Below are positions 1-64,000 of a DNA stretch of 64,000 nucleotides, piece after piece. The notes beneath the pieces are model-generated. The model was given only the letters and a program-made list of their open reading frames with translations, had not been told where the DNA came from and did not search any database. Within the stretch, counting starts at the first letter, position 1, and each line of letters begins with the position of its first letter. The position numbers and the translations under genes were made by a program. The DNA is from a virus. The stretch lies in IMG/VR virus record IMGVR_UViG_3300028610_002494, positions 1 to 64,000 of that record, one strand, 5' to 3'.

Positions 1-1901
1 TTGGGTTTGTAATAGATTTACAAACTGATAATTATACTATTACTGTTGCAGATAGATTCGGAACAAATCTATTCAATAATATTGTTAATCTAAGAGGTTT
101 AAATGAATATAGAATTGATATCACACTATATGAACTTCAAATTAGACATTTAGCAAGAGAGAATAGTAATTTAAGTTTATATGAGACTACAACTCATGGT
201 AGTTTAAATTTCTCAATGTCTCCAAATTCTTTAAAGAGTTTTATATTAGGAAGTTCAATCTATAATATTACTTGGTTAAATAATGAGAATGGAATAACAA
301 CAACCTATAATATAAATTTAAACTTAGATTATATTTTAACATTAAATACTTCTTATTACAATATTTATTTTAGATTGTATGATGTAAATGTTCATATGTT
401 TGATCCTACTCAATATATATTTAGATTAAATGGAACAATCAAAGATTTTGGGTTTGTAATGGATTTACAAACTGATGATTATACCATTACAGTTGTTGAT
501 AGATTTGGGACAAGTCTGTTTAATAATGTTGTTTTTCTAAGAGGTTTAAATGAATATAGAATAGATATTACTTTATATGAATTAGAAATTAACCATTTGG
601 CAACTGAAAATAGTAATTTAACCTTATATGAAACTATAGGTCATAGTGGTTTAAATTTTTCAATGTCACCATATAGTATAATGAGATTTATATTAGGAAG
701 TTCAACCTATAATATTACTTGGATTAATGGAGAAAATGGAATATCAACAGTTTATAATATAAACTTAAATTCAGATTATATTTTAACGTTAAATACTACT
801 TATTATGATGTTTATTTCGGTTTAATTAATCAAAATGAAGTAAGAATAGATAATTCACTATTTTCATTATATATTAATACTACAAGAAAAGATTTTGGAT
901 TTGTGGTATTAGAAACAGATGATGTTCTTATTCTTGTGCAAGATTACTTAAATATAACTGTTTTTAATCAGGTTGTAACACTTAGGAATATTAATGAATA
1001 TGATATTGTAATTACTATATTTGAGTTCCAGATTAGACATTTGGCTTATGAGAATAGTAATATAACATTGTATGAGACAACATCTCATAATTGTTTGAAT
1101 TTCTCTATGGCATCAGATACAATAAATAAATTTATATTAGCAAATTCAACCTATAATATCACATGGGTTAATGGAGAGAATTCAGTTAGTACAATTTATG
1201 ATATAACCTTGGATGAAAACTATATTTTAACTTTAGATACTACATATTATCCAGTCTATTTCAGCTTATTTAATTTTGATGGATTAGGATTAGAACCATA
1301 TTTATTTAAGTTTTATATCAATGGATTAAGAAAAGATTTTGGTTTTAATACCTTAAATCAGAGTATAAATACTTTACAGGTTTTAGACTATTTTAATCAA
1401 ACTTTATTTAATCGTGCTATGAATTTACAAGCATTTACAGAATATAGTATAAGTGTTTCAGTTTGGACAATGAATATATTTAATAATTATTCTTATCCAG
1501 TAAAAATGATAATAGAAAGAAATGAAATTGAAGTGGAACAAATAATAGAATCAGAATTTAGTTTTGAATATAGAATGCTTCCAAATGTTGAATATTTCAT
1601 TCAAATATTCCATTTAAATGGTACTTTATTGGAAACCAGAGATGTAGAATTAGAAGAAAATAATCAACTTGTATCATTCGGATTTTTTGAAATAGAAGTT
1701 CCATATAATCCAGAACCACTTGTTTTTGATTTTACTATATTAATGGCATTTATAGTAATAATTTGTGTTGGTGGATGGATTGTTGTGATATCTTGGGTTT
1801 ATATGAAAAATGAACAAATTGTTATACCCAATGATACAATTATAAGAAATAAGAAAAAGAATAAGAAAAAGAAATCAGGAACATATGATCATCGAGTATA
1901 A
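1..1901 (+). CDS. Large repetitive membrane-anchored surface/virion glycoprotein (5' truncated by window)
   Basis: Frame is open from base 3. It has ~149-aa tandem repeats (GFVIDLQTD at 3, GFVMDLQTD at 450; MSP/MSP/MAS at 216/663/1107), many N-x-S/T sequons, and a C-terminal TM helix followed by a basic tail. Confidence 0.75.
   Translation, partial: GFVIDLQTDNYTITVADRFGTNLFNNIVNLRGLNEYRIDITLYELQIRHLARENSNLSLYETTTHGSLNFSMSPNSLKSFILGSSIYNITWLNNENGITTTYNINLNLDYILTLNTSYYNIYFRLYDVNVHMFDPTQYIFRLNGTIKDFGFVMDLQTDDYTITVVDRFGTSLFNNVVFLRGLNEYRIDITLYELEINHLATENSNLTLYETIGHSGLNFSMSPYSIMRFILGSSTYNITWINGENGISTVYNINLNSDYILTLNTTYYDVYFGLINQNEVRIDNSLFSLYINTTRKDFGFVVLETDDVLILVQDYLNITVFNQVVTLRNINEYDIVITIFEFQIRHLAYENSNITLYETTSHNCLNFSMASDTINKFILANSTYNITWVNGENSVSTIYDITLDENYILTLDTTYYPVYFSLFNFDGLGLEPYLFKFYINGLRKDFGFNTLNQSINTLQVLDYFNQTLFNRAMNLQAFTEYSISVSVWTMNIFNNYSYPVKMIIERNEIEVEQIIESEFSFEYRMLPNVEYFIQIFHLNGTLLETRDVELEENNQLVSFGFFEIEVPYNPEPLVFDFTILMAFIVIICVGGWIVVISWVYMKNEQIVIPNDTIIRNKKKNKKKKSGTYDHRV
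3..1400 (+). repeat. Degenerate intragenic tandem repeat, unit about 444-447 bp
   Basis: tgggtttgtaat.gatttacaaactgat at ~2 and ~449; repeated tataatattacttgg and gagaatagtaat segments. Confidence 0.85.
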
Positions 1902-1920
1902 AAAAAATTAAAAAATATAA

Positions 1921-2664
1921 GTGATAAAAATGAAAAGAAAAGATTCTAAAAGAAGAAGTAATCCAGAACAAGGTTATTGGAAGGAATCTGTACATACACC
2001 ATTAAGTTATTGGTTTCTTGTAATTGCAATAGGAATAGAATTTGTTTTAGGGTTTAGAAATATTTCAACCTTATTTGGGATATTATGTATTCTTGAAGGA
2101 GTGTTTGGAATAATTGGATTGTTATTTTTGGATATGATGCATGGTACAAAATCTAAGAGTTTTATATATCCAGATAAATTCAAGAAAGTACATCCTGAAT
2201 TATTTATAAGGTTTGCAATCACGTTTGGTGTTATTGTTGTTATTCAGATTGTGTTTCAGATTATTCCATTAATTACAACTACTGAATTAGCACTTGCAAT
2301 CGTATTTTGTAGTGTTATAGAAGAATATTTTTTCAGAGGGATATTATTAGAATCAGCATTTAAGTCTGCAAGAAGAGCAAAATCAGATCAGAAGTTTACA
2401 GTTTGGAAATATAGTGCCAAAAAAAAGAAAGCACCTAAAGAAATAACCTATGTTGAATTATTAGCTATATTACTTTCTGCTGTTATATTTGCTTCATTTC
2501 ATATAAACTACTATGGGAATCCCAATTTATTATTGACAGTGTTTATGGGTGGATTGTGGTTATCAGCAGTGTATTGGTGGAACAAAGATTTAACAGCAGT
2601 GATTTTAGCTCACTTCATGCTCAACATCATCTTTGTTTACCAATTTTGGAGAGTTATGTTATAA
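1921..2664 (+). CDS. CPBP/Abi family (type II CAAX-like) intramembrane protease
   Basis: EEYFFRG, FASFH and HFMLN motifs in a polytopic membrane protein; ATG at 1930 is the likely start. Confidence 0.88.
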   Translation: MIKMKRKDSKRRSNPEQGYWKESVHTPLSYWFLVIAIGIEFVLGFRNISTLFGILCILEGVFGIIGLLFLDMMHGTKSKSFIYPDKFKKVHPELFIRFAITFGVIVVIQIVFQIIPLITTTELALAIVFCSVIEEYFFRGILLESAFKSARRAKSDQKFTVWKYSAKKKKAPKEITYVELLAILLSAVIFASFHINYYGNPNLLLTVFMGGLWLSAVYWWNKDLTAVILAHFMLNIIFVYQFWRVML

Positions 2665-3455
2665 TGCCAAAAGGAATATATAAAAGAACAGAAAAAAATA
2701 AAGGACAAATCCCTTGGAATAAAGGATTAACTAAGGAAACTGATGAAAGAGTTAAAAAATATGGTGAAAAAGTTTCAAAAGGAAGATTAAAAAGAAAACA
2801 AAAGTTAGGGTATCTAAATTCACCAGAAGCAAGAAGAAGACAAGGAAAAGCAATAAGTGGTATAAATAATCCAAATTATGGTAAATTTGGAGAAAAAAAT
2901 CATAATTATGGTAAACATCATTCAGAAGAAACTAAAGAGAAAATGTCGGAATCAAGAAAAGGTATATATGTTGGAGAAAAAGCACCAATGTATGGTAAAA
3001 AATTTTCAGAAGAACATAAAAGAAAAATAGGTGAAGCTCAGTTAGGAAAGTTAAATCATAATTGGAATCCAAATCGTTTAGAAGTCTATGCACCTTATGG
3101 TGAAAACTTTTATAATAATGTTTTGAGAGATGAAAAATGGAAACTACAAAAAGGAAGGGATATGCTTACTGGAACTAAATTAAATATTAATAAACGAATA
3201 GATTATCATCATATTAATTATGATAAATCTAATGATGATCCTAACAACCATTGTTTTTTAAGTAGTAATAATCATATGAGAATTACAGGATATCAATCAA
3301 ATCCTATAAAATCAGAAAGATATAAAAAAATATTACAAGAAAATACATTGGCTTTAAAAAATGGAGAAATACCGAAAAATTGGAGTCAAATTAATAAAGA
3401 ATTATTTAGACAAGAGAAATTAAAACAATTAGATTTAAGTTCATATATAATATAA
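2664..3455 (+). CDS. NUMOD3-repeat HNH-type homing endonuclease
   Basis: PWNKGLTKETDERV, HSEETKEKMS and FSEEHKRKI NUMOD3-like repeats; HHINYDKSN...NH HNH core; likely start MPKG at 2664; C-terminal QLDLSSYI PIP-like peptide. Confidence 0.82.
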   Translation: MPKGIYKRTEKNKGQIPWNKGLTKETDERVKKYGEKVSKGRLKRKQKLGYLNSPEARRRQGKAISGINNPNYGKFGEKNHNYGKHHSEETKEKMSESRKGIYVGEKAPMYGKKFSEEHKRKIGEAQLGKLNHNWNPNRLEVYAPYGENFYNNVLRDEKWKLQKGRDMLTGTKLNINKRIDYHHINYDKSNDDPNNHCFLSSNNHMRITGYQSNPIKSERYKKILQENTLALKNGEIPKNWSQINKELFRQEKLKQLDLSSYII

Positions 3456-3467
3456 AAAGGTTATGAA

Positions 3468-3971
3468 ATGAATATAGATATGAGAAATAAAATAAACATT
3501 ATAGGAATTGGTTCAATATCTACACTTTTGATATTACTTATGATCGAAACTTTATTTTTTCAAATAATTTCAGACACACTCATTAATAATATCAACGATA
3601 ATTTGATGTTATTAATAATAGTAGTTGGATTATTTATATTTACAATTATAATTAGTATCATTGTAGGTTATTTTGTTACACAAGATATCAGTAGAGGTTC
3701 AGTGTTTAGAGCATCTATAATGAGTCTTGAGTGTTTAATTATGTTTTTATTTATTGTATCAAATATTTCATTATTTTTTACTTATAGAAATATGTATTCA
3801 GGATTAACTGGAAATAGATCATTTTTAATTTTACCTTTATTTCCACAAGTTCTTATAAACTTTGGAATATATATTCTGAGTGAGATTTTTTATTTATTCA
3901 TACTGATAATTGTGGTATATTACTTGTTTTTTGTACTTTTCTTAGAAAAATTATTTATTACAAAATATTAA
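3468..3971 (+). CDS. Polytopic membrane protein
   Basis: About four hydrophobic helices. Confidence 0.6.
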   Translation: MNIDMRNKINIIGIGSISTLLILLMIETLFFQIISDTLINNINDNLMLLIIVVGLFIFTIIISIIVGYFVTQDISRGSVFRASIMSLECLIMFLFIVSNISLFFTYRNMYSGLTGNRSFLILPLFPQVLINFGIYILSEIFYLFILIIVVYYLFFVLFLEKLFITKY

Positions 3972-3987
3972 AAAAAGGTAAATTAAA

Positions 3988-4275
3988 ATGGATCAACAAA
4001 AAAAATCTAAAAGAAAAAAAACTAAAAAGTATATTAAGAATATGAGTTTGTTTTCGATTGCTTTAATGTCTGGTTTATTTACATTAATCATAAGCTTTAT
4101 ATTTATGGTTGTGTATTGGACTGGAGAACAACTTGGAGTTGCACCAGTTATAACACTTGGTACATTAGATTGGCTTACTTATGGAGAAGGAATTATTATA
4201 TATGTGGTTTTGTTATCATCAAGTGTTTTCTTTGGATCATTCATTATTTTATATTGGTTAAGAAAATATGGTTAA
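3988..4275 (+). CDS. Small two-TM protein (possible virion structural protein)
   Basis: Basic N-terminus followed by two hydrophobic segments; aaggtaaa RBS. Confidence 0.55.
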   Translation: MDQQKKSKRKKTKKYIKNMSLFSIALMSGLFTLIISFIFMVVYWTGEQLGVAPVITLGTLDWLTYGEGIIIYVVLLSSSVFFGSFIILYWLRKYG

Positions 4276-4287
4276 AATTAGATAAAA

Positions 4288-4983
4288 ATGAAAGAATTTA
4301 AACATGGTGGGATATTAATAATTCTCAGTATTCCAATCCTCATAATTTCAGCTATGTTTGTAATTAGGGAAATAGAAAATACACAAACTATTTATTATTA
4401 TGATTTTGAGGATGATAAGACAGGTTCTTATCCAAAAGGATTTATAGGAGTATTAAGAGATACAGATTACACTCGTGTGGTGTATTTTGATGAAATACAT
4501 AAGAATGTAGTTGAAATAAATTATTTTGAAGAACCATCATATAATCCTGTTATTGGTGGTGGACTTGAATTTAATACCATTTTTAGATTAACTAAAAGAG
4601 GAATAATAGAATTTGATATTTATATTATATATAATAAAAGAATTAATATTGATATTTGTCAAACAGATGGAGAATATGATATTATTGATGATATTGTTAT
4701 TAGGATGCCATTCTCATCTACACAACATCATATAGCAATAATGAATGAAGAAGGAGTATATGAAGAAATAAAATCTTTTAGTATATCCAGATGGTATAAA
4801 TTTAAGATTGAGTTTGATGTTGATATTGGATGGGCATTATGGATTGATGGTGCATTACAATCAAGTAGAATAGGGTTTTATCAGGATCCTCCATATATGT
4901 GTCAATTATATTTTGCCACATATGAATTAGGACAGGTTTTTTATGTTGATAATATAATGATAAATATATTAGAGGAATATTAA
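4288..4983 (+). CDS. Membrane-anchored LamG/concanavalin A-like beta-sandwich protein
   Basis: N-terminal TM; YDFEDD...G.IEFD...WYKFKIEFD...LWIDG...FYVDNI pattern. Confidence 0.6.
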   Translation: MKEFKHGGILIILSIPILIISAMFVIREIENTQTIYYYDFEDDKTGSYPKGFIGVLRDTDYTRVVYFDEIHKNVVEINYFEEPSYNPVIGGGLEFNTIFRLTKRGIIEFDIYIIYNKRINIDICQTDGEYDIIDDIVIRMPFSSTQHHIAIMNEEGVYEEIKSFSISRWYKFKIEFDVDIGWALWIDGALQSSRIGFYQDPPYMCQLYFATYELGQVFYVDNIMINILEEY

Positions 4984-5910
4984 ATGGCAAAAAAGGGTTA
5001 TATTAAAAAAAAGGATATTCAACAAAAAAAGAGATTATTAATTATTACTATAATTATATTTACTATTTGTTTTTCTATGTTTTCATATATATGGTATCAA
5101 ACAAATAAACCAATATTTATATCTAATTATGTAGAAGATACATTTGAAGATCAAATTTTAGGAGTATTTCCTGTAGGTTGGTTTTCAATTGTAAATCCAT
5201 TTAATGTTAGAGTGGTTTTAGATGGAGATAATAAAGTTATGGAAATAAATAGTGCAGGTTCTGAAGATGTTACAGAAATTCAGAAAAAATTCAAGAAAAC
5301 TACTGAAGGAATTATTCAATGCAAAATAAAAATACAAGATACAAATACACGATTTGTAATTCATCTTACTCAATTAGATCGAGAATATGATCCATTCGAT
5401 GATATTATTATAGCATTTCTGGAAGCTGGAATTTATGTAGTTGGAGAGGAAAATCTTATTACTTTAGACGATGATCTATCTTTTTGGGAGAGAATAATAT
5501 TATTAAATGATGATACATCATGGGCTATTGATGAGCAGAGTTTGGAGGATTCTGTTCCTTTAATGAGATATGAAGTAAACTTTTGGTATTCAATAAAAAT
5601 AGAGTTCAACAGAGAAAGATTTTTATTAACTATAAATGAAGTCCTTTTAGGAGCATTTAATTATCCACGATATAATTCACCATATTTAACAAGTTTATAT
5701 TTTGTTTCATTTGCAACACAATATGATTTCAAATTTTATGTAGATGATGTTAAAATAACATTATCAAATCCAGTTGATTATATTCATCCATTAAACATTT
5801 TTGGTATATTTTTAATGGTATTTTTATTAAGTATAATTATATTATGTATATTATGTTATTTTAAATTTTCCAAATTAAAGAGAAAAACTACAACTAAAAA
5901 AAGGAAATAA
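4984..5910 (+). CDS. Membrane-anchored LamG-like protein, paralog of 4288..4983
   Basis: DTFED..G.FP.GW, WYSIKIEF and FYVDDV match the upstream gene; TM helices at both ends. Confidence 0.6.
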   Translation: MAKKGYIKKKDIQQKKRLLIITIIIFTICFSMFSYIWYQTNKPIFISNYVEDTFEDQILGVFPVGWFSIVNPFNVRVVLDGDNKVMEINSAGSEDVTEIQKKFKKTTEGIIQCKIKIQDTNTRFVIHLTQLDREYDPFDDIIIAFLEAGIYVVGEENLITLDDDLSFWERIILLNDDTSWAIDEQSLEDSVPLMRYEVNFWYSIKIEFNRERFLLTINEVLLGAFNYPRYNSPYLTSLYFVSFATQYDFKFYVDDVKITLSNPVDYIHPLNIFGIFLMVFLLSIIILCILCYFKFSKLKRKTTTKKRK

Positions 5911-5912
5911 AA

Positions 5913-6044
5913 ATGGCAAAAAAGAATAAAGAACCACTTAAAAAAACAAACAGAATAGTTTGGATAATTGTAGGATTACTTACTGGATTTACATTAATTT
6001 TGGCAATTAGAATCCTTATTAATATTCAAGATTATTTTCCATAA
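5913..6044 (+). CDS. 43-aa single-TM microprotein (not in ORF track)
   Basis: MAKKNKEPLKKTNRIVWIIVGLLTGFTLILAIRILINIQDYFP; fills the gap between neighbours. Confidence 0.6.
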   Translation: MAKKNKEPLKKTNRIVWIIVGLLTGFTLILAIRILINIQDYFP

Positions 6045-6060
6045 AAAAAGGTAAATTAAA

Positions 6061-7374
6061 ATGAATAATAAATTATTAAGAACAAAAAGGAAGATGATCA
6101 TCTTCTTAAAACGAAATCATTATCTTATTTCGTGTGTTTTAGTGATATTACTTATAACAGCAGTAGTATGTGTATGTTTGTCTCCTTTTGTTTATCAATA
6201 CATAACATATGAAGGTGATATTAGTGATGATGATGTTGGTGGAGACAGGACTTATTATTATGATTTAGTAGAATATACAGATCGGATTTATGTTCATAAG
6301 GATGGTTCTGGAACAACAGGAGAATCATGGGAAACTGCTTATTCTACTATTAATGCTGCTTATGCTGCGACTTCTTCGGATCTTGATGATAAAACCTTGA
6401 TTTTTGTTGGTCTTGGTACTTTTGATGTTAATATTGCTGGACAATTAGATATAACTAAAAACGTTAATATAATTGGTTCAGGAAGAGAAGGAACAACTTT
6501 TATGAATTCTCATATTTCAGCTGATTTTGTTTTTAGTGTATCTCGATATTTCAAGATTGAACATTGTGAAGTATTTTATAATCAATCCTGTGGTGGAATT
6601 AATGTTCAAGATACTTCTGATTCTCATTTAATACATATAAATTTTATGACTGAAGTTAATCATACTGGAACTCCAGAAGCTTTATATTTAGATGGTGGAG
6701 GACATGGTGAATTTGAAGATCTTCATTTTGATGGGTTGAATACAACTTCAACAGCTATTAATATTTCAAATAGTGATCATAATACTTTTTGGGATATAGA
6801 GGTATATGAATATAATAATACAGGAATTCATATTTGTAATAATTCTAATAATAATTTATTTAAAGATATTCATATTTTTGAAACAGATATTGGACTTAAT
6901 ATTGATTCTGGATATAATCAACACTTTATGGATTTAATGTTCTTTGGTTGTGCTACTAATGTTGATGATGAAATAGGAAATTCATATTGGTATGATATTA
7001 TAACTGATGTTGAAGAGGCAATTACAGCACCAAATGATTTAACTGGTGTTGTAGTAAATACAGATGCTTTAGGAGATACTTATGGTATAGATACATTAAT
7101 TTATGATGCTTCAGCTTCAGATCGACCATATTATATTGTAGCAATGATGTTTGAACCAAATGTAAAAGAAAGATATGGTTTAAGACTAACAGATGATGGT
7201 GGAACAACTTATTTCTATGAGACTGTTATAGAAGCAAAAAATATAGATGAAGTTAATAGATTAACAATAGAATTTCCAAGAGTATTTAATGCTCATAGTC
7301 AAATCCATTGTTCTGTTATGTCAGAAAGTGGTGGAGATCATATGGATAATTGGTTAGAAATAGTTTTAATTTAA
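6061..7374 (+). CDS. Membrane-anchored right-handed beta-helix (pectate lyase-like) protein, putative adhesin/depolymerase
   Basis: IYVHKDGSGTTGESWETAYSTINAA cap motif, Asn-ladder repeats (GIHI..NSNNN.F), N-terminal TM. Confidence 0.7.
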   Translation: MNNKLLRTKRKMIIFLKRNHYLISCVLVILLITAVVCVCLSPFVYQYITYEGDISDDDVGGDRTYYYDLVEYTDRIYVHKDGSGTTGESWETAYSTINAAYAATSSDLDDKTLIFVGLGTFDVNIAGQLDITKNVNIIGSGREGTTFMNSHISADFVFSVSRYFKIEHCEVFYNQSCGGINVQDTSDSHLIHINFMTEVNHTGTPEALYLDGGGHGEFEDLHFDGLNTTSTAINISNSDHNTFWDIEVYEYNNTGIHICNNSNNNLFKDIHIFETDIGLNIDSGYNQHFMDLMFFGCATNVDDEIGNSYWYDIITDVEEAITAPNDLTGVVVNTDALGDTYGIDTLIYDASASDRPYYIVAMMFEPNVKERYGLRLTDDGGTTYFYETVIEAKNIDEVNRLTIEFPRVFNAHSQIHCSVMSESGGDHMDNWLEIVLI

Positions 7375-7431
7375 ATTAAAATAATAAATATTAAAAACAA
7401 GTAAAATAATTAAAAATTAAGGTAAAATAAG

Positions 7432-7686
7432 ATGAATAATAAAAAATTGAATATAATTATAGTTTGTAAAAATTTAATCGCTGTAGGGATAATTATGTTG
7501 ATAATTTCAGTGGTTTTTTTATTTAGGTTTAATATAGGTTTTACAATTTTTGAAAATATAGAAGATATAATTTTATTATCAATGATATTTATTTGGTTAA
7601 TTAGTGTAATCATAGTCATAATTATAATACTCTCTATAATTCTATTGATTATTTATAAAAGAAAAGAGGTTGAAATAGAAGAATGA
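7432..7686 (+). CDS. Small two-TM membrane protein
   Basis: Two hydrophobic segments. Confidence 0.5.
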   Translation: MNNKKLNIIIVCKNLIAVGIIMLIISVVFLFRFNIGFTIFENIEDIILLSMIFIWLISVIIVIIIILSIILLIIYKRKEVEIEE

Positions 7687-8264
7687 AAAGAAAAGATGAG
7701 TCAAAAAGAGCACGTGGAATGCATAAATCAAAAACACAAAAACAAACTCAAACAACAGAAAGAGTGACAGGTGATGCTTTATTTTATTTTATTACACATA
7801 ATATTATTTCAGTTGCGTTCTTTTTCTTTTTTACAATAGGATTAGAAGTATATGAAATAGCAGATATGCCAATCATTTCATTATTTTCAATAGATTTTAT
7901 GGTTGATTTTTGGAATATGGTTATTTTTGATGTGTTTCTTTTTTCAGTATTTAGTAGTATTATTGGAAGAATTTTGGCATTTGGTATTATGAAATTATAT
8001 TTTTATCTTAGAAATAAGAAACGAAGAAGACAAAAAACAATGAAAATATGGTCAGAATTAAATTCAGGTATAAATAGATTTAATTTGATGGTATTTTTAA
8101 TAACAGCATTTTTAACTTCAATAATTTATAGTTTAGGAGTCATTGCAACACTTAATAATAATATTTTTGATGAATCATCATTAATTACGTTAATAGTTGT
8201 ATATGCAATGTTCAAAATAAGTATTTATTTTGTAGTTAGATGGATTACAAAAGCAAAAACATAA
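7683..8264 (+). CDS. Four-TM membrane protein
   Basis: Hydrophobic helices with basic loops. Confidence 0.55.
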   Translation: MKRKDESKRARGMHKSKTQKQTQTTERVTGDALFYFITHNIISVAFFFFFTIGLEVYEIADMPIISLFSIDFMVDFWNMVIFDVFLFSVFSSIIGRILAFGIMKLYFYLRNKKRRRQKTMKIWSELNSGINRFNLMVFLITAFLTSIIYSLGVIATLNNNIFDESSLITLIVVYAMFKISIYFVVRWITKAKT

Positions 8265-8280
8265 GAAGAGGAATAAAAAA

Positions 8281-8556
8281 ATGAAATTTAAAACAAAATT
8301 TAAAAAAAAAATGAAGAAGTACAAGTGGATTTTTATCTTAATAATCTCTGTAGTTATTGCGATGTATATTTATGGTATGGCAAATCATTATTATCCTGAA
8401 CCAGTTCATATAGGATTTGGACATTATATGGATATATCAACAGGAGTCACAATAATTGGTTTGTTAATCTCAGCTTTTGTTCTTACTATAATTTTTAAGG
8501 AAGAAAAGAAAGTAGTAAGAAAAGAAGAATATCAAGCAATAAAAAAGAAGAGATAA
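8281..8556 (+). CDS. Small two-TM membrane protein
   Basis: Two TMs with basic termini. Confidence 0.55.
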   Translation: MKFKTKFKKKMKKYKWIFILIISVVIAMYIYGMANHYYPEPVHIGFGHYMDISTGVTIIGLLISAFVLTIIFKEEKKVVRKEEYQAIKKKR

Positions 8557-8644
8557 TTGAGACAATTATTATAAATCCATCATTGGAAAATAAGGAAAAA
8601 TCAAGATATAAAAAGTAAAAAAATTAAAAAAGAGAAAAAATAAA

Positions 8645-9436
8645 ATGGGTATTTTAAGAAATTTACGGTATAGACTTAGAGGAAGAGAATTTTGGAGACA
8701 ATTGAATAGATCACTTTTTATAGGTATTTATTCATTGTTAATAATTAGTGTGTTAGTATTTCCACAATATATTTTATGGATATTACTTGGTGTGGTTATT
8801 TTCTTACCATCATACATAGCTTTTTTCATTAATCATTTAAGAGAAATGGAAAAAAAGAAGAAAGGAAATAAAGTTTTAGGTGGTTGGATTGAGCATGAAC
8901 ATGGTTTAGGTGAACCATTTTATTTATATGCTGACCAGATATTACCAGTAGATCGATTATCTAAAACTGATCTTGCTGCAGTAGATGCATATGTTGATAT
9001 GATTATGAGACGTACAGAGGAACAAATTATGATTGAAGTTGGTGAAAAATCATCTGAAACACCAAGACATCTTCTAACATATGAACAATTCAAAGAAATT
9101 GAAAAAGAAGAAAAGGAGAGAATAGACAAAGAATGGGAGATATGGAAGGAACATAGAGATAAACAAAGAAATGAGATTATAGGAATGAACAATATTGAAG
9201 AAGAATCTGAGAAAACAATTCAAACAAAAGAAGAAGATATTATTAGTATTGATATAGAAAAGGAGATACAACAATATGAAGAAGAAACAGGTGAAAAAGC
9301 AGTATATCATAATAGACCAACAATCAAATTTGGTAGTTGGTTAGAAAAAAAAATTAATCCTAAAATGGATAAACTTAAAATAAAAAATAAGGTTATAAAA
9401 AATAATAAAGATGGTGATACAGATGGTAAAAAATAA
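8645..9436 (+). CDS. Membrane protein with charged cytoplasmic domain and YEEETG...W motif
   Basis: Two N-terminal TMs, coiled-coil, QYEEETGEKAVYHNRPTIKFGSWL. Confidence 0.55.
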   Translation: MGILRNLRYRLRGREFWRQLNRSLFIGIYSLLIISVLVFPQYILWILLGVVIFLPSYIAFFINHLREMEKKKKGNKVLGGWIEHEHGLGEPFYLYADQILPVDRLSKTDLAAVDAYVDMIMRRTEEQIMIEVGEKSSETPRHLLTYEQFKEIEKEEKERIDKEWEIWKEHRDKQRNEIIGMNNIEEESEKTIQTKEEDIISIDIEKEIQQYEEETGEKAVYHNRPTIKFGSWLEKKINPKMDKLKIKNKVIKNNKDGDTDGKK

Positions 9437-10472
9437 GAAAATAAGAAAGAGGGCAATTAGAAGAATACAGGAAAGAATTGATAGAATACAAGAAAGAAAA
9501 AAAGAAGAAGAAGAAGTATTGGTGAAAAGAACAGAAGCAGAAGAAGAACGATTGGATTATTGTGGATTTGTTTTATCAAGAAAGTTCAAATATCTCAAAT
9601 TAATGGCAGCATCCAGAGAAGAAACTGCTGAAATAGAAGGAAGAGAAGTTCATGGTTTTGCACAGAGAACATTTCCTGATTATCATTGGTTAATGGCAAA
9701 TACAGTATTAGATCGTGCTTGTTTTTTTGCTTTACAAGATTATCAACCAGTAATATATAATTATATTAAAGATTTTGATTTTCCAAAAATGGAAAGAAGT
9801 TTGGTTATTTTTCCTGAAGAAATTCGTTTTGACCATTATTCACAATTTAATTTTAAGAGAATAATCATTTACTCAGATGAACCATTAGAGAAGGATTTAA
9901 CTTGGATATATAATTTTGATTGGGTTGATGAAGCAGGTTATGATACCACTGTGACATATGCACCATGTAATCTTTTGAATATGGGTTCTCCATTGCATGA
10001 TTTACCTGTTGCTGTGGTTAAAGATGCACTTGGAAAAAGTAAAATGTTTTTTAAGGCAAAAACAACAGCTGAAAAGCTTACAGAACAACGAGATGAAACA
10101 ATTAGGAACCAAATATTCAAGCTCAGACAAAAGGAAAAGTTGATGGATGAAGAAATTGAAGAATTAAAAATTGAGTCTGCAGCTGCAAGAAAAAAGTATT
10201 CTGATTTAAAATTCAAGATGTTGAGTAGAGATCCATCAACCAGTGATCAGAAATTTAGACGTTGGGAAGAAGAATATGATAAAAGTCAAGAAAGAAAAAC
10301 GAGATCAACAATCAATTATAAAAAGGTTTTTATAGCTGTTGTAATAGCTGTTTTTATGCTTTTTATGGTATTTTTACTTATGAATTTTTTTATGCCATCT
10401 AAACCAATAATACCAGATGATATTCCAAATGTTGTTAGTCCATTATTAAATTTAATTAAAAAAGGTTGTTGA
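9411..10472 (+). CDS. Coiled-coil protein with C-terminal TM anchor
   Basis: Coiled-coil segments and a terminal hydrophobic helix. Confidence 0.55.
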   Translation: MVIQMVKNKKIRKRAIRRIQERIDRIQERKKEEEEVLVKRTEAEEERLDYCGFVLSRKFKYLKLMAASREETAEIEGREVHGFAQRTFPDYHWLMANTVLDRACFFALQDYQPVIYNYIKDFDFPKMERSLVIFPEEIRFDHYSQFNFKRIIIYSDEPLEKDLTWIYNFDWVDEAGYDTTVTYAPCNLLNMGSPLHDLPVAVVKDALGKSKMFFKAKTTAEKLTEQRDETIRNQIFKLRQKEKLMDEEIEELKIESAAARKKYSDLKFKMLSRDPSTSDQKFRRWEEEYDKSQERKTRSTINYKKVFIAVVIAVFMLFMVFLLMNFFMPSKPIIPDDIPNVVSPLLNLIKKGC

Positions 10473-10969
10473 AAGTGTCATATAAAGAACCACGATCATA
10501 TGTTCATGATATAGCATTAATACGAGGAATTGATCTACTTGTAAATATGATTGAACAATTGAAAGTAGGTATGGAATCATTACAAAATGTATTTGGTGAA
10601 TGGCAAGAAAGTAGTACATTAGGTTATGAAAATCAGGTTAAAATTATTTTTGGAGCATCAGCTGATAATAAAGCATCTTTATATTTGGTTAATTGTTTAA
10701 GTAAATTAAACAAACATAAGATGCATGAATTTCCACATCGTGAATATATGATTACATTAACAATAGATTGTCTTGATGCTATACTTCGTGCAGCTCGTGC
10801 TCATGATCATATTTGGAATAAAGCTCAATTACATACAGTAATGAGTGCTTTAGGAAGTGCTCAAGTTGTAAAAGGAAAAGCACTTGCATATATTGATTAT
10901 GAAGATGATGAAGATAAAAAGAAAGAACAAAAAAAACACATAATAGGAAAAAATAATGGGAGAGATTAA
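10466..10969 (+). CDS. Hypothetical helical protein
   Basis: 167-aa ORF overlapping both neighbours. Confidence 0.55.
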   Translation: MLKVSYKEPRSYVHDIALIRGIDLLVNMIEQLKVGMESLQNVFGEWQESSTLGYENQVKIIFGASADNKASLYLVNCLSKLNKHKMHEFPHREYMITLTIDCLDAILRAARAHDHIWNKAQLHTVMSALGSAQVVKGKALAYIDYEDDEDKKKEQKKHIIGKNNGRD

Positions 10970-11981
10970 TTCTCAAGTAGGTTCACTCAAAAGAATCAAA
11001 AATAGATTACATGGTAAAATAAAAAAAGGACAACAATTTAATAATGAGATTGATTGTTGCGAAGAGTTTACATTTATAAGATGGCTTGATAAAATTGATT
11101 TTAATAATGATATGAATGAAAAAAATATAACTCATTTAGTTTTAGATGAAAGATATGATTTAGGTGAAATACTTGAGCATGATTTAATAAATCCTGTACA
11201 TTATGAAATAAACACAGTGCTTGGTATAATTGGATATACAGGATCAGGAAAATCTTGGTTAGTGCTAAGAGTTGTTGAGACGATTAGTGAGGCTTATTGG
11301 AAATTTAAAAGAAAAAGAATAAAAGTCCATATATGTTCTAACTATAATGAATTTACTGTGGCAGTCGTAAAATCAAATGTTGATGATATAATTTGGTGTG
11401 ATGAACTTTCATTATCTACTGGAAAAGGAAGTAGAACTCAAAAAATTCAATTAGAAAATATATTACATCAGATTAGACAAAGAAAAAACACTTTTTTGTT
11501 AGTTGATCCAACACGAATTAAAGTTGATATATGTTATATGTATTTAAAAGCAGCAGGAATAAACTTCAATACTGGTGTTTCAAGATTTATGTTATTAAAC
11601 CAATCCAGAAAGTATTTTGGTCATGTTTATTTTTATAGACCTGATACAATAACAGAAGAATATAAAAAGAAAAAAACTGACCAACAAATTCAGATTATTG
11701 ATTTAAGAGGAAAAGTATCTGCACAAGATGCAAAGGATATTGAAACAAAAAAAGAGAGAAAAAAAGAGATTGATGTTATAAAAAGAGGAATTAAAATTTT
11801 AGAGAAAGAACTTCCAGACTCAAGAAAAAATAAACATAGAGATATATATCATATATGGAAACTCTATAAAGAAGATAAACGAATTTATTCATTTGGTACA
11901 ACAGCAAGAGATTTTAGATTAGATGATGGAAGTGTTAAAAATATATTTTATGAGTTAAATCAAATAGTTGAAAATTATTAG
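10956..11981 (+). CDS. P-loop ATPase, possibly a Zot/pI-like morphogenesis or packaging ATPase, with C-terminal HTH-like region
   Basis: Walker A GYTGSGKS, Walker B IIWCDE, HQIRQR arginine motif; ends the membrane-protein module. Confidence 0.6.
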   Translation: MGEINSQVGSLKRIKNRLHGKIKKGQQFNNEIDCCEEFTFIRWLDKIDFNNDMNEKNITHLVLDERYDLGEILEHDLINPVHYEINTVLGIIGYTGSGKSWLVLRVVETISEAYWKFKRKRIKVHICSNYNEFTVAVVKSNVDDIIWCDELSLSTGKGSRTQKIQLENILHQIRQRKNTFLLVDPTRIKVDICYMYLKAAGINFNTGVSRFMLLNQSRKYFGHVYFYRPDTITEEYKKKKTDQQIQIIDLRGKVSAQDAKDIETKKERKKEIDVIKRGIKILEKELPDSRKNKHRDIYHIWKLYKEDKRIYSFGTTARDFRLDDGSVKNIFYELNQIVENY

Positions 11982-12699
11982 TTTTATATTATCTAATATT
12001 GTTTACAGTTAATAGATTAAATAATTTAATTATAAAATATTATTAAGTAATATAAAATTATTATTTTTTAAGTCTTAATAAACACTTTCTACATCTAATA
12101 GAATAAATATTAAAAATTAAATTTATTATTAAAAATATATAATATTTTTTTTATATATATTTATCCTCAAAAAATTAAAAAAATTAAATTTTTACCTATA
12201 AACTTATCTAAATTATAACTCTAAGTGTTATAAAAAAATTAAATTTTTTATACTGATTTAATCAAGCTTTTTTGAGTATCAAACATCATTTTCTTATCTT
12301 TTTTAAAAAACTAAAACATAATGTTCTAATATTAGAGAGTTTGAAGTATAGTTTTATTAGGTTTAAAGTTTTTAGAAGATTGGTAGATTCATTACATGAG
12401 AGTTGTATAACATATTTTAAAAATAGTAGTTCAAATTATATGTTTAAAAAAAGTTAATTTTTTCTTAATAATTTTGTTAGTTTACATAAAAAAAGGTTAA
12501 AAAATAAGGTTAAAGGTATTTTTTATCTACATCAGAATAAATTATTTTTATCATCTAACCTTTTATATTACTATAAAAAGTTTCGTTCTTAAATCGACCT
12601 TTAAATTGATATTTTTAGAATAATATTTAGAAGGTTGGAAAGTGATTATGTTAATGATTTTGATAATAAGTTTAGTAAAAGTTTTATTAATATCATATA

Positions 12700-12760
12700 A
12701 GTTTAACTAAAAACAAAACATTTATATATTAGTTTTACTTTATATTTATTGGGAATAAAA
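12700..12760 (+). promoter_or_regulatory. Archaeal promoter, copy 1
   Basis: actaaaaacaaaac + TTTATATA (12721) + gggaataaa starting 30 bp after the TATA start; near-duplicate at 14561. Confidence 0.7.
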
Positions 12761-12788
12761 AATTAAACTTAAAATAAAACTGATTAAA

Positions 12789-13313
12789 ATGATGCTAACA
12801 GAAAATGAATGGTGCCAAGCAATGTTTGGCAGAGATAACCATAAAAGCTTTAAAGAATATATTTATGAATGCTATGAATTTGGTGATTCAGTAAAAGAAA
12901 TCTCAGAAGTTATTGGAAAGTCTAAATCTACAGTTTACAGATATCTTCAAGAAGTTATGGAGAAAGTTAGATTTCCAGTACTAAAAGAACAAATTAAAAC
13001 TGCTCTAAAAACTGAATATTTTGAATTTTTCATAAGGAATCTTTCATACAGTGATATCTGTTTAATTAGGAGAAAATTCAGGCTTTTTGGATATAACAAA
13101 GAATCCAAAATAGTTAATATCTTAAATTATTTTAAAGATTTCTCAATCTTAGGTTTATATCCTGAAGACTTGACAAAACTTAAAATTAAATTAGCTTTTC
13201 GAAAACGTGCGAAGGAAACTCATCCAGACTTGAATAAGAAAGCTGATAAGTTTGGAAAAGAATTTCAAGAAGTTTATCGAGTTTATTCAGAATTAGTTAA
13301 AATTTATGTTTAA
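12789..13313 (+). CDS. HTH + DnaJ-type J-domain protein
   Basis: SVKEISEVIGKSKSTVYRYL HTH; IKLAFRKRAKETHPD...FQEVYRVYSEL J-domain with intact HPD. Confidence 0.8.
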   Translation: MMLTENEWCQAMFGRDNHKSFKEYIYECYEFGDSVKEISEVIGKSKSTVYRYLQEVMEKVRFPVLKEQIKTALKTEYFEFFIRNLSYSDICLIRRKFRLFGYNKESKIVNILNYFKDFSILGLYPEDLTKLKIKLAFRKRAKETHPDLNKKADKFGKEFQEVYRVYSELVKIYV

Positions 13314-14559
13314 ATTAAAAAATGGAGGCTTAAATAAAATGAACCCTGAAAAAATGGATTTTTTAAATGATTTATACCAAAAAAATATTAACACTATTAA
13401 AACTAAAGATTATGAAATTCTTTACAAAATTGCTTTTTTTAATCAAGAAAAATATATTCAAGAAGCAAATGATCTTATTCAAAATTATGATAATCAAATA
13501 AACCTAATAAGAGGTAAATAAAAAATGTCTCAATTAATCGCTGGGAATGGACAACAAAAATTTGTCTACAGTAATTGTAAAGGAAAATGCTCTGAATGGA
13601 ACGAATGTTATAAAGAATTATCAAGTAGACATATAGTTGATGGTAAATGGGTTAAAAATTATAGTGTAATATGTAATAGAATAACTATTTCTGAATTGAG
13701 ATATTGTTTAGAAGATAAGTGTAAAAGTGAATAAAAAATGAATAATACAATAGAGTATAAAGCTAAAATAAATGGGAGAGGCAAGTTAAAATTATATGGA
13801 TATACTCCTAAATTTTTCTGTGTATTTTATATTGAAGGTTTAGGAGAAAAGAAAGCTATGATTTCTGTTTCTGATCATAATATGAATAGATGGGGAAATT
13901 TATTCAGCAATGATCCTATATCAACAATTTCTAAAGGAGATACAGTAAGTTTTATGTTTGATGGTGATATTACAAATATAGAATGGTTAAATGTTGATTC
14001 TTATAATATAACAATACTTGATAATTCTGGAACGAAAAAATGGAATATTGAAAGAGAACAATATAGAAAACAAATGAAACAACAACAAGATGCTGAATTT
14101 GAACGTGAACGTGAAATAAGAAGAGTTAAAAACGAAAAACGAATTGCAGAAAGAAAAGAATTATATAAAAAATATCAACAATGGTATTTTAAAGAATATA
14201 ATTCTAAAACAACAGGTTCTAATATTTTGAAGATGTATAATGTATTGAATTTGATTGAACATGTTCATTCTTTAATTGGTGTTAGAGGTAAAAAAGGATT
14301 TTATACAGGTGGTGATTGGAATAGACCAACTGGTCTCTATGCAAACGTGTTTCATGGATTAAATCAAAATATAGTTAATAAAGCATTAAATGAATTAACA
14401 GAAAATGAATTTGCAGAATTTAAAATATATAAAGTCATTCAAATTGAATCACATACACGGATTACAACTGAAACCAAACAAAAAGGGATTCGAATAATGA
14501 AAAAAGGTCATATTTTTTTAACAAAATTTAGAGATTTTAAATATAAAAAAATTTTATAA
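13306..14559 (+). CDS. Three hypothetical genes (13306-13521, Cys-rich 13525-13734, 13738-14559)
   Basis: Tightly packed ORFs; no recognised motifs. Confidence 0.5.
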
Positions 14560-14560
14560 A

Positions 14561-14621
14561 AGTTTTACTAAAAACAAAAGATTTAAATATAAGTTTAACT
14601 TTTTATTACTTGGGAATAAAT
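14561..14621 (+). promoter_or_regulatory. Archaeal promoter, copy 2
   Basis: actaaaaacaaaag + TTTAAATA (14582) + gggaataaa at 14612; same spacing as copy 1. Confidence 0.7.
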
Positions 14622-14638
14622 AAATAAAACTTAAAAAA

Positions 14639-14992
14639 GTGAAAATAAAAATGACTCAAAAAATAATTGAATATTGTTTATCGTGTAATCAGAAAACAGA
14701 TCACAAGGAAGTTAAAGGATTAGAAAGTAATGATAATGGAGTAATTCAAAAATATTATAAATGTGAGAAGTGTAATATGTCTTATGTTTGGACATATTTA
14801 ATAAAAGCACTTAATTATTGTCCTAAATGTGTAGATTTTACAATTCAAATAGTTGGGATAAGATGGAGAGTTGAATGGACTAATTTTAAATTTACATGTA
14901 AATGTGGTCATATTGAAAGAAATAAAGAATTACATCCATTACAATCTGTTGAAGAAATAATTATGGAAGCACTTATGGAGAAAAGTGAATAA
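14639..14992 (+). CDS. Double zinc-ribbon protein
   Basis: CLSC, CEKC, CPKC and CKC motifs. Confidence 0.6.
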   Translation: MKIKMTQKIIEYCLSCNQKTDHKEVKGLESNDNGVIQKYYKCEKCNMSYVWTYLIKALNYCPKCVDFTIQIVGIRWRVEWTNFKFTCKCGHIERNKELHPLQSVEEIIMEALMEKSE

Positions 14993-15188
14993 AAAATGTT
15001 AGTTAAAATTAAAGGACGAATTAAACGTAATGGTCGATTTTTATATATTGATAATATTGGTTTAGTTATAGCCATTTCTCAATATGGATATTTAGTTAGA
15101 GAAATGATTATTGATGAACCAAGACAATATGGCAGAACTAAATTTTGGGTTAGTTTTAAAATAACAACTGATTTGGAGGAATAAAAAA

Positions 15189-15359
15189 ATGACAAAAAAT
15201 ACAAATAATCCTAAAAAACCACGATATTATTGTCCAAAGTGTGAAAAAACGTATGTTAATAAAAGTCCTTTATATAAACATGTTATTAAGTGTATGGGAA
15301 AAGATGATGCTTATATGATGGAAATAACTGAACATACAATATTTAAATTAAAAAATTAA
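15189..15359 (+). CDS. 56-aa C2HC zinc-finger protein (not in ORF track)
   Basis: YYCPKCEKTYVNKSPLYKHVIKC. Confidence 0.6.
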   Translation: MTKNTNNPKKPRYYCPKCEKTYVNKSPLYKHVIKCMGKDDAYMMEITEHTIFKLKN

Positions 15360-15404
15360 ATAATAATTATTTTTTTAAAATAACAGAATAATGGAGTAAT
15401 AAAA

Positions 15405-15985
15405 ATGACAGGTAAAAACAAAAAAATGAATTTTTCAATTTTCAAAGGAATTAAGATAAATAAAGTTCAAGAAGGAAATTGGAATCCAAAATTAATAAGA
15501 AAGGTGTTAGAAAATAATCCTATTGAACTTATAAAACAGTTAATTGATTTTATGTCAAATAAGTGTAAGATAATAGGAAAAATTGATGAATCTGATAAAA
15601 TTTTATTTAAAACATTAGAGGAGATGATAAAATAATGGATATTTTTGAAAAGGTTAAACAAAAAATAGAGGATCAAATTATTGGTTTAGAAGATGAATAT
15701 GGAGAAAATTCAAGTGAACAATATGATATTAGTTCTGAAATTGAAAAAAAAGAGAAGAAGTTGGCAGAAATTGAAAAGAAGATAAAAAATTCAACAAAAG
15801 TTGGAAGACCAAAAGGAACAAGAACTAAGAAGTTGGTTGTTCCAGCTCACATAAAAACTTTATTTGATAATTTGGATAAATCAATAAATTCAGTTTGGGG
15901 AGTACAAAAGAATGGTAAAATTAAGTGGGATGCCAAATTTAGTATGTGGTTAGTTTTTAAAGAATATTTCAAGGAGCTGATGTAA
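15405..15985 (+). CDS. Two hypothetical genes (15405-15635; coiled-coil 15635-15985 with GRPKG AT-hook-like motif)
   Basis: Coupled ORFs with RBS. Confidence 0.5.
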
Positions 15986-16339
15986 GAAATGAATGAGATC
16001 AAAGAATATCTATGGAATAATAAAAAACAAGCAGGAGTTTTTTGTATAAGATTTCAGAAAAATAAGGAGTTAGATACTGCTCAATATTATTGGGGATGTT
16101 ATAATGCTTACCATCAAATTTTAGTTAGATTTAGAAGAAGATTTAAGGTGGTGGCAAAAAATGAATAAATCAGAAATAATGGATAAAATGGTTGAAATCC
16201 AAGAAAGGTATAATAATGATCCTAATAAATTTCAAAAGGATCTTGAGTTTATAAAATTAGCTCAGTTATTAGGAAGAACAAGAAGAAAGATTATACATTT
16301 ACAAACAGTAAAAGAAATAAATGGAGTTGGTAAATAATA

Positions 16340-16819
16340 ATGTCAAAAAAGTGCGAAATTTGTAATAAATGGTTGAAAAATAATAGAGGATATAATATAC
16401 ATTTTCAAAGAATGCATGGGAAGAAGCAAATGTTCAATGTATCACAATTAGAATTTATTTTAAATCGTATCCAAAAGTTAGAATTAGACAACAATTTTTT
16501 AAAGCACCAAATTAAGCATAAATCTTTTGTTAATAGTTCAAAAGACTCTGGACTTAACTGGGATATTCCAAAAGAGATTAAGGAAGCCAAGAATGAAACT
16601 AAAATATCAATGAATTTTGTTGTTAAAGAAATAATGATTATCTTTAAAAGTCAAGAACCTTTTTTAAAAAAGGATTTTAGATTTAGTGATGAAGAATTAG
16701 GGATTAAGGAAATAGAAATAACTCAAAAAGAAAAGGTTAATCCTTATGATTTACTTAAACCCATTAATCCTATTGAAGTTCCAATTATTCCTCCAATTAT
16801 GGTGGAAGTTTTAGTTTAA
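16340..16819 (+). CDS. C2H2 zinc finger + coiled-coil protein
   Basis: CEICNKWLKNNRGYNIHFQRMH. Confidence 0.7.
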   Translation: MSKKCEICNKWLKNNRGYNIHFQRMHGKKQMFNVSQLEFILNRIQKLELDNNFLKHQIKHKSFVNSSKDSGLNWDIPKEIKEAKNETKISMNFVVKEIMIIFKSQEPFLKKDFRFSDEELGIKEIEITQKEKVNPYDLLKPINPIEVPIIPPIMVEVLV

Positions 16820-18444
16820 ATTAATTTATTTTTTTCTTTTTCTTTATTATAATATTAAAGCTTAAATATCAGTAAAAAAGTATTATAATTATTATAATAT
16901 AATTATTTTAATCAATAAAAAAATAAAAAATAATAGGTTTAAACAATGAAAACATCTGTAGTTATTAGAAGAACTAAAGAAAAAATTATAAAAAAGAAAA
17001 CAGATATCAAAAAATTAGCTAAAGTATATGTTAATGTTCCAACTAATAATAAAACTAAAGAGAGAAGTATTTTAGGTAAAATGCAGACTCAAAAGAATAA
17101 GAAAAATAAGTTGGAACGATTACTTATAAGAGTAGAAAAAAGAAAGAAAGAAATGCCAGAGATGGTTTGGAAAAGAAATAAATCACACACTGAAAACATA
17201 TTAGCTAATTTAGATAAATAAACCTAAATAAAAAAAGAGTTGATAAAAATTAGTTCAAATACAAGTGGTATTATTCTTAGAGATTGGAGAAAAGGAAACA
17301 TAAAAAAACCAAAAAAGAAAAAGAAATCTAAAAAATTAACACGTTTCCATGAATATGATAAGAAAATTGGCAAAAAACATTTTTCTGTTTATTTATCAAG
17401 AAGATCGAAAAAAATGAAACCACATTTTTTTAGAAATAAAAGAACTGCAAATAAACAGGCAGAAATAATAAAAAAAGATAGAACTATACATAATACAAGA
17501 GTAGAACCATATAAGAAGAGTTTTGTTATATATTTTCATTAAAAATAAACTCAAAAAGGTAAAACAAAATGGTAAAAAGAAAACGTGGAGATACTAAAAA
17601 GTTTGAATTAGACGGTAAAAAAGTCAATTTCAAATTCACAAGTATGGCACATGGTGTAAGATCCAGAGGTGCAAGGAAAGAAGGAGCTAAAAGTAGAGGA
17701 TATTATGTAAGAACTGAACACGAAGGTAAAGGAGAATATTCTATTTGGATTCGAAAAATTAAATAATTAAATATTTTTTTAAAATAAAAACAGGTAAAAA
17801 TAATGGTTAAAAGAAAAGCAGGTTCAAATGAAAAAATATATAATGGAAAAATATACAAGAGACATGGTCAAGGTGTAATACCAACAGAATCTAAAGCTGA
17901 TAAAATAGTAGATGAGCTTCATAAAAAAGGATATAATGCTGTTAAACAATATAGATCAAGACAAAAAGCATATTTAGTTTGGAAAAGAAAAAAAGGTAAA
18001 TAAAAGTTGATAAAAAATGAAAACAATAGCACAATTTAGAAAATTTAAAATAGGAAAAAAGTCTTATGATTTTGAGTATGCTGGACATAGATCAACTAAA
18101 GAAAAAGCACAGAAATTAGCAAAAGAAAGAAGGAAACATGGTTATGCAAGAGTTATCAAGAAAAGAGTACCAAATTTGAAGTGGAATGCTAAAAAGAAAA
18201 AAATGGATGATATAGGAAAGAAAAAAGAGTATTTTGTTTATGAATATGGAAGATATCTTGAAGAAGATAAAAGAAGGAAGAAAATAAATAAAACATTGCA
18301 GAAGAGAGCAGCACAATCAAGGTTAGATCATAGTAGAGAGATGGATTATGGCACTAAAGGTGGTATAAGAAGATGGTAAAACCTAAACTAATTAATAATT
18401 ATATTAAATAAAAATCAAAAAGAATTAGTAATAGATGGTAAAAA

Positions 18445-18582
18445 TATGGATATGGAAAATATCTTGATTAGAAGATCTGGAATCCTTTTGAGTCCATTCC
18501 TCAAAAGGACAGGTCTGTTTCCTGAAGTCATCCATAATAAATCATTGAAACACCACAGGGAGAATTCCACTCCCTGTGGACA
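18445..18582 (+). ncRNA. Putative structured RNA motif A, copy 1
   Basis: GC-rich intergenic island with stems TCCTTTTGAG/CTCAAAAGGA and CCACAGGGAG/CTCCCTGTGG; second copy at 30018-30174. Confidence 0.65.
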
Positions 18583-18908
18583 ATTAAATAAAATAAGGTG
18601 AATAAATTGGCAAGAAAAAAGAAAAAAGGATCTACAATAAATATAGAGAATTTTAGTCTTATCTCTGGGAAAAAAAGGTTTAAGATAACAAATATACAGA
18701 GAGCAACACGCAATACATCTATGTATAGAGCAGGAATGCCTAAAGGAGAAAAGTATGTATATAGTTTTATGAGTAAAAATGTTAAAACTGGTGAATTAAA
18801 ACGACTCTATATTTATGCTGATTCTAAATCAAAATTAGTGAAAAAATTTGGAAAAGAGTATAAAAAATATTAAAAATAATATTTTTTTTTAAAAAAAGGT
18901 AAACAAAA

Positions 18909-19178
18909 ATGAAAGGAAAAAAGGGAAAAAGAAAAAATAAAGATTATAATTATATGGTTGGTCTTATGCCATCTTCTCATAGTGTTGATAAATCCAAGAA
19001 TCTACTTAGAAAATCAAAACATATGAGTTTAAAAAATGCAAGAAGAAAAGGTGAAAAGGTTTTTAATAGAGTATTATCAACTGATCCTGAAGGTGCAGAT
19101 GTGATGATTTTCAAAAAGAAAAAAGGAAAATATAAACCACATAGCTATTATACTGGTGAGTGGGAAAGTTATGATTAA
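18909..19178 (+). CDS. Basic protein, paralog of 20637..20948
   Basis: Shared YMVG, MSLK.ARRKGE..FN and VMIFKKKKGKYKPHS. Confidence 0.7.
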   Translation: MKGKKGKRKNKDYNYMVGLMPSSHSVDKSKNLLRKSKHMSLKNARRKGEKVFNRVLSTDPEGADVMIFKKKKGKYKPHSYYTGEWESYD

Positions 19179-19775
19179 AGATTTTTAAAAAATAAAAAAT
19201 AAAAACAAATTGAGTTGATATCAATAATGAAGAATAAACCTTTTATAGTATCTAAATTGCCTGATGGAAGAACAAGAAGATTTTATGAACATCCAAAAAA
19301 TTTTAAAACAAAGAAAAATGTTAAGAAGAAAATAGCTGGTCTTAAGAAATTACATAAACCTTGGAATAAAAAGCTTTATTATAGGACAATAAAGAAAAAA
19401 GACAGAACAAATAAAACAATATACAAGATTTATATTTATTCAACAGAACCAAATTTTATGGAAGGATTTAGAGGAAAATAATAACTAATTATATAAAAAA
19501 GGTGAAATTATGACTAAAGGATTCAAAACAGGTAAGAAAATGAATAAATTATATCATAAACCAATTAAGAGAGCTTGGTCAAGAACAAAAGCACATTTCT
19601 TAGATGCACATCCAGATATATTATCAGATTTTAATAGAGAAAAGAAAAGTAAATGGCAAAATAGAATTAATATTGCAAGAAAAGAAAGTGGATTAAAACC
19701 TTATGATAATAAAGACTGGAAAAAGTTCTATAAGGATGGTTAAAAATTAATTTAATAAAAAATAAAATTTAAAAG

Positions 19776-20018
19776 GTGATAAAAATAGGAGATTTAACAA
19801 GTGATGTTATTATGGCAATTTCTGATAATCCTAAAACAGCAGATGTGAATTATATTGCTTGGCATTCTTATAGAACAAAGAAGGTCATAAGGAATAAACT
19901 TAATAAACTTAATAAAAAAGGGATTATCAATAAATCTAAACATCCAAAAGATAAAAGAAAGAATGTGTATAAATTATCAAAAAATTGGAGAGCTAAACTA
20001 AAGAAAATTAAAATATAA
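19776..20018 (+). CDS. Winged-helix-like basic protein
   Basis: LNKLNKKGII.KSKHPKDKRKNVYKL, a MarR-like wing; probable ATA start at ~19785. Confidence 0.6.
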   Translation: MIKIGDLTSDVIMAISDNPKTADVNYIAWHSYRTKKVIRNKLNKLNKKGIINKSKHPKDKRKNVYKLSKNWRAKLKKIKI

Positions 20019-20045
20019 ATAAAAATAAAAAAGGAGGAAATAAAA

Positions 20046-20303
20046 ATGAAATTAGGTTTTAGAGAAAAAAAGATATTACAACATCTTGCAAAAAGAGGTA
20101 AACGAAATGAAGACCAATTACTTTATAATATTGAAGGACATAGCTATGTAGGACCTTCATATCCTGTAATGGATTCTATAAAGAGTCTTAAAAGAAAAAA
20201 ACTCATTAAACGACAAGGAGAAGATATACGAACAGGTCTTAGACTTTATAGTTTAACAAATGAAGGCAAGATTGCATATGTTGATAAAGTTGTAAAAAAA
20301 TAA
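20046..20303 (+). CDS. Winged-helix-like basic protein, paralog of 21749..21994
   Basis: MKLG...KK.L..L, L..K.L.KR, Y.LT..G; same upstream leader as 21749. Confidence 0.65.
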   Translation: MKLGFREKKILQHLAKRGKRNEDQLLYNIEGHSYVGPSYPVMDSIKSLKRKKLIKRQGEDIRTGLRLYSLTNEGKIAYVDKVVKK

Positions 20304-20636
20304 ATAATTATTATTATTTTTTTAAAAAAAGGTAAATAAAAATGAAAGATAAGAAAAAATACTATTGTAATAAAGATAAAAAAAAACATATGATTAACTC
20401 AAAAATTGGAAAACAACATTTAGGATCAGGAAGATTTGGAGATCTTAATAAAATGAAAACTAAAAAACTTGCTACACTATTCAATAAAGTTGATAAGGAG
20501 TTAGATTATCAACAAAAACATAAAACTAACATCTCTAATAAAGATTTTAATAAATTAGAAAAAAAATGGGATAGTGTATTTAAAGTCTTAAAAAAGAGAA
20601 AATCATATAGGAAAATACTAAAAAAGGTAAATAAAA

Positions 20637-20948
20637 ATGAAAAGAAAGAAGAAAAATAAAGATTTTAAGTATATGGTTGGTGTAGTTCCATATTATGGTG
20701 ATGGACATATACCTAAAACTAAAAATGTGATTAAAAGTTCTAAATATATGAGTTTAAAAGATGCAAGGAGAAAAGGTGAGAATATCTTTAATAAGACACC
20801 ACCTAAACCAATGAGTGATGATGCTGTGATGATCTTCAAAAAGAAAAAAGGAAAGTATAAACCACATAGTAATTATTATAAATATAAAGGAAAGAAAGGA
20901 TGGGAAAGAGTAAGCACTGTAGAAGATTTAAGAGAAGGAACAGGTTAA
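20637..20948 (+). CDS. Basic protein, paralog of 18909..19178
   Basis: Same shared motifs as 18909. Confidence 0.7.
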   Translation: MKRKKKNKDFKYMVGVVPYYGDGHIPKTKNVIKSSKYMSLKDARRKGENIFNKTPPKPMSDDAVMIFKKKKGKYKPHSNYYKYKGKKGWERVSTVEDLREGTG

Positions 20949-21235
20949 ATAAAAAAGAGTTGATAATAAAATGAAAAAAGATAAAAAGAAAAAAACAAAA
21001 ATAATATCAAAAAATTTAAAACCTTTTAAAATAAAAAAGATTGGTACTAAAGGTGTGACTATAAAAACATTAAGAACAAAATTTAAAGGAGAAAAAACAA
21101 CATATAGTTATGAGTTTAAGGTGTATTCAGGAAAAACATGGAAAACTACAAAGAATTATCGAGCACGAAATTTAAGAAATGCAAAAAAGAAATTAACAAG
21201 AGATTTAAAAAATACAAAAATACCAAGATTATAAA

Positions 21236-21724
21236 ATGCAGCAAAAAGGAAAGAAAACACCAAAGAGACAAGCAAGAAGGAAAATAGAAGGAAATATAGC
21301 TGAAGATATAATTCGAAAAAAGATACATAGTGTTTTACCATCTAATTATAAGTCAAGTATTAACAGAAGTAAAGGTATAGATATTTTCATAAGGAATGGT
21401 CAGATTCTAAATGTTGAGGTCAAATCAGCAAAAGAAAAAACTCTTTACAAGGACAAGAAAGGCAATTATCGTAGAAGAACAGGGAGATTCTTGATTAAGA
21501 AAAATGATTATTTAGATTCAGATTTTTTTGGATTTGTAATTAAAAAGGTTAATAAGGATGACAAGAAAGCTAAATGGAATGGGAAATATGAAACAAAATT
21601 TGTGGATTCTAAAGTAATTAAGAAACATATAAAAAATAGAAATCTATTAAATCGTAATGTTAAACTTGGTGTTTTATTAATAAGAGAAATGCCATCTATG
21701 AGATTAGGAGTAAGATATAAATAA
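21236..21724 (+). CDS. PD-(D/E)XK nuclease-fold protein
   Basis: GNIAE...GIDI...VEVKS. Confidence 0.6.
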   Translation: MQQKGKKTPKRQARRKIEGNIAEDIIRKKIHSVLPSNYKSSINRSKGIDIFIRNGQILNVEVKSAKEKTLYKDKKGNYRRRTGRFLIKKNDYLDSDFFGFVIKKVNKDDKKAKWNGKYETKFVDSKVIKKHIKNRNLLNRNVKLGVLLIREMPSMRLGVRYK

Positions 21725-21748
21725 AAATAAAAAAGGAGGAAAATAAAA

Positions 21749-21994
21749 ATGAAATTAGGATATGGTCAGAAAAAGGTTTTGAGATTATTATCAAACAAAC
21801 GAGGACAAATGCCAAAAACATTAGAGAAAAAACTTGGGAGTTCTTCACATATATTACATCCAAATTTATCTTTTCTTGTTGAGAAAGGACTTGTAAAAAG
21901 AAAACAAGTACCAGTAAAATCCACAGGAAAGATGGTAAGTCATAAAACAAAAACAAAATACTTTATTACAGAAAAAGGTTTAGACCATTTATAA
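21749..21994 (+). CDS. Winged-helix-like basic protein
   Basis: LSFLVEKGLVKR...YFITEKG. Confidence 0.65.
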   Translation: MKLGYGQKKVLRLLSNKRGQMPKTLEKKLGSSSHILHPNLSFLVEKGLVKRKQVPVKSTGKMVSHKTKTKYFITEKGLDHL

Positions 21995-22037
21995 AAAACA
22001 AATTGAGTTAATAATATAAAAAAAGGAGTAAATAAAA

Positions 22038-22214
22038 ATGGCAAAAAAACAAAAATTTATTTCAATTTATCGAGAGTTAGGATTTAAAAAATTAAAATTT
22101 AAGAAGAGTGTTAAAAGAAAAAATATAAGAGCAGCATTAGCACCATATAGGAAAAAAGGATATGATGTTAGAAAAGCACAGAAAGATAATAAAGATATTT
22201 ATGTTATTTTTTAG
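22038..22214 (+). CDS. 58-aa basic protein (not in ORF track)
   Basis: aaggag RBS; MAKKQKF...YRKKGYDVRK...IYVIF resembles 17569/17803/18017. Confidence 0.6.
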   Translation: MAKKQKFISIYRELGFKKLKFKKSVKRKNIRAALAPYRKKGYDVRKAQKDNKDIYVIF

Positions 22215-22260
22215 TTTTTCTTTTAATATTATTTTTTTTTTTAAAAAAAGGTAAATAAAA

Positions 22261-22629
22261 ATGGATAAAAAGGAAAAAAGCAAAAAAAAGAAAGAACAAA
22301 AAGATTTCTTTTTAAAAACAGCAATTGATGGTCTTTTAGCTGGTCTTTTAGCTGTTGGAATATTTTTAGGCAGACCAGCAAACATAAAACCTGTTGAAAG
22401 TTATCAGCTTTTATTTGGATTGTTCCTTTTCGTTGGGTTTTTAATGATAATGTATGCATACACGCGAAAAAAAAAGGATGTTGCATATGGGCTTTTTGTA
22501 GTGCTTATTGTAGCATTTATTGAAGTTATTATAATAGGAATTATATTCCAAGAAACTCCTGAAGACATTATGATTGCATTATTTATAATATCACCATCAG
22601 TATTGATATTTGATAAGTTATTAGGTTAA
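22261..22629 (+). CDS. Four-TM membrane protein
   Basis: Hydrophobic helices. Confidence 0.55.
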   Translation: MDKKEKSKKKKEQKDFFLKTAIDGLLAGLLAVGIFLGRPANIKPVESYQLLFGLFLFVGFLMIMYAYTRKKKDVAYGLFVVLIVAFIEVIIIGIIFQETPEDIMIALFIISPSVLIFDKLLG

Positions 22630-22916
22630 AAAAGAATTGGAAGTAATTATGACAAAAACAAGAAAAGAATTGTATGATTTAATCAAAAAGAAACCTGAGA
22701 AATTTTATACTCATCTTAGATATTATGATAAAAATGGAAAATATTGGACTACGAGATATGATATAGGAAAAGCATTATCGAAAAAAACTAAAAAAGAACT
22801 TCAAAACGATTATAATAAAGCTAAAAAGAAAAATTTTAAAATGCCAACTAAAAGGATTAATATGTCTGTAAGTAAATATAATTAAAATAAAAAAGGTAAA
22901 AAAATAAATAAAAAAA

Positions 22917-23825
22917 GTGAAAAAGAAAAGAAAACTAATAACAGGAAGATGGACTGAAAGAATTTATAAGATAAAAGGTGTGAATAAAAGAGTAAAAGTT
23001 CGGAGATGGAAAGGAAAGGTTCAGGTTCGTGTTATTGATAAAAAAAGAAAACTAATTAAAACTATTAATAAATATCAAGCTAAAGAACATTTCAGATTGT
23101 TGCCTTTTAGATCAAAAGTGTTAGATGTTCAAAAGAGAGCTAAAAAAACATATAAACAAGATGCATATGATATACCTGAGTCTTACTTAAAAAAAGATGG
23201 TCATACAAAATTTGATATTGAAGGTGTTGATACTCCTAAAAAGTATAAAGTTCCAAGAGGACTAAAAATAAAATCTAAAGTAAAAAATGTTTATGGTCAT
23301 ACAGTTAGAGGGAAGTATTTTGATGATCATGGAGAAGTTATCCATAACACAACTGTACATAAATTTTCGATGATTGCACAAGATAAAGTATTAAAAACGT
23401 CAAGTTATAATTCAGCTCGTTCTGTTTCTTTTTCAGTTGATCCAAAATTTACTCAATTTGGAAACGTTTCTTTAGTTTTTCATAAGAACAAAATGAAAAA
23501 ATTAAAACCTGTCACATATTATAATTGTGATGTGTATTCAAGGACATTGTCAAAGAAAAATCCTAAAGGAGAAGAACATTTACGAGTAGAAAAAGGTGTT
23601 TATACAGACCGTTTTTATGAAGAAAGAGAATGGTTTTCTCGTGAACCTGTTAAAATTACAAAATCAAATTTGAAGAAAATAATTTATTTTAGTAGTGCTC
23701 CTGTACGTCCTACAAAAGAATATCTAAAAAAACATCCATATTGGAGTCCTGATGAAAAAAGAGAAGAAGTAAGAAAAATAGCCAAGCAATTAGGAGTAAA
23801 ATTTGAAACAAAGAGGAAGAAATAG
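22917..23825 (+). CDS. Basic protein with possible ADP-ribosyltransferase-fold C-terminal domain
   Basis: IHNT...VSFS.DP...FG.VSLVF...EEREW, an H-S-ExE arrangement. Confidence 0.4.
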   Translation: MKKKRKLITGRWTERIYKIKGVNKRVKVRRWKGKVQVRVIDKKRKLIKTINKYQAKEHFRLLPFRSKVLDVQKRAKKTYKQDAYDIPESYLKKDGHTKFDIEGVDTPKKYKVPRGLKIKSKVKNVYGHTVRGKYFDDHGEVIHNTTVHKFSMIAQDKVLKTSSYNSARSVSFSVDPKFTQFGNVSLVFHKNKMKKLKPVTYYNCDVYSRTLSKKNPKGEEHLRVEKGVYTDRFYEEREWFSREPVKITKSNLKKIIYFSSAPVRPTKEYLKKHPYWSPDEKREEVRKIAKQLGVKFETKRKK

Positions 23826-24784
23826 AATGATAAAAATGAAAGGAAAAAAGAAGTTAAATTATATTAATGTAAAAAGGTGATTGAAATACCACGTAGTTAT
23901 GGTTATGGAAGAACAAGAAGCAAGAAAGTTGGAAAATATGAAATACAAATAGAATTTCATGATTTCAAAAAAGCACGTTTTAGTATTTATAAGGGAAATA
24001 AAGATGTTTATTATAGTGGTTCTGACAGTTTAACAGATAAAAAAGAAAAGGTATTGGACAGATATCGTTCTTTAAAGAATGTTAAAAGTATTGAATCTTT
24101 TGTTAAAAAAAGAAAGTCTATAAAATAAAAAAATATGTGCAATAAATTATCTTATTGTAATCCCAGATTTGATAAGTGTTTAATCCCAATTATTAATCAT
24201 ATAAATAATAATTCTGATTTAAAGACTTTAGCCAGTTGTTGTGGTCATAGAAAGTATAATACTACAATAGTAGTGAAAGATAAATTAGGAAATATTTTTG
24301 AACTTTATTCAAGAATATCTTTACTTCCTAAAAAAAGAAACAGGTATATAAAAAAGATAATGTTGGATTTTATTATATACCTGAAATTGTTTAATATTTT
24401 TTTGTATTTTTAAATTATTTTTCTAAATATAATATTACCATTTCATTTAACCTAAAACTTATTTTTTTAATAGTTCCAACTAAATTTATCAAAATAATAT
24501 TACCATTTAACATAAATCGTAATATTTTTTATTCTTCAGGTAAATATTTTGTTGAATTTTAATAGTAGAGATGAAATGGAAATAATATCAATTTAAAGTG
24601 TGTTTTAAAGAATTTTTTTTATTGAGTAATATAAAAATACTAACTAAATAAGTTTTTGCTGTTAAAAGATTGATTTATAGGTTTAAAAGTTAATATTTAG
24701 TTAAAATATTTACCTAAGACTAAATTATAAATATGTAAAAAATAACTGTTAATTAATAAAAAATAACTTATTTTTTTAAAAAAT

Positions 24785-25369
24785 ATGGATATCAAAAAGG
24801 ATAAGGGAAAATTATTTTTCATAATTGTTATAATTGTATGTTTATTGTTTGGTGTGTATATTGTTTATACACAGTATTTCAGTGAATCACCAATAGATTT
24901 ATTCGAAGACTATGATGAGATGTCAGATGCTATTGGAGATCCAGTATCAAATTCTACAGTACCAACTATTAGTGAAGTTATTTATTGGTTAGCTAATGAA
25001 GATACTACAGACAGGATTGCTTATGATTTAGAAACTTGGATATGTAGTGATTATTCAACCAAACTTCTTATAAATGCTAAAGAAGAAAATTGGAGAATGT
25101 ATATAGTCATTTTATATTATAGTTATAATGGAGATGATTCATATGGTGAAAATACTCCTTATGGTGAATATGGTCATGTTTTTAATATGATTTATTGTAC
25201 AGATGGAGATGGAGATGGTGAATTAGATATATGGTATATCGAACCACAATCCGATGGAGTTTGGCAATTAAATCGTGTTCATTATAATACATATGCTTAT
25301 TATATTGGTACTGCCAGTTCAGTGTGGAGTGGAATGTACTGGGTTAATTATTATCTTTATTTTGGATAA
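24785..25369 (+). CDS. Membrane-anchored transglutaminase/papain-like protein
   Basis: N-terminal TM; CSDYS...GHVFN...IEPQSD triad pattern. Confidence 0.6.
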   Translation: MDIKKDKGKLFFIIVIIVCLLFGVYIVYTQYFSESPIDLFEDYDEMSDAIGDPVSNSTVPTISEVIYWLANEDTTDRIAYDLETWICSDYSTKLLINAKEENWRMYIVILYYSYNGDDSYGENTPYGEYGHVFNMIYCTDGDGDGELDIWYIEPQSDGVWQLNRVHYNTYAYYIGTASSVWSGMYWVNYYLYFG

Positions 25370-25404
25370 TTTTTTCAATATTTTTTTATTTGATAAATCC
25401 ATTT

Positions 25405-25432
25405 ATACTAAAAAACATAACATTTAAATATA
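25405..25432 (+). promoter_or_regulatory. Promoter related to the 12700 and 14561 copies
   Basis: actaaaaaacataaca + TTTAAATA at 25423. Confidence 0.5.
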
Positions 25433-25524
25433 TGAAAAAATACCTATTAATTAATATTAATTAAATTAAAATAATTTATAAAATAAAATAGAATTAAAAA
25501 TAAAAAAACAGGTGTAAAATAAAA

Positions 25525-26028
25525 ATGGCAAAAAAATATACTGATGAGGAATTACTTGATGCTTGTATAAGTTATAGCAAGGAAGTCAAGAATTATACCA
25601 CATCAAGTGAGTTTGAAAAAAGTAAGTTTGTTAAACCTATATGGAAGAAATCAGGTTTAGCAAGAATAGTTAATCAAATACTTCTCGTTTTAAATAAAGC
25701 AATTGATGATGGAATTTATTCAAAAGAAGTAGTTAATAGAAGACATTTTTTCATTTTGGATGAAATTGAAAGTTCTAAACCTGAAGAAGAAGAGGAAGAA
25801 GAGGAAAAAGAGGAAGAGGTAGACGAAGACGAAGAAGAAGACGAAGACGAAGACGAAGAAGAGGAAGAAGAAATGCAAGAGGCAATTGATGATGTTGTGG
25901 ATGAAGAACTTGATGATGATGGACAAGCTATGGAAAAGTTCGCTGAAGAAACAGGTTTATCTGCTATGACTAAAAAAGGAACAATCAGAAAAGATTACAC
26001 TAAATGGAAGAAAAGCAACTGGAATTAA
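25525..26028 (+). CDS. Protein with long poly-acidic tract and C-terminal EETG...W motif
   Basis: About 30 nearly consecutive E/D residues; FAEETGLSAMTKKGTIRKDYTKWK. Confidence 0.65.
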   Translation: MAKKYTDEELLDACISYSKEVKNYTTSSEFEKSKFVKPIWKKSGLARIVNQILLVLNKAIDDGIYSKEVVNRRHFFILDEIESSKPEEEEEEEEKEEEVDEDEEEDEDEDEEEEEEMQEAIDDVVDEELDDDGQAMEKFAEETGLSAMTKKGTIRKDYTKWKKSNWN

Positions 26029-26062
26029 GCTTAAAATTAACTAAATTTTTTTTATTTATTTA

Positions 26063-26114
26063 TTTTATTGTGTTGCAAGTGTGTTTAGATTTCCTGAGCA
26101 CCAACAGAATAAAA
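26063..26114 (+). ncRNA. Bulged hairpin motif B, copy 1
   Basis: TTTTATTGTGTTG-caagt-GTGTTTAG-atttc-CTGAGCAC-CAACAGAATAAAA; second copy at 44511. Confidence 0.55.
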
Positions 26115-26144
26115 ACTCTAATTTTAGTAAAAAGGTAAATAAAA

Positions 26145-26330
26145 ATGGCTGGAAGACCAAAATCAAAGGAAGAGGTTCTTAGTGTTGGTTTAACTATTAC
26201 TATAACAAAAACAGAAAAAAAATATCTTGATGAACTACTTCAAATAAGTGGAGATTCTATGAATCAGTTTTTTAGAAATTTACTTTCTGAAAAAATCTTA
26301 ATTTTAAAACAAATTAAAAGAAAGAGATAA
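26145..26330 (+). CDS. Ribbon-helix-helix transcription regulator
   Basis: GRPK, then LTITIT strand, then two helices. Confidence 0.6.
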   Translation: MAGRPKSKEEVLSVGLTITITKTEKKYLDELLQISGDSMNQFFRNLLSEKILILKQIKRKR

Positions 26331-26353
26331 ATTTAAGTAGGAAAGGTTTAACT

Positions 26354-26683
26354 ATGGTAAAATTTGATAAAAATGGATGGTTTATTGGACAGAAAATTAA
26401 TACAAAAATCCAACATGAAGATTATCATATTGATTTATATCCAAAAACAGAAGAAAAGAGAGTAATCTTACCAGATTATGATAAATCAAAATATAAAATG
26501 TATGGACATACTAATGTTAATTTAGTTGAAGGTGTTCTTAAAATTGTTTCTTTTTATCAAACTAAATATAAAGGAAGTAAATTTAGTGAATGGTATAAAA
26601 AAGATTCAGGTGCTTTAGCAATTGTTGGAAAGTCTATTAAAACCAAAAAAACATCAATTGTAAAGATATTAATTTTAAAATAA
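26354..26683 (+). CDS. Hypothetical protein
   Basis: ORF with RBS. Confidence 0.5.
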   Translation: MVKFDKNGWFIGQKINTKIQHEDYHIDLYPKTEEKRVILPDYDKSKYKMYGHTNVNLVEGVLKIVSFYQTKYKGSKFSEWYKKDSGALAIVGKSIKTKKTSIVKILILK

Positions 26684-26779
26684 AAAAATTAATATTGCCT
26701 AATTTTTAAATATATTTAAATAGTTAAATAGTCTATAAATAATTATAGAAAGGATCAATAAAAAATAAAAAATTTAAAA

Positions 26780-26983
26780 ATGGAGTTGAAAGAAATGGGA
26801 TGTAAAGTCGTTAAAAAAAGGATCAAACATATTGATATCCGTCTTTTTGAAGAAGAAATTGATGTGGCAGAATTTGTAGCATTATATTTGAATTTAAGCT
26901 ATGACCAATTATTTGTTAAGTTTATTAAAGAATATGCTGAACATACATTTGCTAAAAATATAGAATATAAATTTGTATTATAA
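26780..26983 (+). CDS. RHH-like small protein
   Basis: IDIRL strand, then helices (LSYDQLF). Confidence 0.45.
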   Translation: MELKEMGCKVVKKRIKHIDIRLFEEEIDVAEFVALYLNLSYDQLFVKFIKEYAEHTFAKNIEYKFVL

Positions 26984-27003
26984 AAATTGGAAAGGGTTTA
27001 AAA

Positions 27004-29028
27004 ATGGATTATATTTTAAAAGATGATATATTAACCATTACTAATAATAAAAATGGTTATAAAAGGGTTTTAACCTTAAGAAAAGGGCAAATTAGAGCTA
27101 TTAATCATATAGAAAATCATTTTATGGAAAATTTTCTTTTAGTTGCACCGACTGCTTGGGGAAAAACAGTTATAGCAATAGTTTATATCATAAAAATGTA
27201 TAATGATGGATTAAAATCAGTATATACATCTCCACTTAAAGCATTGACAACAGAAATAGTTTCCAAATTAACTGAATTAGGACTTATAGTTTTAGAGGAT
27301 ACAGGAGATTTCAGGAAGGATCCATTAAGGGATTACGAAAAATGTGATGTATTAAGTACAACTTATGAAAGACTTGGTTCGGTTATAATAAATCAGAAGA
27401 ATCATAGTGTTTTTGATGATTTTGGTCTTGTAATTGTTGATGAAGTTCATACAGTTCATTCTGACAGTAGAGGTGTTGATTTAGAGTCTTTAATAGTTAA
27501 AATAAAACAACATACTTCAATGGCAGTCATGGGAATGTCTGCTACTATAAAAAACTATGGACAAGTGGCAGATTTTCTTGAAGGTGAATATATTTATGTT
27601 CCTGTATCAGAAAGACCTGTTAAGCAGAATATAAAAATTATGTATTATTCATCTGAAAATCATTATGCATCAATTTCGGAAAGAAATTCAATGTTAAGAC
27701 CAATATTAAATGATTTAATTAGAAGAGATAAACAAGCGTTAATCTTTTGTAGTTCACGCGATAGGTGTGAACAATTAGCAAGAAGTTTTTCTGGGTTAAA
27801 ACAAAGAGATCCGACTGAACTTGCTAAAAGATCAAATTATACTTGGCATCATGCTGGAGTAGAGGTTTATCAAAAGAAAGAAATAGAGCAAATGTTTTTA
27901 GAAGAAAAAGTTAGATTTATCTTTTGTACTCCCACTCTTGCTATGGGAGTAAATTTACCTGCATATAGTGCAGTTATTTATGATGCTTATCGTTATAGTG
28001 GACTATTATCAGATGATGTTATGATTGAAGGTCTTGAAGTTGAGCAGATGTATGGAAGAGCAGGGAGACCACAATATGGTGAAAAAGAATGTGAAATTTA
28101 TATTTTTCCACGTTCAAGAGATGAACCTTATATTTTACAAGAGAATTATATAAAATCAAAAATGCTTAAAAAATTGAAATATGTATTTAACGAATGGATA
28201 ACCAGTGGGATTAGTTTTTCAGCAGAAATATTAGATTCTTTAAAGAAAACACTTTTGAGTAAACAACATGAGTTTAATGAGATTAAAAAAGAAGGAACTA
28301 TTGCACTTAGATTTCTACTTACAAATGGATTTATAAATAGAAATGAAAATAAAGAATTTATACCTTCTTTTTTAGGAAGAATGACAGCGTTATTTCGTAT
28401 TAGACCAGAAACTGCTTTACATTTTAAGAAAATAGAGTATGAATATAATAAAAGAGATTTTTCTGATTTGGAATTAGTAGCAAATCTTTTAAACACCGAC
28501 GAATTTTTAGATTTGATTAGGGTTGCCGAGAGAGATACTCAGTTAATTGATTTATGTTCAAGAATTTTTATGGAGCAGGGAATATCATATGATTTATATG
28601 ATAAAAAGATACTTAAAGCGATTCCAATGATTTTTACCGATTATTTTAATAAGAAGTTTAATGTTAGAATTGTTTTATATAGAACTGATGCAAATACACT
28701 TGCTAAAATTATGAAAAGACTTTTGAGTTCAGCTGAAGTTATAATTTATGATAAAACTCTTAAAAAAAGAATTTCATACCTAAAAGTAATGATACAAAAC
28801 AAAACTTTAGACAGGGATGTTGCTATACTAAAAAGTGCTAAGGGACTTGGCGATGTAAGACTTAATAGGTTATTTAGAGCAAATATAAAAACTCCTGAAG
28901 CTTTTTTAGGAAGAGCAGATTCAGAACTTATAAGAATTATGAAAGTATCAAAAAAGGTATTAGATAACATAAAAATTAGCTTAAAACAAGCAATTAAAGA
29001 AAACATAAAAATAACAAAAAAGGAATAA
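27004..29028 (+). CDS. hel308: Hel308/Ski2-like SF2 helicase
   Basis: APTAWGKT, PLKAL, DEVH, MSAT, HHAG, TPTLAMGVNLPA, QMYGRAGRP and a C-terminal HhH. Confidence 0.9.
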   Translation: MDYILKDDILTITNNKNGYKRVLTLRKGQIRAINHIENHFMENFLLVAPTAWGKTVIAIVYIIKMYNDGLKSVYTSPLKALTTEIVSKLTELGLIVLEDTGDFRKDPLRDYEKCDVLSTTYERLGSVIINQKNHSVFDDFGLVIVDEVHTVHSDSRGVDLESLIVKIKQHTSMAVMGMSATIKNYGQVADFLEGEYIYVPVSERPVKQNIKIMYYSSENHYASISERNSMLRPILNDLIRRDKQALIFCSSRDRCEQLARSFSGLKQRDPTELAKRSNYTWHHAGVEVYQKKEIEQMFLEEKVRFIFCTPTLAMGVNLPAYSAVIYDAYRYSGLLSDDVMIEGLEVEQMYGRAGRPQYGEKECEIYIFPRSRDEPYILQENYIKSKMLKKLKYVFNEWITSGISFSAEILDSLKKTLLSKQHEFNEIKKEGTIALRFLLTNGFINRNENKEFIPSFLGRMTALFRIRPETALHFKKIEYEYNKRDFSDLELVANLLNTDEFLDLIRVAERDTQLIDLCSRIFMEQGISYDLYDKKILKAIPMIFTDYFNKKFNVRIVLYRTDANTLAKIMKRLLSSAEVIIYDKTLKKRISYLKVMIQNKTLDRDVAILKSAKGLGDVRLNRLFRANIKTPEAFLGRADSELIRIMKVSKKVLDNIKISLKQAIKENIKITKKE

Positions 29029-29033
29029 AAAAT

Positions 29034-29225
29034 ATGATGAATAAAGAATCATTAAAAATTAAAGTATATTGCCCAAATTGTAAGAAAAAAATTACAGTTG
29101 GATATACTGATTTAGACATTAACTATAATGTATTTAGTATTAATACAAAATGTGAGCATTGTAATTGTAAAGTTGAACTTTTCTATGATCAAGGAGATAT
29201 AATGGAATTAATAAACAAAGAATAA
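29034..29225 (+). CDS. Zinc-ribbon protein
   Basis: CPNC...CEHC. Confidence 0.55.
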   Translation: MMNKESLKIKVYCPNCKKKITVGYTDLDINYNVFSINTKCEHCNCKVELFYDQGDIMELINKE

Positions 29226-29302
29226 AGAGATGTAAAAATAATCATTAGAATTTCAATTAAGTATCCATTGAGTGTAATTGATAGACGAGGTTTTATTAGA
29301 AG

Positions 29303-29947
29303 ATGAAAAAAAGATGTAAAAACTGTAAAACCATTGTAAAGTGTGATAATATAGAATATCACAAAGATGATGGAAGAGGAATCTACTGTGATGTTTGTGG
29401 AGGATTTATATCTATTCCAAAACAAATAAATGGGAATGTTAGAATAAGCAGTAGCAGAAGGTATGTTAGAGGAAGAAGATTATCTAATAGGCATAATATG
29501 ATTACAATGTATGTTATTGCTCTTATTATTCTTGTAATACTTACTACTGGTGTATTTTATTATTTTGGTTCTGATGGTATTTGGTATTTTGAACCAGAAG
29601 AAAAAGGATATTCAACCTTTATTCTTTATGATAATAATACACATTATGATGTTTCTGATGAAGTTGAAATATCTATTTTAATTTCAGAAAATGATGTTAT
29701 ATTTGATGATATTTCAGATATTCATAATTTATCTAATTATGAAATGAATAATAATACTCTGAAAGCATCATATATGGAAATAGATATTAGACATATAGAA
29801 TATCTCTTGGTTTTAATAGATCCAAATAATACATCGGTTTATATTAGTGAATATCATTCAATTGTTGGTGGAACTAATAGGATTTTTTGTTTTTATGTAA
29901 ATATAATAAATGGTTTTTTAGGTTTTATTCCTACAATTTTAAATTAA
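29303..29947 (+). CDS. Zinc ribbon + TM + extracellular domain protein
   Basis: CKNC...CDVC followed by a central TM. Confidence 0.55.
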   Translation: MKKRCKNCKTIVKCDNIEYHKDDGRGIYCDVCGGFISIPKQINGNVRISSSRRYVRGRRLSNRHNMITMYVIALIILVILTTGVFYYFGSDGIWYFEPEEKGYSTFILYDNNTHYDVSDEVEISILISENDVIFDDISDIHNLSNYEMNNNTLKASYMEIDIRHIEYLLVLIDPNNTSVYISEYHSIVGGTNRIFCFYVNIINGFLGFIPTILN

Positions 29948-30017
29948 AAGAGGTAAAAAATAATGGGCATATTAACTTTCTTAGTAGTTGTTATTTATGT
30001 ATTTGTTGGAGATAAGT

Positions 30018-30174
30018 TGGAAAGGTGCTGTGGTGATGAAGATTTTCATATTGAATGAAAATACTGGAATCCTTCTTGAGACAGTCGGAGACACTCAGAA
30101 GGACAGGTTTGATCCACCTGCACCCATTTCCATAGAATCACAGTTCACAGGGAGAATTCCACTCCCTGTGGACA
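30018..30174 (+). ncRNA. Putative structured RNA motif A, copy 2 (5' of FEN1)
   Basis: 29-nt identity with copy 1 (30146-30174) and a compensatory change in the first stem. Confidence 0.65.
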
Positions 30175-30187
30175 CAATTAAAAAAAG

Positions 30188-31174
30188 GTGTTTATTATAG
30201 GAACAAAAATAAAACAAATGGTTGACCAAGTTAAAAGATCTGTTACAATAGAAAATTTATTTAATAAAACAATTGCAATAGATGCATTTAATTCAATATA
30301 TCAATTTCTTTCTATAATAAAAGGAAAAGATGGAAAACCTTTAAAAGATTATAGAGGAAGAATAACATCACATCTTAGTGGTTTATTATATAGGAATTTG
30401 ATATTTTTAGAAAAAAGTATTAAACCTATTTATTGTTTTGATGGAATAAATAAATCTCAAAAGGTAAGATGGTCTAAACCTACAAAAAGTAAGGTTAGGA
30501 TTAATGAATATATAATTTCAGAAAGTAAATCACTTTTAGATGCTTTAGGAATTCCTTGGATTCAAGCACCAGCAGAAGGAGAAGCACAATGTTGTTATCT
30601 TGTCCAGCAAGGAGATGCTTGGGCTGTTGCTTCTCAAGATTATGATTGTTTTGCTTTTGGTGGAACAAGATTAATTAGAAATTTTGCAGTTCATAGAAAA
30701 AGGAAAAAAGGAAACACTCAAACAGAGTATGATATTGAGTTTATATCACTTGAGAAATTATTGAATTATTGGAAAATCACAAGAGAACAACTTGTTGATA
30801 TTTCTATATTAGTAGGAAATGATTTCTTTGAAGGATTTAAGGGATTTGGTGAAAAGAAAGCTTTAAAATATATAAAAGAATTTAAACATGTATTTGGAAA
30901 TGATGATATAATACTTTTAAGAAGAGATGGTGGTGAATCACTTGGAGAAGAAATGTATAATACATATATGGATAATAGAAAAATATTCTTAAATCCAGTA
31001 GTAAATAAAGATTATAAAATAAAGTTTAAAAAACCTAATTATATAGAATTACATGAATTACTCGTTAGAGAACATAATTTTTCAGACAGAAGAATTGATT
31101 CTGTAATATCAAGATTAAAAAAGCTTAATGAAAACAGTAAAAAACAAATAAATTTAGCTAAATTTTTAAAATAA
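30188..31174 (+). CDS. fen: Flap endonuclease 1
   Basis: IAIDAFNSIYQFLS, TSHLSGL, FDG, EGEAQC, SQDYD, GND; C-terminal PIP box QINLAKF. Probable start is ATA at 30197 (MGTKI). Confidence 0.93.
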   Translation: MFIIGTKIKQMVDQVKRSVTIENLFNKTIAIDAFNSIYQFLSIIKGKDGKPLKDYRGRITSHLSGLLYRNLIFLEKSIKPIYCFDGINKSQKVRWSKPTKSKVRINEYIISESKSLLDALGIPWIQAPAEGEAQCCYLVQQGDAWAVASQDYDCFAFGGTRLIRNFAVHRKRKKGNTQTEYDIEFISLEKLLNYWKITREQLVDISILVGNDFFEGFKGFGEKKALKYIKEFKHVFGNDDIILLRRDGGESLGEEMYNTYMDNRKIFLNPVVNKDYKIKFKKPNYIELHELLVREHNFSDRRIDSVISRLKKLNENSKKQINLAKFLK

Positions 31175-31178
31175 AAAA

Positions 31179-31661
31179 ATGAGAATAAATAAAAACAATA
31201 AAAAAGTAGAAGATATTAATATTTTTGATGAAGAAGAATCAAATATCCATCTAATACAACTAAAAGGAAAAATAATCAGAGATTGTGTTTGTCCTTTAGG
31301 AAAAATTCTTCCATGTGAAGATTGTGAGGAGTTTTATGATGGATGGGGAGTTGATACTGTAAATTATTGTAATAATCCTAATATAGTAGATGGAAAAAGT
31401 TTAAAATTATCTGTTATAAAAGGAAAAAGAGAGGAAAAGAAGAAAAGAAGGGAAAAAAGATTTAAAAATACTCCAATGGGAAGATCAAAAATTCCAGAAA
31501 GGGCTGGTGAATATGATTTATTAGATAATAGAGGAAATATAATATATTCTGGAAGAGCTAATAACTTAAAAAGGAAAATTAAGGAAGAACATTACGATAA
31601 AACAAAAATATTTTCATATATTAAAATTAGAATAGAAAAAAAGAAAAAAGAAGAAAAGTGA
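31179..31661 (+). CDS. Cys-rich protein with degenerate GIY-YIG (UvrC N-terminal-like) domain
   Basis: IPERAGEYDLLD..GNIIYSGRANNLKRKI. Confidence 0.55.
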   Translation: MRINKNNKKVEDINIFDEEESNIHLIQLKGKIIRDCVCPLGKILPCEDCEEFYDGWGVDTVNYCNNPNIVDGKSLKLSVIKGKREEKKKRREKRFKNTPMGRSKIPERAGEYDLLDNRGNIIYSGRANNLKRKIKEEHYDKTKIFSYIKIRIEKKKKEEK

Positions 31662-31975
31662 AAAACATGGAAATATATGAATGTGTTGGATGTGGAGACT
31701 ATTATTATAAAATGACAAAACAATGTCCATATTGCGATTGTACAACTCTTACAAAATTAGAAGGAACTGAAGAAGAGGTTTTAATTATAGTTCTTAGGGA
31801 AATTAATATAGAATCTGGAGTATATGAACAATTTGATTATGAATCACTTAAAGAGAAAGTAAGCAAAAAACTTGGTAATAACGATTATGGATGGATGTCA
31901 TTTGATAATGCCTTAAAGAAAGCTTGTGATAAAGGATATTTTTCAGAAATTACTTTGTATATTTCAAGTGCATAA
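31658..31975 (+). CDS. Zinc-ribbon protein
   Basis: CVGC...CPYC. Confidence 0.55.
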   Translation: MKNMEIYECVGCGDYYYKMTKQCPYCDCTTLTKLEGTEEEVLIIVLREINIESGVYEQFDYESLKEKVSKKLGNNDYGWMSFDNALKKACDKGYFSEITLYISSA

Positions 31976-32141
31976 AAAAAGATGATTAAATTATGATAAA
32001 AACAAAAAAAGGAGGAAAAGAATTATGGTAAATAAAAACAATCTTACAAAAAAGCAAAAAAAGATAAAAGAAGTCTTTAAAAATCATAAAGAACAAATGA
32101 CTTGGGATGAAATAGAAAAAATATTTAAGGATTTGTAGATA

Positions 32142-32789
32142 ATGGTAAAAATAATTAAACAGTCTTATGAAATACTTACTGATCTTGATGGATTAGTAAT
32201 TCTCAAAAATATTGAGAAAGCTGCCAGAACTTGTTATAAATCTGAACATCTTATAATAGAAGATGGTGAATCTGCTAAGAAATTAGTTAAAAACTTAGTG
32301 GAAAGAGGACATACTGCTATGTTAGAACATGGTGGAATGATTTCTGTTAAGATAATTTGTAATAGAGGACTAACCCATGAATTAGTAAGACATCGATTAT
32401 GTAGTTATGCACAAGAAAGTACAAGATACTGTGATTATTCTAAAGATAAACATGGAAATGAAATAACAGTAATTAGACCATTAAATTTTCATAGTTATAG
32501 TTCTATAGAAAAAGAAAATCAAATATATTGGGCTTGGTGTCAAGCAATGGATGCAGCTGAACAATCATATTTTAGATTAAGAAAACTTGGAGTATCACCA
32601 CAAATAGCTCGTGGTGTACTTCCAATTGATATTAAAACTGAAATCATTATTTCTACTAATCCAACAGAATGGAGACACATACTAAAACTTAGAACTTCTC
32701 CAGCTGCTCATCCACAAATAAGAGCTATTATGATTGGAATATTAAAAGATTTTAAAAATAAAATACCAATTATATTTGATGATTTATGA
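32142..32789 (+). CDS. thyX: Flavin-dependent thymidylate synthase
   Basis: AARTCY, GH..MLEH, HELVRHR-x7-S (QESTRY), ARGVLP, LR...AHPQIR. Confidence 0.95.
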   Translation: MVKIIKQSYEILTDLDGLVILKNIEKAARTCYKSEHLIIEDGESAKKLVKNLVERGHTAMLEHGGMISVKIICNRGLTHELVRHRLCSYAQESTRYCDYSKDKHGNEITVIRPLNFHSYSSIEKENQIYWAWCQAMDAAEQSYFRLRKLGVSPQIARGVLPIDIKTEIIISTNPTEWRHILKLRTSPAAHPQIRAIMIGILKDFKNKIPIIFDDL

Positions 32790-32938
32790 TAATAAGAAAG
32801 AAAGTATTAGCTTTTATGTATTGGAATAAATGTTATATGTCTAAATGTAATATATGCATTGAACGATGTAATTCTAAAACAAAAAATAAAATACTTAAAA
32901 TTTTAACTAAAATAAGAAAAGTAAACAGGTGGTAAAAA

Positions 32939-33789
32939 TTGGGAAAAATAAAAATATATCAAGGAATATATAATATAATTAGCAATAAAGCTTTTTATAG
33001 AGATGGATATTTCCATAGAGAAACAAGAAGATCTTTTTTAACATTACATAATAGATTTAAAAATTTGCTGAGTAGAAAACGTATCAAATTCTTTTTTAAG
33101 TATAATTCCTATAAGAATATTGTTTTAAGGGAATTTTATTTTACATTTGGAGAAGATTTGGAAAAAGGTATTTTCGTAATTAGTATTTGTCATCCTTTTT
33201 TTGATATGTTTGACGAAAAACTTGGTGAATCGATTGTTATTGGAAGAATCAAACGAATGCGTGGAGATGTGAAATACGAAACAAATAAACCTGTAAGAAA
33301 TATACATGGAGAAATTATTTTAGACAAAAATGGAAAACCAATAATGAAATATAGAAAAAAGTTTTATGAACCATATAATTTAGATGCTAAAGTTTTAGAT
33401 AAGAATGGAAATGAAACTGATAAATTAAAATATCCATACATAAGTAAAAATTTAAATAGAAGGATTTAGTAATCATGAAAAATAATATACATATTTTGTG
33501 GGAAGAACTGGAACTTTTTTTGGAAAATGATAAAGATTTTCAAATTATTAAAATTGAAGATGATTGTATAGAGATTAAAGCATTACATATAAGAGCTTTT
33601 CATATAAATTATATATATGGTATTATTTTAGCTCGTATAATGCCTTTAAATTGTATTTTAGAATTGGAAAGTTCTTATATTCAAGCTGATGATTTGAAAA
33701 ATGATTCATTTTCATTTGATTTAACTATTAATACCAAAAAGAACCTTTTTTATAAAGGACTTATAAAAATAACTAAAAATGATAAATAG
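32939..33789 (+). CDS. Two hypothetical genes (32939-33469, 33475-33789)
   Basis: Full-length ORFs within the operon. Confidence 0.5.
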
Positions 33790-33823
33790 AAAGATATTGA
33801 ATAAAAAATAAAAATGTATAATT

Positions 33824-34651
33824 ATGACTTTTAAAATTACAGAATATATATATTTAACAGATTTTATTCCAGAATTCAAGAGAATTAAAGAATCATTAGA
33901 TAACTATAATTTAGTTATTATAGTTGGTGATGAAGGAACTGGAAAGACAGGATTTATTAATAATTATTTTAGTAATTTTAATGATTTTTTAATTAATAGA
34001 GTAGATTCAAATACACCAAAATTTCAAATTTTAAGCTATTTAAGGAACAAAAATATTTTTTATAAGAAAAAAGTATTAATTTATGATGATATAATGATTA
34101 AAAGCGATTTATTAACTGAAATAAGTAAATATATTCATCCAACAAGATCTGATAAAAAAATAGTTATAATAGTTAATAAGTTAAAATGGAATCCAATAAA
34201 GTATATAATTCATAATACACGATATCCAACAAAACAAGAAGTATTCAGATATATAAATGGTTATATGTTTAATATGGTTAGAAGAGAACATCAAGAACCA
34301 TTTGAGAACCCTGAACAACTAAGAAAAGATATATTGAAAATGGATATATACAATATGAGAAGAATACAATTTGCATTGGAAGATGGATTTTTAACACAAG
34401 AAATTAAAACTGATGAGAAAAAGTTCAATATTACAAAAATGAATCCTTATATGATTTCATTTTATATGGCAGAAAATTTATCAAATTTAAGAAGGATTAA
34501 AGATAATATAATTGATGCTGATAAGTTAAAGTACGTTAATGATCATTTTTATTTAGATTTCATTAAATTACATTATCCAAATATCGATAAAAAAAGGTTA
34601 AGATATCCAAAACAATTATTAGAAATAATAAAAAAAGGTAAAAAAGAATGA
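33824..34651 (+). CDS. Divergent AAA+ protein, RFC large-subunit-like
   Basis: GDEGTGKT, KKVLIYDD, IVIIVN; replication context with an RFC small subunit nearby. Confidence 0.55.
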   Translation: MTFKITEYIYLTDFIPEFKRIKESLDNYNLVIIVGDEGTGKTGFINNYFSNFNDFLINRVDSNTPKFQILSYLRNKNIFYKKKVLIYDDIMIKSDLLTEISKYIHPTRSDKKIVIIVNKLKWNPIKYIIHNTRYPTKQEVFRYINGYMFNMVRREHQEPFENPEQLRKDILKMDIYNMRRIQFALEDGFLTQEIKTDEKKFNITKMNPYMISFYMAENLSNLRRIKDNIIDADKLKYVNDHFYLDFIKLHYPNIDKKRLRYPKQLLEIIKKGKKE

Positions 34652-35262
34652 GTGAAACTACAGTTTTAATTATAATTTTTATAATCACCTTAATTCTTGA
34701 TAATGAATATCTAAAAAGAAAATTCCGTAGGATTAGAAGAAAATGCATATATTGTGGATATAGTAGAGATGATGAAGCAGATCAATGGAAACAACATTCA
34801 AGTTGTAAGTCGTTAATTCATTGTCAGGTATGTAGTGAGAAGAAGTATCAAAAGAATTGGAAGTTGATGAATAAAAAAAAGATAGAAAATATTTTTAATG
34901 AAACTGAATGTCTTACTGAAGGTTGTAATGGAGAATTTAAAATAATAATGTGGCGTTCTCGTTATAAATGTTTAAAATGTGGAGATAGTAGATCACTCTC
35001 GGATATTGGATTAGAAACCTAAAAAAACAGAGAAAATGTTTTAAAATGAAATTAAAAAAATTATATAAAAAATTAGAAAAAAAATTTGATAAATATTATA
35101 AACGATCCTTTCGTTTTAATGGAAGTATTAGGGAATTTACTTTTGATCCTTATCTTGGATTAAAAAATGATGTTCATCAAGAAATAATTGTTAAGTTAAT
35201 ATCTAATAAAGAAGATTTAAGAAAATTTATAAAAGATATGGAGAAAAAGAGGTAAATTAAAA

Positions 35263-36696
35263 ATGGAAACAAGATATCATTTTAAACATGATACAATTTA
35301 TTGTGGAGATAATTTAAGGGTTTTAAAATACTTTCCAGATGAGTGTGTAGATTTAATTTATATAGATCCACCATTCTTTAGTGGAAAGAATTATGATTTA
35401 GTATTTGGAGATAAATATGCAATTAGAGCATTTCAAGATACTTTTGAAGGAAAGAAAGAAACATATCTTTCGTTTATGGAAGACAGAATACGACATTTAC
35501 ATAGAATCTTAAAACCTACAGGAAGTTTTTATTTACATTGTGATCATCATGCATCTCATTATCTAAAGGTAATATGTGATGCAATATTTAATAAAGAAAA
35601 TTTTAAAGCTGATATAATATGGAAAAGAACGATTCAAGTGAAAAATGTAAAGAAAAATTATAGTAGGAATATAGATTATATATTATTTTATACTAAAAGT
35701 AATTCTTATACATTTAATACACAATATACACCACTAAGAAAAGAACAAATAAAAAAATATTATAATAATATAGAAAAAGAAACTGGTAGAAGATATAATC
35801 ATTCAGGATTAACAAGAAAAGGAAGTGGGATTAATAAATTAAAATTTCATGATAAAGGAACTATATCCACTCCTCTTGGTGTGTCTTTTGGTTGGTCTCA
35901 AGAAACATATGAAAAAGAATATAAAAAAAATCCACTCTGTATTCACTGGTCAAAAAATAATAAACCTCGAAAAAAGATATATTTAGATGAACATAAAGGT
36001 ATTCCTTTAACTATTTTATGGGATGATATACCAGAACTGCCAACAAATAGTAGTGAGAGACTTGGTTATCCAACACAAAAACCTGAAGCTTTATTAGAGA
36101 GAATCATTAAAGCAAGTTCAAATGAAAAAGATATAATTCTTGATTCTTTTTGTGGTTGTGGAACAAGTTTGGTTGTTGCAGAAAAACTAAATAGAAAATG
36201 GATTGGAATAGATGTTTCACCAATTGGTTGCACTGTTATGGCAAAAAGAATAGGATACCAACTAAAAAATATACAGGGAATGAAATATTCATTAAAACAA
36301 GCAAAAGAGTTAGATTGGATGGATTTCCAAAAATGGACAATTAAATCAATAGATGGAATTCCTCTAACAAAGAAAGGAGCAGATAAAGGAATAGATGGTT
36401 GGCAAAACAACAATAAATTCAATGAAAGTGTTCCAGTTGAAGTAAAACAACATAAAATAAACTATAATGATGTATTAAAGCTTAATTCTGTTATTGAAAG
36501 AGAAAAGAAGAAAGGTGGGTTTATGATTGCTTTTGAAATAACTAAACCTGCTTCAATAGAAATAAAAAGATTAAAAAGAACAACTAAAAGAGATATTGTA
36601 TTCATTAGTTTTGATGATTTATTTAATAGAGAAACCTTGTTAAAAAAAGGTGCTATTAAACCAACAATGTTAGAAAGACATTTTAAAGTAAAATAA
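35263..36696 (+). CDS. N6A/N4C DNA methyltransferase (beta class) fused to Mrr-like endonuclease domain
   Basis: YIDPPF, YPTQKPEALLERII, DSFCGCGT; C-terminal GADKGIDG...VEVK. Confidence 0.9.
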   Translation: METRYHFKHDTIYCGDNLRVLKYFPDECVDLIYIDPPFFSGKNYDLVFGDKYAIRAFQDTFEGKKETYLSFMEDRIRHLHRILKPTGSFYLHCDHHASHYLKVICDAIFNKENFKADIIWKRTIQVKNVKKNYSRNIDYILFYTKSNSYTFNTQYTPLRKEQIKKYYNNIEKETGRRYNHSGLTRKGSGINKLKFHDKGTISTPLGVSFGWSQETYEKEYKKNPLCIHWSKNNKPRKKIYLDEHKGIPLTILWDDIPELPTNSSERLGYPTQKPEALLERIIKASSNEKDIILDSFCGCGTSLVVAEKLNRKWIGIDVSPIGCTVMAKRIGYQLKNIQGMKYSLKQAKELDWMDFQKWTIKSIDGIPLTKKGADKGIDGWQNNNKFNESVPVEVKQHKINYNDVLKLNSVIEREKKKGGFMIAFEITKPASIEIKRLKRTTKRDIVFISFDDLFNRETLLKKGAIKPTMLERHFKVK

Positions 36697-36865
36697 AAGA
36701 GGTAAACTAAATAATGGAAGCTTGTATTAAATGTTCTAAACAACAAGAAGAAAAGGTATTAAAACAAATCAAAAAAGAATTACTTGGTTTCTTAAAAAAA
36801 CCAAATAGCTATAAAATACACTATAATCCATTTAATGGACTTTATAGATTAGAAAAGGTGAAACA

Positions 36866-38068
36866 ATGAAAATTCCAGATAAATGTAAAGAATGTATGCA
36901 TAGGATTAATGATTTCTGTAAAGGTTATGGATTTAAACTTGAAGTCCTTAGTGTAGAAAACTGTAAAAGAAGAAAAACTGAAAAACAAACTAAAAAAAAA
37001 ATTGTTAAACATGCACGTGCTCGTTATCGTAATAGTAAAATAGGATTTGCTGGAAATAATAGTAATTATATGGGATGATAATCATGGCAGAAGAATTCGC
37101 AGATATTTTAGATGATATCAAAAGAAAACCAATGGAAGAAAGAATACAGGCTTTAGGAAGTATAGTTGAAAAATTAATTCAAACAATATTAAATGTCTCA
37201 AATAATACAGAAATAATGTTAAACTCTTTTAGAAATGAAATTGATATTTTAAAACAACAAATTAAAGTAATGAGAGTATCACAAACTAATATTGATATAA
37301 AACAATTAAAACTTAAACCACCAGAACCATTACAACCATCACAATTTACACCTAAACCAACTCCACCAATACCAACACGAAGTATGCTTGTTGGTGAATT
37401 AAATGAATTATTTAAAGCTAATAAGAAAAAAGAGAATAAATAAAATGATAACAACTAAGAATAATATTCCAGTAGCAACTGATTTTGTAAGAATAGTTCA
37501 CGGAGGAAGAGGAGATTTTGTGGAATTCACAAAAAAACAAATGATATTAATGAATATTAGTATTCCATACATTACGAAATGGAGATTATCCAAAAGATGG
37601 AAAGATAAAATTTATTATATTGAATATAGAACTAAAGATAATATTATGGTTTATTATCAAAAAAGATTAGTTAAATATGCTGATTATAAACTAAATCATT
37701 TTTATATAGCTTTAGAAGATTTAAAAATAACATAAGGAGAAAAATAAAAAATGAATGAAAAAAGAAAAATAAAATTTAGAAAATTTAGTGATGAATATAA
37801 TATTAAAACATCTAAAGACTTTGAAAAACGAGAATATATACATAAAATAACAGAAAGATATTTTATTCCCACTTTTATAATATGTTTGTTATTATTATGT
37901 ATAGGATTGGTACTTTTATTAGATTGGTTAGTGGTTGTTGTATTAATATTATCTTCAATATCTATTATAATTTTAGCAATTAGTCTTATATATTCTATTA
38001 TAAATATGAATAAAAGTAAGAAAAAATGGAAAGAATATACGAAAAAAATAGAAAGCTTAAAGGTGTAA
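36866..38068 (+). CDS. Four hypothetical genes (Cys-rich 36866; coiled-coil/Pro-rich 37075; ~37445-37735; two-TM 37751)
   Basis: Packed ORFs. Confidence 0.45.
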
Positions 38069-38070
38069 AA

Positions 38071-39048
38071 ATGAGTAAAAGATTAACAAAAAGTTTTTTG
38101 GAAAAATATAGACCAAGAGTTAGGAAAGATATAGCTGGTAATTCTGTAGTTTTAGAAAGAATATTTAGCCAAATCGATCAAGGAACACTTGTGAATATGA
38201 TTCTCACAGGAGATTCTGGGTTAGGAAAAACTACAACAGCTGAAATTATAGCCAAAAAAATTATTGGAAAAGAACATTATTATACAGACTGTGTAATTTT
38301 CAATTGTAGTGATAAAACTGGTGTTAATAACATAAGAACTGAAATCATATCATTAGAAAAACTGAGACCACCAAGTGGCATAAGAATTTTTTTAATGGAA
38401 GAAAGTGAACAACTCAGTAAAAAAGCACAATTTGCACTTAAGAAAGCAATGGAATATCCTTATGATAAATCTAATAGGTTTATATTCTTAAGTAATAATA
38501 TAACTAAATTTATTCCAGCAATTAAAGACAGGTGTAGAATATATAATTATATGGCAATAAAACCAGATGAAATGTTTCCAAGACTTAAATATATTGTAGA
38601 ACAAGAAGAAATTGATATTTCTGGTAAATTATTACATACACTTGCTGAACTTTCAAATGGAAGTATGAGATATCCTATAATACAACTCGAGGAATTTAAA
38701 GCATTAAATAGAAAAATAATTGAAAAAGATATACAATTAGAAGAAAGTCTTGAAACAATTAAAATCATATTTAGTTTACTTAAATCAAGAAAAATTCCAC
38801 CTGCAAGGAATAAAATACTGGATTTATATCAAGATGGAAGTAATTTTAATAACATAATTAAGTATTTCCACGATTTTACGATGATGTCTTTAGGAAATAA
38901 CCTAAATTATAAATCTAAAGCAAAATGTTTGATTAAAATAGCTAAAACAGAACGAAATGTTAAGGAAGGATGTAATGAATTTATCCAAATAAGCTTTTTA
39001 TTATCAAATATAAGCATATTATTACAAAAAACAAAAACAGGTAATTAG
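38071..39048 (+). CDS. rfcS: Replication factor C small subunit (clamp loader)
   Basis: FLEKYRP, GDSGLGKTT, FNCSD.TG, EESEQL (variant Walker B), AQFAL, IKDRC; ATG follows the aggtg RBS. Confidence 0.88.
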   Translation: MSKRLTKSFLEKYRPRVRKDIAGNSVVLERIFSQIDQGTLVNMILTGDSGLGKTTTAEIIAKKIIGKEHYYTDCVIFNCSDKTGVNNIRTEIISLEKLRPPSGIRIFLMEESEQLSKKAQFALKKAMEYPYDKSNRFIFLSNNITKFIPAIKDRCRIYNYMAIKPDEMFPRLKYIVEQEEIDISGKLLHTLAELSNGSMRYPIIQLEEFKALNRKIIEKDIQLEESLETIKIIFSLLKSRKIPPARNKILDLYQDGSNFNNIIKYFHDFTMMSLGNNLNYKSKAKCLIKIAKTERNVKEGCNEFIQISFLLSNISILLQKTKTGN

Positions 39049-39585
39049 ATGTCAAAAAAGAATAAAAAAAATAAGAAATCATTTACGAATTTCTTTAGAG
39101 AAGGTAAAAATAAGAAATCATTTACGAATTTCTTTAGAGAAGGTATTTCTTGTGTTTTAGGTATTCCATCTGATGAAATAACTGATGAAAGTATCTATGA
39201 AAGTATAAAATCAATCAAAGAAATAAAATTTGATGTAAAAAGGATAAAAAGGAAGACAATTAAATGTGAAAATTGTTATAGTGATTTACTTGAGGATATT
39301 TCTAATATAGAAGATTTAGATTATAGAGGTGAAATGTTTAACGAATTCTGCCAAAAACTTCAAGAAATTACGAAAATAGAAACAACAATAGAAATGCTAA
39401 GAAATTGGAGAAAAGCTTTTAATAAAAAACAACAAGAAGACTCAATAATACCAAGAAAATGTTGTGAATGTAGTAATGAAAACAATATAACAAGAATACC
39501 ACAATGTTATGCTGGTAATTATAGAGGTTATGGAATTAAATATAAATGTGATGATTTTAAACCGAAGGTGATTAAGGATACCTAA
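39049..39585 (+). CDS. Hypothetical Cys-containing protein with duplicated N-terminal peptide
   Basis: KNKKSFTNFFREG twice. Confidence 0.55.
   Translation: MSKKNKKNKKSFTNFFREGKNKKSFTNFFREGISCVLGIPSDEITDESIYESIKSIKEIKFDVKRIKRKTIKCENCYSDLLEDISNIEDLDYRGEMFNEFCQKLQEITKIETTIEMLRNWRKAFNKKQQEDSIIPRKCCECSNENNITRIPQCYAGNYRGYGIKYKCDDFKPKVIKDT
39067..39144 (+). repeat. Perfect 39-bp tandem duplication
   Basis: aaaaataagaaatcatttacgaatttctttagagaaggt at 39067 and 39106. Confidence 0.95.
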
Positions 39586-39772
39586 TTTAGATGATGTATT
39601 ATCTGATTTATATAGGTTTAAAAAATCATTAGAAAATAGTATAAAATTTATAGACAAACTCATAAAACTATTTGGTTCTTGGAGTACTGCTGTTGATATG
39701 GGTTGCGAACAAGAAACAACTATGAATGATATTTTAGATACAATACATAATGTTTTAATAAAAGGTAAATAA
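39578..39772 (+). CDS. 64-aa hypothetical protein with ATA start (not in ORF track)
   Basis: GGTGA RBS; in-frame TGA just upstream of ATA; fills the gap up to the next gene. Confidence 0.5.
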   Translation: MPNLDDVLSDLYRFKKSLENSIKFIDKLIKLFGSWSTAVDMGCEQETTMNDILDTIHNVLIKGK

Positions 39773-39773
39773 A

Positions 39774-40410
39774 ATGAAAATTGAAAAAAAATTCTGCCCA
39801 ATATGTAATAATGAATTAGCAACTATTTGTATATATTGGTGTTATAAATGTAAAAAATGGTTTGAAGATATTGACTTTCTTGATCCAGAAATAAAATTTG
39901 ATGAAGATTGTAAAAAATGTAGTTGGCTTGCTGAAACTGGTTTTGAAAAGAATAATTTAACTATGTTTGTTTGTAATAGTTTAAAATCAAAAAGAAAAAT
40001 GGAAAAAATTAGAGATTTTAGAAGATGTAAAGAATTTGATGGTGAATAAATTGGCAAAAAAGAAAAAAGTAGAAAAAATATTAATCCTAAAAGGAGAATT
40101 ATTAGAAATAGTAGTATTATATAATACATTGAATGAACAGAAGAAAGATGCAGAAGATGATATGAAACCTATAAAAAAACAAATAATAGAAATATTAAAT
40201 AAAGTAAATATGACAAAAGGTAAAAGTCAAATTTACACCTTAAATTTATCTCACATTGAACAAGAAAAACTTTCAGAAAAAAAACTAAAAGAAGAATTAT
40301 TTGCACTTGAAGACCAAAAAATAAAGGAAATATGGAAAAGATGTTTATACAAAATTAAATATGACAGACTAACAGTCAAAAAAAGAAAAGGTGGTGAAAA
40401 CATCTTTTAA
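39774..40410 (+). CDS. Cys-rich protein (39774-40049) and coiled-coil protein (40036-40410)
   Basis: CxxC motifs; overlapping ORFs. Confidence 0.5.
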
Positions 40411-40442
40411 TGGATTCATCTAAAATCCATTATTTTTATTTT

Positions 40443-40516
40443 TTTATTGTTTATATAAACCTTGTTTATAAAAATCTTACCTGAAATGCACAAATAAGGT
40501 TTATATAAACAATAAA
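40443..40516. repeat. Perfect 21-bp inverted repeat with 32-bp spacer containing TTTATATAAA
   Basis: tttattgtttatataaacctt (40443-40463) / aaggtttatataaacaataaa (40496-40516). Confidence 0.85.
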
Positions 40517-40799
40517 TTTAAATAAAACAAAAATAACTTAATCTTACTAAAAAAAAGTTAATTTAAATAAAAAAAAGTTAAAAAGAGGCTAAAAATAATG
40601 ACAGAAGAAATTCTAACAGTGAAAGAAGTTGTATTAAAATTGAGAAATTCTAAATATAGATATCTCAAAATTACTGAAAACCATTTTAATGAAATTTCAC
40701 GTGGTGATACTGCTGAAGTTATAAGAAGAGAAACTGATGACTATTTAGATTTAATATATAGATTCAAAAAACAAAAAACAACAAAAAAGGTAAAATAAA

Positions 40800-42593
40800 A
40801 TGGCAAAAAAACCAGTTAAAAAAAATGTGATACCACAAGAAATTCTTACTAAATTAAAAAGAGTTAAAACAAAATTTTTTAAAGAAGATACTCTTAAAGT
40901 TGTAAAAGAAGCATATTTAGAAATATATAAAGAAGATAAATTAGAACATAAAAATAAAAAATGGAGTAATCTAATATTCCATAAACGAGCACTTACCAAA
41001 TTAAAAAACAGGAAAAAATCTGAAAAACTTGGTGGAGCAATTGATAAATATTATATGATTGTTTTTGGTGCTTCAAATGTAAGAGATCTAAGTCAAAATA
41101 GAAGAAATAATATAATAGATCTTTGGGATGCTGATCCACAAAAAGCTATGTCTGATGGTCTTATTATGTTTATAAAAGAAACAAATCCTAAAACTGGAGA
41201 AATTGAAAAAGTACCAATATTAGATGATACAGGTGGTATCATACCGAGAGATAATGTAGAATTCGGTAAAAGAAAAAATGGAACTAAATTTAAAAATCCA
41301 AATCATGATCACGCAATTGCTCATGCTTATAGGAGAAATGTTATTGGTGCTTGTTCTAATTTACAAGGAGTAAAAGGAGTTTTTATACATGAACTAAGAG
41401 ATAAATCTGCAACTGATTTGGATATTCCAATGAATACTTTGGTAAAATCTTCTGGTAAAACATTAGGTACTGAAGTTATTACATTAGACAAAAATATATA
41501 TATCGATAGAGAGTTATTGGAAGAAATGATTACAAACTTAGAAGATGATATTGAACAAGGAATCATAACTGAAGAATATGCAAATGAAATGAAAAAACAT
41601 TATATCAACTTACTATTGATTACAAAGAAAAAGAAGAAAGAAGAAGATGATGAAGAAGAGGAAGAAGATGAAGTAAAACACGAAGAAATAGAAACCACAC
41701 TATTTAAACTTAGAAGTACAAAAGGGACAGCATTTATTAAAGTAGAAAATGAAAAAGAATTTGAAATTGCTGATTTTCCTATGAGAGATCATATGCAACC
41801 TAATATTAATCTAATATATAAAAAGTATTTCTATCCATTCACATCTGATTGTTCTAATTTACTAAACTACCACGAAGATCATAGATTTATTGATGGTGAT
41901 CCTGAACAAATTAATTGGGATGAATTTGTAAGTTTACAAGACGTTAATCTAATTCAAATTAACATGGAAGCATCCATAGCAGGAAACTATACCTTATTTG
42001 TAGAAGATGAATCTTTATTTAATAAAGATATAATTCATTTAGATGAAGACATTGATGCAATAAAACTATTAGTTCCAAGTCATGTTGATCTAAATTTTGC
42101 ACAAGACAGTAAACTAAATATTATAGGTTCACCAGTTCAATTCCAAGCACAAGATGATGAAAGAAAAGAATTATGGGAAACCAAACTAAACGAAGAAGGA
42201 GAACCTGAATTAGATAAAAATGGTAAAGAAATTAAAATTCCTGTATTTGCTTTCCCTATAATTATGATTCAAGGTATCTTTCCAATACCAGAATATATGA
42301 TTAAAGTAGATACTCTTGACTTAACTCTTGATGACGAAGTTAATGTTGACACTATATTTGAAGATTCAGATAAAAAACCTAAAGTTTCAGATGAAATTGA
42401 AGAAATACCTGAAGTAATAGATGAGCTGGAAAAACTTGAAAAAGAAGTGGAATCTGAAATAATAGAAAAAAAACCAGCGAAAAAAACCACAAAGAAACCA
42501 GCGAAAAAAACCACAAAGAAACCAATAGAAGAAACTGAAGAAACTGAAGAAATTAGTGATGAAGATGAATTTGAAGACAAAGAAATATGGTAA
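40800..42593 (+). CDS. Putative single-stranded DNA-binding protein (OB-fold-like) with acidic tail
   Basis: Beta-rich core; long acidic C-terminus ending in W; KKPAKKTT repeats; sits next to the recombinase-like ATPase and clamp. Fold is inferred. Confidence 0.45.
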   Translation: MAKKPVKKNVIPQEILTKLKRVKTKFFKEDTLKVVKEAYLEIYKEDKLEHKNKKWSNLIFHKRALTKLKNRKKSEKLGGAIDKYYMIVFGASNVRDLSQNRRNNIIDLWDADPQKAMSDGLIMFIKETNPKTGEIEKVPILDDTGGIIPRDNVEFGKRKNGTKFKNPNHDHAIAHAYRRNVIGACSNLQGVKGVFIHELRDKSATDLDIPMNTLVKSSGKTLGTEVITLDKNIYIDRELLEEMITNLEDDIEQGIITEEYANEMKKHYINLLLITKKKKKEEDDEEEEEDEVKHEEIETTLFKLRSTKGTAFIKVENEKEFEIADFPMRDHMQPNINLIYKKYFYPFTSDCSNLLNYHEDHRFIDGDPEQINWDEFVSLQDVNLIQINMEASIAGNYTLFVEDESLFNKDIIHLDEDIDAIKLLVPSHVDLNFAQDSKLNIIGSPVQFQAQDDERKELWETKLNEEGEPELDKNGKEIKIPVFAFPIIMIQGIFPIPEYMIKVDTLDLTLDDEVNVDTIFEDSDKKPKVSDEIEEIPEVIDELEKLEKEVESEIIEKKPAKKTTKKPAKKTTKKPIEETEETEEISDEDEFEDKEIW

Positions 42594-42624
42594 ATTATTA
42601 AAAAACATAAAAAGGTAAGCGAAA

Positions 42625-43635
42625 ATGTCTAAAGTTAAAGTTTATTCAATACAAAAACTACAGAAACAATTAAAATTGGAAAAGAACTTAGAAAAAAGAG
42701 AACAATTAAGATTAATTTTAGACGAGATGGCAGAAGTATATCCTGATGAATCTGAAATACCATCTGATCCAAGATCACTTTTTACAGTTCCCAAACAATG
42801 GAAAAGTAGTAATATGAAAAGAAAACTTGTAATGGCAGTATTAGGAGAAAGTTTCACTGGAAAAACATTTACTGCTTTAAGTTCAAGTCATCTCACTGCT
42901 AAACATATAAAGAATGATTTTAAAGTTGGTTTAACTATTGAAGAAATAGAATATTTCTTACAACAAATGAAAAGATACATTCCTTTTACACCAGTTTGGG
43001 TTATAGGCACAGAAGAAAGCACTTATGAATGCTTAACCAGTGATGATAATGAAGAATATTTTGAACATGCAAACATTAATTATGTTGAAGTATTGGCAAA
43101 AGGAAGTGGTTTAACACTATTAGACCAAATTAGAACCTATAAAAACTTTCTTATTGCAATTTATGCATTGTCTAACCTAAAAAGAGGAACAGTCATACTT
43201 GACAGTTCAAGTGGTGTACTTAGTGCTCAACATGAAATTGTTCGTAGAGTAATTGGTAAACTTCCTTCACTCAAAAAAGAACAAGGAATATTGCCAAGAC
43301 ATTGGTTCTGGAGAAATGTAGAAAGAGAAGGTATTATGTTCTGGGGAAGAATTATGCCTGTACATTTCATATTCACCATTAAAATCATAATGCAATCAGT
43401 TGAAGGTGGAAAAGACATAGAAAAAATAAAATGGTGGGAAGAAACTGACAGACATCTTTCGTCTATTATTATAAAGAACAAAAGAATCGGAAAACAAGCC
43501 AATTTTAATAGTACAATAGAAAAATGTAGGATAAACACAACTTTATATAATAAAACCTATAAAAATTTAACTATGCCACTTTTTATGTGGAGTTTAATAA
43601 ATGCCAAAAAAAGAAAAATAAAAGAGGAAATATAA
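42625..43635 (+). CDS. RecA-fold P-loop ATPase (AAA_24/Sak4-like)
   Basis: GESFTGKT Walker A, VILDS Walker B, IEKCR. Confidence 0.65.
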   Translation: MSKVKVYSIQKLQKQLKLEKNLEKREQLRLILDEMAEVYPDESEIPSDPRSLFTVPKQWKSSNMKRKLVMAVLGESFTGKTFTALSSSHLTAKHIKNDFKVGLTIEEIEYFLQQMKRYIPFTPVWVIGTEESTYECLTSDDNEEYFEHANINYVEVLAKGSGLTLLDQIRTYKNFLIAIYALSNLKRGTVILDSSSGVLSAQHEIVRRVIGKLPSLKKEQGILPRHWFWRNVEREGIMFWGRIMPVHFIFTIKIIMQSVEGGKDIEKIKWWEETDRHLSSIIIKNKRIGKQANFNSTIEKCRINTTLYNKTYKNLTMPLFMWSLINAKKRKIKEEI

Positions 43636-43637
43636 AA

Positions 43638-44495
43638 ATGTTAAAAGAAATGAACAAAAAAGATTTAATAACCATAAACAATCTTGTAAGAGTATCAACA
43701 GCATCTGGTGATGATAAAATTGAAAAATATATAATAGAGCTTAATAAAGAAGAAAAAGCACTATTTGTTGAAATTTTCCAACCATCAGGTAAATTTGCTG
43801 TGTGTCTAAGAAAAGAAATGGAAGATATAGTTAAAGATGAACTAATTCCAATTGTTGATAGTGGAGAACTTAATGAAATACTTACTAAAATTATAGAAGG
43901 TGATGATATTGATCTTTCTGTTAAAAATAATAAAGTTCTCATTAAATCAAGCAAAGATAATATTGACGACAACATTGAACTTCCATATTATGAAGAAACC
44001 AAAGATGAAAAAGAATCAAGAGAAATGGTAAAGAAATCCTTTAAAACAAGAAAATATGGAAATGTAAACAACATCCTTACTTTTTATGGAATAGCAAATA
44101 AAGAAGACCCAAAACCTGATGCAGTATGTAAGGTTGACCTAAAAAGACTTAACATCAAAAATATTGCAACTGTATTTAATAAAGGTGCAATAGAAGTTGG
44201 CACCAAAAAAGGAACTTTTTACATTACTGTTGGTGGAGGAACACAAAAGCAGAGTAAAAACATAAAAAGAACAATAAAAAAAGGAGAAACTAAAGACCCA
44301 ATGAACATAAAAGGAGAAAGTACAGCATTACTTCAAGACATAAATTGTTTTTCCTTACTTTCTGGTTTCTCAGGACTTGTACACATTGATATGAAAGAAG
44401 ATTTTCCATTTGTGTTAAAAAAGAAAATAGCTGAACATAGAATTGGAATTTGTTATTTGATAAGCTTATTAGAAGTTGAAGAAACAGAAGAATAA
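43638..44495 (+). CDS. Divergent PCNA-like sliding clamp
   Basis: FVEIFQPSGKFAVCL resembles LRAMDPSRVALVDL; ELNEIL..I.EGD.IDL resembles DLNKVL..A.SGD.LTL; VHIDMKEDFPFVL....IGICYLI resembles VTIELGNDMPLKL....LTFLLA; about 285 aa. Confidence 0.65.
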   Translation: MLKEMNKKDLITINNLVRVSTASGDDKIEKYIIELNKEEKALFVEIFQPSGKFAVCLRKEMEDIVKDELIPIVDSGELNEILTKIIEGDDIDLSVKNNKVLIKSSKDNIDDNIELPYYEETKDEKESREMVKKSFKTRKYGNVNNILTFYGIANKEDPKPDAVCKVDLKRLNIKNIATVFNKGAIEVGTKKGTFYITVGGGTQKQSKNIKRTIKKGETKDPMNIKGESTALLQDINCFSLLSGFSGLVHIDMKEDFPFVLKKKIAEHRIGICYLISLLEVEETEE

Positions 44496-44510
44496 TTAAT
44501 TAATTTTTTA

Positions 44511-44552
44511 TTTTATTGTAAGTGTGTTTAGGTTTCCTGAGCACCAATAAAA
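44511..44552 (+). ncRNA. Bulged hairpin motif B, copy 2
   Basis: TTTTATTG-taagt-GTGTTTAG-gtttc-CTGAGCAC-CAATAAAA. Confidence 0.55.
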
Positions 44553-44580
44553 ATTGAATTAAAGAAAAAAAGGTTAAAAA

Positions 44581-44820
44581 ATGAAAGAAATAGTAAAAGT
44601 ATTTGCTGAAGAAATGGAAAAAATATTAGATGAAAAGTTTGAAAAATATCAAGACAGTTGGAAAGATGAAGACTTAGATTCACTTGTGAGATATTTAAAT
44701 GAACAAGTCCGAAAACTTAATAAACTCTTATTAAAACGAATTATTAATAAAAAAGACCTAAGAAGACTGGTTCATATAGCAAACCAATGTTTAATTCTTT
44801 TCACCAGACTAAATAAATAA
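44581..44820 (+). CDS. Small all-alpha protein, possibly MazG-like
   Basis: FAEEME.IL....SWK...LVHIANQC. Confidence 0.35.
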   Translation: MKEIVKVFAEEMEKILDEKFEKYQDSWKDEDLDSLVRYLNEQVRKLNKLLLKRIINKKDLRRLVHIANQCLILFTRLNK

Positions 44821-45020
44821 ATAAATAAATAAATATTTTATTATACAAAAACGGAAAATGGTGATTGATGGTACACAGTAAAGGATGTAGAAAAATTAAC
44901 ATTTTGGAACTCTCTGCATCGTCTGATACATATTTTCTGTTGGTTTTTACAGTTATGTATTATGTGGGATTCAATTATTTGCCGAAATTTTTGTGAATAA
45001 TAGATAAAAAAATAAGAAAA

Positions 45021-45542
45021 ATGGAAAAAATAAAAAAGATAAAATTTGAACTAATTCAAATGGAAAAGAATTATCAAACAAACAAGTCCATTTTCGTGAA
45101 AGACAGAACAATATTTATAGTTGGAAGATCAAATAAGTTAGGTAAAAAAATATTTTTCGTAAATGATTTTTATCCAAGGTTTTATGTAGAAAAAGGAGAA
45201 AATATAGATTTCATCATTGAAGAACATAAAGATAAAATAAAAGAAATTAAAACTAAAGAAGATGGTGAAGAATATAACTACAAAAATCTTGGAGGAAAAG
45301 AAGAACTTATTACAATTTACATTTATAAAACTTCAGATATTGAGATAAGAGATTTGTTTAGCAAAACATATCAAGCAAATATTAAATTTACTGAAGTTTT
45401 TAAAAGGGAAAAACTCATAAAAGATAATTTTTATGTTCCAGAATACGTTTTTGAAATGAAAACAAGAACTTTCAAAATATATGGAATAGAATACATAATG
45501 ATAAAAGAAAATGAGATTGATGGAGGAGAATTGATATTTTAA
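45021..45542 (+). CDS. Stand-alone N-terminal domain of family B DNA polymerase
   Basis: IFIVGR...DFYPRFYV...TSDIEIRDLF..TYQANIKFTEVF....I parallels PolB NTD (F.PYFY, P.DV..LR, YEADIPF..RYLID); 60024 lacks this domain. Confidence 0.75.
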   Translation: MEKIKKIKFELIQMEKNYQTNKSIFVKDRTIFIVGRSNKLGKKIFFVNDFYPRFYVEKGENIDFIIEEHKDKIKEIKTKEDGEEYNYKNLGGKEELITIYIYKTSDIEIRDLFSKTYQANIKFTEVFKREKLIKDNFYVPEYVFEMKTRTFKIYGIEYIMIKENEIDGGELIF

Positions 45543-45907
45543 AAATATACATCTCAGGTGCTGTAGAAGACTCAGAAATAATAAATGAATTAGCAAGATA
45601 TTTTGAAAAATGTAAATGTAAAATAACTCGAAAATGGTGGCACTTTACTACTGAAGATATAATGAGATATCCATTATATATAGAAGAAGATATTAAAGCA
45701 ATCAGAAAATGTGACTTATTTATAATGTATAATACCAATAAAAAAACAAGTGGTAAATTTATAGAACTTGGCATGGCTATTATATTGAATAAACCTATTT
45801 TAATTTATGGAAAAGACATAACAAGTATGTTTAAATCAAGAACACAATATTGTGGAGAATTTAATATTCAAAAAGAGGAGAAAAGATGGAAACTAAAAAA
45901 GAATTAA
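45536..45907 (+). CDS. Nucleoside 2-deoxyribosyltransferase/DNPH1-like N-glycosidase
   Basis: Frame extends upstream to (M)LKIYISG with an ATT start after GGAGG; DIKAIRKCD...SGKFIELGMA....KPI. Confidence 0.75.
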   Translation: MLKIYISGAVEDSEIINELARYFEKCKCKITRKWWHFTTEDIMRYPLYIEEDIKAIRKCDLFIMYNTNKKTSGKFIELGMAIILNKPILIYGKDITSMFKSRTQYCGEFNIQKEEKRWKLKKN

Positions 45908-46372
45908 GTGTTAAAGATATAGTTAAAAAATTCATAGATGATGAAAAAACTGCTTTCTTTCAACTCATTTATGATAGTATTACACGTGCATCTTCAACAA
46001 AAAGACCAGCAAGAGCAACTATAAGATTGCCAAAATATATTTGTGATACAGACACAAGGGATTTAAGAAAATGGGAAATTATTTGTGTTGCTATTCCAAA
46101 AGAGAAAGTAATGAAACTTTTAGAGGAATAAAATTATGAGATGGAAAATACAAATCATTAATTTAGGAAGTAAAAAGAAAAGAAAGATTAAAGACCTAAA
46201 AGACTATATATATGAAATCGCAGCAAAAATACAGATTTTTGTTGTTGAATTAGCAGAAGAAGATGAAACAATACCACTAACAAAACAAGAAAAATTAAAA
46301 AGAACTGGTGATTTCCTTTTAAAATTACAAAAAGAAATATTAGAATTTAGGAGAAATAAATATTGTCGTTAA
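45886..46372 (+). CDS. Two hypothetical genes (45886-46131, 46136-46372)
   Basis: Coupled ORFs. Confidence 0.5.
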
Positions 46373-47022
46373 TGGATTTTATTGGAAATAAAAAACCATT
46401 GGAAGAATTTATCAAATCTAATAAAGAAGATATTAAATTCAAGAAAATTAAATTTGAAGATATAATCTTTAGTGCTTTCGTTCATTTAAAATGTATGAAT
46501 TGTGGAATGTATAAAAGAAATTATCACTGTTTAGCAACTCCAAGATGGAAAAAATCTAAAGAAAACTTATCAAAATATAATAATTATTACTTAGTTTACA
46601 TACAATTTGATAATAAACCAAGAATAAAGGATTATTTCAAGAAAAGAGAAGTGTTTAGAGCACAAGGAAGTAAAGGAATGAATGATTGGTTAATTTATAG
46701 GAATGCTTGTGGTGCAAATCAAGCAATCATAGTTAGTAAATTAAGAAAATTCTTGATAAATGTTAAAACACACTATTCTAAAGAAAAATTAAAACTTTTT
46801 GGTGCAGGTGGTGGATGTCGTGGTTGTAGAGTTTGTGGGTTGGTTAAACCACAAATGATTAAAGAACCAAGAGAACCATGTAAAAAACCAAACAAGACTT
46901 TTGGAGCACCTGAAAGTATCGGAATAGACGTATATGCAACTTTAAAGAGAAATAAAATAGAATATGATGTCATACCAAAAAATAAATTAATAACAGTAGG
47001 GTTGATATGTCAAAAACAATAA
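46363..47022 (+). CDS. DUF2284-like Cys-rich metal-binding protein
   Basis: CMNCGMY..NYHC, GGGCRGCRVC, PC..P, PESIGIDV. Confidence 0.75.
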   Translation: MSLMDFIGNKKPLEEFIKSNKEDIKFKKIKFEDIIFSAFVHLKCMNCGMYKRNYHCLATPRWKKSKENLSKYNNYYLVYIQFDNKPRIKDYFKKREVFRAQGSKGMNDWLIYRNACGANQAIIVSKLRKFLINVKTHYSKEKLKLFGAGGGCRGCRVCGLVKPQMIKEPREPCKKPNKTFGAPESIGIDVYATLKRNKIEYDVIPKNKLITVGLICQKQ

Positions 47023-47219
47023 ATTGTAATCTAAATTGTCCAGCTTGTCATACAAACATAACTAAGATGAAAGAACATCATTTAAATGAAGATTTAGCTG
47101 TATTTAGATGTTTTTATTGTGGATATACTCAAACTATTTCAAATAATGGAGAATTTGAACCACAAGAAGAATTGAATATATATTATAATGAATATATAAA
47201 AAAAGAAATTATGAAGTGA
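47007..47219 (+). CDS. Zinc-ribbon protein
   Basis: CPAC...CFYC. Confidence 0.55.
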   Translation: MSKTINCNLNCPACHTNITKMKEHHLNEDLAVFRCFYCGYTQTISNNGEFEPQEELNIYYNEYIKKEIMK

Positions 47220-47451
47220 AAAAAGAAAATGGCATGGAAATTAAGAACTTTTAAATGTAAAATTAAAAATAGAGACTATATCTCTGAGATGTTTAAGATA
47301 AATAAAAGAACTTATAATTACACAACAACCTTAGATGGTAAAGTTATTGCTCATGAAGAAAATCTCGAAATGGAGACAGCAGTTATACTTGAAGATCACA
47401 TTAAAGAAATAATTAAAAAAGAAAAAAGAATTTATCAAATGGAAAATTAAA

Positions 47452-48066
47452 ATGAGTCTTGAAAAATTTATAGGTATAAAAAGAGTAATAGATAACACAA
47501 TACCATCAGTTTTTATACATATTTTAGGTGGTCATAGTACTGGAAAGTCTGGAATAGTTGGAAGAATAAAACAAAAATATGGTGCTAAAATTATGGCACT
47601 TGGTAAGTATTCAAGAAGTAGAACAACAAAAGGACTGCTAACTGGTGGAATGGATGGAATACAGATGACCAACAAAGAACGATTTAAATACATTAAAAGA
47701 CATTTTCTTTCAAATAAACAAGTGTTATTGTGTGAAGGAATGATGGTTATTTATTATGATTCTTTTTTAAGCAAATACTATGAACTACAGAAAATAAAAC
47801 ACAGAACTGTTTATGTAATATTACTACAAACTGATATTGAAACAATGCGAAAAAGAATATCTAAAAGAAGTAAAGGAAAAGAACATAGTGAAAAAAGAGA
47901 AAGAAATTTAAGATCAAAAGCAAGTTGTTCTGAATCAACTTATAATAGACTTGAAGAAAATAGTACATTTATTAAAACTAAATTCGATACATCAGATTCT
48001 AAGATTTTTGATAATATAGTTATATATATATCTGAAATTATTGACAAAACACTAAAAAAGGAATAA
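47452..48066 (+). CDS. P-loop kinase resembling 5-hmdU DNA kinase
   Basis: GGHSTGKS, LGKY, GGMDGI (family GGxDxI), LLCEG, RI.KRS lid. Confidence 0.7.
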   Translation: MSLEKFIGIKRVIDNTIPSVFIHILGGHSTGKSGIVGRIKQKYGAKIMALGKYSRSRTTKGLLTGGMDGIQMTNKERFKYIKRHFLSNKQVLLCEGMMVIYYDSFLSKYYELQKIKHRTVYVILLQTDIETMRKRISKRSKGKEHSEKRERNLRSKASCSESTYNRLEENSTFIKTKFDTSDSKIFDNIVIYISEIIDKTLKKE

Positions 48067-48068
48067 AT

Positions 48069-48641
48069 ATGGATTTTTTGATAAGAAAAATTAAAAATGA
48101 AAATGATAAAACACAAATTAAAATAATTTGTGAAAGTGTGGACAATAAAACAGTGAAATCTTTTCCTAATATTTGGGAAAGATTTAATAACTGGGAAAAG
48201 AATCCACCTTATGTTGTTGAAATAGATGGAAAGATAATTGCTTTTATGGGATTCACGATTAATAGAAATAATTATATTAATTTTTATGATTTTGCAGTTT
48301 TACCTGAATACCAAAGAAAAGGTATTGGTTCAGCTTTATGGGATAAGGTTATTAAAATTGCAACAGAAAATAGTAAAACAAGAATAAAATGTTCTGCTCA
48401 CATAGATTATGGTGGATATTTCTTTTACACTAAGAAAGTTAATTGGAAACCAATTGCAAGAAAAGGGAAAGAATATAAATTTGATGCTTTAATTGAAGGA
48501 ATTGATAATATTAATGATTTTACAAAAAGTATAAAGAAACAAACTCCACCAGATAAAAAAGAGATTGAAAGATATCAGAGATTAGATGAGTATTTTTATA
48601 ACTTAACTAAAAAAATATGGGAGTACTTTAAAAAATGTTAG
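48069..48641 (+). CDS. GNAT acetyltransferase
   Basis: FAVLPEYQRKGIGSAL, FFY; ends KKIWEYFKKC. Confidence 0.88.
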   Translation: MDFLIRKIKNENDKTQIKIICESVDNKTVKSFPNIWERFNNWEKNPPYVVEIDGKIIAFMGFTINRNNYINFYDFAVLPEYQRKGIGSALWDKVIKIATENSKTRIKCSAHIDYGGYFFYTKKVNWKPIARKGKEYKFDALIEGIDNINDFTKSIKKQTPPDKKEIERYQRLDEYFYNLTKKIWEYFKKC

Positions 48642-49240
48642 AAACAATTGATGAAGAAGATAAAATAATTAGGAAATTAACTTTTAAAGAAAAATTAGAA
48701 ATTGGAAAATGTGGAGAAAAAATTACAGATGAGAGAATAGTAGATATAATCCATTTCTTTACAGCTTATAATTCACCAAGAAGATGGTATATAGAAAAAA
48801 GTGTATATCAAAAACTATCTCCATATGAAAGATATAAAAAATACCAAGGCAACGGAATTGATGGATTACTTCATTATGATAGCTTATTAGTTCAAGTAAA
48901 AACAAGACAACTTGCATATCTCTTAGAAGAAGACATATATTTTGAATTAGGAAGAAGTATAAAAGGAATAAATAAATATAGTGGATGGTATTGGAAAAAT
49001 ATTGATTTATTATTATATTATTTTTATAGCTTAACAAAAAAGAAGATAATGTGTGGATATGTTATACTTCTGGATGAATTTAAGAAAACATATAACACTC
49101 CTGTAAAAATTAATAAGAAGTTTGAAATAAAATGTGATTGGAACTTTAATCCAACAAAAATATATTTTTGTCCTAAATTTAAAGATTTTCCAAATAATTC
49201 ATTTTATGATATAACACCAATAGTAAAGGAGCTGGAATAA
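48635..49240 (+). CDS. PD-(D/E)XK nuclease-fold protein
   Basis: GKCGE...QGNGIDG....VQVKTR...IYFE. Confidence 0.6.
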   Translation: MLETIDEEDKIIRKLTFKEKLEIGKCGEKITDERIVDIIHFFTAYNSPRRWYIEKSVYQKLSPYERYKKYQGNGIDGLLHYDSLLVQVKTRQLAYLLEEDIYFELGRSIKGINKYSGWYWKNIDLLLYYFYSLTKKKIMCGYVILLDEFKKTYNTPVKINKKFEIKCDWNFNPTKIYFCPKFKDFPNNSFYDITPIVKELE

Positions 49241-49241
49241 A

Positions 49242-49658
49242 ATAAAACTAATTCCTGATGTAACAGATAAAACATTAGAAACAAAGAAATTTAATCCAAA
49301 ATTAATTTATGAATCTATATTAAGAGAAACTGATATTTCTGAAGAAGATGCTAAAAGAATTATGGAAGAAGTTGTAAGAAAATTAGTTTTTATGGGTAAA
49401 AAAATAAAGTTCCTATCTGCTCGAATGATAAGAGAAACGACAAATGCAACATTTCCAGAATATGGATTTGAAGAAGAAAGAAAAAAATATACAGTAATTG
49501 GAATTCCATTCTATGATTTAAAAAATTGGGTTGAAGATAAAACCTTAATTCAAACAGAAATTGATAAAAAAATAGTAGAACATATTAGAACTGAATATTT
49601 AAATGTAGAAAACCTAATAGAAACAATAAGAAATGGAGAAAATAATGAGAGATTATAA
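49242..49658 (+). CDS. Stand-alone ATP-cone protein resembling the N-terminus of archaeal class III RNR
   Basis: Frame extended to ATA 49242: FNPKLIYESILRETDISEEDAKRIMEEVVRKL..IKFLSARMIRE...YT.IGIPFYD. Confidence 0.72.
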   Translation: MKLIPDVTDKTLETKKFNPKLIYESILRETDISEEDAKRIMEEVVRKLVFMGKKIKFLSARMIRETTNATFPEYGFEEERKKYTVIGIPFYDLKNWVEDKTLIQTEIDKKIVEHIRTEYLNVENLIETIRNGENNERL

Positions 49659-50763
49659 TATAACAGACTACAGAACTGAAAGATGGAATGGTTTTAAGGA
49701 TTATTATATTAAAGAAATGTACTGTGGTGATGATCCAAATTATCCTGCTTTAAATTATATTTGTGATAAATTAAAACTAACTGAAGAACAGAGATATTGG
49801 ATTGCATTCTTATATGGAACTAATTATTGTGTTCCAACAACATATTACATTTTTAAGGAATTTCCTGATTATGAAAGAATAGATATTGACGAACTACAAC
49901 ATTGGTGGGATAAAAATAAAGAAAAAACACATTTCCAAACAGACAGAGCAAAAGTAAAGAACTTTAATTATTTTGTAAAATGTGTTGAAAGCTATCAAGA
50001 TTTAGTAGGAAAAAACCAAGTAGAAACTTTTGATATATTTACTGAAATAGATGATAATCAAGAAAAATATAAAATGGTTTATGATTTTACTAATGAAATA
50101 TTTTATTTTGGAAGATTTAGTTTATTTAATTATCTTGAAACAATTAATAAACTCACTAATTTAGAAATGGAACCAGATGGTTTAGATCTTAAATATGCAG
50201 AGAGTGCACGTAATGGACTATGTTATGCTTGTAATAAAGAAGAGTTTATCACATTACATCACAAAAAATCAAAAGAAAAGATAAATTATAGGTATTTACA
50301 AGAAAAACTCGAAACAATTGTATATGAATTAAAAGAAGAGAACCCTGAGATTGATGTAAACTACTGGAATGTTGAAACTGTTTTATGTGCATATAAAAAA
50401 CTATTCTGGAACACAAGATATCTTGGTTATTATATTGATAGACAAATGGAAGATATAATTAAATTGCAGAATAATGTAGATATAATAGATTGGAAAATTC
50501 TATGGGATTTTAGAGCTGAATTTCATCATCCACAATTTCTTGGTGAATTTAATGACTGGAATGGGATAAGAGAAGAGAACAAGTATTATGTAACAAAACA
50601 TGGAATACTTGATATTAAAGAATTTCCTAAATATAAAACCTGTTTAAGAAAAGTTGATTTACAATCTACTAAAAAACCAAAATTAATAAACAACTTAGAA
50701 CATTATAAAAGAAGAATAATAAGCAAAAAACCTAAACCAAAAAAAATATGGGAATATTTTTAA
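49633..50763 (+). CDS. aGPT-Pplase2-like amino acid:DNA transferase (thymidine hypermodification)
   Basis: EQRYWIAFLYG, FQTDR, FGRFS.FNYLE, S.RNGL, ETVLCAYK, RY.GYYIDR; likely start 49645; ends KKIWEYF. Confidence 0.8.
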   Translation: MEKIMRDYNITDYRTERWNGFKDYYIKEMYCGDDPNYPALNYICDKLKLTEEQRYWIAFLYGTNYCVPTTYYIFKEFPDYERIDIDELQHWWDKNKEKTHFQTDRAKVKNFNYFVKCVESYQDLVGKNQVETFDIFTEIDDNQEKYKMVYDFTNEIFYFGRFSLFNYLETINKLTNLEMEPDGLDLKYAESARNGLCYACNKEEFITLHHKKSKEKINYRYLQEKLETIVYELKEENPEIDVNYWNVETVLCAYKKLFWNTRYLGYYIDRQMEDIIKLQNNVDIIDWKILWDFRAEFHHPQFLGEFNDWNGIREENKYYVTKHGILDIKEFPKYKTCLRKVDLQSTKKPKLINNLEHYKRRIISKKPKPKKIWEYF

Positions 50764-50779
50764 AAAGAGGTGAAATATT

Positions 50780-51016
50780 ATAACAAATCATAAAGAAATA
50801 AGATACAAAATCTGTTTTAATTGTAAGGTGTTTATGCCAATTTTCACTTGTGATGCCATTAATCTACAAGAACTAACAAATTTCGAAAGAATACATAATG
50901 AACATATGGTTCAAACTATAAACTACAACGAAATACCTACAAATTATATATTTATTAAAGGCAAAAATGCAAGAGAAAGAACTTTAACACAAATTCAAAA
51001 AATGTTAGAAGTATGA
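50780..51016 (+). CDS. Small metal-binding protein (ATA start)
   Basis: CFNC...H..H; the track ORF at 50828 lacks the CxxC. Confidence 0.55.
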   Translation: MTNHKEIRYKICFNCKVFMPIFTCDAINLQELTNFERIHNEHMVQTINYNEIPTNYIFIKGKNARERTLTQIQKMLEV

Positions 51017-51174
51017 AAAAATGTAAGGGATGTGGATATCCTCAAAATCCACCAAATAGCAATAAAATTTGGTTATCTGAGGATGGTCTATGTTCAATAT
51101 GTTATTCAAAACAAATAAAACTTAAAAAAAATAATAAAAAACCTAAAAAAATATGGGAATATTATGATAATTAA
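51013..51174 (+). CDS. 53-aa zinc finger with KKIWEYY tail (not in ORF track)
   Basis: MKKCKGC...CSIC...KKPKKIWEYYDN. Confidence 0.6.
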   Translation: MKKCKGCGYPQNPPNSNKIWLSEDGLCSICYSKQIKLKKNNKKPKKIWEYYDN

Positions 51175-51655
51175 AATAAAGAAAATGGGAAGAAATGTAA
51201 AATTACCAACAAAACAAAGAGAAGGAGATGCTGGATATGATGCTTATATTTATGGTTTCCAGAAATATACTCAAAATAAAATTAATAAAAATAAAAATCC
51301 AGTTAATTTGAATAGATCAGAATATATTTTAGAACCATTAGAAAGGGTTGATTGTAGATTAGGATTTGCCACAGAAATTCCTGAAGGATATTATGCTCAA
51401 ATTGTACCAAGAAGTGGTTTAGCAATTTGGAATGGTTTAACTGTATTAAATACACCTGCTACAATTGATTCTGGTTTCAGAAATGAATGGATGGTGATAA
51501 TTGTTAATATTTCTGATAAAAAAGTGAAGTTAATAGTTGGAGACAGAATTTGTCAAATAATCATAAGAAAATTGGTGGAATTTGAATTTAAAGAAGTTAA
51601 AAAATTAAATAAATCTGAAAGAAATTTAAATGGATTAGGGAGCACAGGAAAATGA
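51164..51655 (+). CDS. dut: Trimeric dUTPase
   Basis: AGYD, PRSGLA, TIDSGFR, GDRICQ, R...GLGSTG. Confidence 0.93.
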   Translation: MIIKIKKMGRNVKLPTKQREGDAGYDAYIYGFQKYTQNKINKNKNPVNLNRSEYILEPLERVDCRLGFATEIPEGYYAQIVPRSGLAIWNGLTVLNTPATIDSGFRNEWMVIIVNISDKKVKLIVGDRICQIIIRKLVEFEFKEVKKLNKSERNLNGLGSTGK

Positions 51656-52854
51656 AAATATTAGTAATAGCAGGATATCTTGAAGCAAATATCAAGAATG
51701 AAACACACAAAACTCAAAGTATTAAAGGTGGAGCATCTAAAAGTATTACAAACATAGTTAATAGCTTAAGAGATATAAAAGGTATCCAAATAAAAGTTTT
51801 AACACAAAAATTTAGAAACAAACTCTTAAAATCACTTGATCTTGATGCTTATATATTAATTCCAAGAATAATAAAAAATATTTCGAAATTTAAACCTAAC
51901 ATTATTATAACACAAGACAGAATTGCTTTTCCAACAATTCTCATTTCCAAAATAATGAAAATTCCTGTTATTTATATAATCAGATCTCCCACAGAGTTTT
52001 GTCCAAAATATGTAGATGTTGTTAACTATGGAAAAGCATGTTCAGGAATAAATAACAGGAGACAATGTTTTAAATGTATTAATAAATGGAAAACCTTGCG
52101 GATTTTAATTGATAATAGACCAAAAGGTTCAGAATATTCCATTAAAGCTTCTTTATTAAATGTTTTTTTTAAAATACGATATTTTATATGTTTATTCAAT
52201 TTGTATTTAACTAAAAAAGCTAATATGATTCTGGTTGCTTCTACATTAATGAAAGAATTTTTTTCCAATAAGATAAACCAAGATAAAATTAAAATAATTA
52301 ATATAACTCCAATCCACAAATATATAAATAATGTAAATAGAAAAAAGAAACAATTGATATTTATCAGAACCCATTATAATGCTGCACATAAAGGTTTAAA
52401 TTTCATTTTAAAATTATCAAAAATTATACCTGAAAAATATCGTATTTTAATAGTTGGCAGTTCTGAGGACAAACAACAAGAAAATAATCCAAAAATATTA
52501 AATGTTGGATATATTTCTTCTAAAATATTACTTAACAAAATGTTTGCAGAATCCAAGATCACTTTAGTTCCATCTTTCTTTACTGAAGCTTTTGGAAGGA
52601 TTATTCCTGAAAGTTTGTCAAATAAAACTCCAGTTATCTCTTCTCCACAATGTGGTGCAAACCAATTTTTTAAGGAAAAAGATTTTTTAAGGGTTGTTCC
52701 TTTAAAATTAAACTTATGGATAAAAACAATTGAAGATATTATCCAAAATCCTCCAATTATTACTGATAATGATATTTCTCAAATTTATGAGCAATTCTCA
52801 TTAGAAAAGAGTAAAAAAGATTTAATGAATATAATAAAAAATATTAAAAGGTGA
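51652..52854 (+). CDS. GT4-like glycosyltransferase with Cys-rich insert
   Basis: GGA N-terminal loop, KGL, PSFFTEAFGRIIPES...PVI. Confidence 0.85.
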   Translation: MKILVIAGYLEANIKNETHKTQSIKGGASKSITNIVNSLRDIKGIQIKVLTQKFRNKLLKSLDLDAYILIPRIIKNISKFKPNIIITQDRIAFPTILISKIMKIPVIYIIRSPTEFCPKYVDVVNYGKACSGINNRRQCFKCINKWKTLRILIDNRPKGSEYSIKASLLNVFFKIRYFICLFNLYLTKKANMILVASTLMKEFFSNKINQDKIKIINITPIHKYINNVNRKKKQLIFIRTHYNAAHKGLNFILKLSKIIPEKYRILIVGSSEDKQQENNPKILNVGYISSKILLNKMFAESKITLVPSFFTEAFGRIIPESLSNKTPVISSPQCGANQFFKEKDFLRVVPLKLNLWIKTIEDIIQNPPIITDNDISQIYEQFSLEKSKKDLMNIIKNIKR

Positions 52855-53454
52855 TTAAAATAAAAGAATGGAAAGAATGGAATTCATTTATACAATGGAT
52901 ATGTATTATTGGTTTTTTTTTAATAATTATAATGGTATTTATTGAAGTTTTTTATTTTATTATAAATATTCCAGATGAACTTATTCTTGGGATTCGTGAA
53001 AATAGTATAGGGAAACATTATCTCAATAATCCAGAATTAGTAGCTGAGATGGAAGCTTTAGCATCATCATCTGAGTTTTTACATTATACAATAGTATTTT
53101 TATTATATACATTGATATGTATAGTATTATTTTTTTCATATAATGAGGTTAGAGAAAATGAAAAAATATTTAAAAAAAGGAAAAAACATAGAAAAAAATA
53201 AATTGAAACACATTTTTAAATCTATTTTATTCTATACTAAACTTGTGTTTTATGTTTCAATAGGAATTTTAAGTTTAGGAATGATATTTGTATTGTTTAT
53301 GGGTTCGGATTTAGAAGAAGAAATATTTGAAGATGAATATGAATTAATGAGGAGAAGAGAACAATTAGAAGATGATTTAATATCAGAAAAGACAAAAAAA
53401 TACAATAAATTAACTTTAATAAAAAAAGAGGAAAATAATGAAAGAGAAATATAA
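52851..53454 (+). CDS. Two membrane proteins (52851-53201, 53143-53454)
   Basis: TM helices. Confidence 0.45.
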
Positions 53455-54181
53455 AGATTGGAAAGAAGCATTTCAAATGAAAAAAAAGTATTCAAAAAAC
53501 TTTCCATTTTGTTTCTATGATTTAGCTGCAAAATATTTACCTGAAGATGAGAAAGCTATAGTTATTGATGTTGGTTGTGGAGAATGTAGATTTGAGGATT
53601 ATCTTGATCTATGGAACAAATATAAAAATTTATTTGTTTTAGATGGAAATCTTGAAACTGTTGATAAAATAAAAGAAAAAACAAGATTGATACATGAATT
53701 TGATTATACAATTGAATATATAGCACCAAATAGAATGTTATTTGAAAATGAATCAGTGGATTATATATTTTGTGGACACTTAATAGAACATCTTGATTTC
53801 AAGGAATTATATAAATTATTTAAAGAATTTGATCGAGTTTTAAAAAATGATGGAATTCTTGTTGTAAGCACTCCTATGTTATGGAATGGTTTTTATGGGA
53901 CACTTAGTCATGTAAAACCTTATCATCCAGCACTTTTCAAGGATTATTTTTATACTGATGATGAAAATATAAACCCATCATATAAACCTATTTCCAGAAA
54001 ATATAAACTTGAGGAACTTGTTTATAGATACCATACATTTGTAGATATACATAATACAATGGGATCATCTATAAAAGCATTTGATTTTCTAATTCAATTC
54101 TCGAAGTATGTTTTGAGAGCTTTAGGAATAAAAAAATATACTCAAACTGGATATACAATAATTTTAAGGAAACAAAAATGA
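53438..54181 (+). CDS. Class I SAM-dependent methyltransferase
   Basis: IDVGCG, HLIEHL, RVLK.DG.LVVSTP. Confidence 0.85.
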   Translation: MKEKYKDWKEAFQMKKKYSKNFPFCFYDLAAKYLPEDEKAIVIDVGCGECRFEDYLDLWNKYKNLFVLDGNLETVDKIKEKTRLIHEFDYTIEYIAPNRMLFENESVDYIFCGHLIEHLDFKELYKLFKEFDRVLKNDGILVVSTPMLWNGFYGTLSHVKPYHPALFKDYFYTDDENINPSYKPISRKYKLEELVYRYHTFVDIHNTMGSSIKAFDFLIQFSKYVLRALGIKKYTQTGYTIILRKQK

Positions 54182-54858
54182 ATAACATTAAAGATACAAG
54201 CTGGATTTCATATAAAACACTTCAATCACATTTTATGCAAATTTATTTAACAATAAAACTAAAAGCTAAAGATGTTCTTGAGATTGGAGTATTAAGGAAA
54301 ATTGTCACTTCTATTTTAAATCAATATTGTAATTTAACCACTCTTGATTTTAAAGAAGAGTTTAATCCAGACTTGATTATTGATATTACTGATTCTAAAC
54401 AGCTTGATACCATTAAAAATAATGCTTATGATTTAATATTACTCTGTGAAGTGTTAGAACATATTTCTTATGAAAAAATAGATAAAATACTCAAAATATT
54501 AAAAAAGAAAACAAGAAAATACCTAATAATTTCAGTTCCAAATCAAACTACATATATAAATCTAACTTTCTTTAATCACAGTAATAATAGAATACTTAAA
54601 AAAATAAAAGATTATTTTAATTTATTTTTTATTAAAATAGGAAACTTAATTTCAAAATTAGACTATAATATAAGGAAAAAACATAGAAAATATAAATCCG
54701 AAGGGACTTTCTTTCCTCATTGTTGGGAATTAGGAGTAGATAAATATAGTATAAACACATTTAAAAAACTATTAGAAAAGTATTTTACAATTATAAAAGA
54801 AGAAAGACTTAGAGATCATCCTTTTCACCATTTTTTTATATTAAAAAAGAGGTTATAA
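54178..54858 (+). CDS. Class I SAM-dependent methyltransferase
   Basis: VLEIG, YDLILLCEVLEHI, IISVP. Confidence 0.8.
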   Translation: MNNIKDTSWISYKTLQSHFMQIYLTIKLKAKDVLEIGVLRKIVTSILNQYCNLTTLDFKEEFNPDLIIDITDSKQLDTIKNNAYDLILLCEVLEHISYEKIDKILKILKKKTRKYLIISVPNQTTYINLTFFNHSNNRILKKIKDYFNLFFIKIGNLISKLDYNIRKKHRKYKSEGTFFPHCWELGVDKYSINTFKKLLEKYFTIIKEERLRDHPFHHFFILKKRL

Positions 54859-54859
54859 A

Positions 54860-55594
54860 ATGGGATTAACAAATGTTATCATTGATTTTCAAGAAGAAAT
54901 CATTCAAAAAATAGGTTTTCAATGGCAAAACATAAGAATATGTGAACTTGGTGCTATGTATATGAGAACAGTTGATATTCCTGCAAAAGAATATTATATT
55001 AAAGAAAAAAAAGTATTAGAACATATATCTATTGATTGGAATGGTATGTATGATTCACTTCCAATTGATTTATGTTTTCCTGTTCCTGAAGAATTATTAA
55101 ATAGATTTCATTTAATAACTGATTTTGGAACAATAGAACATGTAGATAATCAATATCAAGTTTTTAAAAATACACATGATATATGTACTAAAAATGGAAT
55201 TATGATCCACATCTTACCAACCTTAAATTATTGGAAATTTCATTGTCGTTATTTTTATACAAAAGAATTCTTTTTAAAATTAGCAGAATTATGTAAATAT
55301 AAAACTCTTGATTTAAAAGAAGGAAATTGTTGTGATCCACCAATATTTAAGAGAGATTTGATTTATGTAGCATTTTTAAAACTAAATAATAATAAATTTA
55401 CTTCAGAAAAAGAATTTAATAAGCTTAATATATTTGATATAAAAGAACCAGATAATACTAACAAACTTAGAACAGAAAATATTGTTTACATTTTATGGAA
55501 ATTAACAGAACACCAATTTTTTTTGAAGGGTTTTCGTAAAATACTTAAAAATATCTATAAGATATATATAAATGTTAAAAAAGGTATAAAATGA
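54860..55594 (+). CDS. Class I SAM-dependent methyltransferase-like protein
   Basis: ICELG, DFGTIEHV, G.MIHILP. Confidence 0.7.
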   Translation: MGLTNVIIDFQEEIIQKIGFQWQNIRICELGAMYMRTVDIPAKEYYIKEKKVLEHISIDWNGMYDSLPIDLCFPVPEELLNRFHLITDFGTIEHVDNQYQVFKNTHDICTKNGIMIHILPTLNYWKFHCRYFYTKEFFLKLAELCKYKTLDLKEGNCCDPPIFKRDLIYVAFLKLNNNKFTSEKEFNKLNIFDIKEPDNTNKLRTENIVYILWKLTEHQFFLKGFRKILKNIYKIYINVKKGIK

Positions 55595-56466
55595 AAACAA
55601 GAATATTCATACTCTGTGCAGGGAAAAATGTAAAATATTATGGAATTACAAGACAATTATTAAAGATAAATGGAGAAGAAATATTAGGAAGAATGATTAG
55701 ATTAATAAAAGAAGAATGTAATTATGAGATTTTTATAATCACCAATAATGATATTATAGAGAATTATATTAAAAGTATTAGAAATAATAAAATTATACTT
55801 TTTCATCCTGCTGCTGAACGATATCATATGGAAAGCTTATATTCAACTAAAGAAGAATGGGTTGAAAGAAATATATTCTTATTTGGTGATGTAGTGTTCT
55901 CTAAACATGCTATAAAAAAAATATTAAATTCTGATAATAAATTAAGTTTCTTCTTTAGAATAAAACCACATTTATATTTAAACAAACGTTATCCTGAAGG
56001 TTTTGGTATGTTAATTCCATTGAATGAAACTAATAGGATGTCAGATATCATTTTAAGATCCTATAAAAGAGCATCTATACATGGTGGAGTATTTATATTT
56101 AATAGTATTTGGAAAGAACTTAATTTAAGATTAGGAGAAGAACATTTAGAATTTGAATCTTATAAAACACGTGATTTAATCAGTAAACTATGCTTAAATG
56201 AATTTATAAGAGGTATTTTTTATGGAATAATACGATCCATTGAAGGAAAAATAATACGATTTATTTTTTATAAAGCTAAAATATCTGATAAATGGAAAAA
56301 TAAACTTGTTAAATTATTTTTAGGGAAAAAAATTCCAGATTATAATAAAAACTTATTATCATCTAAATACATTGTAGAAATACATGATATAACTGATGAT
56401 ATAGATCATCCAAGAGAGTATAAAGATTATATTAAACTAATAGTGAAAAAAGGTTTATTACAATGA
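55591..56466 (+). CDS. Nucleotidyltransferase (NTP_transferase/LicC-like, GT-A fold)
   Basis: FILCAG, QLLKINGE.IL.R, FGDV, DDID. Confidence 0.72.
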   Translation: MKTRIFILCAGKNVKYYGITRQLLKINGEEILGRMIRLIKEECNYEIFIITNNDIIENYIKSIRNNKIILFHPAAERYHMESLYSTKEEWVERNIFLFGDVVFSKHAIKKILNSDNKLSFFFRIKPHLYLNKRYPEGFGMLIPLNETNRMSDIILRSYKRASIHGGVFIFNSIWKELNLRLGEEHLEFESYKTRDLISKLCLNEFIRGIFYGIIRSIEGKIIRFIFYKAKISDKWKNKLVKLFLGKKIPDYNKNLLSSKYIVEIHDITDDIDHPREYKDYIKLIVKKGLLQ

Positions 56467-57377
56467 TGGATGCTACTGATAAATTTACTACAATTGGTTT
56501 TGAAATAACGAACCACTGTAATAAAAACTGTAAATTTTGCACTAAGATGACAGGATATAAATATAAAATCAGATATACAAAATTAGATGATTATGAATAT
56601 GTTGTGTCTTGTATAAACAAGAAAGACAGAGAAAAATTTAGAAAAGTAGTGATCACTGGTGGAGAACCACTTTTACATCCACATTTTATAGAATTAATGA
56701 ATTTAGTAAGAAAAGATTTTCCGAAAGCTGAGATTAAAGTACAATCAAATGGAAGATTAATTAAAAGATTGCCACAAAAGAAATTAAGAATTTTACCTAA
56801 TATAAAAAAAGTAATATTTTCAGTATCCCATTATCCAAGCTGGAACGATGAAATAAAGAAAATATATGACGGAAATATTAAAACACCGTTAATTTATAGA
56901 AGAGTAATCAGAAAACTAACCAAAAATAACAAATTTATAAAATTACTCAATTTAGATTATAGAATTCCATTTATAAAAAAAGTAAGACGATTTATTAGCA
57001 ATCCTTTTAAAAGAGGAAATGTTTACTTTAAGAATTTCACAGGATTTCGTGATCCTTATGTAGATCCAAATCTAACGAAAGAAAATGCAAAAATAGTTAG
57101 AAAAACATGTCATTATTTTATTTGGATAATAGACAGAAAGCTTTATAGCTGTTGTGTAGATTCTGTTTATGAAAGATATTATAACACCAAATCTGTTGGT
57201 ATTAAATTTGATAAAAACTGGAAAAAAAATTATTTCAAATTACCAACATGGAGAGCTTGTGCTCATTGTCCACAAGGATATAATAGGTACATAGTAATTA
57301 GTTCAGGATTTGAAAAATATAAATTAATTAGTTTAAGAAAAAGATTAGAATTTGTGAGGATTAAAACCCATGTTTAA
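56463..57377 (+). CDS. Radical SAM enzyme
   Basis: CNKNCKFC, TGGEPLLHP, SNG; C-terminal C...CC...CxxC. Confidence 0.88.
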   Translation: MMDATDKFTTIGFEITNHCNKNCKFCTKMTGYKYKIRYTKLDDYEYVVSCINKKDREKFRKVVITGGEPLLHPHFIELMNLVRKDFPKAEIKVQSNGRLIKRLPQKKLRILPNIKKVIFSVSHYPSWNDEIKKIYDGNIKTPLIYRRVIRKLTKNNKFIKLLNLDYRIPFIKKVRRFISNPFKRGNVYFKNFTGFRDPYVDPNLTKENAKIVRKTCHYFIWIIDRKLYSCCVDSVYERYYNTKSVGIKFDKNWKKNYFKLPTWRACAHCPQGYNRYIVISSGFEKYKLISLRKRLEFVRIKTHV

Positions 57378-57804
57378 AAAAATAAAATTATCACAATTCA
57401 TTGGCAGACAATTATCAAGATTAAAAATGGGTCAAGTATATTATGTAATGGGAATGTATTCTATAACAGCTGTAGGAATATTAAAAGTAGCATTTCCACA
57501 AATAAGTATTTGGACATTTATACTTTTTATTCCATTTATGTTTGTTGGAGCTTTTTTAATTGGTTTTATTGCAGATAGAAGTAATGTTACAACGATGGAT
57601 TATCAGAAGACAATAGAGATGACAAACAGATATTTAACCATTTTAGACTTTAAAAATAATGATTTTAGAATACTCCAAATGGAAACTATGTTTGAATGGA
57701 TAAAATCCTTAAAAGAAAATAAACCTTTAGATAAAAATATATTAAATGAGAAATATAAAGAATTTTTAAATAAATGGAGTCCTAAAAAAGAAAATGAAAA
57801 ATAA
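57370..57804 (+). CDS. Two-TM membrane protein
   Basis: Two hydrophobic helices. Confidence 0.5.
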   Translation: MFKKIKLSQFIGRQLSRLKMGQVYYVMGMYSITAVGILKVAFPQISIWTFILFIPFMFVGAFLIGFIADRSNVTTMDYQKTIEMTNRYLTILDFKNNDFRILQMETMFEWIKSLKENKPLDKNILNEKYKEFLNKWSPKKENEK

Positions 57805-57968
57805 AATAATAACACCTAAAAACTTAACAAATCAACAAAAATGTGATATTGATTGGATTATAAATGTATTAACCAAATCAACAAAAAACTCAATAAGTTC
57901 TGTAAATATTTATTTTAATGGGTTTGATATTAAATTTAATTATAAAATAAAAATTAAGCTGAGGAAAA

Positions 57969-58424
57969 ATGGAAAAAAATAAAGATTTAATTGATACTTT
58001 AGATCCACTACATTATTACACTAAAAAGGATTTATGTGGAAATTGTAAATATATAAAATCATTTTTATGTGATAAGAGATATGCTGAAGGAATTAACATA
58101 ACCTATTTAGAACAATATCAAATTAAAATATATATATATAAATTTATATCAAATAATTTAAGAAAGATAATTGATTCATTACACGACAAAGAACTATATC
58201 ATCATAGACAAGGTGGATATTTTGCTTTAAAATCAACCAATTTCCATTGTGGTGAATCTTGTGATTGTGATTGTTCTACAGAAAGATGCTGGGAATTTGA
58301 AAGAGTACCAAGTAGAAGACAGCCACATTGCATCAAGTTTTTTGGTTTGGATTTACCTGAAAAATATAAAGAGAACAATATTACATTTATTTTAGGCAAT
58401 TTAGAGTTTGAGAAAATAATATAA
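57969..58424 (+). CDS. Cys-rich protein, possible divergent DUF2284 paralog
   Basis: CGNC.Y...FLC, CGESCDCDC...C, FGLDL. Confidence 0.45.
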   Translation: MEKNKDLIDTLDPLHYYTKKDLCGNCKYIKSFLCDKRYAEGINITYLEQYQIKIYIYKFISNNLRKIIDSLHDKELYHHRQGGYFALKSTNFHCGESCDCDCSTERCWEFERVPSRRQPHCIKFFGLDLPEKYKENNITFILGNLEFEKII

Positions 58425-58455
58425 ACAAGGTTTATATAAACAAGGTTTATATAAA
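58418..58455. repeat. 15-bp tandem repeat caaggtttatataaa, related to the 40443 element
   Basis: Copies at 58426-58440 and 58441-58455 plus a partial copy upstream. Confidence 0.8.
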
Positions 58456-58515
58456 ATAAAATAAAGTTAAATAGTAAAATAGTCTTTAAATAATTATAGA
58501 GGTTAAAAATTAAAT

Positions 58516-59805
58516 ATGAAATATAAAATGAAAGAATTAAGTATTGAAATAACATATAAATGTCCAATGAATTGTATTCATTGTAGCAGTAGAGCAGAAC
58601 TTGAAAATGAGACAATGATACCAACAGAAAAGATTTTAGAAATGATTGGAAGATGTAAAATATACTGTGGAACTGAATGTGTTTCTCTTTCAGGTGGAGA
58701 ACCATTTGAACATCCTGATTTCTGGAAAATATTAAAACACATTAAAGCTCAAGGTTTAAAAAGTATAGTTTATTCTTGTGGAATTGAGATGTCACCTGAT
58801 GGATATTATTGGTGTTTTAGTGATGAAAGAATAAAAAAACTAAAAACCTTATGTGATGTGTTAATAATAAGTTTACATGGAACTGGTGATAAACATAATA
58901 AAATATTAAATATTGGAGATACTGCTTTTTGGAATGTATTATATACAATAATGAAAGCAGTGCGTGAAAGTATTAAAGTTGAAATTCACTTTGTTCCTAT
59001 GTCTTTTAACTATAAAGACATTAAAATTATATATGGAGTCTGTATGGCACTTGGTGTTTCTAAAATGTCAATATTACGATATGTACCACAAGGAAGAGGA
59101 TTAGAAACAAGTAAAACTGAAGGAGAAATAAACCTAAATAAACCACAATTTATCGAACTACAATATGATATGAGATATATAAGAGATTTATCTAAAATCA
59201 CTGGTATGACTGAATTTAGAATTGGTATTCCAGCAGACTTTACATTTTTACTTGATTATCTTGAAGGGAATAATGATGCCAAAAAAACTAAAGCTTGTAC
59301 AGGTGGAAAAACTAAAATACTTGTAAAAGCTGATGGGTTTGTTCAAGTATGTCCTGCTTGGAAAGAACTTGATCACCTTTCAGCAGGAAATATTTATAAA
59401 GAAGATATTGTAGATATATGGAAAAAAGGAAATACTTATTGTAAATTTAGAGAATTTACCTATAAAGATTTAGGAGAACCATGTAAAAATTGTAAACTTG
59501 TTGAAAGTTGTTTAGGTGGTTGTGGAGCTCAAAGAATTTTGAATTCAACCTTTAAAGAAATAAATGGACTAAAAATTGCTCCTGATCCATTATGTTTTTA
59601 TGATGAAATAGAACTTACTAAAAAAGGGTTGATTGAATTAATAGATATATTAGAACTAAAGAAATGGTTAATCAATAAAAAAGAAGAATATGAAGAAATT
59701 GCTGTTAATTCAATGTCAGATTCACGAGCAGTTAATTATATGGCAAGAACAACTACTATTAAAGAAATCCTTAAATATATTGAAGAAATAAAAGAGATTA
59801 ATTAA
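58516..59805 (+). CDS. Radical SAM/SPASM domain protein
   Basis: CPMNCIHC, SGGEP, CTGG...G.VQVCP, CKNC....SCLGGC. Confidence 0.9.
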   Translation: MKYKMKELSIEITYKCPMNCIHCSSRAELENETMIPTEKILEMIGRCKIYCGTECVSLSGGEPFEHPDFWKILKHIKAQGLKSIVYSCGIEMSPDGYYWCFSDERIKKLKTLCDVLIISLHGTGDKHNKILNIGDTAFWNVLYTIMKAVRESIKVEIHFVPMSFNYKDIKIIYGVCMALGVSKMSILRYVPQGRGLETSKTEGEINLNKPQFIELQYDMRYIRDLSKITGMTEFRIGIPADFTFLLDYLEGNNDAKKTKACTGGKTKILVKADGFVQVCPAWKELDHLSAGNIYKEDIVDIWKKGNTYCKFREFTYKDLGEPCKNCKLVESCLGGCGAQRILNSTFKEINGLKIAPDPLCFYDEIELTKKGLIELIDILELKKWLINKKEEYEEIAVNSMSDSRAVNYMARTTTIKEILKYIEEIKEIN

Positions 59806-60023
59806 ATGTATGCAATCCCAAGGAAGAAAAGGAAAAATAAATCAATAGAAATCTCTGAGAAATTATTTTCAGAAGCTATACATAATCAAGATTATGAAAA
59901 AGCAGCATCGGTTGTTTTTTGGTGTGTTCTTAAAGAATTTGCTCAAGAAGGAATTATAAGTGCATTAGAAAATGGAAATTCATTCTATGAAAGAAAAAAA
60001 TATAGAAATAGAGGTTTATAATA

Positions 60024-62381
60024 TTGAGAAGAAGATTCACATTTGATATAGAAATTAATTATGATGAAATAGACCCATTTGATTTAGTAATTAAAAAAGG
60101 ATCAAGTCCTATTCAAATGTTTGGTTGTTATGATTATTATAAAAATAAATTTTATTCCTTTTTTTATCATAAAAACGTGAAATTAATACCTGCAGAAGAA
60201 ATTAAAAATAAAATTGATAAAAAAATATATTTAATGCTTAAAAAACATTTTGGAAATCAAAAATTTGTTGTTAAAGAAGGATTTTTTAATTCTACTGAAA
60301 GTGGAAGAAAATGGAAATGTAGATATCTTTCTTTTAATAATGAAAAAATAATGATTAGAGCATTTATGAAATTTGTTAAAGATATCAGTCCAGACATTTG
60401 GTCTGGGTTCTTTATTGAAACATTTGATCTTGTTTATATTATGAACAGATGTAAAACACTAAAAGTTAGTTATAAATATTTAAGTCCACTTTATGAAGCT
60501 TATATAAGTCATGGAAGAGCTAAAATAAGAGGAAGTATAATATATGACACTCCTAAAACTTATGCTAAATATATGGGAACTCATCGTCATGCTAATTCAC
60601 TGAAAAAAATAGCTGAATCACATCTGAAAAGAGATGATGACCACAAAATAACTAAAACATCTGAAAGTATTATAAACGAAGATTGGTATGATAATGATTG
60701 GAAAAAATTCATAGAATATTGTTTAGTAGATGTAGAATTATGTGTTTTATTAGAAGAAGAACTTGAACTAATAAGCATGGCAGAAGGATTTGAAAAATTT
60801 ACTGGAACCAACCCTGAATTTGTATTTTTTCCTTCTCATCTAATTGAAAGTACATTTAATTTCATTAAACCTATTTATGAAGAACAAGTATTAAAAAATG
60901 AATATAAAATTGCATTTAACACTAAAAAGAGAAGAAAATTTGAGAAAGCAGCAGGTGCAAAAGTATTAGAAAGTAAAAAAGGATTTTATCGAAAAGGATT
61001 AATGATAATCCTTGATCTTGCAAAAGAATATCCAAAAATAATAGAAAGTATAAATATATCACCTGAAACTTTAGTTAAAATAATAGATCAAAATGAGAAA
61101 GACAAATACAATTATTGTAAAGAAAATGATGTATATTATGTTAAAGAACCAATAGGATTTGTTCCTTTTGCTTTTAAATTTCTTTATTTAATAAGAGATC
61201 GTATAGAAAAAGAAAGAGATAAATTTGAATTTGGTTCTGATAAATTTAATGATATGAACAAAAAAAGACAAACAGTAAAAGATTTGATAAATGCTGTCAC
61301 AGGTCAAGCTGATTATGCAGACTCAATTATTCTTAGTCCAATATGTGCTAATTCATGTAGATTAACTGGACAAAAAGAAATAGTAATATCTGTTAATTAC
61401 ACAAAAAAATTTGGTATTGAATTAAAATTAAAACTTAAGGTTATTTATGGTGATACTGATTCTATTTTTGTTTGGTTAGAAAATGTACAAGATGTTGAGA
61501 TTGCAAAGAAAATAGCTAAAGAAATATGTAAATGGATACAAGTTGGGTTTGATAAATATGCAAAAGAACTAAATTTAAAATCTCACCAATTTGAAATAGG
61601 TTTAGAAAAAATATTAGATATTTTTGTTAGTATAGGCAAAAAGAAAAAGTATTTTGGGCATATTTTATGGGCAGATGGTAATTATGTAAAAGAAGAAAGC
61701 AGTTTACTTGTAAAAGGATTTGAGACAAGAAGATCAGACAGTAGTGATTTTACAGATAAAATACAAAAAGAAATATTTGGATTAATAAACAAAACAAGAA
61801 TATTAGGATGGCATAAAGTAAGAAAAAAAATACTACATAAAATAAAAGTGGAATATCCAGATGGGTTTTCAGAAGATAATTTACTTACAATTGGAATACC
61901 TAAAAAAATAAATAAACGATTTAAAGATTACAAAGTGACAAATGCTCATCTAAGAGGATGTGAATATGCTAATAAATATGTTAATGCTAATTTTCATGCT
62001 GGTTCTAAACCTAAATTGATTTATATTAAAGAGGTTAAACAAAAAGGTGATATAACTTTTCCAAAAAAATATCCACCAACAGATGTATTATGTGTGCAAG
62101 AAGGTATGAAAATTCCAGAAGGAGTTTTTATTATTGACAAAAAAACAATGCTGGAAAAAACAGTTTATAAAAAATTAAGACAAACACTTGATGTTGTAGG
62201 AATACCAATATCACAAATACAAAGTGGATTGAAACAAACTAATATAAAAGATTATTTTAATAAATTTAGTAATGACAAAAAAATAACGAAAAAACATATT
62301 TTAACTATAAATAAAGAAAAGTTAGGTAAAATATTAATTAACTCTAAAAATATTCTTAAAACTATGAAAAAAGAGGTTTAA
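60024..62381 (+). CDS. polB: Family B DNA polymerase, exonuclease + polymerase domains only
   Basis: Starts at ExoI FDIE; FDL.Y, YCLVD, DLAKEYP, K..IN, YGDTDS, KKKY, KGFE..RSD; PIP box QTNIKDYF. Confidence 0.92.
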   Translation: MRRRFTFDIEINYDEIDPFDLVIKKGSSPIQMFGCYDYYKNKFYSFFYHKNVKLIPAEEIKNKIDKKIYLMLKKHFGNQKFVVKEGFFNSTESGRKWKCRYLSFNNEKIMIRAFMKFVKDISPDIWSGFFIETFDLVYIMNRCKTLKVSYKYLSPLYEAYISHGRAKIRGSIIYDTPKTYAKYMGTHRHANSLKKIAESHLKRDDDHKITKTSESIINEDWYDNDWKKFIEYCLVDVELCVLLEEELELISMAEGFEKFTGTNPEFVFFPSHLIESTFNFIKPIYEEQVLKNEYKIAFNTKKRRKFEKAAGAKVLESKKGFYRKGLMIILDLAKEYPKIIESINISPETLVKIIDQNEKDKYNYCKENDVYYVKEPIGFVPFAFKFLYLIRDRIEKERDKFEFGSDKFNDMNKKRQTVKDLINAVTGQADYADSIILSPICANSCRLTGQKEIVISVNYTKKFGIELKLKLKVIYGDTDSIFVWLENVQDVEIAKKIAKEICKWIQVGFDKYAKELNLKSHQFEIGLEKILDIFVSIGKKKKYFGHILWADGNYVKEESSLLVKGFETRRSDSSDFTDKIQKEIFGLINKTRILGWHKVRKKILHKIKVEYPDGFSEDNLLTIGIPKKINKRFKDYKVTNAHLRGCEYANKYVNANFHAGSKPKLIYIKEVKQKGDITFPKKYPPTDVLCVQEGMKIPEGVFIIDKKTMLEKTVYKKLRQTLDVVGIPISQIQSGLKQTNIKDYFNKFSNDKKITKKHILTINKEKLGKILINSKNILKTMKKEV

Positions 62382-62383
62382 AT

Positions 62384-63175
62384 ATGAAAAAAACAAAAAT
62401 TAGCAGTAGTAAAATTGATGGATATGATTGGTGTAATAGAAAATATAGAATTAGAGAAATAGAAAAAATTCCATCTGGAGTTCCACCACATCCTTCATTA
62501 ATACTTGGAAAAGTAAGTCATAAAGAAATACATAATTTTTGGGAAAGATATAACCTTGATCTGGATAATTATGTTTTTCATATACAAAATTACTATACTA
62601 AAACCATTAAAAGAATTAGAGGATTAAGTGAAGAAAATTATATAAAATTCCAGTTGTATTTCTCAAATTTTATTAGTTTCCAGAAAAGAAGAATTGATAC
62701 TTACATAAAAAAATATGATGATGAATATTATATTATTGATAAGCTGTTTTTTCCCATAATCTCCGAAAAATATGGAAAAGTAAATATAACAAGTGATATT
62801 ACTTTTGGATTCATTATAGATTCTTTATTTTGGAATCCTACTGGCAATATCCTAATAGACTGGAAAACAGATAAGGATTGTACTGAGGAAAAATTCAAGA
62901 GTCATATACCTCAACTTAATAGATATTCAGAATGTTTACCACATATTAACCATAGTTGTAAAAAAATAGGGATATACTTCCTAAAAGACTCATTATTTTT
63001 TAACAGGTTAAACACAATAGGATATTCACTTGAAAAAGAAGTATTGACTTTTATAAGAAAAATACAGATCTCTAAATTTCCAAAGGTGTCAAAAAGAGAT
63101 AAATGGAAATGTCATAATGCAGATCTCAGTTATACTTGTGAATATTATCCAGAAATATGTACAGGAGTTGAATAA
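62384..63175 (+). CDS. Cas4-like PD-(D/E)XK exonuclease
   Basis: WC.RKY, IID, IDWKT, QL..Y and C-terminal Cys cluster. Confidence 0.8.
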   Translation: MKKTKISSSKIDGYDWCNRKYRIREIEKIPSGVPPHPSLILGKVSHKEIHNFWERYNLDLDNYVFHIQNYYTKTIKRIRGLSEENYIKFQLYFSNFISFQKRRIDTYIKKYDDEYYIIDKLFFPIISEKYGKVNITSDITFGFIIDSLFWNPTGNILIDWKTDKDCTEEKFKSHIPQLNRYSECLPHINHSCKKIGIYFLKDSLFFNRLNTIGYSLEKEVLTFIRKIQISKFPKVSKRDKWKCHNADLSYTCEYYPEICTGVE

Positions 63176-63530
63176 AACGGTTTATAAAATAATTTGTTCT
63201 AAATGTAGTAAATATACAAATATTTATTATACAAAAATTAAAAATCATTATATACGATGTCCAAAATGTGGTGCTTCTACATTTAAAATAGAAATCATAA
63301 AAGGATCTCATCAAGAAAATACAATTTATAAAATAAACTGTGTTCGATGTAATGAGTATTTTACACTTAATTATTCGAAAGTCAAAGAATTATCTTTCCC
63401 ATTTATACAATGTCCTATATGTAAACAATTTATATTTAAAATAGAAATTATGAAAGGAAATAGAATTGAGATATTAAAATTAAATAGAAGAACAAAAGAC
63501 ATTTACGAGAAATATGATACTTCAACTTAA
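63117..63530 (+). CDS. Double zinc-ribbon protein
   Basis: CSKC/CPKC and CVRC/CPIC; real start is probably the TTG after aggag at ~63167. Confidence 0.6.
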   Translation: MQISVILVNIIQKYVQELNKTVYKIICSKCSKYTNIYYTKIKNHYIRCPKCGASTFKIEIIKGSHQENTIYKINCVRCNEYFTLNYSKVKELSFPFIQCPICKQFIFKIEIMKGNRIEILKLNRRTKDIYEKYDTST

Positions 63531-63570
63531 AGTAGTAATAAGAAAAATATTATAAAGAAGATAAATGTAA

Positions 63571-64000
63571 ATGAGAATATTTAAGAACAAAATTATCTTA
63601 GGAAATTGTTTAGATATCTTAAAATTTATAGATGATCAAGTAGATTTAGTTTTAACTGATCCACCACAATATAGATTAATTAATGATGATATTAAACTAA
63701 ATAATAGAAAAGATTTTGTAAGAAAAGCCAATTTTGATTTATTTAATTCATATAAAGATTTCCTTATTTTCACTGAAAAATGGATTAAATTAACATCAGA
63801 ACTGATGACTAATAACTCAACAATATATATTTCATATGCTGAACAATTCTCAAATGACCTAATTAATATTTGTAAAAACTATGATTTATCATATTTTGAT
63901 ACATTTTATTGGCATAAAACCAACCCAATGCTACAGATCAGAAAAAGAAACTTTAGATCATCAGTAGAGACAACCCTAATATTTACAAGAGGAAAATACA
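63571..64000 (+). CDS. N6A/N4C DNA methyltransferase (3' truncated by window; not in ORF track)
   Basis: MRIFKNKIILGNCLDIL...VDLVLTDPPQY...YWHKTNP; open to the window end. Confidence 0.8.
   Translation, partial: MRIFKNKIILGNCLDILKFIDDQVDLVLTDPPQYRLINDDIKLNNRKDFVRKANFDLFNSYKDFLIFTEKWIKLTSELMTNNSTIYISYAEQFSNDLINICKNYDLSYFDTFYWHKTNPMLQIRKRNFRSSVETTLIFTRGKY

What the first reader, a model, noticed from the sequence alone, without database searches (positions are those of the whole stretch)
18445..18582. Unrecognised ~140-155-nt structured RNA in two copies, with covariation and a possible pseudoknot
Copies at 18445-18582 and 30018-30174 share one architecture. An outer stem differs in sequence but still pairs (ATGGAT..GGAAA/TTTCC..ATCCAT versus TGGAAA.GGTGC.GTGG/CCAC.GCACC.TTTCCA). 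A variable hairpin follows (ATCTT/AAGAT versus ATTTTCAT/ATGAAAAT). Then an invariant CTGGAAT forms CTG/CAG with a GAA bulge under a stem showing a compensatory change (TCCTTTTGAG/CTCAAAAGGA versus TCCTTC(T)TGAG/CTCAGAAGGA). An identical 29-nt 3' hairpin has loop AATTCCA, whose ATTCCA is complementary to the conserved TGGAAT. I cannot match this to tRNA, hammerhead, SECIS or common riboswitches. Both copies end just upstream of an RBS (one is FEN1). Candidate new ribozyme, switch or sRNA.
Basis: seen in the sequence. Interest (0 to 1): 0.85.

Follow-up and report, generated by a model that had tools for sequence, protein, structure and literature searches.

The report
Orphan structured RNA leader, two copies
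An uncultivated 112-kb virus linked to Asgard archaea carries two diverged copies of a roughly 140-170-base, strongly folding, non-coding element just in front of two genes (one is the FEN1 flap endonuclease); it matches no catalogued RNA family and no relative could be retrieved, so it is probably a new virus-specific regulatory RNA, but its function is untested.

Summary
Two same-strand copies (18446-18582 and 30018-30174) share CTGGAATCCTT, AGGACAGGT and an identical 29-nt hairpin that occurs exactly twice. Both fold far better than shuffles (z about -5). They are G+C- and C-rich islands in a 25% G+C genome, and their 3' hairpins are the most stable simple hairpins in 112 kb. Pairing survives sequence change: six double changes on a model-fitted two-row alignment, against 0-1 in slid controls.

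ORFs span both copies, but they read the shared bases in different frames. They lack the genome's codon periodicity and have no homologues, so the element is non-coding.

Nothing in Rfam, ARAGORN, IMG/VR, JGI metagenomes, GenBank phages or the Asgard genomes searched is related. Covariation therefore rests on two paralogues only. Ribozyme, switch and pseudoknot remain untested.

Best reading (about 0.45): a virus-specific, cis-acting intercistronic or leader RNA whose invariant hairpin and GAA bulge are recognition sites. Main rivals are a free small RNA and a DNA site, because the hairpin is a 10-7-10 dyad like a tyrosine-recombinase core and the virus encodes such an enzyme. The scan has not noted this element on other DNA.

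The parts
18446..18535 (+). Copy A three-way-junction domain. P1 is 18446-51/18530-35 plus 18454-58/18518-22. P2 hairpin is 18461-76. P3 is 18477-18512.
18477..18512 (+). Copy A P3: CTG/CAG base, invariant GAA bulge (18480-82), 10-bp stem and 7-nt loop.
   Evidence: One U-A to C-G double change relative to copy B.
18553..18582 (+). Copy A P4: 10-bp hairpin with loop AATTCCA (18563-69) followed by ACA. The 29 nt from 18554 to 18582 are identical in copy B.
   Evidence: two exact matches, 0 expected; -18.0 kcal/mol.
18595..18609 (+). AAGGTG Shine-Dalgarno sequence and TTG start (18607) of the 88-aa basic protein downstream of copy A.
30018..30132 (+). Copy B three-way-junction domain. The extended P1 is 30018-33 paired with 30114-32. 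P2 is 30042-62. P3 is 30064-30106.
   Evidence: Minimum free energy -61.1 kcal/mol (z -5.23). Shuffle test of the flanks: 5/500.
30064..30106 (+). Copy B P3: CTG/CAG base, GAA bulge (30067-69), 10-bp stem with one extra bulged T, and a 13-nt loop.
30143..30174 (+). Copy B P4: 12-bp hairpin including one U-G pair, with the same loop AATTCCA (30155-61). The identical 29-mer is 30146-30174.
   Evidence: -19.7 kcal/mol.
30185..30199 (+). AAGGTG Shine-Dalgarno sequence and the probable ATA start (30197) of FEN1.
   Evidence: Relatives begin MGTKIK, which aligns with ATA GGA ACA.
29963..30058 (+). 31-aa hydrophobic small ORF with the genome's canonical leader (GAGGT, 8 nt, ATG). It overlaps the P1 5' strand and P2 of copy B.
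   Evidence: read from the sequence; gene-like G+C by codon position: 0.48/0.23/0.23.

Best explanation
The two loci are paralogous copies of an orphan, virus-specific structured RNA domain. It is transcribed on the + strand as part of the viral mRNAs. It lies in an intercistronic or 5'-leader position, immediately upstream of the ribosome-binding sites of an 88-aa basic protein and of FEN1.

Anatomy: a long irregular closing helix P1; a small variable hairpin P2; a long hairpin P3 carrying an invariant GAA bulge next to the junction; a 10-17-nt linker; and an invariant 10-12-bp hairpin P4. The P4 loop (AAUUCCA) can pair with the UGGAAU that spans the bulge.

Proposed action (inferred, not shown): the invariant parts are recognised in cis. 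Those parts are P4 including its loop, the GAA bulge, and the J3/1 segment GU(C/U)UG. The recognising factor would be a viral or host factor, and/or the parts dock on each other. This would set the fate of the downstream cistron: its translation initiation, mRNA processing or stability, or read-through. The closest working analogy is the paired nutL/nutR or putL/putR elements and the intercistronic processing hairpins of bacteriophages.

Shown: the sequence features, the folding excess, the compositional anomaly, pairing kept through change, and the non-coding character.
Inferred: transcription, cis action, the binding partner and the pseudoknot.
For: Existence and structure:
- Exact duplicate of the 29-mer.
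- The covariance model finds only these two sites in 112 kb.
- Folding z about -5, stronger on the + strand.
- On the model-fitted alignment, 93.6% of cells are paired with 6 double changes (P1 4, P2 1, P3 1), against 40-51% and 0-1 when partners are slid.
- Copy B's P1 is extended by insertions on both strands that pair with each other.

Composition:
- G+C is 0.39-0.44 against 0.25, and C is 0.25-0.28 against 0.095, in a genome with strong G>C skew.

Non-coding character:
- The shared bases are read in different frames.
- G+C by codon position is flat, with GC3 about 0.4 against 0.167 +/- 0.073 for ORFs.
- The copy B ORF has no homologue among 5.8 billion proteins.

Leader position:
- P4 ends 15-16 nt before AAGGTG in both copies, and ACAATTAAA is conserved in between.
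- No run of six or more T follows P4 before the downstream genes. The next one after copy A is the T9 at 18882, just after the downstream gene.
- All genes lie on the + strand.
Against: - There are only two sequences, both from one genome. The alignment used for the pair counts was fitted to the structure.
- P1/P2 of copy A alone is not significant (50/500).
- No transcript data could be obtained.
- No relatives were found, so conservation beyond this virus is unknown.
- P4 never varies, so it says nothing for or against RNA pairing. It has the 10-7-10 dyad form of a DNA recombinase or operator site.
- ORFs of 51 and 67 codons span the copies more often than shuffles predict (36/2000 and 13/2000).
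- SD sequestration by an alternative fold is plausible in copy B but not in copy A (inspection).
Confidence: 0.45

Rival explanations
1. A free-standing small non-coding RNA in two paralogous genes. Each would be made from its own promoter or cut out of the mRNA, and would act in trans, for example through the invariant P4 loop or by titrating a protein.
For: - Compact, G+C-rich islands typical of RNA genes in A+T-rich genomes.
- An A+T-rich 66-nt spacer with TATA-like runs lies about 30-45 nt before copy A's P1 (inspection).
- The very stable 3' hairpin could protect a processed end.
Against: - No oligo-T terminator follows P4 in either copy.
- The distance to the downstream SD is fixed.
- Copy B's 5' half overlaps a small ORF that has a canonical leader.
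- TATA-like strings are uninformative at 25% G+C.
Confidence: 0.15
2. P4 acts as double-stranded DNA. It would be a core site (10-bp inverted arms around a 7-bp asymmetric spacer) for the virus's tyrosine recombinase, or an operator for a dimeric DNA-binding protein. The upstream part would serve as accessory sequence. Two direct copies 11,592 bp apart would allow excision of the segment between them.
For: - The perfect 10-7-10 dyad is identical in both copies while the rest of the element has diverged.
- A Phage_integrase-family ORF lies at genome 67462-68001.
- From general knowledge, loxP, FRT, dif and att cores have this arm-spacer-arm form, and cer/psi sites carry about 150-180 bp of accessory DNA on one side.
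Against: - It does not explain the compensatory changes in P3 and P2, the mutually pairing insertions in P1, or the + strand energy bias and U-G pairs.
- The recombinase gene is 37-49 kb away.
- There is no GC-skew inflection or origin-like A+T-rich unwinding region.
- TGGAA motifs are only modestly enriched; about 1-4.5% of windows are as rich.
Confidence: 0.12
3. A new self-cleaving ribozyme or a ligand-sensing riboswitch that uses the three-way junction and the P4-loop/bulge pseudoknot.
For: - The architecture is a multi-helix junction with invariant junction nucleotides, a possible long-range loop-bulge pairing and possible alternative CAGG/CCUG pairing.
- It matches no known class.
Against: - No similarity to any ribozyme or riboswitch model, even at E up to 10.
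- The hammerhead core is absent from copy A.
- The downstream genes (FEN1 and a tiny basic protein) are not typical riboswitch targets.
- The SD is not sequestered in a conserved way.
- The pseudoknot has no covariation support.
Confidence: 0.08
4. The elements are translated. Either they encode small proteins, or they are upstream ORFs whose termination at the downstream start couples translation to weak non-AUG starts (TTG and ATA).
For: - ORFs of 51 and 67 codons span the copies, longer than in shuffles (36/2000 and 13/2000).
- Their stops overlap the downstream SD (TGA at 18599-18601) and the ATA start of FEN1 (TAG at 30198-30200).
- A gene caller called the copy B ORF.
Against: - The frames differ across the shared nucleotides, so the peptides are unrelated after GILL.
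- There is no codon periodicity.
- No homologues were found for the copy B ORF; the copy A ORF was not searched.
- AAGGTG-N6-ATA starts also occur at genes without the element.
Confidence: 0.07
5. A neutral remnant of a segmental duplication of a leader cassette. Its hairpins would have no present function.
For:
- No relatives are available to show purifying selection.
Against: - Conservation is very uneven: 29/29 identical next to unalignable flanks.
- Pairing is retained through indels and substitutions.
- The compositional departure is extreme in a genome under strong A+T and G>C pressure.
Confidence: 0.08

Closest known systems
Bacteriophage lambda nutL/nutR (boxB hairpin) and HK022 putL/putR
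   Same: Two copies per viral genome, on the transcribed strand, in the leaders or intercistronic regions of two different operons. They are similar in fold, and part of the hairpin is sequence-invariant as expected of a recognition site. They act in cis on the transcript (from general knowledge).
   Different: - Different size and architecture: a 140-170-nt three-way junction plus hairpin, against 15-70 nt.
- No sequence similarity.
- The host is archaeal, with a different RNA polymerase and oligo-T termination.
- No antitermination factor was identified.
- Function is not tested here.
Intercistronic processing or protective hairpins of phage and bacterial operons (T7 RNase III sites, REP-type 3' stabilisers)
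   Same: Stable hairpins placed between a stop codon and the next ribosome-binding site in polycistronic viral messages. This genome has at least one other such hairpin family.
   Different: Most archaea lack RNase III (from general knowledge). The element is much larger and branched, and no cleavage is known.
Riboswitch expression platforms that use a long-range loop pairing (e.g. the cobalamin L5-L13 kissing loop)
   Same: A 3' hairpin close to the ribosome-binding site whose loop is complementary to a conserved unpaired segment of an upstream multi-helix domain.
   Different: No Rfam match, no candidate ligand, the SD lies outside the hairpin, and the pairing is unsupported by covariation.
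Tyrosine-recombinase core sites (loxP, FRT, dif, lambda att core)
   Same: P4 read as DNA is two perfect 10-bp inverted arms around a 7-bp asymmetric spacer. It is present twice in direct orientation, and a tyrosine recombinase is encoded in the genome.
   Different: The rest of the element shows RNA-type constraints. No recombination product was observed or could be tested. The recombinase gene is distant.
Two-state structured leader before homing-endonuclease genes in Methanobacterium-virus relatives (earlier scan note e1-5772843)
   Same: An archaeal-virus leader RNA in diverged copies with compensatory changes.
   Different: That leader alternates between hiding and exposing the SD. Here SD sequestration is plausible only in copy B, and no sequence relation exists (one search found no look-alike elsewhere).

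Membership tests
Any Rfam 15 family (4227 models) | Score at or above the family's gathering threshold | tested here: not met
   no match in the whole 64-kb window; at E up to 10, only sub-threshold noise (best 29.4 bits against a 53-bit cut-off, on the P4 hairpin alone).
tRNA / tmRNA / tRNA-like | Cloverleaf with T-loop and anticodon loop, detectable by ARAGORN | tested here: not met
   none at default settings, with or without introns. At an 80% threshold, only inconsistent hits on different strands. The P4 loop AAUUCCA is not a UUCRANY T-loop (inspection).
Hammerhead ribozyme | CUGANGA and GAA cores at a three-way junction in both copies | tested here: not met
   Copy B has GUGAUGA but copy A has nothing equivalent. 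The junction strand lengths (2/0/5 nt) do not fit. No Rfam hit.
Box C/D or H/ACA guide RNA; K-turn | C (RUGAUGA) and D (CUGA) boxes forming a K-turn, or a hairpin with a pseudouridylation pocket followed by ACA | tested here: not met
   The C-box-like GUGAUGA occurs only in copy B, and neither copy has a D box. P4 is followed by ACA but is a continuous 10-12-bp stem with no pocket. The GAA bulge is not followed by the tandem G-A pairs of a K-turn (inspection). Rfam C/D hits are at 10-18 bits against cut-offs of 38-75.
Archaeal SECIS element | GAA/A internal loop below a short G+C-rich upper helix (criterion recalled from general knowledge, not checked against a paper), in the 3' UTR of a gene with in-frame UGA | tested here: not met
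   The GAA bulge is present, but there is no opposing A, and the long helix lies above the bulge, not below it. No SECIS model hit at E up to 10. The upstream genes need no in-frame UGA read-through.
Bulge-helix-bulge splicing-endonuclease site | Two 3-nt bulges on opposite strands separated by a 4-bp helix | tested here: not met
   There is only one 3-nt bulge. The helix above it is 10 bp with no second bulge on the 3' strand.
CRISPR repeat / solitary repeat unit of the host | The same sequence present as arrayed repeats in host genomes | tested here: not met
   in 400 Asgard genomes, only scattered single sites with 2-3 mismatches (15 sites against 5 for the reversed control) and no arrays. 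Rfam CRISPR-DR35 scored 18.8 bits against 35.
Host (Asgard) RNA family or host FEN1 leader captured by the virus | Covariance-model match in host genomes or upstream of host FEN1 | tested here: not met
   no credible match in 2 complete genomes or in a 151-genome sample of the phylum, searched with each of the two models. The one hit (E 0.036) lacks the whole core; nothing within 1.5 kb upstream of 80 host FEN1 genes.
Tyrosine-recombinase core site | Inverted binding arms around a 6-8-bp spacer, plus a cognate recombinase and recombination products | tested here: inconclusive
   The arm-spacer-arm geometry is met (10-7-10). A recombinase gene is present at genome 67462-68001.
Protein-coding gene | Conserved reading frame, codon periodicity, homologues | tested here: not met
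   Frames differ across the shared bases. GC3 is 0.39-0.42 against 0.167 +/- 0.073. The copy B ORF has no homologue but itself; the copy A ORF was not searched.

The most novel reading that the evidence does not exclude
The element is the founding member of a new class of catalytic or ligand- or protein-sensing RNA in Asgard-archaeal viruses. The invariant P4 loop would dock on the GAA bulge to form a pseudoknotted core, which switches or cleaves the message of replication genes such as FEN1.
Probability: 0.1. Interest if true: 0.8.

Novelty: new variant of a known kind. Interest (0 to 1): 0.42.

Why it matters
I know of no described structured regulatory RNA in an archaeal virus, and a literature search for one in Asgard-linked viruses found none. 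A validated cis-acting RNA in front of a replication gene would give a first handle on how such viruses control gene expression in hosts that combine bacterial-type Shine-Dalgarno initiation with eukaryote-like machinery. At present it is an orphan: two copies in one genome, no relatives and no transcript data. Its value is therefore as a well-defined, cheaply testable candidate (about 140 nt, with clear mutational predictions) rather than an established discovery.

Tried and rejected
Searches for relatives, all empty or chance only:
- Exact P4 core in IMG/VR: three unrelated sites.
- Two- and three-part motif patterns in IMG/VR. The 144 loci fetched were screened with the covariance models and gave no hit. 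One recurrent hit is a coding region of marine phages.
- The three-part pattern in JGI metagenomes: two G+C-rich coding hits by chance.
- GenBank phage collection, by DNA and by FEN1 protein: no match.
- FEN1 as a single protein and as a nine-sequence profile against IMG/VR: no relative.
- The same profile against GTDB genomes: only host FEN1 at 44-49% identity.
- Covariance models R1 and R2 against Asgard genomes and host FEN1 upstream regions: nothing credible.

Tools not available:
The contigs that carry the closest viral-type FEN1 relatives (P0002 at 87%, P0003 at 62%, and others) could therefore not be read.

Ideas examined and dropped:
- tRNA-like, hammerhead, K-turn or C/D, H/ACA, SECIS, bulge-helix-bulge, CRISPR repeat (see the membership tests).
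- Diversity-generating-retroelement template/variable repeat pair: the copies differ by indels and unalignable 5' parts, not by adenine-specific substitutions (inspection).
- MITE: no terminal inverted repeats (inspection).
- Integron attC-like site: the outer stems are not conserved between the copies (inspection).
- ORB-like replication origin: TGGAA is only modestly enriched and there is no skew inflection.
- A conserved SD-sequestering two-state switch: plausible in copy B only (inspection).
- A special link between the element and non-AUG starts: the same AAGGTG-N6-ATA context occurs at genes without the element.
- Neighbouring proteins as recognisable RNA binders: no Pfam, PHROG or Atlas match. 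A genome-wide Pfam tally showed no recognisable RNA-processing enzyme among the 25 families listed.

Full report
**Context.** The window is the first 64 kb of a 111,837-bp IMG/VR virus record with direct terminal repeats. Nearly all ORFs of 150 aa or more lie on the + strand. G+C is 25.3% and G>C skew is strong and uniform.

The FEN1 gene carries XPG_N and XPG_I domains. Its nearest cellular relatives, at 44-49% identity, are FEN1s of Promethearchaeota (Asgard archaea). A handful of uncultivated, probably viral, homologues reach 50-87%. This agrees with an earlier scan note that the element is Asgard-linked.

**Observation.** Both copies exist as described.
- Copy A spans 18446-18582 and copy B spans 30018-30174. 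Both are on the + strand, and the hairpin copies start 11,592 nt apart.
- They share CTGGAATCCTT, AGGACAGGT, AATCA and a 29-nt segment that is identical in both. That segment is found exactly twice in the window, against none in 100 shuffles.
- A covariance model built from copy A alone recovers copy B at 51.6 bits (E about 1e-9) and nothing else in the whole genome. A two-copy model behaves the same way.

**Is it structured?**
- Each copy folds about five standard deviations better than dinucleotide shuffles on the + strand (-47.8 and -61.1 kcal/mol; z -4.97 and -5.23). The - strand folds less well (z -3.4 and -3.9).
- The architecture is a long interrupted closing helix (P1), a short hairpin (P2), a long hairpin (P3) with a CUG/CAG base and a 3-nt GAA bulge, a linker, and a 10-12-bp hairpin (P4) with loop AAUUCCA.
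- On the model-fitted two-row alignment, 93.6% of cells pair and six pairs change on both sides (four in P1, one in P2, one in P3). When the 3' partners are slid by 1-3 columns, only 40-51% pair and 0-1 double changes remain. This alignment leans towards the structure and has only two rows.
- As a more independent test, I shuffled only the non-conserved flanks. That gives 50/500 for copy A and 5/500 for copy B. In copy B, P1 is lengthened by insertions on both strands that pair with each other (GGUGC/GCACC and GUGG/CCAC).
- P3 carries one clean U-A to C-G exchange, and its loops are unrelated (7 nt against 13 nt).
- P4 never varies inside the 29-mer, so it is silent on pairing. In copy B the stem continues for a U-G pair and two further pairs.

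**Composition.** Copy B is the most G+C-rich 140-nt window in the genome (0.443). Copy A lies above the 99th percentile. The genome has 9.5% C, whereas the cores have 25-28% C and rank joint first and third of all 110-nt windows. The two other top windows I read lie in coding sequence: an ORF over 37075-37440 and thyX. The P4 hairpins are the two most stable simple hairpins in 112 kb. Balanced G and C in a genome under strong A+T and purine pressure is what base-paired RNA requires.

**Coding or not?** ORFs of 51 and 67 codons span the copies, which is more than shuffles predict (36/2000 and 13/2000). A gene caller called the second one. Three results argue against coding:
- The shared nucleotides are read in different frames, so the peptides diverge after a short GILL.
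- G+C by codon position is flat at 0.35/0.35/0.39 and 0.42/0.36/0.42. Real genes here show about 0.37/0.30/0.12, and GC3 over all ORFs is 0.167 +/- 0.073.
- The copy B ORF has no homologue among 5.8 billion proteins. The copy A ORF was not searched.

Translated, non-conserved upstream ORFs that terminate at the downstream start remain a minor possibility. A separate 31-aa hydrophobic ORF (29963-30058) has the genome's canonical leader and gene-like periodicity. It overlaps P1-5' and P2 of copy B, so in copy B the strictly non-coding part is about 30059-30184.

**What it is not.**
- Rfam gives nothing at gathering thresholds across the window, and only noise at E up to 10.
- ARAGORN finds no tRNA, tmRNA or intron-bearing tRNA.
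- By inspection, the defining features of hammerhead, K-turn or C/D, H/ACA, archaeal SECIS and bulge-helix-bulge motifs are not met.
- The hairpin is not a host CRISPR repeat.
- The element is not found in the Asgard genomes searched or upstream of 80 host FEN1 genes.

**Relatives.** None could be retrieved from IMG/VR, JGI metagenomes, GenBank phages or GTDB genomes. Covariation therefore rests on two paralogues only.

**Position and likely mechanism.**
- In both copies P4 ends 15-16 nt before an AAGGTG Shine-Dalgarno sequence, and ACAATTAAA is conserved in between.
- No run of six or more T, the archaeal terminator signal, follows P4 before the downstream genes. After copy A the next one is the T9 at 18882, just past the downstream gene.
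- This fits an intercistronic or leader element better than a free sRNA.
- Conservation is very uneven. P4, its loop, the GAA bulge and J3/1 are invariant, while P1, P2 and the loops are free to change as long as they pair. That pattern is what a scaffold presenting specific recognition sites would show.
- I therefore favour a cis-acting RNA recognised by a protein, or docking on itself through the AAUUCCA/UGGAAU complementarity, that sets translation, processing or stability, or read-through of the downstream cistron. The closest working analogy is lambda nutL/nutR or HK022 putL/putR. Copy A sits in an array of tiny, very basic proteins, which are conceivable partners. All of this is inference.

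**Main rival for P4.** As DNA, P4 is a perfect 10-7-10 dyad, the form of a tyrosine-recombinase core, and the genome encodes such an enzyme at 67462-68001. Two direct copies would permit excision of the 11.6 kb between them. This does not explain the RNA-type constraints in P1-P3, but it cannot be excluded without reads.

**Verdict.** The element is real, non-coding, structure-constrained and uncatalogued. A ribozyme or switch reading is unsupported but not excluded. Interest is moderate until relatives or transcripts are examined.

Noticed in passing
window 30185-30199 (also 19773-19787, 23874-23888, 52848-52862): FEN1 appears to start at ATA (30197), 6 nt after the AAGGTG Shine-Dalgarno sequence. 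Viral-type relatives begin MGTKIK, which aligns with ATA GGA ACA AAA ATA AAA. Gene callers instead start this protein and its 87% relative at an internal Met (318 and 321 aa). The same AAGGTG-N6-ATA context precedes at least three other ORFs, where an in-frame GTG inside the SD is the alternative start. This suggests AUA initiation in this virus.
   Followed up: partly
window 29963-30058: An unannotated 31-aa hydrophobic ORF (MGILTFLVVV...) with the genome's canonical leader (GAGGT, 8 nt, ATG) and gene-like codon-position G+C. It lies between the 214-aa membrane protein and FEN1, and it overlaps the 5' half of copy B.
   Followed up: partly
window 26081-26101 and 44524-44544; genome 74493-74513 and 88253-88273: A second family of intergenic hairpins, GUGUUUAG(A/G)UUUCCUGAGCAC, with two G-U pairs (so RNA-type and + strand). 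The two copies I read follow a T-tract and precede the next SD. Earlier scan notes mention them too.
   Followed up: partly
genome 67462-68001 (beyond the window): A short (about 217-aa) tyrosine-recombinase (Phage_integrase) ORF. No att or dif site has been assigned. The P4 dyad is a formal candidate.
   Followed up: partly
window 2808-3062: Four tandem NUMOD3 motifs (the DNA-binding repeats of homing endonucleases) within one open frame of 332 aa. An HNH_3 match also exists somewhere in the genome.
   Followed up: no
whole window: GC skew (+0.15 to +0.32) and AT skew are positive throughout on the coding strand, with no inflection in 64 kb. No skew-defined origin is visible in the window.
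   Followed up: no

Follow-up and report, generated by a model that had tools for sequence, protein, structure and literature searches.

Why does a virus encode its only replicative DNA polymerase, a family-B enzyme (PolB), in two genes that lie 14.5 kb apart, on either side of a block of DNA-modification genes? The locus belongs to an uncultivated, archaeal-type virus and was analysed in a window of 64,000 nucleotides (positions 1 to 64,000 of IMG/VR record IMGVR_UViG_3300028610_002494). A sequence-only reading had placed the PolB N-terminal domain (NTD) by itself at 45021-45542 and the catalytic gene at 60024, starting right at ExoI with its own ribosome-binding site and without intein ends. 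It had also suggested that a detached or remodelled uracil sensor in the NTD allows the virus to replicate DNA with uracil-derived bases. Both open reading frames are found at these places, around the modification genes. The explanation favoured here is different: the virus probably has a two-subunit replicative polymerase that arose by an old gene fission at the boundary between the NTD and the exonuclease domain.

The large subunit, an exonuclease-polymerase (Exo-Pol) protein of 785 aa, is encoded on the plus strand at 60024-62381 with a TTG start. Pfam assigns it to PF00136 (5e-27) and PF03104 (3e-10), and its phrog_262 match spans profile positions 117-847 of 856, leaving the first 116 uncovered. 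The protein begins MRRRFTFDIE, with six residues before ExoI (FDIE, residues 7-10; 60042-60053), and in an alignment with PDB entries its residue 105 pairs with residue 185 of archaeal PolBs. The NTD is absent, and every catalytic motif is intact. The 3'-5' exonuclease domain carries ExoI-III, and polymerase motifs A, B, and C are all present, C as YGDTDS (residues 475-480; 61446-61463) and A (DLAKEYPK) and B (K...NAVTG) as variants that are invariant in the clade. The alignment covers KOD residues 185-683, including the second NTD segment (327-368), and a PIP-box-like QTNIKDYF is found at 62235-62258. A Shine-Dalgarno-like GAGGT, read from the sequence at 60011-60015 on the plus strand, lies 9-13 nt upstream of the TTG, with 8 nt between the motif and the start codon. 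Further 5', the reading frame is shut by an in-frame TAG (60009-60011), which rules out an N-terminal extension. Close PolB homologues (54-81% identical, 748-823 aa) all begin in the same way, with the conserved MRR..DIE N-terminus present in 13 homologues. The by-eye call of a start at ExoI with its own ribosome-binding site is thus borne out. Directly 3' of PolB lies a PD-(D/E)XK nuclease gene (62384-63175, plus strand; PF12705, 2e-5; phrog_1218), whose orthologue in the relative L001 is 55% identical and occupies the same position.

The small gene (45021-45542, plus strand) encodes 173 aa that, as a single-sequence query, had no match in Pfam, PHROG, or the PDB, so the by-eye NTD assignment needed testing. 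A profile of the close family also had no match in the PDB, and a single-sequence AF2 model was useless (pLDDT 33). Deeper profiles and alignments gave both matches and a model where single-sequence queries had failed. A profile built from 20 close homologues found 32 matches among 1.84 billion proteins; all ten long ones were PolBs, and nine of the ten aligned inside the first ~150 residues. A wider profile, from distant stand-alone NTD homologues, matched residues 21-126 of archaeal PolBs in the PDB (E 2e-7). The alignment-based AF2 model (pLDDT 90.5) returned only PolBs as top Foldseek matches. In VIA comparisons it aligns with E. coli Pol II 2-145 (Z 12.9), P. calidifontis PolB 1-159 (Z 10.9), and the Thermococcales PolBs Tgo/KOD 1-132 (Z about 9). 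These three tests (profile, wider profile, and modelled fold) confirm the predicted product as a genuine PolB NTD; homology had been set beforehand as a point on which the reading could fail, and it held. Pfam and PHROG reveal no other domain or partner-type addition within the protein, which ends right after the NTD in a conserved C-terminal tail, GGELIF. The aligned part of the model reaches residue 145 of Pol II and residue 159 of P. calidifontis PolB, stopping about 10 residues short of ExoI. A 200-nt intergenic region lies directly 5' of the gene, and inspection of the upstream sequence revealed no obvious Shine-Dalgarno at its start.

The domains of this polymerase do not lie on one polypeptide anywhere in the virus. 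The genome is complete (111,837 bp, with a 144-bp terminal repeat) and contains one NTD, one PolB, and no other polymerase B; a second polymerase elsewhere is rejected. Neither half has a Pfam match to a Hint/intein domain, neither terminus has room for one, and no intein halves flank the break, as had been read by eye; joining by an intein or trans-splicing is rejected on these grounds. The separation of NTD and Exo-Pol is common to all close relatives and kept in about 20 independent metagenomic relatives, and the 20 stand-alone NTD homologues are 60-86% identical. Misassembly, the other point set beforehand, is excluded because the two-gene layout and its termini recur, with the same gene ends, in independent assemblies from JGI, ENA, Logan, and NCBI.

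Both genes are conserved and under purifying selection. The window and L001 share 71% identity in the NTD and 59% in the catalytic gene, and dN/dS of the NTD gene is at most about 0.23 (pN 0.18, with pS saturated). By these sequence estimates purifying selection acts on the NTD gene, which changes more slowly than the catalytic gene does. The NTD gene is not drifting and has been retained as a functional component. P0041, the nearest PolB with a fused gene, is about 31% identical in the NTD and about 30% in the catalytic part, and this equal distance fits common descent from one fused ancestor. The stand-alone NTDs form a single clade in the NTD tree with only moderate support (SH-aLRT 86), so that a single origin is not proven. 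Scans of IMG/VR with the NTD family, P0157, P0154, and A4 returned no relatives; those with P0165, P0150, and the PolB alignment A6, together with a genome-contig scan, yielded nothing but PolBs that are fused or are split in the catalytic domain. P0154, a distant stand-alone NTD family, sits on a 90-kb contig, and P0023 and P0038 may share one contig of 17.4 kb.

In the two-subunit reading, an ancestral PolB gene would have been split exactly at the boundary between NTD and exonuclease domain. The 173-aa NTD and the 785-aa Exo-Pol would be translated separately and most likely come together non-covalently as a canonical PolB. For this, the NTD would bind to the second NTD segment, equivalent to Tgo 327-368, that remains part of the large subunit. 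After the fission, the space between the genes would have turned into a hotspot that takes up accessory cassettes. In this virus the cassettes encode DNA-modification enzymes and are probably expressed from the strand that also carries the replication module. This order, with the fission first and the insertions later, is suggested by one full and two partial relatives.

The intervening block (45543-60023) spans 14.5 kb and holds about 28 genes, all on the plus strand. Pfam and NCBIfam scans assign them largely to DNA or nucleotide modification; the island proposed between the two PolB genes is real. Its plus-strand genes include NDT-like (45662), DUF2284 (46363), P-loop kinase-like (47452), and GNAT (48069) genes, an ADDT/aGPT-Pplase gene (49633-50763; PF18724 6.9e-20, 72 bits against a cut-off of 26; PF18746 8e-5), a bona fide dUTPase (51164), and a GT1 glycosyltransferase (51652). 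Two methyltransferases (53438 and 54178), a nucleotidyltransferase-like gene (55591), a radical SAM gene (56463), and a radical SAM/SPASM gene (58516) follow. The aGPT-Pplase/ADDT-family transferase expected of a phage-type thymidine hypermodification cluster is thus present. The candidate 5-hmdU DNA kinase is the gene at 47452, which matches generic P-loop families only, below their cut-offs. As a source of 5-hmdU, neither a ThyA-like dUMP hydroxymethylase (PF00303) nor TET/JBP (PF12851) has a match in the whole genome. The gap between NTD and PolB is 14.5 kb in the window versus 6.7 kb in L001. The two gaps share a core of NDT-like, DUF2284, and radical SAM/SPASM genes and differ in the middle block. 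A shorter gap with different modification genes in a relative marks the gap as a variable hotspot. Repeat and promoter/terminator scans over 44.4-63.6 kb found nothing above background that explains the insertions.

Uracil read-ahead in archaeal PolBs shows as a stall about 4 nt ahead of uracil in the template. The canonical read-ahead pocket is defined and binds uracil, not thymine (PMC2241895). Alignment upholds the by-eye mapping of the virus pocket (PY to PR, PQDV to TSDI, EYDIPF to QANIKF). At the pocket base (P36/Y37), P52 is kept and Y37 is replaced by R53, invariant in 20 homologues. In the pocket walls (90-97 and 111-116, including V93/I114/F116), I107 (V in most of the family), I121, F123, and R110 (equivalent to R97) are kept, whereas P90, D113, and P115 are changed to T104, N120, and K122. 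The R119/D123 hydrogen-bond network is not found: R119 corresponds to an invariant V126, and D123 is not conserved, aligning with a variable E130. Within the clade, R53, N120, I121, F123, and V126 are invariant and K122 nearly so. To judge from this conservation, the remodelled residues may give the site a new role. Sister stand-alone NTD lineages keep the canonical PY, DVP, YEADIPF, R119, and D123, so the split and the pocket remodelling are separable.

It is unlikely that the stand-alone NTD has an independent role and that the Exo-Pol works largely without it. The NTD could then be an ssNA-binding factor, a regulator, or a reader of modified or unmodified bases that links replication with the modification enzymes. 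For a regulator, the NTD of T4/RB69 gp43, which binds RNA, offers a comparison. The NTD gene heads its block after the 200-nt intergenic region, and its expression level could differ for this reason. Divergence of the pocket from canonical archaeal PolBs means that the NTD could have shifted function, and invariance of the remodelled residues across 20 homologues suggests a selected new site over decay. The literature calls the role of the PolB NTD incompletely understood (PMC7544198). Against this reading, the complementary second NTD segment is still present in the large subunit, and divergence from the nearest fused relative has run in parallel in the NTD and the catalytic part. The 173-aa protein also shows no added domain and no other partner.

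Equally doubtful is the proposal that detachment and/or remodelling of the uracil read-ahead sensor served to keep the polymerase from stalling at uracil-derived bases, of the hypermodified thymidine type, that the island would make. The pocket does differ from the canonical archaeal set, and modification genes lie between the halves in every clade member with enough context. However, the sister stand-alone NTDs have the canonical pocket, and the virus NTD has not been discarded: purifying selection on it is strong. Plain U is not expected in the viral DNA because the island encodes a dUTPase, and a U-containing genome is rejected for the same reason. C5-substituted bases should not trigger read-ahead stalling either, because the pocket already excludes thymine (PMC2241895) and KOD XL, which is built on an archaeal PolB, makes fully 5-hydroxymethyluracil-substituted DNA by PCR (PMC11550810). 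The sequence-only reading had further raised a fused PolB where the island is absent; a relative without the ADDT/kinase/GNAT/dUTPase block is still split. Its functional proposal is thus not supported.

It is highly improbable that the NTD, once detached, serves as a free-standing reader of template bases, blind to uracil, that recognises a virus-specific modified or not-yet-modified thymidine derivative via R53/N120/V126/K122 and ties the progress of the fork to the modification enzymes encoded alongside, which may be clamp-tethered. The unusual layout and the NTD gene without an obvious Shine-Dalgarno might suggest an artefact of assembly, or else decay into a pseudogene whose N-terminal fragment is a relic; this is effectively refuted by the agreement of the four assembly sources on gene ends, by selection on both genes, by a genome closed by terminal repeats with no other polymerase B, and by the intact catalytic motifs.

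The two-subunit polymerase has parallels among known systems. Single-chain archaeal PolBs with uracil read-ahead (Pfu, Tgo, KOD, 9°N, P. calidifontis, haloarchaeal, and methanogen enzymes) agree with it in fold and motifs. Their residues 1-132 or 1-159 are covered by the superposed NTD model, the catalytic part is 25-30% identical, and ExoI-III, motifs A-C, KKxY, and a C-terminal PIP-like box are held in common. They are one polypeptide, whereas the virus enzyme is two, cut about 10 residues before ExoI. The virus also replaces Y37, P90, D113, P115, R119, and D123, and has DLAKEYPK and K...NAVTG where they have DxxSLYPS and KxxxNSxYG.

The split PolBs of Methanobacteriales and of group B magroviruses, which are likewise archaeal viruses, resemble the present one in being two genes without an intein whose products must assemble into one polymerase (10.1101/101196; PMC4104785). 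The M. thermautotrophicus enzyme is active, according to work cited in these two sources. However, these splits lie inside the polymerase domain and their genes are adjacent or nearly so, whereas the virus is cut at the NTD/exonuclease boundary with its halves 14.5 kb apart. PhiKZ, a chimallivirus, also forms its PolB from two distantly encoded proteins, DNAP-N and DNAP-C, which make a stable, intein-free 1:1 complex (PMC13648687). There the break is inside the polymerase/catalytic domain (PMC13648687), whereas the small subunit described here is the NTD alone. The split-intein PolB of Nanoarchaeum equitans shares the non-adjacent gene halves (PMC4104785), but that enzyme is joined by protein trans-splicing, and the virus has neither a Hint/intein sequence nor room for one. 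The four published splits considered here (Methanobacteriales, N. equitans, group B magroviruses, and PhiKZ) all fall within the catalytic domain (10.1101/101196; PMC4104785; PMC13648687), as the sequence-only reading had stated of Methanothermobacter and Nanoarchaeum. Split PolBs are known, but the clean release of the NTD as its own protein differs from all of these.

Gene callers and marker-gene surveys will label the small protein hypothetical and the polymerase N-terminally truncated. A natural two-chain PolB would be a ready-made system for the contribution of the NTD to uracil or base read-ahead, template-strand handling, and stability. The case also marks the polymerase locus of such archaeal viruses as a hotspot that gains and loses modification cassettes.

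The product of the small gene (45021-45542, plus strand, 173 aa) is the N-terminal domain (NTD) of a family-B DNA polymerase (PolB) and only that, as the sequence-only reading had proposed; three independent tests, a family profile, a PDB profile, and an AlphaFold model, agree. As a single sequence, the protein had no match in Pfam, PHROG, or PDB. A database search returned 22 stand-alone homologues (161-218 aa, 60-85% identity), along with two partial sequences. Of the 20 homologues aligned, 19 end in ...GG.L.F and one extends beyond it, and P52, R53, R110, Y117, N120, I121, F123, and V126 are invariant. An exhaustive search of 1.84 billion representatives with the family profile gave 32 proteins, and all ten of the long ones are family-B polymerases (393-1455 aa). 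Nine of these were matched within about the first 150 residues, just upstream of the exonuclease domain; P0172 was matched at 90-204. A profile of P0001 and its distant stand-alone relatives aligned with residues 21-126 of archaeal PolBs in PDB (E ~2e-7), pairing DFyPyFyV with FEPYFYA, DV..lR with QDVPAIR, and yeaDilF..rfkid with YEYDIPFAKRYLID. The same profile matched haloarchaeal and methanogen PolB N-termini at ~1e-25 and did not match any PolB of the truncated clade. From an alignment of 35 sequences, AlphaFold produced a model with a pLDDT of 90.5, and PolB accounts for all PDB matches listed by Foldseek and nearly all BFVD matches listed. In VIA structure comparisons, model residues 6-171 superpose on E. 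coli Pol II 2-145 (Z 12.9, rmsd 2.8, 137 residues), 7-173 on P. calidifontis PolB 1-159 (Z 10.9), and 10-139 on Tgo/KOD 1-132 (Z ~9).

The large gene (60024-62381, plus strand) encodes a 785-aa exonuclease-polymerase (PF00136, 5e-27; PF03104, 3e-10). The earlier claim that it starts at ExoI with its own ribosome-binding site holds: the protein begins MRRRFTFDIE, the frame cannot extend upstream past an in-frame TAG at 60009-11, and a GAGGT precedes the TTG start by 8 nt. Of the 856 positions in the phrog_262 profile, the first to be matched is 117. The large protein's residue 105 pairs with KOD/Tgo-type PolB residue 185, which places ExoI at the extreme N-terminus, and the alignment continues to 646/683; the second, internal NTD segment (Tgo 327-368) is retained. 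All 13 homologues (54-81% identity, 765-823 aa) start MRR..(F/L/I)DIE. In L001, a 67-kb contig with the same two-gene layout, the upstream start of the listed 804-aa ORF is spurious, and the conserved MRRTLTIDIE starts at ATG 17304. Motif C (YGDTDS) and the KKxY element follow the consensus. Motifs A (DLAKEYPK versus DxxSLYPS) and B (K..NAVTG versus KxxxNSxYG), at residues ~331-338 and 419-427, are off consensus and invariant in this form across the clade (13 homologues); both motifs lie along the nascent base-pair and dNTP site. A canonical PIP-box-like QTNIKDYF is encoded at 62235-62258, about 40 residues before the C-terminus, and its KQT...DF core is kept in the clade. Since the viral genome yielded no PCNA gene (PF00705), this element would imply a host clamp.

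The reach of the NTD model and the start of the large protein thus put the cut about ten residues ahead of ExoI, at the domain boundary. As first read, no intein ends are present: the split carries no Hint/intein signal and leaves no room for one. In the literature searched, every PolB split described lies in the catalytic/palm domain or works through a split intein (10.1101/101196; PMC4104785; PMC13648687); the sequence-only reading had named Methanothermobacter and Nanoarchaeum as splits within the polymerase domain. In contrast, the window breaks at the NTD/Exo boundary without an intein. Two unrelated viral IMG/VR contigs each carry a 555-aa PolB ORF (L021:2547-4214 and L022:9971-11638) with NTD, exonuclease domain, and motifs A-B, stopping shortly after motif B; these are catalytic-domain splits of the already known type. 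The exhaustive profile search also found many further-removed proteins of 124-183 aa, some on long contigs (P0154, 90.7 kb; P0155, 32 kb; P0165, 25 kb), including a cluster of ten 149-aa members on separate contigs. A C-terminus that looks natural, ..(I/V).G(F/W), is common to many of them. In the NTD tree, 19 of 25 stand-alone sequences form one group with only moderate support (SH-aLRT 86). BFVD holds no stand-alone NTD protein.

The best explanation, and a probable one, is that fission at the NTD/Exo boundary would have yielded a non-covalent two-subunit PolB, with modification cassettes accreting later in the gap between the two genes. The NTD (31% identity) and the catalytic part (30%) are about equally far from the nearest fused PolB, P0041, as fission of one ancestral gene predicts. 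That the stand-alone NTD has instead taken on an independent new role seems rather improbable.

The sequence-only reading had proposed that the uracil read-ahead pocket was detached or remodelled so that uracil-derived bases made by the enclosed island could be replicated. Its residue mapping (PY to PR, PQDV to TSDI, EYDIPF to QANIKF) is correct. The pocket comprises the lid Y7, the base P36/Y37, and walls 90-97 and 111-116, with V93 as key residue and R119/D123 as hydrogen-bond network (PMC2241895). In the window clade, P36, I114, and F116 are retained, Y37 is replaced by R53, P90 by T, D113 by N, P115 by K, and R119 by V126, V93 is I or V, and D123 is not conserved. The invariance of these replacements across the family suggests a site remodelled rather than decaying. 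However, a sister stand-alone group (P0150, P0152, P0157, P0165, P0174, P0158) retains PY, DVP, YE(A/S)DIPF, R119, and D123, so split and remodelling are separate events. The canonical pocket already binds uracil and rejects thymine (PMC2241895), and KOD XL makes fully 5-hmU-substituted DNA by PCR (PMC11550810), so templates with 5-substituted uracils do not stall an archaeal PolB. The dUTPase encoded in the island also argues against uracil in this DNA. The functional rationale is therefore weak, and sensor detachment is an unlikely account of the split. An artefact is scarcely credible: the NTD homology, whose absence the first reading had considered alongside misassembly, is confirmed, gene ends are identical in the JGI, ENA, Logan, and NCBI (LCGC14 marine-sediment metagenome) assemblies, the genome carries exactly one NTD and one PolB, and pN of 0.16-0.19 against pS of 0.48-0.82 between the window and L001 gives an NTD dN/dS of at most ~0.23.

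A direct terminal repeat of 144 bp closes the record (111,837 bp, 25% G+C in the window), of which the window is the first 64 kb; at 43-64 kb, the stretch examined for orientation, almost every sizeable ORF is on the plus strand. Upstream of the NTD gene, an archaeo-eukaryotic-type replication module (27004-42593) includes a DEAD/ResIII helicase (27004), FEN1/XPG (30188), an N6/N4 DNA methylase fused to an Mrr-like nuclease domain (35263), an RFC small-subunit-like ATPase (38026), and an ERCC4-like protein (40800). Because the window's replication genes are of this type and the polymerase's closest cellular relatives are archaeal, the source is treated as a putative archaeal virus.

The gap of the window holds an NDT-like ORF, a DUF2284 protein, a P-loop kinase-like protein, a GNAT (48069-48641), an ADDT/aGPT-pyrophosphorylase-family transferase (49633-50763; PF18724, 7e-20), a dUTPase (NCBIfam equivalog, 115.7 bits, cut-off 103), a GT1 glycosyltransferase, two methyltransferase-like proteins, a nucleotidyltransferase-like protein, and two radical-SAM enzymes. 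The NDT-like ORF (45542-45907) is open from within the NTD stop region, its listed start (45662) being internal; its first ~40 codons lack ATG/GTG/TTG, though they contain a KIYISGA motif, and in L001, 2 nt separate the NTD stop from the orthologue's GTG start. The ORF of the window may use a near-cognate start, depend on coupling, or be truncated. The GNAT, the ADDT-family transferase, and a 53-aa zinc-finger-like protein (51013-51174) share a basic-then-aromatic tail, KKIWEY(F/Y) (48615-48632, 50743-50760, 51148-51165), encoded by the DNA repeat AAAAAATATGGGAATAT; it could be a docking peptide, e.g., for a sliding clamp. An N-terminal ..(F)IG.K resemblance among proteins at 46363, 47452, and 57370 (MSLMDFIGNKK, MSLEKFIGIKR, ..LSQFIG) may be a second shared tag. 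The whole genome (111,837 bp) has the ADDT/aGPT-Pplase-family gene and the dUTPase, but neither a ThyA-like dUMP hydroxymethylase nor a TET/JBP dioxygenase was detected in it as a source of the presumed 5-hydroxymethyl-uracil substrate. The two radical-SAM enzymes may carry out new chemistry.

In L001, whose NTD and catalytic gene are 71% and 59% identical to those of the window, upstream synteny is as in the window, PolB is split too, and the gap is just 6.7 kb. Both gaps contain the NDT-like gene, DUF2284, a small protein, a homologue of the gene at 57969, and a radical SAM/SPASM gene; in L001, a TET-associated-glycosyltransferase-family gene and another radical SAM/SPASM gene replace the ADDT/kinase/GNAT/dUTPase/GT/MTase block. 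L004 (LCGC14 marine-sediment metagenome) is similar to the window. The split thus predates the clade, with the gap serving as a variable cassette site.

Follow-up and report, generated by a model that had tools for sequence, protein, structure and literature searches.

A phage-type thymidine hypermodification cassette, with a first step that may not need oxygen, in a complete virus-like genome probably from Asgard archaea

The Salmonella phage ViI is said to make 5-NeOmdU with a serine:DNA transferase (gp247), two kinases (gp243 and gp67) and a PLP decarboxylase (gp226), and the Pseudomonas phage M6 reportedly makes 5-NedU with an amino acid:DNA transferase (ADDT; gp51), a PLP enzyme (gp52), a radical SAM (rSAM) isomerase (gp53) and a kinase (gp54). 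The 5-AcNmdU pathway of the Pseudomonas phage PaMx11 comprises a glycine:DNA transferase (gp46), an FAD lyase (gp47), an acetyltransferase (gp48), a 5-hmdU DNA kinase (5-HMUDK; gp49) and a dUMP hydroxymethylase (gp51) (PMC8989533). M6 gp53, the only characterised rSAM enzyme in these pathways, is a tailoring isomerase and co-occurs with a ThyA-type enzyme (PMC8989533). In metavirome contigs, ADDT and 5-HMUDK also occur together with a TET/JBP thymine dioxygenase (PMC8989533; for T-dioxygenases, PMC13229309). We found no published archaeal case of a thymidine hypermodification cassette.

Here we analysed a window of 64,000 nucleotides, positions 1 to 64,000 of record IMGVR_UViG_3300028610_002494, in which a first-pass annotation had proposed such a system in an archaeal virus at 45536-51655. 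Our findings rest on BLAST, Pfam, PHROG, HMM and hhalign searches, AF2 models, ESM Atlas and PDB comparisons, and ADDT loci from IMG/VR. At 111,837 bp and with direct terminal repeats, this IMG/VR virus record represents a complete virus-like genome of about 112 kb. It encodes RFC, FEN1, PolB and a Hel308-like helicase, and its FEN1 has only Asgard archaea among its closest named relatives; the archaeal-virus setting is thereby supported, and the host is probably an Asgard archaeon, judging from the relatives of this one gene. No capsid or terminase gene was recognised in the genome, and its status as a virus rests on the IMG/VR call and the terminal repeats alone. The cassette genes lie head to tail on one strand, tightly packed and with overlapping stops and starts, an operon-like arrangement that is far from chance. 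The features discussed below are as follows.

32142-32789, + strand: ThyX flavin-dependent thymidylate synthase (PF02511, motifs), for dTMP supply or as a rival candidate source of hmdUMP
45536-45907, + strand: NDT/DNPH1-like N-glycosidase-fold protein, accessory (PF05014, PDB matches)
46363-47022, + strand: DUF2284 protein, probable Fe-S redox protein with a nitroreductase-like fold (PF10050, Cys pattern, AF2 fold comparison)
47007-47219, + strand: 70-aa zinc-ribbon protein between the DUF2284 and kinase genes (weak zinc-ribbon Pfam matches only)
47452-48066, + strand: divergent 5-hmdU DNA kinase, P-loop, Walker A GGHSTGKS (profile-profile match, synteny, phrog_800)
48069-48641, + strand: GNAT acetyltransferase with a KKIWEYF-KKC tail (PF00583, fusions to ADDT)
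48635-49240, + strand: 201-aa protein of unknown fold with a D...QVK motif, possible PD-(D/E)XK nuclease (homologue in a related contig, ESM Atlas leads)
49242-49658, + strand: ATP-cone-like protein overlapping the ADDT start, requiring a non-canonical start codon in the window (synteny, orthologue scores)
49633-50763, + strand: ADDT, an aGPT-Pplase clade 2 amino acid:DNA transferase (PF18724, phrog_3271, catalytic Glu/Cys)
51013-51174, + strand: 53-aa Cys-rich protein with C-terminus KKIWEYYDN (translation)
51164-51655, + strand: dUTPase, first gene of a block absent from a related locus, L080 (PF00692, phrog_135)
51652-57804, + strand: inserted block with a GT1 glycosyltransferase, two methyltransferases, a sugar-1-P nucleotidyltransferase-like protein and a second rSAM protein (generic Pfam/NCBIfam)
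58516-59805, + strand: radical SAM/SPASM enzyme, outside 45536-51655, candidate for an O2-independent first step or for tailoring (PF04055, SPASM, synteny)

The earlier proposal was to stand or fall with the transferase and the kinase, and both matched the families named. The transferase is a true ADDT: it matched PF18724 at 72.2 bits (cut-off 26.2), and its catalytic E248/C252 pair ('ETVLC'), which aligned to 'ETILC' of PaMx11 gp46 and 'ETSGAC' of ViI gp247, was invariant among 32 relatives. The closest characterised ADDT is that of ViI, with which it shares about 30% identity, the catalytic Glu and Cys and PHROG 3271; identity to the Ackermannviridae homologues is likewise about 30%. It thus belongs to the ViI-type PHROG (phrog_3271, the family of gp247, at 2e-41) and not to the PaMx11 type (2e-5). 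The kinase gave only weak AAA_17/18 matches in Pfam and has only 23 relatives among 1.84 billion representatives. Nevertheless, its family profile aligned over 160 columns, at 99.2% probability in hhalign, to a 5-HMUDK profile that was seeded on PaMx11 gp49, itself a 5-HMUDK (PMC8989533), and that also recovers ViI gp243. As far as profile comparison can tell, the window kinase is therefore homologous to two experimentally validated 5-HMUDKs. Its sole PHROG match was phrog_800, the family of PaMx11 gp49; its family HMM matched ADDT-adjoining kinase ORFs in about 40 loci, including gp49 at 8e-6, and kinase-ADDT synteny is kept in about 100 loci. The acetyltransferase matched PF00583 at 56 bits, and a GNAT was present in 16 of 59 IMG/VR ADDT loci. 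Its orthologue lies directly downstream of ADDT in two loci (G001/L083 and L082) and is fused to the ADDT C-terminus in two proteins (P0003 and P0005), which share 64% identity with the window protein over their ADDT parts; these fusions strongly support a GNAT tailoring step.

Together, the kinase, ADDT with an ET..C site and GNAT resemble the PaMx11 cluster, in which the 5-HMUDK is likewise a short P-loop protein of about 190-200 aa. In contrast to PaMx11, the window genome has neither an FAD lyase nor a ThyA-type hydroxymethylase, the GNATs are not specifically related, the host is archaeal, and DUF2284, rSAM-SPASM, the ATP-cone-like protein and PIP-like tails are additions. The ViI kinase is longer (304 aa, against 204 aa in the window) and the BLAST match between them is only at motif level; ViI also makes hmdUMP in the nucleotide pool. 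The first-pass annotation had correctly noted the lack of a PLP decarboxylase, as found in ViI, and of an FAD lyase; neither these nor an M6-type rSAM isomerase was found, at the level of BLAST. M6 also has an rSAM enzyme in its hypermodification cluster, but by BLAST gp53 resembles neither rSAM protein of the window, and M6 also carries a ThyA-type enzyme.

Six of the eight components originally named were verified: ADDT, kinase, GNAT, DUF2284, the NDT-like protein and dUTPase. The extent of the module had to be redrawn. A related contig (L079) contains DUF2284, kinase, ADDT, ATP-cone and the homologue of the 48635 protein at 49-81% identity, and L080 contains ATP-cone, ADDT, small ORFs, rSAM-SPASM and PolB. 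In a virus group of 40% GC, DUF2284, the same kinase subfamily (98 bits), rSAM-SPASM and ADDT follow in a row. The conserved module therefore reaches past 45536-51655 to the rSAM/SPASM gene, and the NDT-like and dUTPase genes are not conserved with it in the closest relatives.

This conservation bears on whether the cassette modifies viral thymidine at all. It could be a remnant without a first step, or act on another substrate (host DNA, RNA or a 5-hydroxymethyl-cytosine derivative), as the lack of a known hmdU source and the rarity and divergence of the kinase subfamily would allow. We consider this very improbable, as the ADDT catalytic residues are intact, related contigs have kept the module, neither a C5-cytosine methylase nor a dCMP hydroxymethylase is encoded in the genome (the DNA methylases found are of N6/N4 type), and the ADDTs characterised so far all have 5-PmdU in DNA as their substrate (PMC8989533). 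Our preferred reading, held with some confidence but by no means firmly, is that a phage-type thymidine hypermodification cassette works in this genome and that its first step, inferred and not shown, is independent of O2.

The need for such a step arises from an absence that the first-pass annotation, supported overall in its interpretation, had overlooked. Neither a ThyA-type dUMP hydroxymethylase nor a TET/JBP dioxygenase was found in the complete genome by six-frame Pfam searches, unfiltered HMMs and partial hhalign comparisons. ThyX is present (PF02511, 143 bits), and its canonical RHRxxSxxxxSxR and other ThyX motifs aligned to solved ThyX structures. Given ThyX and these absences, the hydroxymethyl group probably arises without oxygen, on thymine that is already part of the DNA. 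The post-replicative logic would be that of the TET/JBP contigs, in which T in DNA is converted in situ to hmU and then hypermodified; here, in contrast, an rSAM/SPASM enzyme occupies the partner position. Asgard archaea are anaerobes, and an O2-dependent TET would therefore not work in the likely host.

Alternatively, ThyX might itself make 5-hmdUMP as a flavin-dependent dUMP hydroxymethylase, with water instead of hydride capturing the exocyclic methylene; hmdU would enter the DNA through the polymerase, as in SPO1, M6 or ViI, and rSAM-SPASM and DUF2284 would be tailoring enzymes. ThyX is the only C1-transferring pyrimidine enzyme of the genome, its mechanism does pass via an exocyclic methylene (PMC8989533), the clustered dUTPase would feed dUMP to this route, and the two other near-complete ADDT genomes without ThyA or TET (G003 and G009) also have ThyX, 3 kb from ADDT in G009. 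However, the enzyme lies 17 kb from ADDT in the present genome and its intact motifs bear no mark of altered chemistry. ThyX co-occurs with rSAM or TET routes but in no case with the ThyA route; in the ADDT records that have it together with TET (G028 and G031) it most simply supplies T, and four of six rSAM-bearing records show none, though these are incomplete. We know of no ThyX-type hydroxymethylase and regard this route as improbable.

We return to the rSAM/SPASM enzyme as the candidate for an O2-independent first step. It matched PF04055 at 62 bits and SPASM at 37 bits and sits 7.7 kb from ADDT; a 71% identical homologue lies near ADDT in L080. More distant homologues (31-35% identical) lie upstream of ADDT in six loci, directly so in L084-L087 and L089 and with about 0.8 kb between in L093. 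Among 36 IMG/VR ADDT records, 19 carried TET, 5 ThyA and 6 rSAM, without overlap; all seven records that were at least 90% complete carried exactly one of the three, and exclusivity held in 8 of 8 complete or near-complete genomes, including this one. Across 121 loci from 64 lineages, TET, ThyA and rSAM families A and B were never found near ADDT in the same locus. Most of these loci are fragments, in which a missing TET or ThyA is weak evidence. On the ADDT tree the partner labels are clustered, although none can be explained with fewer than three or four changes; exclusivity in part follows ADDT clades, and independent events are few.

An rSAM enzyme that hydroxylates thymine would, to our knowledge, be without precedent. 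A functional core of kinase, ADDT and GNAT could instead draw its hydroxymethyl group from an unrecognised enzyme encoded elsewhere in the genome. The rSAM-SPASM protein would then only happen to lie among the replication genes and would serve in the maturation of peptides or cofactors, or in tailoring as in M6. There is room for such an unrecognised enzyme, since most ORFs in the genome are without a Pfam or PHROG match. SPASM enzymes typically mature peptides, the substrates of structurally solved members are peptides or cofactors, and the closest solved structures here are PqqE, anSME and SkfB; conserved small ORFs that flank the rSAM gene in both this genome (G000) and L080 could be peptide substrates. 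M6 provides a precedent for tailoring (PMC8989533). Such a bystander role would not be expected from the strict exclusivity of the ADDT-adjoining rSAM with TET and ThyA, nor from rSAM family B, which in a distant virus group lies directly upstream of ADDT, with stop and start overlapping in places. We judge this explanation unlikely, if still to be reckoned with.

On the preferred reading, DUF2284 may be the redox partner of the rSAM/SPASM enzyme, and both recur alongside this ADDT clade in other viruses. The call itself holds (PF10050, 66 bits): the family has six invariant and one nearly invariant Cys, including CxxCxxC...C, and the top 50 VIA rows for the AF2 model (pLDDT 79) were all nitroreductase, BluB, IYD, QueG or CblC folds, with a best Z of 8.7. 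It is probably an Fe-S redox protein. DUF2284 accompanies kinase, rSAM-SPASM and ADDT in L079 and in L084, L086 and L087.

Two further calls remain weak leads. The 48635 protein, proposed as a PD-(D/E)XK nuclease, has a 71% identical counterpart at the same position in L079 but no Pfam or PDB sequence match; its AF2 model (pLDDT 38) was unusable, and its ESM Atlas look-alikes are viral hypotheticals, the nearest named clusters being NOV_C and PDDEXK_14/16. The ATP-cone-like gene lies directly before ADDT in L079, where it starts with ATG, and also precedes it in L080 and L088, but these orthologues scored only 14.5 bits (L080) and 19.2 bits (L088) against PF03477 (cut-off 25.8), and the window protein did not match it. 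ADDT ends in KKIWEYF, and the IWEY motif occurs only three times in the genome, always at C-termini in this cluster; a homologue of the 53-aa protein follows ADDT in L080. The common KKIWEY[FY] tails are probably docking elements for a shared partner, most likely a PCNA-type clamp.

At the margins, the NDT-like call holds (PF05014, 30.5-31.4 bits, cut-off 28.8; PDB NDT and CMP N-glycosidase at E 8e-4 to 0.03); the full domain requires a start other than ATG, GTG or TTG at 45536, and the gene is absent from L079. The dUTPase is clear (PF00692, 77 bits; phrog_135, 4e-42) and has no counterpart in L080, where the ADDT-side genes run directly into homologues of 57794, 57969 and rSAM-SPASM. Matches in the inserted block were generic and mostly under curated cut-offs, and its membership of the pathway is uncertain.

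In the pathway that we propose, the kinase, ADDT and GNAT steps are supported by homology and the others are inferred. A hydroxymethyl group would be made on thymine in DNA without O2; the rSAM/SPASM enzyme is the candidate for this step, and DUF2284 would either serve it as redox partner or be one more tailoring enzyme. The kinase would phosphorylate 5-hydroxymethyl-uracil in replicated DNA, the Cys/Glu site of ADDT would displace the phosphate and attach a free amino acid, and GNAT would acetylate an amine of the adduct or of a derivative. Which amino acid is used, and what the final base is, cannot be read from sequence. The predicted product is an N-acetylated amino-acid or aminoalkyl thymine derivative, acetylated like that of PaMx11, which would shield the DNA from host nucleases. 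A first step without oxygen, as pointed to here, would be undescribed.

We found that the ORF at 49633-50763 encodes a predicted amino acid:DNA transferase (ADDT; PF18724, formerly aGPT-Pplase2), with 72.2 bits against a gathering cut-off of 26.2 (73.4 bits in a six-frame search) and a match at 2e-41 to phrog_3271, to which the ViI serine:DNA transferase gp247 belongs. A tblastn search with this protein matched 382 phage records at approximately 30% identity, mainly Ackermannviridae. Previous work identified an essential cysteine and a neighbouring glutamate, and mutation of either kills activity in M6 gp51 and ViI gp247 (Lee et al., PMC8989533). E248 and C252 of the window ADDT (ETVLC) align with ETILC of PaMx11 gp46 and ETSGAC of ViI gp247, and both residues are invariant across 32 ADDT relatives. 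The profile match and this Glu/Cys pair bear out the aGPT-Pplase2-like transferase proposed in the first-pass annotation. By homology to characterized enzymes, we infer that the protein adds an amino acid to 5-PmdU, the product of the 5-hmdU DNA kinase (5-HMUDK), in DNA. Of the serine (ViI) and glycine types, it is closer to the former, although the amino acid used cannot be read from this. An IMG/VR scan with the ADDT as a single protein returned nothing; the IMG/VR ADDT loci described here came from an alignment-based scan.

The P-loop protein at 47452-48066, 1.6 kb upstream of the ADDT in one gene array, is related to 5-HMUDKs in a way that was visible by profile methods only. Pfam gave only sub-threshold AAA_17/18 matches, tblastn against 50,697 phage records gave no match, and pairwise BLAST against PaMx11 gp49 and ViI gp243 was marginal. 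Relatives numbered 23 among 1.84 billion representatives. The sole PHROG match (E = 2e-4) was to phrog_800, annotated as 'terminase small subunit', to which PaMx11 gp49, a 5-HMUDK validated by experiment, belongs (gp49 match, 5e-30). An HMM of the window kinase family matched P-loop ORFs beside the ADDT in approximately 40 viral loci, gp49 among them (8e-6), and a profile grown from gp49 alone converged on 58 ORFs, including ViI gp243. Plain hmmsearch with the gp49-seeded profile missed the window kinase, whereas the reverse direction and hhalign found the relation, the latter with 99.2% probability (E = 8e-20) over 160 columns. On the strength of these profile comparisons, which uphold the earlier reading of a 5-hmdU-kinase-like P-loop, we accept the protein as a divergent 5-HMUDK. 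Kinase and ADDT were paired in 98 of the examined loci. The HMUDK_hel helical domain (PF18723) had no match in the genome at E ≤ 1; the validated PaMx11 gp49 has only 189 amino acids, so we infer that this domain is probably dispensable in short kinases.

The GNAT assigned to 48069-48641 was likewise recovered, matching PF00583 with 56.3 bits (cut-off 20.7) and carrying the acetyl-CoA motif (Q/RxxGxG/A) as QRKGIGSA in the translation. Two relatives with 64% ADDT identity (P0003 and P0005) have on the ADDT a C-terminal GNAT domain plainly orthologous to the window GNAT, an orthologue lies directly downstream of the ADDT in two further loci (G001/L083 and L082), and the same GNAT family occurs in 16 of 59 IMG/VR ADDT loci. 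Judged from these fusions and neighbourhoods, the GNAT is part of the pathway. It has no specific relationship to the PaMx11 acetyltransferase. In the PaMx11-type 5-AcNmdU pathway, a flavin-dependent lyase (gp47) acts after the transferase and before the acetyltransferase; BLAST gave no match to gp47. When the tailoring enzymes of M6, PaMx11 and ViI (PLP, FAD, rSAM and gp50/gp55) were compared by BLAST with all ORFs of the genome, only the ADDT matched; at this level, the reported lack of a PLP decarboxylase or flavin lyase holds.

Among the smaller genes, Pfam supported the proposed dUTPase (77 bits), DUF2284 protein (66 bits) and NDT/DNPH1-like hydrolase (30.5-31.4 bits against a cut-off of 28.8), the last of which also matched solved deoxyribosyltransferases and a CMP N-glycosidase. 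Its Rossmann N terminus requires a start at 45536, at a codon other than ATG, GTG or TTG. The full domains of this protein and of the ATP-cone-like protein (49242) need an ATT or ATA start right after the upstream stop; the ATP-cone-like orthologue in L079, a related contig, has an ATG start. The ATP-cone and PD-(D/E)XK nuclease calls can both be kept only as leads. An AlphaFold2 (AF2) model of 48635-49240 was unusable (pLDDT 38). We also considered this ORF as a mini-ThyA, by comparison with a 201-residue protein that follows the ADDT in L084, and rejected it: there was no similarity, and the L084 protein lacks the catalytic cysteine anyway. Directly upstream of the module lies a 173-residue ORF without a family (45021-45542), which is 86% identical in L079 (L079:1-276).

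In known pathways, 5-hmdU is the product of a ThyA-family dUMP hydroxymethylase (PMC8989533); for certain metagenomic contigs it has been predicted to arise from T within DNA, through an oxygen-dependent TET/JBP dioxygenase (PMC8989533; PMC13229309). Six-frame searches of the complete genome gave no match at E ≤ 1 to either PF00303 (ThyA) or PF12851 (TET/JBP). Unfiltered HMM searches found nothing below E = 0.6 with models built from phage hydroxymethylases or the ThyA-like proteins of related loci, and nothing below E = 0.98 with a model of 21 TETs from ADDT loci. A starter enzyme hidden elsewhere in the genome could still supply 5-hmdU; hhalign of large ORFs against ThyA, mini-ThyA and TET profiles, which reached at most 9.5%, covered only part of the ORFs. 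Another gene, outside the interval delimited in the first-pass annotation, encodes a radical SAM (rSAM) enzyme:

Features downstream of the ADDT
51164-57804, inserted block: dUTPase, GT1, two SAM methyltransferases, a sugar-1-P nucleotidyltransferase-like protein and a second rSAM protein (304 aa)
58516-59805, radical SAM/SPASM enzyme (rSAM-SPASM): PF04055, 62.5 bits; PF13186, 37 bits; TIGR04085, 42 bits

Across related viruses, rSAM genes and the two known starters were mutually exclusive. In 36 IMG/VR ADDT records we found TET in 19, ThyA in 5 and an rSAM gene in 6, with zero overlap, and each of the seven ADDT records with a completeness of 90% or more carries one, and only one, of these genes; where that gene is the rSAM (G003 and G009), it adjoins the ADDT. 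We then grouped 121 ADDT loci (L006-L139) at 90% ADDT identity into 64 lineages, which comprised TET (17), rSAM family A (18), rSAM family B (5), ThyA (5) and none (19, mostly short contigs); no lineage (0 of 64) carried two labels. The two families are unrelated. Family A proteins (approximately 425-476 aa) bear a weak resemblance to M6 gp53, and family B is of the SPASM type found in the window. Both adjoin the ADDT and kinase, and in these loci neither shares a locus with a TET/JBP or ThyA-type gene. A quick maximum-likelihood ADDT tree grouped the window with L079, L080 and L088 (support 99), nested in a set in which every labelled member has rSAM family B. Partner labels required 19 changes on this tree, compared with 35.5 when shuffled, with at least three or four changes for each label. 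A ThyX-type hydroxymethylase is a rival source of 5-hmdU. The genome does have a ThyX (32142-32789) with every canonical motif kept, and ThyX co-occurs with rSAM or TET routes (G003, G009, G028, G031 and the window genome) and never with the ThyA route. A full-text literature search found no published description of a ThyX or an rSAM route to 5-hmdU.

The closest relatives help to define the module. Both L079 (6.2 kb, GC 24%) and L080 (12.9 kb, GC 25%) are AT-rich metagenomic contigs. L079 shares with the window the DUF2284 protein (70% identity), the kinase (70%), the 48635 homologue (71%) and the ADDT (81%), and also has a 45021 homologue, the ATP-cone-like gene and two other genes, including one for a GNAT-like protein unlike that of the window. 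L080 shares the ADDT (61%), rSAM-SPASM (71%) and PolB (62%), together with the ATP-cone-like gene, homologues of 50828, 51013, 57794 and 57969, and the genes following PolB. The block at 51164-57804 is missing from L080; we therefore regard it as an insertion in the window genome and count the rSAM-SPASM gene as an ADDT neighbour. For the same reason we rejected 51652-57804 (GT, methyltransferase and nucleotidyltransferase) as the pathway core. Glycosylation of hmU is one possible role for the inserted block, and a sugar pathway of no relevance to the modification is another. The contig L126 (90 kb), whose ADDT is distant (33%), encodes a homologue (37%) of window ORF 54860-55594 and a small rSAM protein whose L122 relative weakly matches 56463-57377 by BLAST (L126:796-1425 and L126:11869-12810 for the two genes). 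Because of these L126 homologues, parts of the block may recur with ADDT systems.

A distant virus group with a GC content of 40% (L084-L087, L089 and L093) has the order PolB, one unidentified ORF, DUF2284, kinase, phosphatase-domain protein, rSAM-SPASM, ADDT and a 201-aa ThyA-like protein. Its kinase belongs to the window's subfamily (98 bits), and its rSAM-SPASM is 31-35% identical to that of the window. The ThyA-like protein, directly after the ADDT (L084:7379-7984; also in L085-L087, L089 and L135), matches PF00303 with 27 bits and in L084 has PS where ThyA has the catalytic PC. Having lost the catalytic cysteine, it may be an enzyme put to a new use, or a relic that binds nucleotides without catalysis.

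In the rSAM-SPASM protein, C16, C20 and C23 (CxxxCxxC) and the C-terminal cysteines are invariant in six homologues. DUF2284 (46363-47022) has seven conserved cysteines (six invariant and one nearly so), including a CxxCxxC...C set. Among the 50 top VIA-wide matches to its AF2 model (pLDDT 79) there were only nitroreductase-superfamily folds, including BluB, iodotyrosine deiodinase, epoxyqueuosine reductase and CblC; the best Z score (8.7) was middling, but the list was uniform. Foldseek returned nothing at E ≤ 0.001. The modelled fold is nitroreductase-like, of a kind that binds flavin or corrinoid, and from it we conjecture that DUF2284 could have a redox function.

The IMG/VR record (111,837 bp, GC approximately 25%), of which the window is the first 64 kb, carries an exact 144-bp direct terminal repeat, and its + strand holds nearly all long ORFs. 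No capsid, portal or terminase was recognized with Pfam and PHROGs among 30 large ORFs; in the absence of a recognized virion hallmark gene, the 'virus' label rests on the IMG/VR call and the terminal repeats. As far as these profiles can tell, any virion module that exists is of a type not yet described. The replication set is of archaeal-eukaryotic type, with an RFC-like clamp loader, FEN1 (XPG_N/XPG_I), family B polymerase, Hel308-like helicase and type IA topoisomerase. The closest relatives of FEN1 are metagenomic proteins, and all named ones (45-49% identity) are from Asgard archaea (Promethearchaeota/Lokiarchaeota, Thor-, Hermod- and Hodarchaeota). The host is probably an Asgard archaeon, an inference from this one host-like gene.

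Methylases, clamp loader and C-terminal tails
35263-36696, N6/N4 DNA methylase fused to an Mrr-like nuclease domain
38026-39585, RFC-like clamp loader
48618-48641, KKIWEY[FY], GNAT
50740-50763, KKIWEY[FY], ADDT
51148-51174, KKIWEY[FY], 53-aa protein
63571-64329, second N6/N4 methylase, with the C-terminal PIP-like peptide GVLGWL

The two methylases suggest that conventional DNA methylation is encoded as well. The KKIWEY[FY] motif occurs only these three times in the genome, each time at the C terminus of a cluster protein. ADDT relatives (P0002-P0009) end in KKIWEYF, KSIWDYV, GNLSNWLNKK, GNVLYWLNKK or GLGRWI, some kinase relatives end in GNLKGWF, and the viral FEN1 carries a canonical PIP box (QINLAKFLK) at its C terminus. 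Without binding data, these sequences suggest that the modification enzymes dock on a PCNA-type clamp through PIP-like tails. Despite the RFC-like clamp loader, Pfam found no PCNA_N match anywhere in the genome. The ORF after RFC encodes 178 amino acids and has no family assignment.

In the model that we consider the most likely, ThyX would supply dTMP and the viral PolB would incorporate T, some of which would be converted in DNA to 5-hmdU by an oxygen-independent enzyme. The candidate is rSAM-SPASM, which would abstract hydrogen from the methyl group, pass electrons out through auxiliary clusters and capture water, with DUF2284 as its redox partner. The kinase would then convert 5-hmdU to 5-PmdU, the ADDT would attach an amino acid and the GNAT would acetylate an amine. 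These last three steps rest on homology to characterized enzymes, their activities being inferred, and it is possible that the cassette acts on another substrate. The oxygen-free first step is an inference from gene content and exclusivity. We know of no biochemical precedent for thymine hydroxylation by an rSAM enzyme. M6 gp53, the only rSAM enzyme yet characterized in these pathways, acts in tailoring, as an isomerase (PMC8989533). Our full proposal is that rSAM-SPASM and DUF2284 (Fe-S, nitroreductase-like) hydroxylate the thymine methyl in double-stranded DNA anaerobically, as a counterpart of TET/JBP, and feed a kinase, transferase and acetyltransferase docked on the clamp by their PIP-like tails; an Asgard virus would thereby decorate its DNA during replication. 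We put this forward tentatively, as a possibility that falls short of being probable.

To our knowledge, thymidine hypermodification has been worked out in bacteriophages only, and our full-text literature search found no published description of such a cluster in an archaeal virus. Since the genome encodes intact downstream enzymes but neither starter was found in it, rSAM-SPASM, DUF2284 and ThyX become concrete candidates for making 5-hmdU without oxygen. If the rSAM route is true, it would represent new DNA enzymology and a useful tool for anaerobic DNA labelling. Asgard archaea are anaerobic and are the closest prokaryotic relatives of eukaryotes. Given the probable host assignment, these results would extend exotic DNA bases to the virosphere of Asgard archaea, and the PIP-like tails suggest a way in which post-replicative modification may be coupled to a PCNA-type replisome.

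Follow-up and report, generated by a model that had tools for sequence, protein, structure and literature searches.

Why do three mutually unrelated proteins from one DNA-hypermodification island carry the same peptide at or near their C termini? We examined a 64,000-nucleotide stretch (the window) of the 111,837-bp (~112-kb) genome of an uncultured archaeal-type virus. The island in this stretch, a thymidine-hypermodification island, includes an amino-acid:DNA transferase (ADDT/AADT; ADDT here), a GNAT acetyltransferase, a P-loop kinase, radical-SAM enzymes, and a dUTPase, and the virus encodes its own archaeal-type replication genes for a PCNA-fold protein, an RFC-like loader, FEN1, and PolB (Table 1). 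The first-pass annotation had proposed that the GNAT, the transferase, and a small zinc finger end in one shared peptide. KKIWEY[FY] is present in all three; however, the motif stands at the exact C-terminal end only in ADDT (...KPKKIWEYF), with three residues beyond it in the GNAT protein (...LTKKIWEYFKKC) and two in the zinc finger (...KPKKIWEYYDN). The ADDT and zinc-finger tails match over ~10 residues. No other copy occurs in the entire genome, every copy is C-terminal and lies in the island, and KKIWEY is one of just two nontrivial 6-mers common to at least 3 of the 185 predicted proteins.

Table 1. Features of the viral genome considered here (all on the + strand; positions from the first letter of the window)
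Feature	Coordinates	Family or fold evidence	Motif and other details
FEN1	30188..31174	XPG_I 9e-30, XPG_N 3.1e-14	Canonical C-terminal PIP box QINLAKFL 31145-31168 (QINLAKFLK, stop)
RFC-like clamp loader subunit	38026..39048	Pfam Rep_fac_C 8.8e-10, DNA_pol3_delta2, AAA	L005 orthologue 68% identical
Divergent viral PCNA (predicted), 285 aa	43638..44495	Fold match	Sole PCNA in genome
DUF2284 metal-binding protein	46363..47022	PF10050 4.3e-18, domain from residue 28	(M)SLMDFIG 46366-46386, TTG start
P-loop kinase (candidate 5-hmdU DNA kinase from gene context)	47452..48066		MSLEKFIG 47452-47475
GNAT acetyltransferase	48069..48641	PF00583 4.9e-15	KKIWEYF 48609-48629, then KKC, stop
Amino-acid:DNA transferase (ADDT/AADT), 372 aa	49645..50763	PF18724 6.9e-20, 72 bits (cutoff 26)	KKIWEYF 50740-50760, then stop
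Zinc-ribbon (zinc finger) protein, 53 aa	51013..51174		KKIWEYY 51145-51165, then DN, stop
144-aa protein	57370..57804		Begins MFKKIKLSQFIG; LSQFIG 57388-57405
Family B DNA polymerase (PolB)	60024..62381		PIP-like QTNIKDYF 62235-62258, ~40 aa before C-terminal end
DNA N6/N4 methyltransferase	63571..64000, continuing past the window to genome position 64329	PF01555 2.9e-40	KSGVLGWL, stop (genome 64309-64326)

A peptide of this kind could be the by-product of selection on the DNA, with TGGGA(G/A) serving the next gene as a ribosome-binding site (RBS) or another kind of signal; indeed, the first-pass annotation had cautioned that the motif codons might double as an RBS in two cases. The next gene begins 5 to 13 nt past TGGGAR in two of the three cases, and the 19-nt DNA strings are almost identical. 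However, the RBS of this genome is (A)GAGGT at 6 to 10 nt, TGGGA stands upstream of 2 of 125 starts, the distance from motif to next start varies, and a separate GAGGTG serves the open reading frame after ADDT. The AAA, ATA, and TAT codons are those expected at 25% GC. Codon variation in the motif (GAG/GAA/GAT, TAC/TAT, ATA/GTA, and AAA/AGA/AGG/AAG) is synonymous or conservative, with changes of E to D, I to V, and K to R; the cross-virus comparison at the DNA level was made with one related genome, that of the sister virus L005. In addition, orthologues compared as proteins only keep the motif behind diverged linkers. The RBS reading of the C-terminal motif is therefore rejected, since TGGGA is unlike the ribosome-binding sites of this genome and conservation is at the protein level, and nucleotide-level selection of any kind appears highly improbable. 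The comparison of amino acid with nucleotide conservation in homologs that had been proposed as a check thus came out on the side of the peptide. Judged from these alignments, the C-terminal motif is conserved as protein sequence, both in different viruses and on enzymes of more than one family.

The tail is best described in ADDT, whose top three PDB fold matches are all the PaMx11 gp46 5-PmdU glycinyltransferase (probability 1.00; E = 0.01). The protein starts at a conserved MRDYNI (position 49645), and the reading frame is also open from an ATG at 49633. From ~50623, a poorly conserved, Lys-rich extension of ~45 residues leads to the motif, which closes it; residues 327 to 372 have a pLDDT of <50 and are predicted to be disordered, with a one-turn helix predicted at I-W-E. 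Among orthologues with 61 to 81% identity, P0028 and P0032 end in KKIWEYF and P0030 ends in KSIWDYV, although their Lys-rich linkers cannot be aligned. In the alignment, distant members of the family end at the family's ..SIGDVY and carry no C-terminal extension, indicating that the extension is clade specific.

Other orthologues carry a different ending. ADDT tails vary among KKIWEYF, GLGRWI, and NLNKWI, while those of the GNAT include KKIWEYF in this virus and GNLSNWL and GLAMWM in relatives. In those relatives, the GNAT follows ADDT within a single fused protein, whose end reads GNLSNWLNKK, GNVLYWLNKK, or TGLAMWM. Each of these tail flavors on ADDT and GNAT orthologues ends in hydrophobic-x-x-aromatic-hydrophobic, and a second flavor, G[LV]xxW[LIM], seems to replace KKIWEYF in other viruses. 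The same flavor closes the DNA methyltransferase of the present virus. In L005, a TET-associated glycosyltransferase (TAGT; PF20691, 1.3e-14, 55 bits, cutoff 27.5) ends in IRKVWDY, and the zinc-finger orthologue (13153 to 13320) ends in NKRIWDYGE; the 53-aa protein itself matched no Pfam family. From these sequences, the tag tracks DNA-modifying function and not fold.

We then considered what such a tail might bind. PIP boxes, which tether FEN1, PolB, the RFC large subunit, ligase, and UNG2 to archaeal or eukaryotic PCNA, follow the consensus Q-x-x-[ILM]-x-x-[FY]-[FY]. The PIP-box core named in the first-pass annotation is present: KKIWEY[FY] has the hydrophobic residue at position 4 and the aromatics at positions 7 and 8, on a flexible tail at the protein's end. 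It lacks the Gln at position 1. FEN1 and PolB of this virus have Q there, whereas the tags have T or P in this virus and N or I in L005. The tags further differ from PIP boxes in that Trp is invariant at position 5, position 6 is acidic, and one heptapeptide is reused on three proteins; in the L005 variants, positions 4 and 7 are retained, but position 8 has no hydrophobic residue (ending in WDY or WDYGE). The motif resembles clamp clients of the same viruses. QTNIKDYF in PolB and QINLAKFLK at the end of FEN1 were found as the first-pass annotation had given them, and the motif is similar to IKDYF of PolB here, to LFEYI in L005 (whose PolB orthologue has RKSLFEYI in place of QTNIKDYF), and to QINLAKFL of FEN1.

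The protein encoded at 43638, which had been named as the viral clamp, yielded no sequence match in Pfam (including the PCNA_N and PCNA_C models), PHROG, or PDB, and its sequence is very divergent. Its fold bore out the assignment: an AF2 model (pLDDT 81; pTM 0.84) shows a two-domain beta-alpha-beta clamp, and among the Foldseek hits listed, all are PCNA (E ~1e-12; probability 1.00; TMt ~0.7). By predicted fold, then, the gene encodes PCNA. The protein ends in an acidic tail (..LLEVEETEE), and its interdomain connector is long (~44 aa); it is 47% identical to the L005 PCNA and has 26 homologues, every one metagenomic.

Co-folding had been suggested as a check and was run with three PCNA copies plus ADDT residues 341 to 372, alongside three controls. 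The ipSAE was 0.72, versus 0.02 for the best control, although PIP-PCNA complexes are abundant among solved structures and this pass may reflect recall or likeness. In calibration, 58 of 80 solved complexes attained the score mark, against 2 of 110 mismatched pairs; these counts are rough here given our own alignments and a job unlike those used to calibrate it. Runs shared at least 90% of contacts, with the partner at a pLDDT of at least 54 and the three PCNA copies at 89 to 90. The lowest-error contacts join I368, W369, and Y371 to PCNA residues 47 to 54, 130, 149, 256 to 257, and 274 to 276, ranges that we take to correspond to the PIP pocket under the interdomain connector. As modeled, I368, W369, Y371, and F372 insert as a one-turn helix into a site formed by residues 47 to 54, the interdomain connector, F256/P257, and the acidic C-terminal tail, along which the Lys-rich flank of ADDT lies, much as in PIP-box complexes. 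Unrelated control peptides did not dock. Because PIP-PCNA complexes have already been solved, the co-fold shows likeness rather than binding.

Taken together, the clamp fold, amino acid conservation, disordered extension, RBS mismatch, and co-fold controls support the clamp-docking proposal of the first-pass annotation, and each computational test capable of refuting it went in its favor. This support is in silico throughout, and we consider it probable that the end peptides are PIP-box-like short linear motifs through which DNA-modifying proteins attach to the sliding clamp. The heptapeptide is nearly identical in its three copies, as PIP boxes of one genome usually are not, and this counts against the clamp; the likeness of the three tails could mean a dedicated non-PCNA partner or gene conversion.

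The tails might instead dock onto another common partner, giving a multienzyme complex without the clamp. The partner could be a dedicated modification scaffold, for instance either of the two island proteins that both viruses conserve (DUF2284 and the zinc finger), or an SSB-like hub, for which the acidic 597-aa protein is a candidate; the enzymes might also bind one another. Tails are near-identical per genome (KKIWEY three times here, [KR][KR][IV]WDY twice in L005) and thus more uniform than the usual PIP boxes of one organism, as the differing FEN1 and PolB illustrate. The fusion of ADDT and GNAT in relatives indicates that these enzymes do act together, and the predicted PCNA interface is no more conserved than the remaining protein (0.76 versus 0.74). 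However, the motif has the h-x-x-aromatic-aromatic form and terminal position of clamp peptides, and in orthologues its place is taken by G[LV]xxW[LIM] tails; archaeal PolB contacts PCNA through a tail of this form. In addition, two enzymes that do not belong to the ADDT pathway, a methyltransferase and a glycosyltransferase, carry tails. On balance, a partner other than the clamp seems unlikely.

Less likely again is a clamp-unrelated role as a degradation or turnover tag, a capsid-packaging signal, or a nonspecific basic DNA-binding tail spread by intragenomic recombination. The very Lys-rich flanks (KKPKPKK) would bind DNA electrostatically, and the likeness of the ADDT and zinc-finger tails is compatible with gene-to-gene copying; a basic tail, however, leaves the strict I-W-[ED]-Y conservation unexplained, no link leads from the tagged proteins to virion modules, and the control peptides failed to dock. 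Conservation of the tails across viruses at 47 to 81% identity argues for a specific binding partner.

A second tag, [LIM]xxF[IL]G, occurs at N termini. Among + strand open reading frames of at least 50 aa, it has six matches, three of which fall within the first 12 residues of island proteins. The tags of the kinase and DUF2284 protein had been described before and are present at both N termini (the third is on a 144-aa protein without a Pfam match). The DUF2284 tag was said to need a TTG start; this start has AGGAG 10 nt upstream and is credible, as orthologues begin with MSLNKFLG (L005, from ATG) or MSLMEFIG (P0153); further orthologues begin (MII)ISLNKFLN and MSLSSFFN. The codons for Ser, Leu, Ile, and Gly differ between tags (AGT CTT .. 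ATA GGT in the kinase versus TCG TTA .. ATT GGA in DUF2284), again counter to nucleotide-level selection; at the amino acid level, the tag is conserved on all three proteins as far as sequence can tell. It may share the PCNA pocket of the C-terminal tails. In the kinase, it lies ~12 residues from the P-loop strand, very near the folded domain, and in DUF2284 a conserved segment that may be structured comes after it. The kinase is a candidate 5-hmdU DNA kinase based on gene context: its Pfam AAA_17/AAA_18 hits are weak and below the cutoff, its PDB adenylate-kinase matches are weak, and a tblastn search of 50,697 phage records returned no match, so that homology to characterized 5-HMUDKs was not found.

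Precedents for clamp-tethered DNA modification are already known. Usual PIP clients are replication or repair factors, unlike the base-modifying enzymes tagged here; however, DNMT1, the eukaryotic maintenance methyltransferase, has a PIP box and is tethered to PCNA, so that modification follows the fork. Our model likewise places a DNA-modifying enzyme on PCNA, but in a viral, anti-restriction-type hypermodification with several clients rather than a cellular epigenetic system with one. The 53-aa zinc-ribbon protein, a PIP-like tail on a tiny domain, recalls the small PCNA-binding regulators TIP of Thermococcus and p21 of eukaryotes; unlike these, it is conserved inside modification islands, and an inhibitory role is not implied. 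T4 alpha-glucosyltransferase binds the gp45 sliding clamp, as reported by Sommer in 2004 and confirmed by pull-down in later work (PMC13216743). Modification together with replication was proposed, and in the later work expression level outweighs clamp affinity as a determinant of the alpha/beta ratio (PMC13216743). The modeled system is similar in placing a viral hypermodification enzyme on the virus's own clamp; T4 differs in being a phage of bacteria, in its gp45-type clamp, and in having one enzyme involved, and the passages considered here describe no shared tag (PMC13216743).

Phage thymidine hypermodification in PaMx11, M6, and ViI employs a 5-HMUDK kinase, AADT/aGPT-Pplase, and an acetyltransferase, which act on DNA after replication (PMC5889632, PMC8989533, PMC11472151). 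The present island is similar in combining ADDT (PaMx11 gp46 fold), GNAT, the P-loop kinase, radical-SAM enzymes, and dUTPase. In contrast, PaMx11 gp46 has ~288 aa and no C-terminal extension, the replication genes of this virus are of archaeal type, and the text of PMC8989533 makes no mention of clamp, PCNA, or replisome. ParB, a DNA-clamp-family accessory in hypermodification, activates one phage thymine dioxygenase, but ParB-dependent dioxygenases have no shared peptide tag or replication clamp (PMC13229309).

If the end peptides do dock onto the clamp, the enzymes would stay at high local concentration on PCNA loaded onto newly made DNA, and the steps on 5-hydroxymethyl-dU (phosphorylation, aminoacylation, and acetylation) would take place directly behind the fork, before unmodified DNA is exposed to host nucleases. 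Either the viral or the host PCNA, or both, could serve as the docking clamp. These data suggest that DNA is modified at the replication fork, from which we infer that modification is replication coupled. A broader and more tentative possibility, which we hold to be rather doubtful, is that the entire hypermodification pathway is assembled on a PCNA tool-belt. In this scheme, early or accessory proteins (kinase, DUF2284, and the 144-aa protein) would bear N-terminal SLxxF[IL]G tags, group-transfer enzymes (ADDT, GNAT, TAGT, and DNA methyltransferase) and the tiny zinc-ribbon adaptor would bear C-terminal tags of the form [KR][KR][IV]W[DE]Y or G[LV]xxW[LIM], and archaeal viruses would swap tags among acquired modification enzymes. 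If so, archaeal viruses would as a general rule tether DNA modification to the clamp, and one could predict from the tags which orphan enzymes act on DNA.

Searching the complete 111,837-bp genome, we found the peptide KKIWEY[FY] in three proteins of the DNA-modification island and nowhere else: the GNAT, the ADDT-family amino-acid:DNA transferase (ADDT), and a 53-aa zinc ribbon (see the table). The tag 6-mer was one of only two nontrivial 6-mers common to at least 3 of the 185 predicted proteins. The first-pass annotation had all three proteins ending in this peptide; the tag does lie near each C terminus, but only ADDT ends exactly there, the GNAT copy being followed by KKC and the zinc-finger copy by DN. 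A scan of C termini also identified a 252-aa N6/N4 DNA methyltransferase (PF01555, 2.9 × 10−40; genome positions 63571 to 64329, of which 63571 to 64000 fall in the window) ending in KSGVLGWL. Judged by its residues, this tail appears to be a second flavor of PCNA-interacting peptide (PIP)-like motif that matches the tails carried in place of KKIWEYF by relatives of ADDT and the GNAT, and it resembles QxGLxxWL, probably the PIP box of PolB in Thermococcales. The PIP boxes first noted in the viral replication proteins were both found, QTNIKDYF in PolB and QINLAKFLK at the very end of FEN1. Elsewhere in the window (2556 to 3455), a NUMOD3-repeat protein with homing-endonuclease-type DNA-binding motifs (1.1 × 10−16) terminates in KQLDLSSYII, which includes the Gln and looks like a canonical PIP box at the C terminus.

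Positions of replication genes, modification genes, and C-terminal tags (window coordinates unless stated)
Feature	Position	Remark
Family B polymerase (PolB)	60024-62381	
FEN1	30188-31174	
RFC-like loader	38026-39048	
Hel308-like helicase	27004-29028	
PriL-like protein	just past window end	
DNA-modification island	about 45.6-59.8 kb	large
ThyX-family protein	32142-32789	
Nucleoside 2-deoxyribosyltransferase-like protein	45662-45907	PF05014; L005 11443-11820
KKIWEY[FY] in GNAT	48609-48629	
KKIWEY[FY] in ADDT	50740-50760	
KKIWEY[FY] in 53-aa zinc ribbon	51145-51165	

The record, of which the window covers the first 64 kb, has direct terminal repeats and a GC content of 25%; in the window, nearly all genes lie on the + strand. 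Here and in the initial kilobases past the window end, the replication genes are of archaeal or eukaryotic type. Besides the GNAT and ADDT, the island encodes DUF2284, a P-loop kinase, a dUTPase, a GT1 glycosyltransferase, two class I methyltransferases, and two radical-SAM enzymes. The PF05014 copy has 81 aa and covers only profile positions 54 to 104 of 117, while its orthologue at L005, a metagenome locus of a sister virus, has 125 aa; the gene in this virus may be truncated or mis-started. MSKKE occurs at the start of or within six small ORFs (genome 74.8 to 78.5 kb and 91.8 kb), three of which have KMSKKE with the K upstream of the Met; these ORFs could be a paralogous family or share a common start context.

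A different tag recurs at N termini. The proposed pair is real, the kinase starting MSLEKFIG and DUF2284 SLMDFIG, and the TTG start that the latter requires is supported by an AGGAG 10 nt upstream and by orthologues beginning ATG-MSLNKFLG and MSLMEFIG. A third case, MFKKIKLSQFIG, was found on a 144-aa island protein. In + strand ORFs of at least 50 aa, [LIM]xxF[IL]G matched six times, and three of these matches fell in the first 12 residues of island proteins. The codons of the N-terminal tags differ at Ser, Leu, Ile, and Gly. Only some DUF2284 representatives carry the tag (MSLMEFIG, ISLNKFLN, MSLSSFFN, NSLLEYL, VSLYNFA); one member without it has the C terminus IQLTNWLKY instead, a swap that, on sequence, would be the behavior of a portable linear motif. 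A weak point is that the kinase tag lies close to the fold. Separately, a 91-aa protein (genome 74548 to 74823; L006 11548 to 11823) begins MGKLLERFIDFF, a further N-terminal LxxFI-type motif. Besides the C-terminal tags themselves, only the start region of this gene nearly matches their 19-nt DNA string.

Comparison of homologues at the amino acid and nucleotide levels suggests that the C-terminal tag is conserved as protein and not as DNA, with varying codons, unalignable linkers, and a retained tag. A conserved RKVxFxSIGDVY closes the catalytic domain of the ADDT family, after which the closest ADDT clade alone carries an extension of 25 to 45 Lys-rich, unalignable residues ending in KKIWEYF (P0028, P0032), KSIWDYV (P0030), KISDVIG (P0033), NLNKWIKSK (P0034), or GLGRWI (P0035). 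The extension is missing from members such as P0036, P0038, and P0040 and from PaMx11 gp46, a protein of about 288 aa whose solved structure matches the ADDT fold best. In the homologues P0029, P0031, and P0148, a GNAT is fused behind ADDT, tying the two activities together in related viruses, and the fusions end in GNLSNWLNKK, GNVLYWLNKK, or TGLAMWM. Their junctions keep the ADDT family end (..IGNIY/..SIGDIY) internally; ..SIGDVY is thus the end of the catalytic domain, and we rejected it as a counterpart of KKIWEYF, which lies 25 to 45 residues further on.

For comparison at the DNA level, five metagenome loci were obtained, of which one, L005, was of useful length (a 20.8-kb piece of a 67-kb contig whose PCNA is 47% identical). 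The L005 zinc-finger orthologue has the C terminus NKRIWDYGE, and a TET-associated glycosyltransferase (PF20691, 1.3 × 10−14), a protein absent from this genome and a further DNA base-modifying enzyme, ends exactly in IRKVWDY. Codon differences in the tags were synonymous or conservative (GAG/GAA/GAT, TAC/TAT, ATA/GTA, AAA/AGA/AGG/AAG). Scans of viral contigs gave no match when queried with ADDT, with the alignment of PCNA, or with a neighboring 336-aa protein, nor did scans of genome contigs, and cluster listings gave singletons.

The tag DNA could alternatively have been retained as a ribosome-binding site, tgggag/tgggaa doubling as that of the next gene, as first cautioned for two of the three tags. 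We rejected this reading: the Shine-Dalgarno sequence of the genome is (A)GAGGT at 6 to 10 nt, only 2 of 125 starts have TGGGA upstream, the distance from tag to next start varies irregularly, and the ORF following ADDT has a GAGGTG of its own. For a 62-aa ORF listed from GTG 50828 (window 50767 to 51016), the reading frame is already open at 50774; GAGGTG occurs in perfect form at 50767 to 50772, with ATT (50777) and ATA (50780) after it. With a noncanonical start near these, the product would gain IITNHKEIRYKICFNCK, a CxxC, and become a zinc-finger-like protein of 79 aa. ADDT itself is listed from ATG 49633 (region 49633 to 49658), but ATG 49645 is the likely start, since all close homologues begin MRDYNI or MKDYNI; the upstream 98-aa ORF (49362 to 49658) would then overlap ADDT by 14 nt.

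The putative docking partner, the product of 43638-44495, had no sequence match in Pfam, PHROG, or PDB (phmmer), and scanning the whole genome with PF00705 gave none either. Its AlphaFold2 model, built from an alignment of 19 metagenomic homologues (pLDDT 81, pTM 0.84), retrieved only PCNA structures among the Foldseek hits listed (E of about 10−12, probability 1.00, target-normalized TM about 0.7). The predicted fold alone thus identified the clamp, in agreement with the initial assignment as viral PCNA. The gene is single copy, and its product has an acidic C-terminal tail; with a single exception, the 19 aligned homologues are acidic there too. The modeled interdomain connector is unusually long, spanning about 44 residues, far beyond what is usual in cellular PCNAs; it contains a helix (122 to 134) and is predicted to add contacts to the ADDT tail.

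Three PCNA copies were co-folded with ADDT residues 341 to 372, each with its own alignment. The score was 0.72, versus 0.02 for the best of three controls. In calibration, 58 of the 80 solved complexes and 2 of the 110 mismatched pairs attained the mark; these counts are only a rough guide in this case, the job being unlike the calibration and using our own alignments. Runs agreed in at least 90% of contacts, with a partner pLDDT of at least 54. Tail residues 359 to 372 were placed on one PCNA subunit, against 47 to 54, 127 to 134 and 149 (connector), 183 to 184, 231 to 233, 256 to 257, and the C-terminal tail (274 to 285); I368, W369, and Y371 made the lowest-error contacts. In the model, the tag sits in a PIP-pocket-like site, in what we take to be the layout of a PIP-box complex. 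PIP-PCNA complexes have been solved in large numbers, so this result shows likeness to them, not proof that the ADDT peptide binds. Predicted interface residues were not specially conserved, making interface conservation nondiscriminating. In a stand-alone ADDT model, the core was folded and all-alpha and residues 327 to 372 had a pLDDT of 26 to 34, with a single helical turn at I-W-E.

Compared with canonical PIP boxes, the tags lack Gln at position 1, and position 8 is missing from the L005 variants. Within one genome, moreover, the tails are unusually uniform, as would also be compatible with gene conversion or with a dedicated partner other than PCNA. Just upstream of the PCNA operon (window 40800 to 42593) lies a very acidic 597-aa protein with only a weak ERCC4 match in Pfam. 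It ends in ..EDKEIW and its orthologues (L003, another metagenome locus, 53 to 871; L005 7233 to 8951) in ..DPDLW and ..EEPDIW; the conserved acidic tail and terminal [IL]W are reminiscent of SSB-type protein-recruiting tails.

If the tags dock on PCNA, clamps left on nascent DNA would concentrate the kinase, transferase, acetyltransferase, methyltransferase, and accessory proteins, and hypermodification would follow the fork. Gene context makes the kinase a candidate 5-hmdU DNA kinase; homology searches found no tie to known 5-hmdU DNA kinases. By analogy with PaMx11 (AADT plus acetyltransferase; PMC8989533), the modified base is possibly an acetylated amino-alkyl thymine.

In the thymidine-hypermodification literature searched, enzyme targeting to nascent DNA is largely not addressed, and a text search of PMC8989533 found no mention of clamps. 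ParB-dependent thymine dioxygenases (PMC13229309) represent an accessory solution different from clamp tags. A literature search of incomplete coverage found no description of PIP-like tags on archaeal-virus modification enzymes. DNMT1-PCNA is an established case of a DNA-modifying enzyme tethered to the clamp. T4 alpha-glucosyltransferase was reportedly found by Sommer in 2004 to bind the gp45 clamp. The interaction was confirmed again by pull-down in PMC13216743. The parallel with DNMT1-PCNA (eukaryotes) and alpha-glucosyltransferase-gp45 (bacteria) suggests convergent solutions in all three domains.

These data place an ADDT module for thymidine hypermodification, of phage type, in a virus whose replication genes are archaeal in type. 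Postreplicative hypermodification has to outpace host nucleases, and a portable clamp-docking tag, if true, would be a simple way to couple modification to the fork. It would also provide a sequence signature for DNA-acting enzymes among orphan viral genes, useful because GNATs, zinc fingers, and DUF2284 reveal little by themselves.
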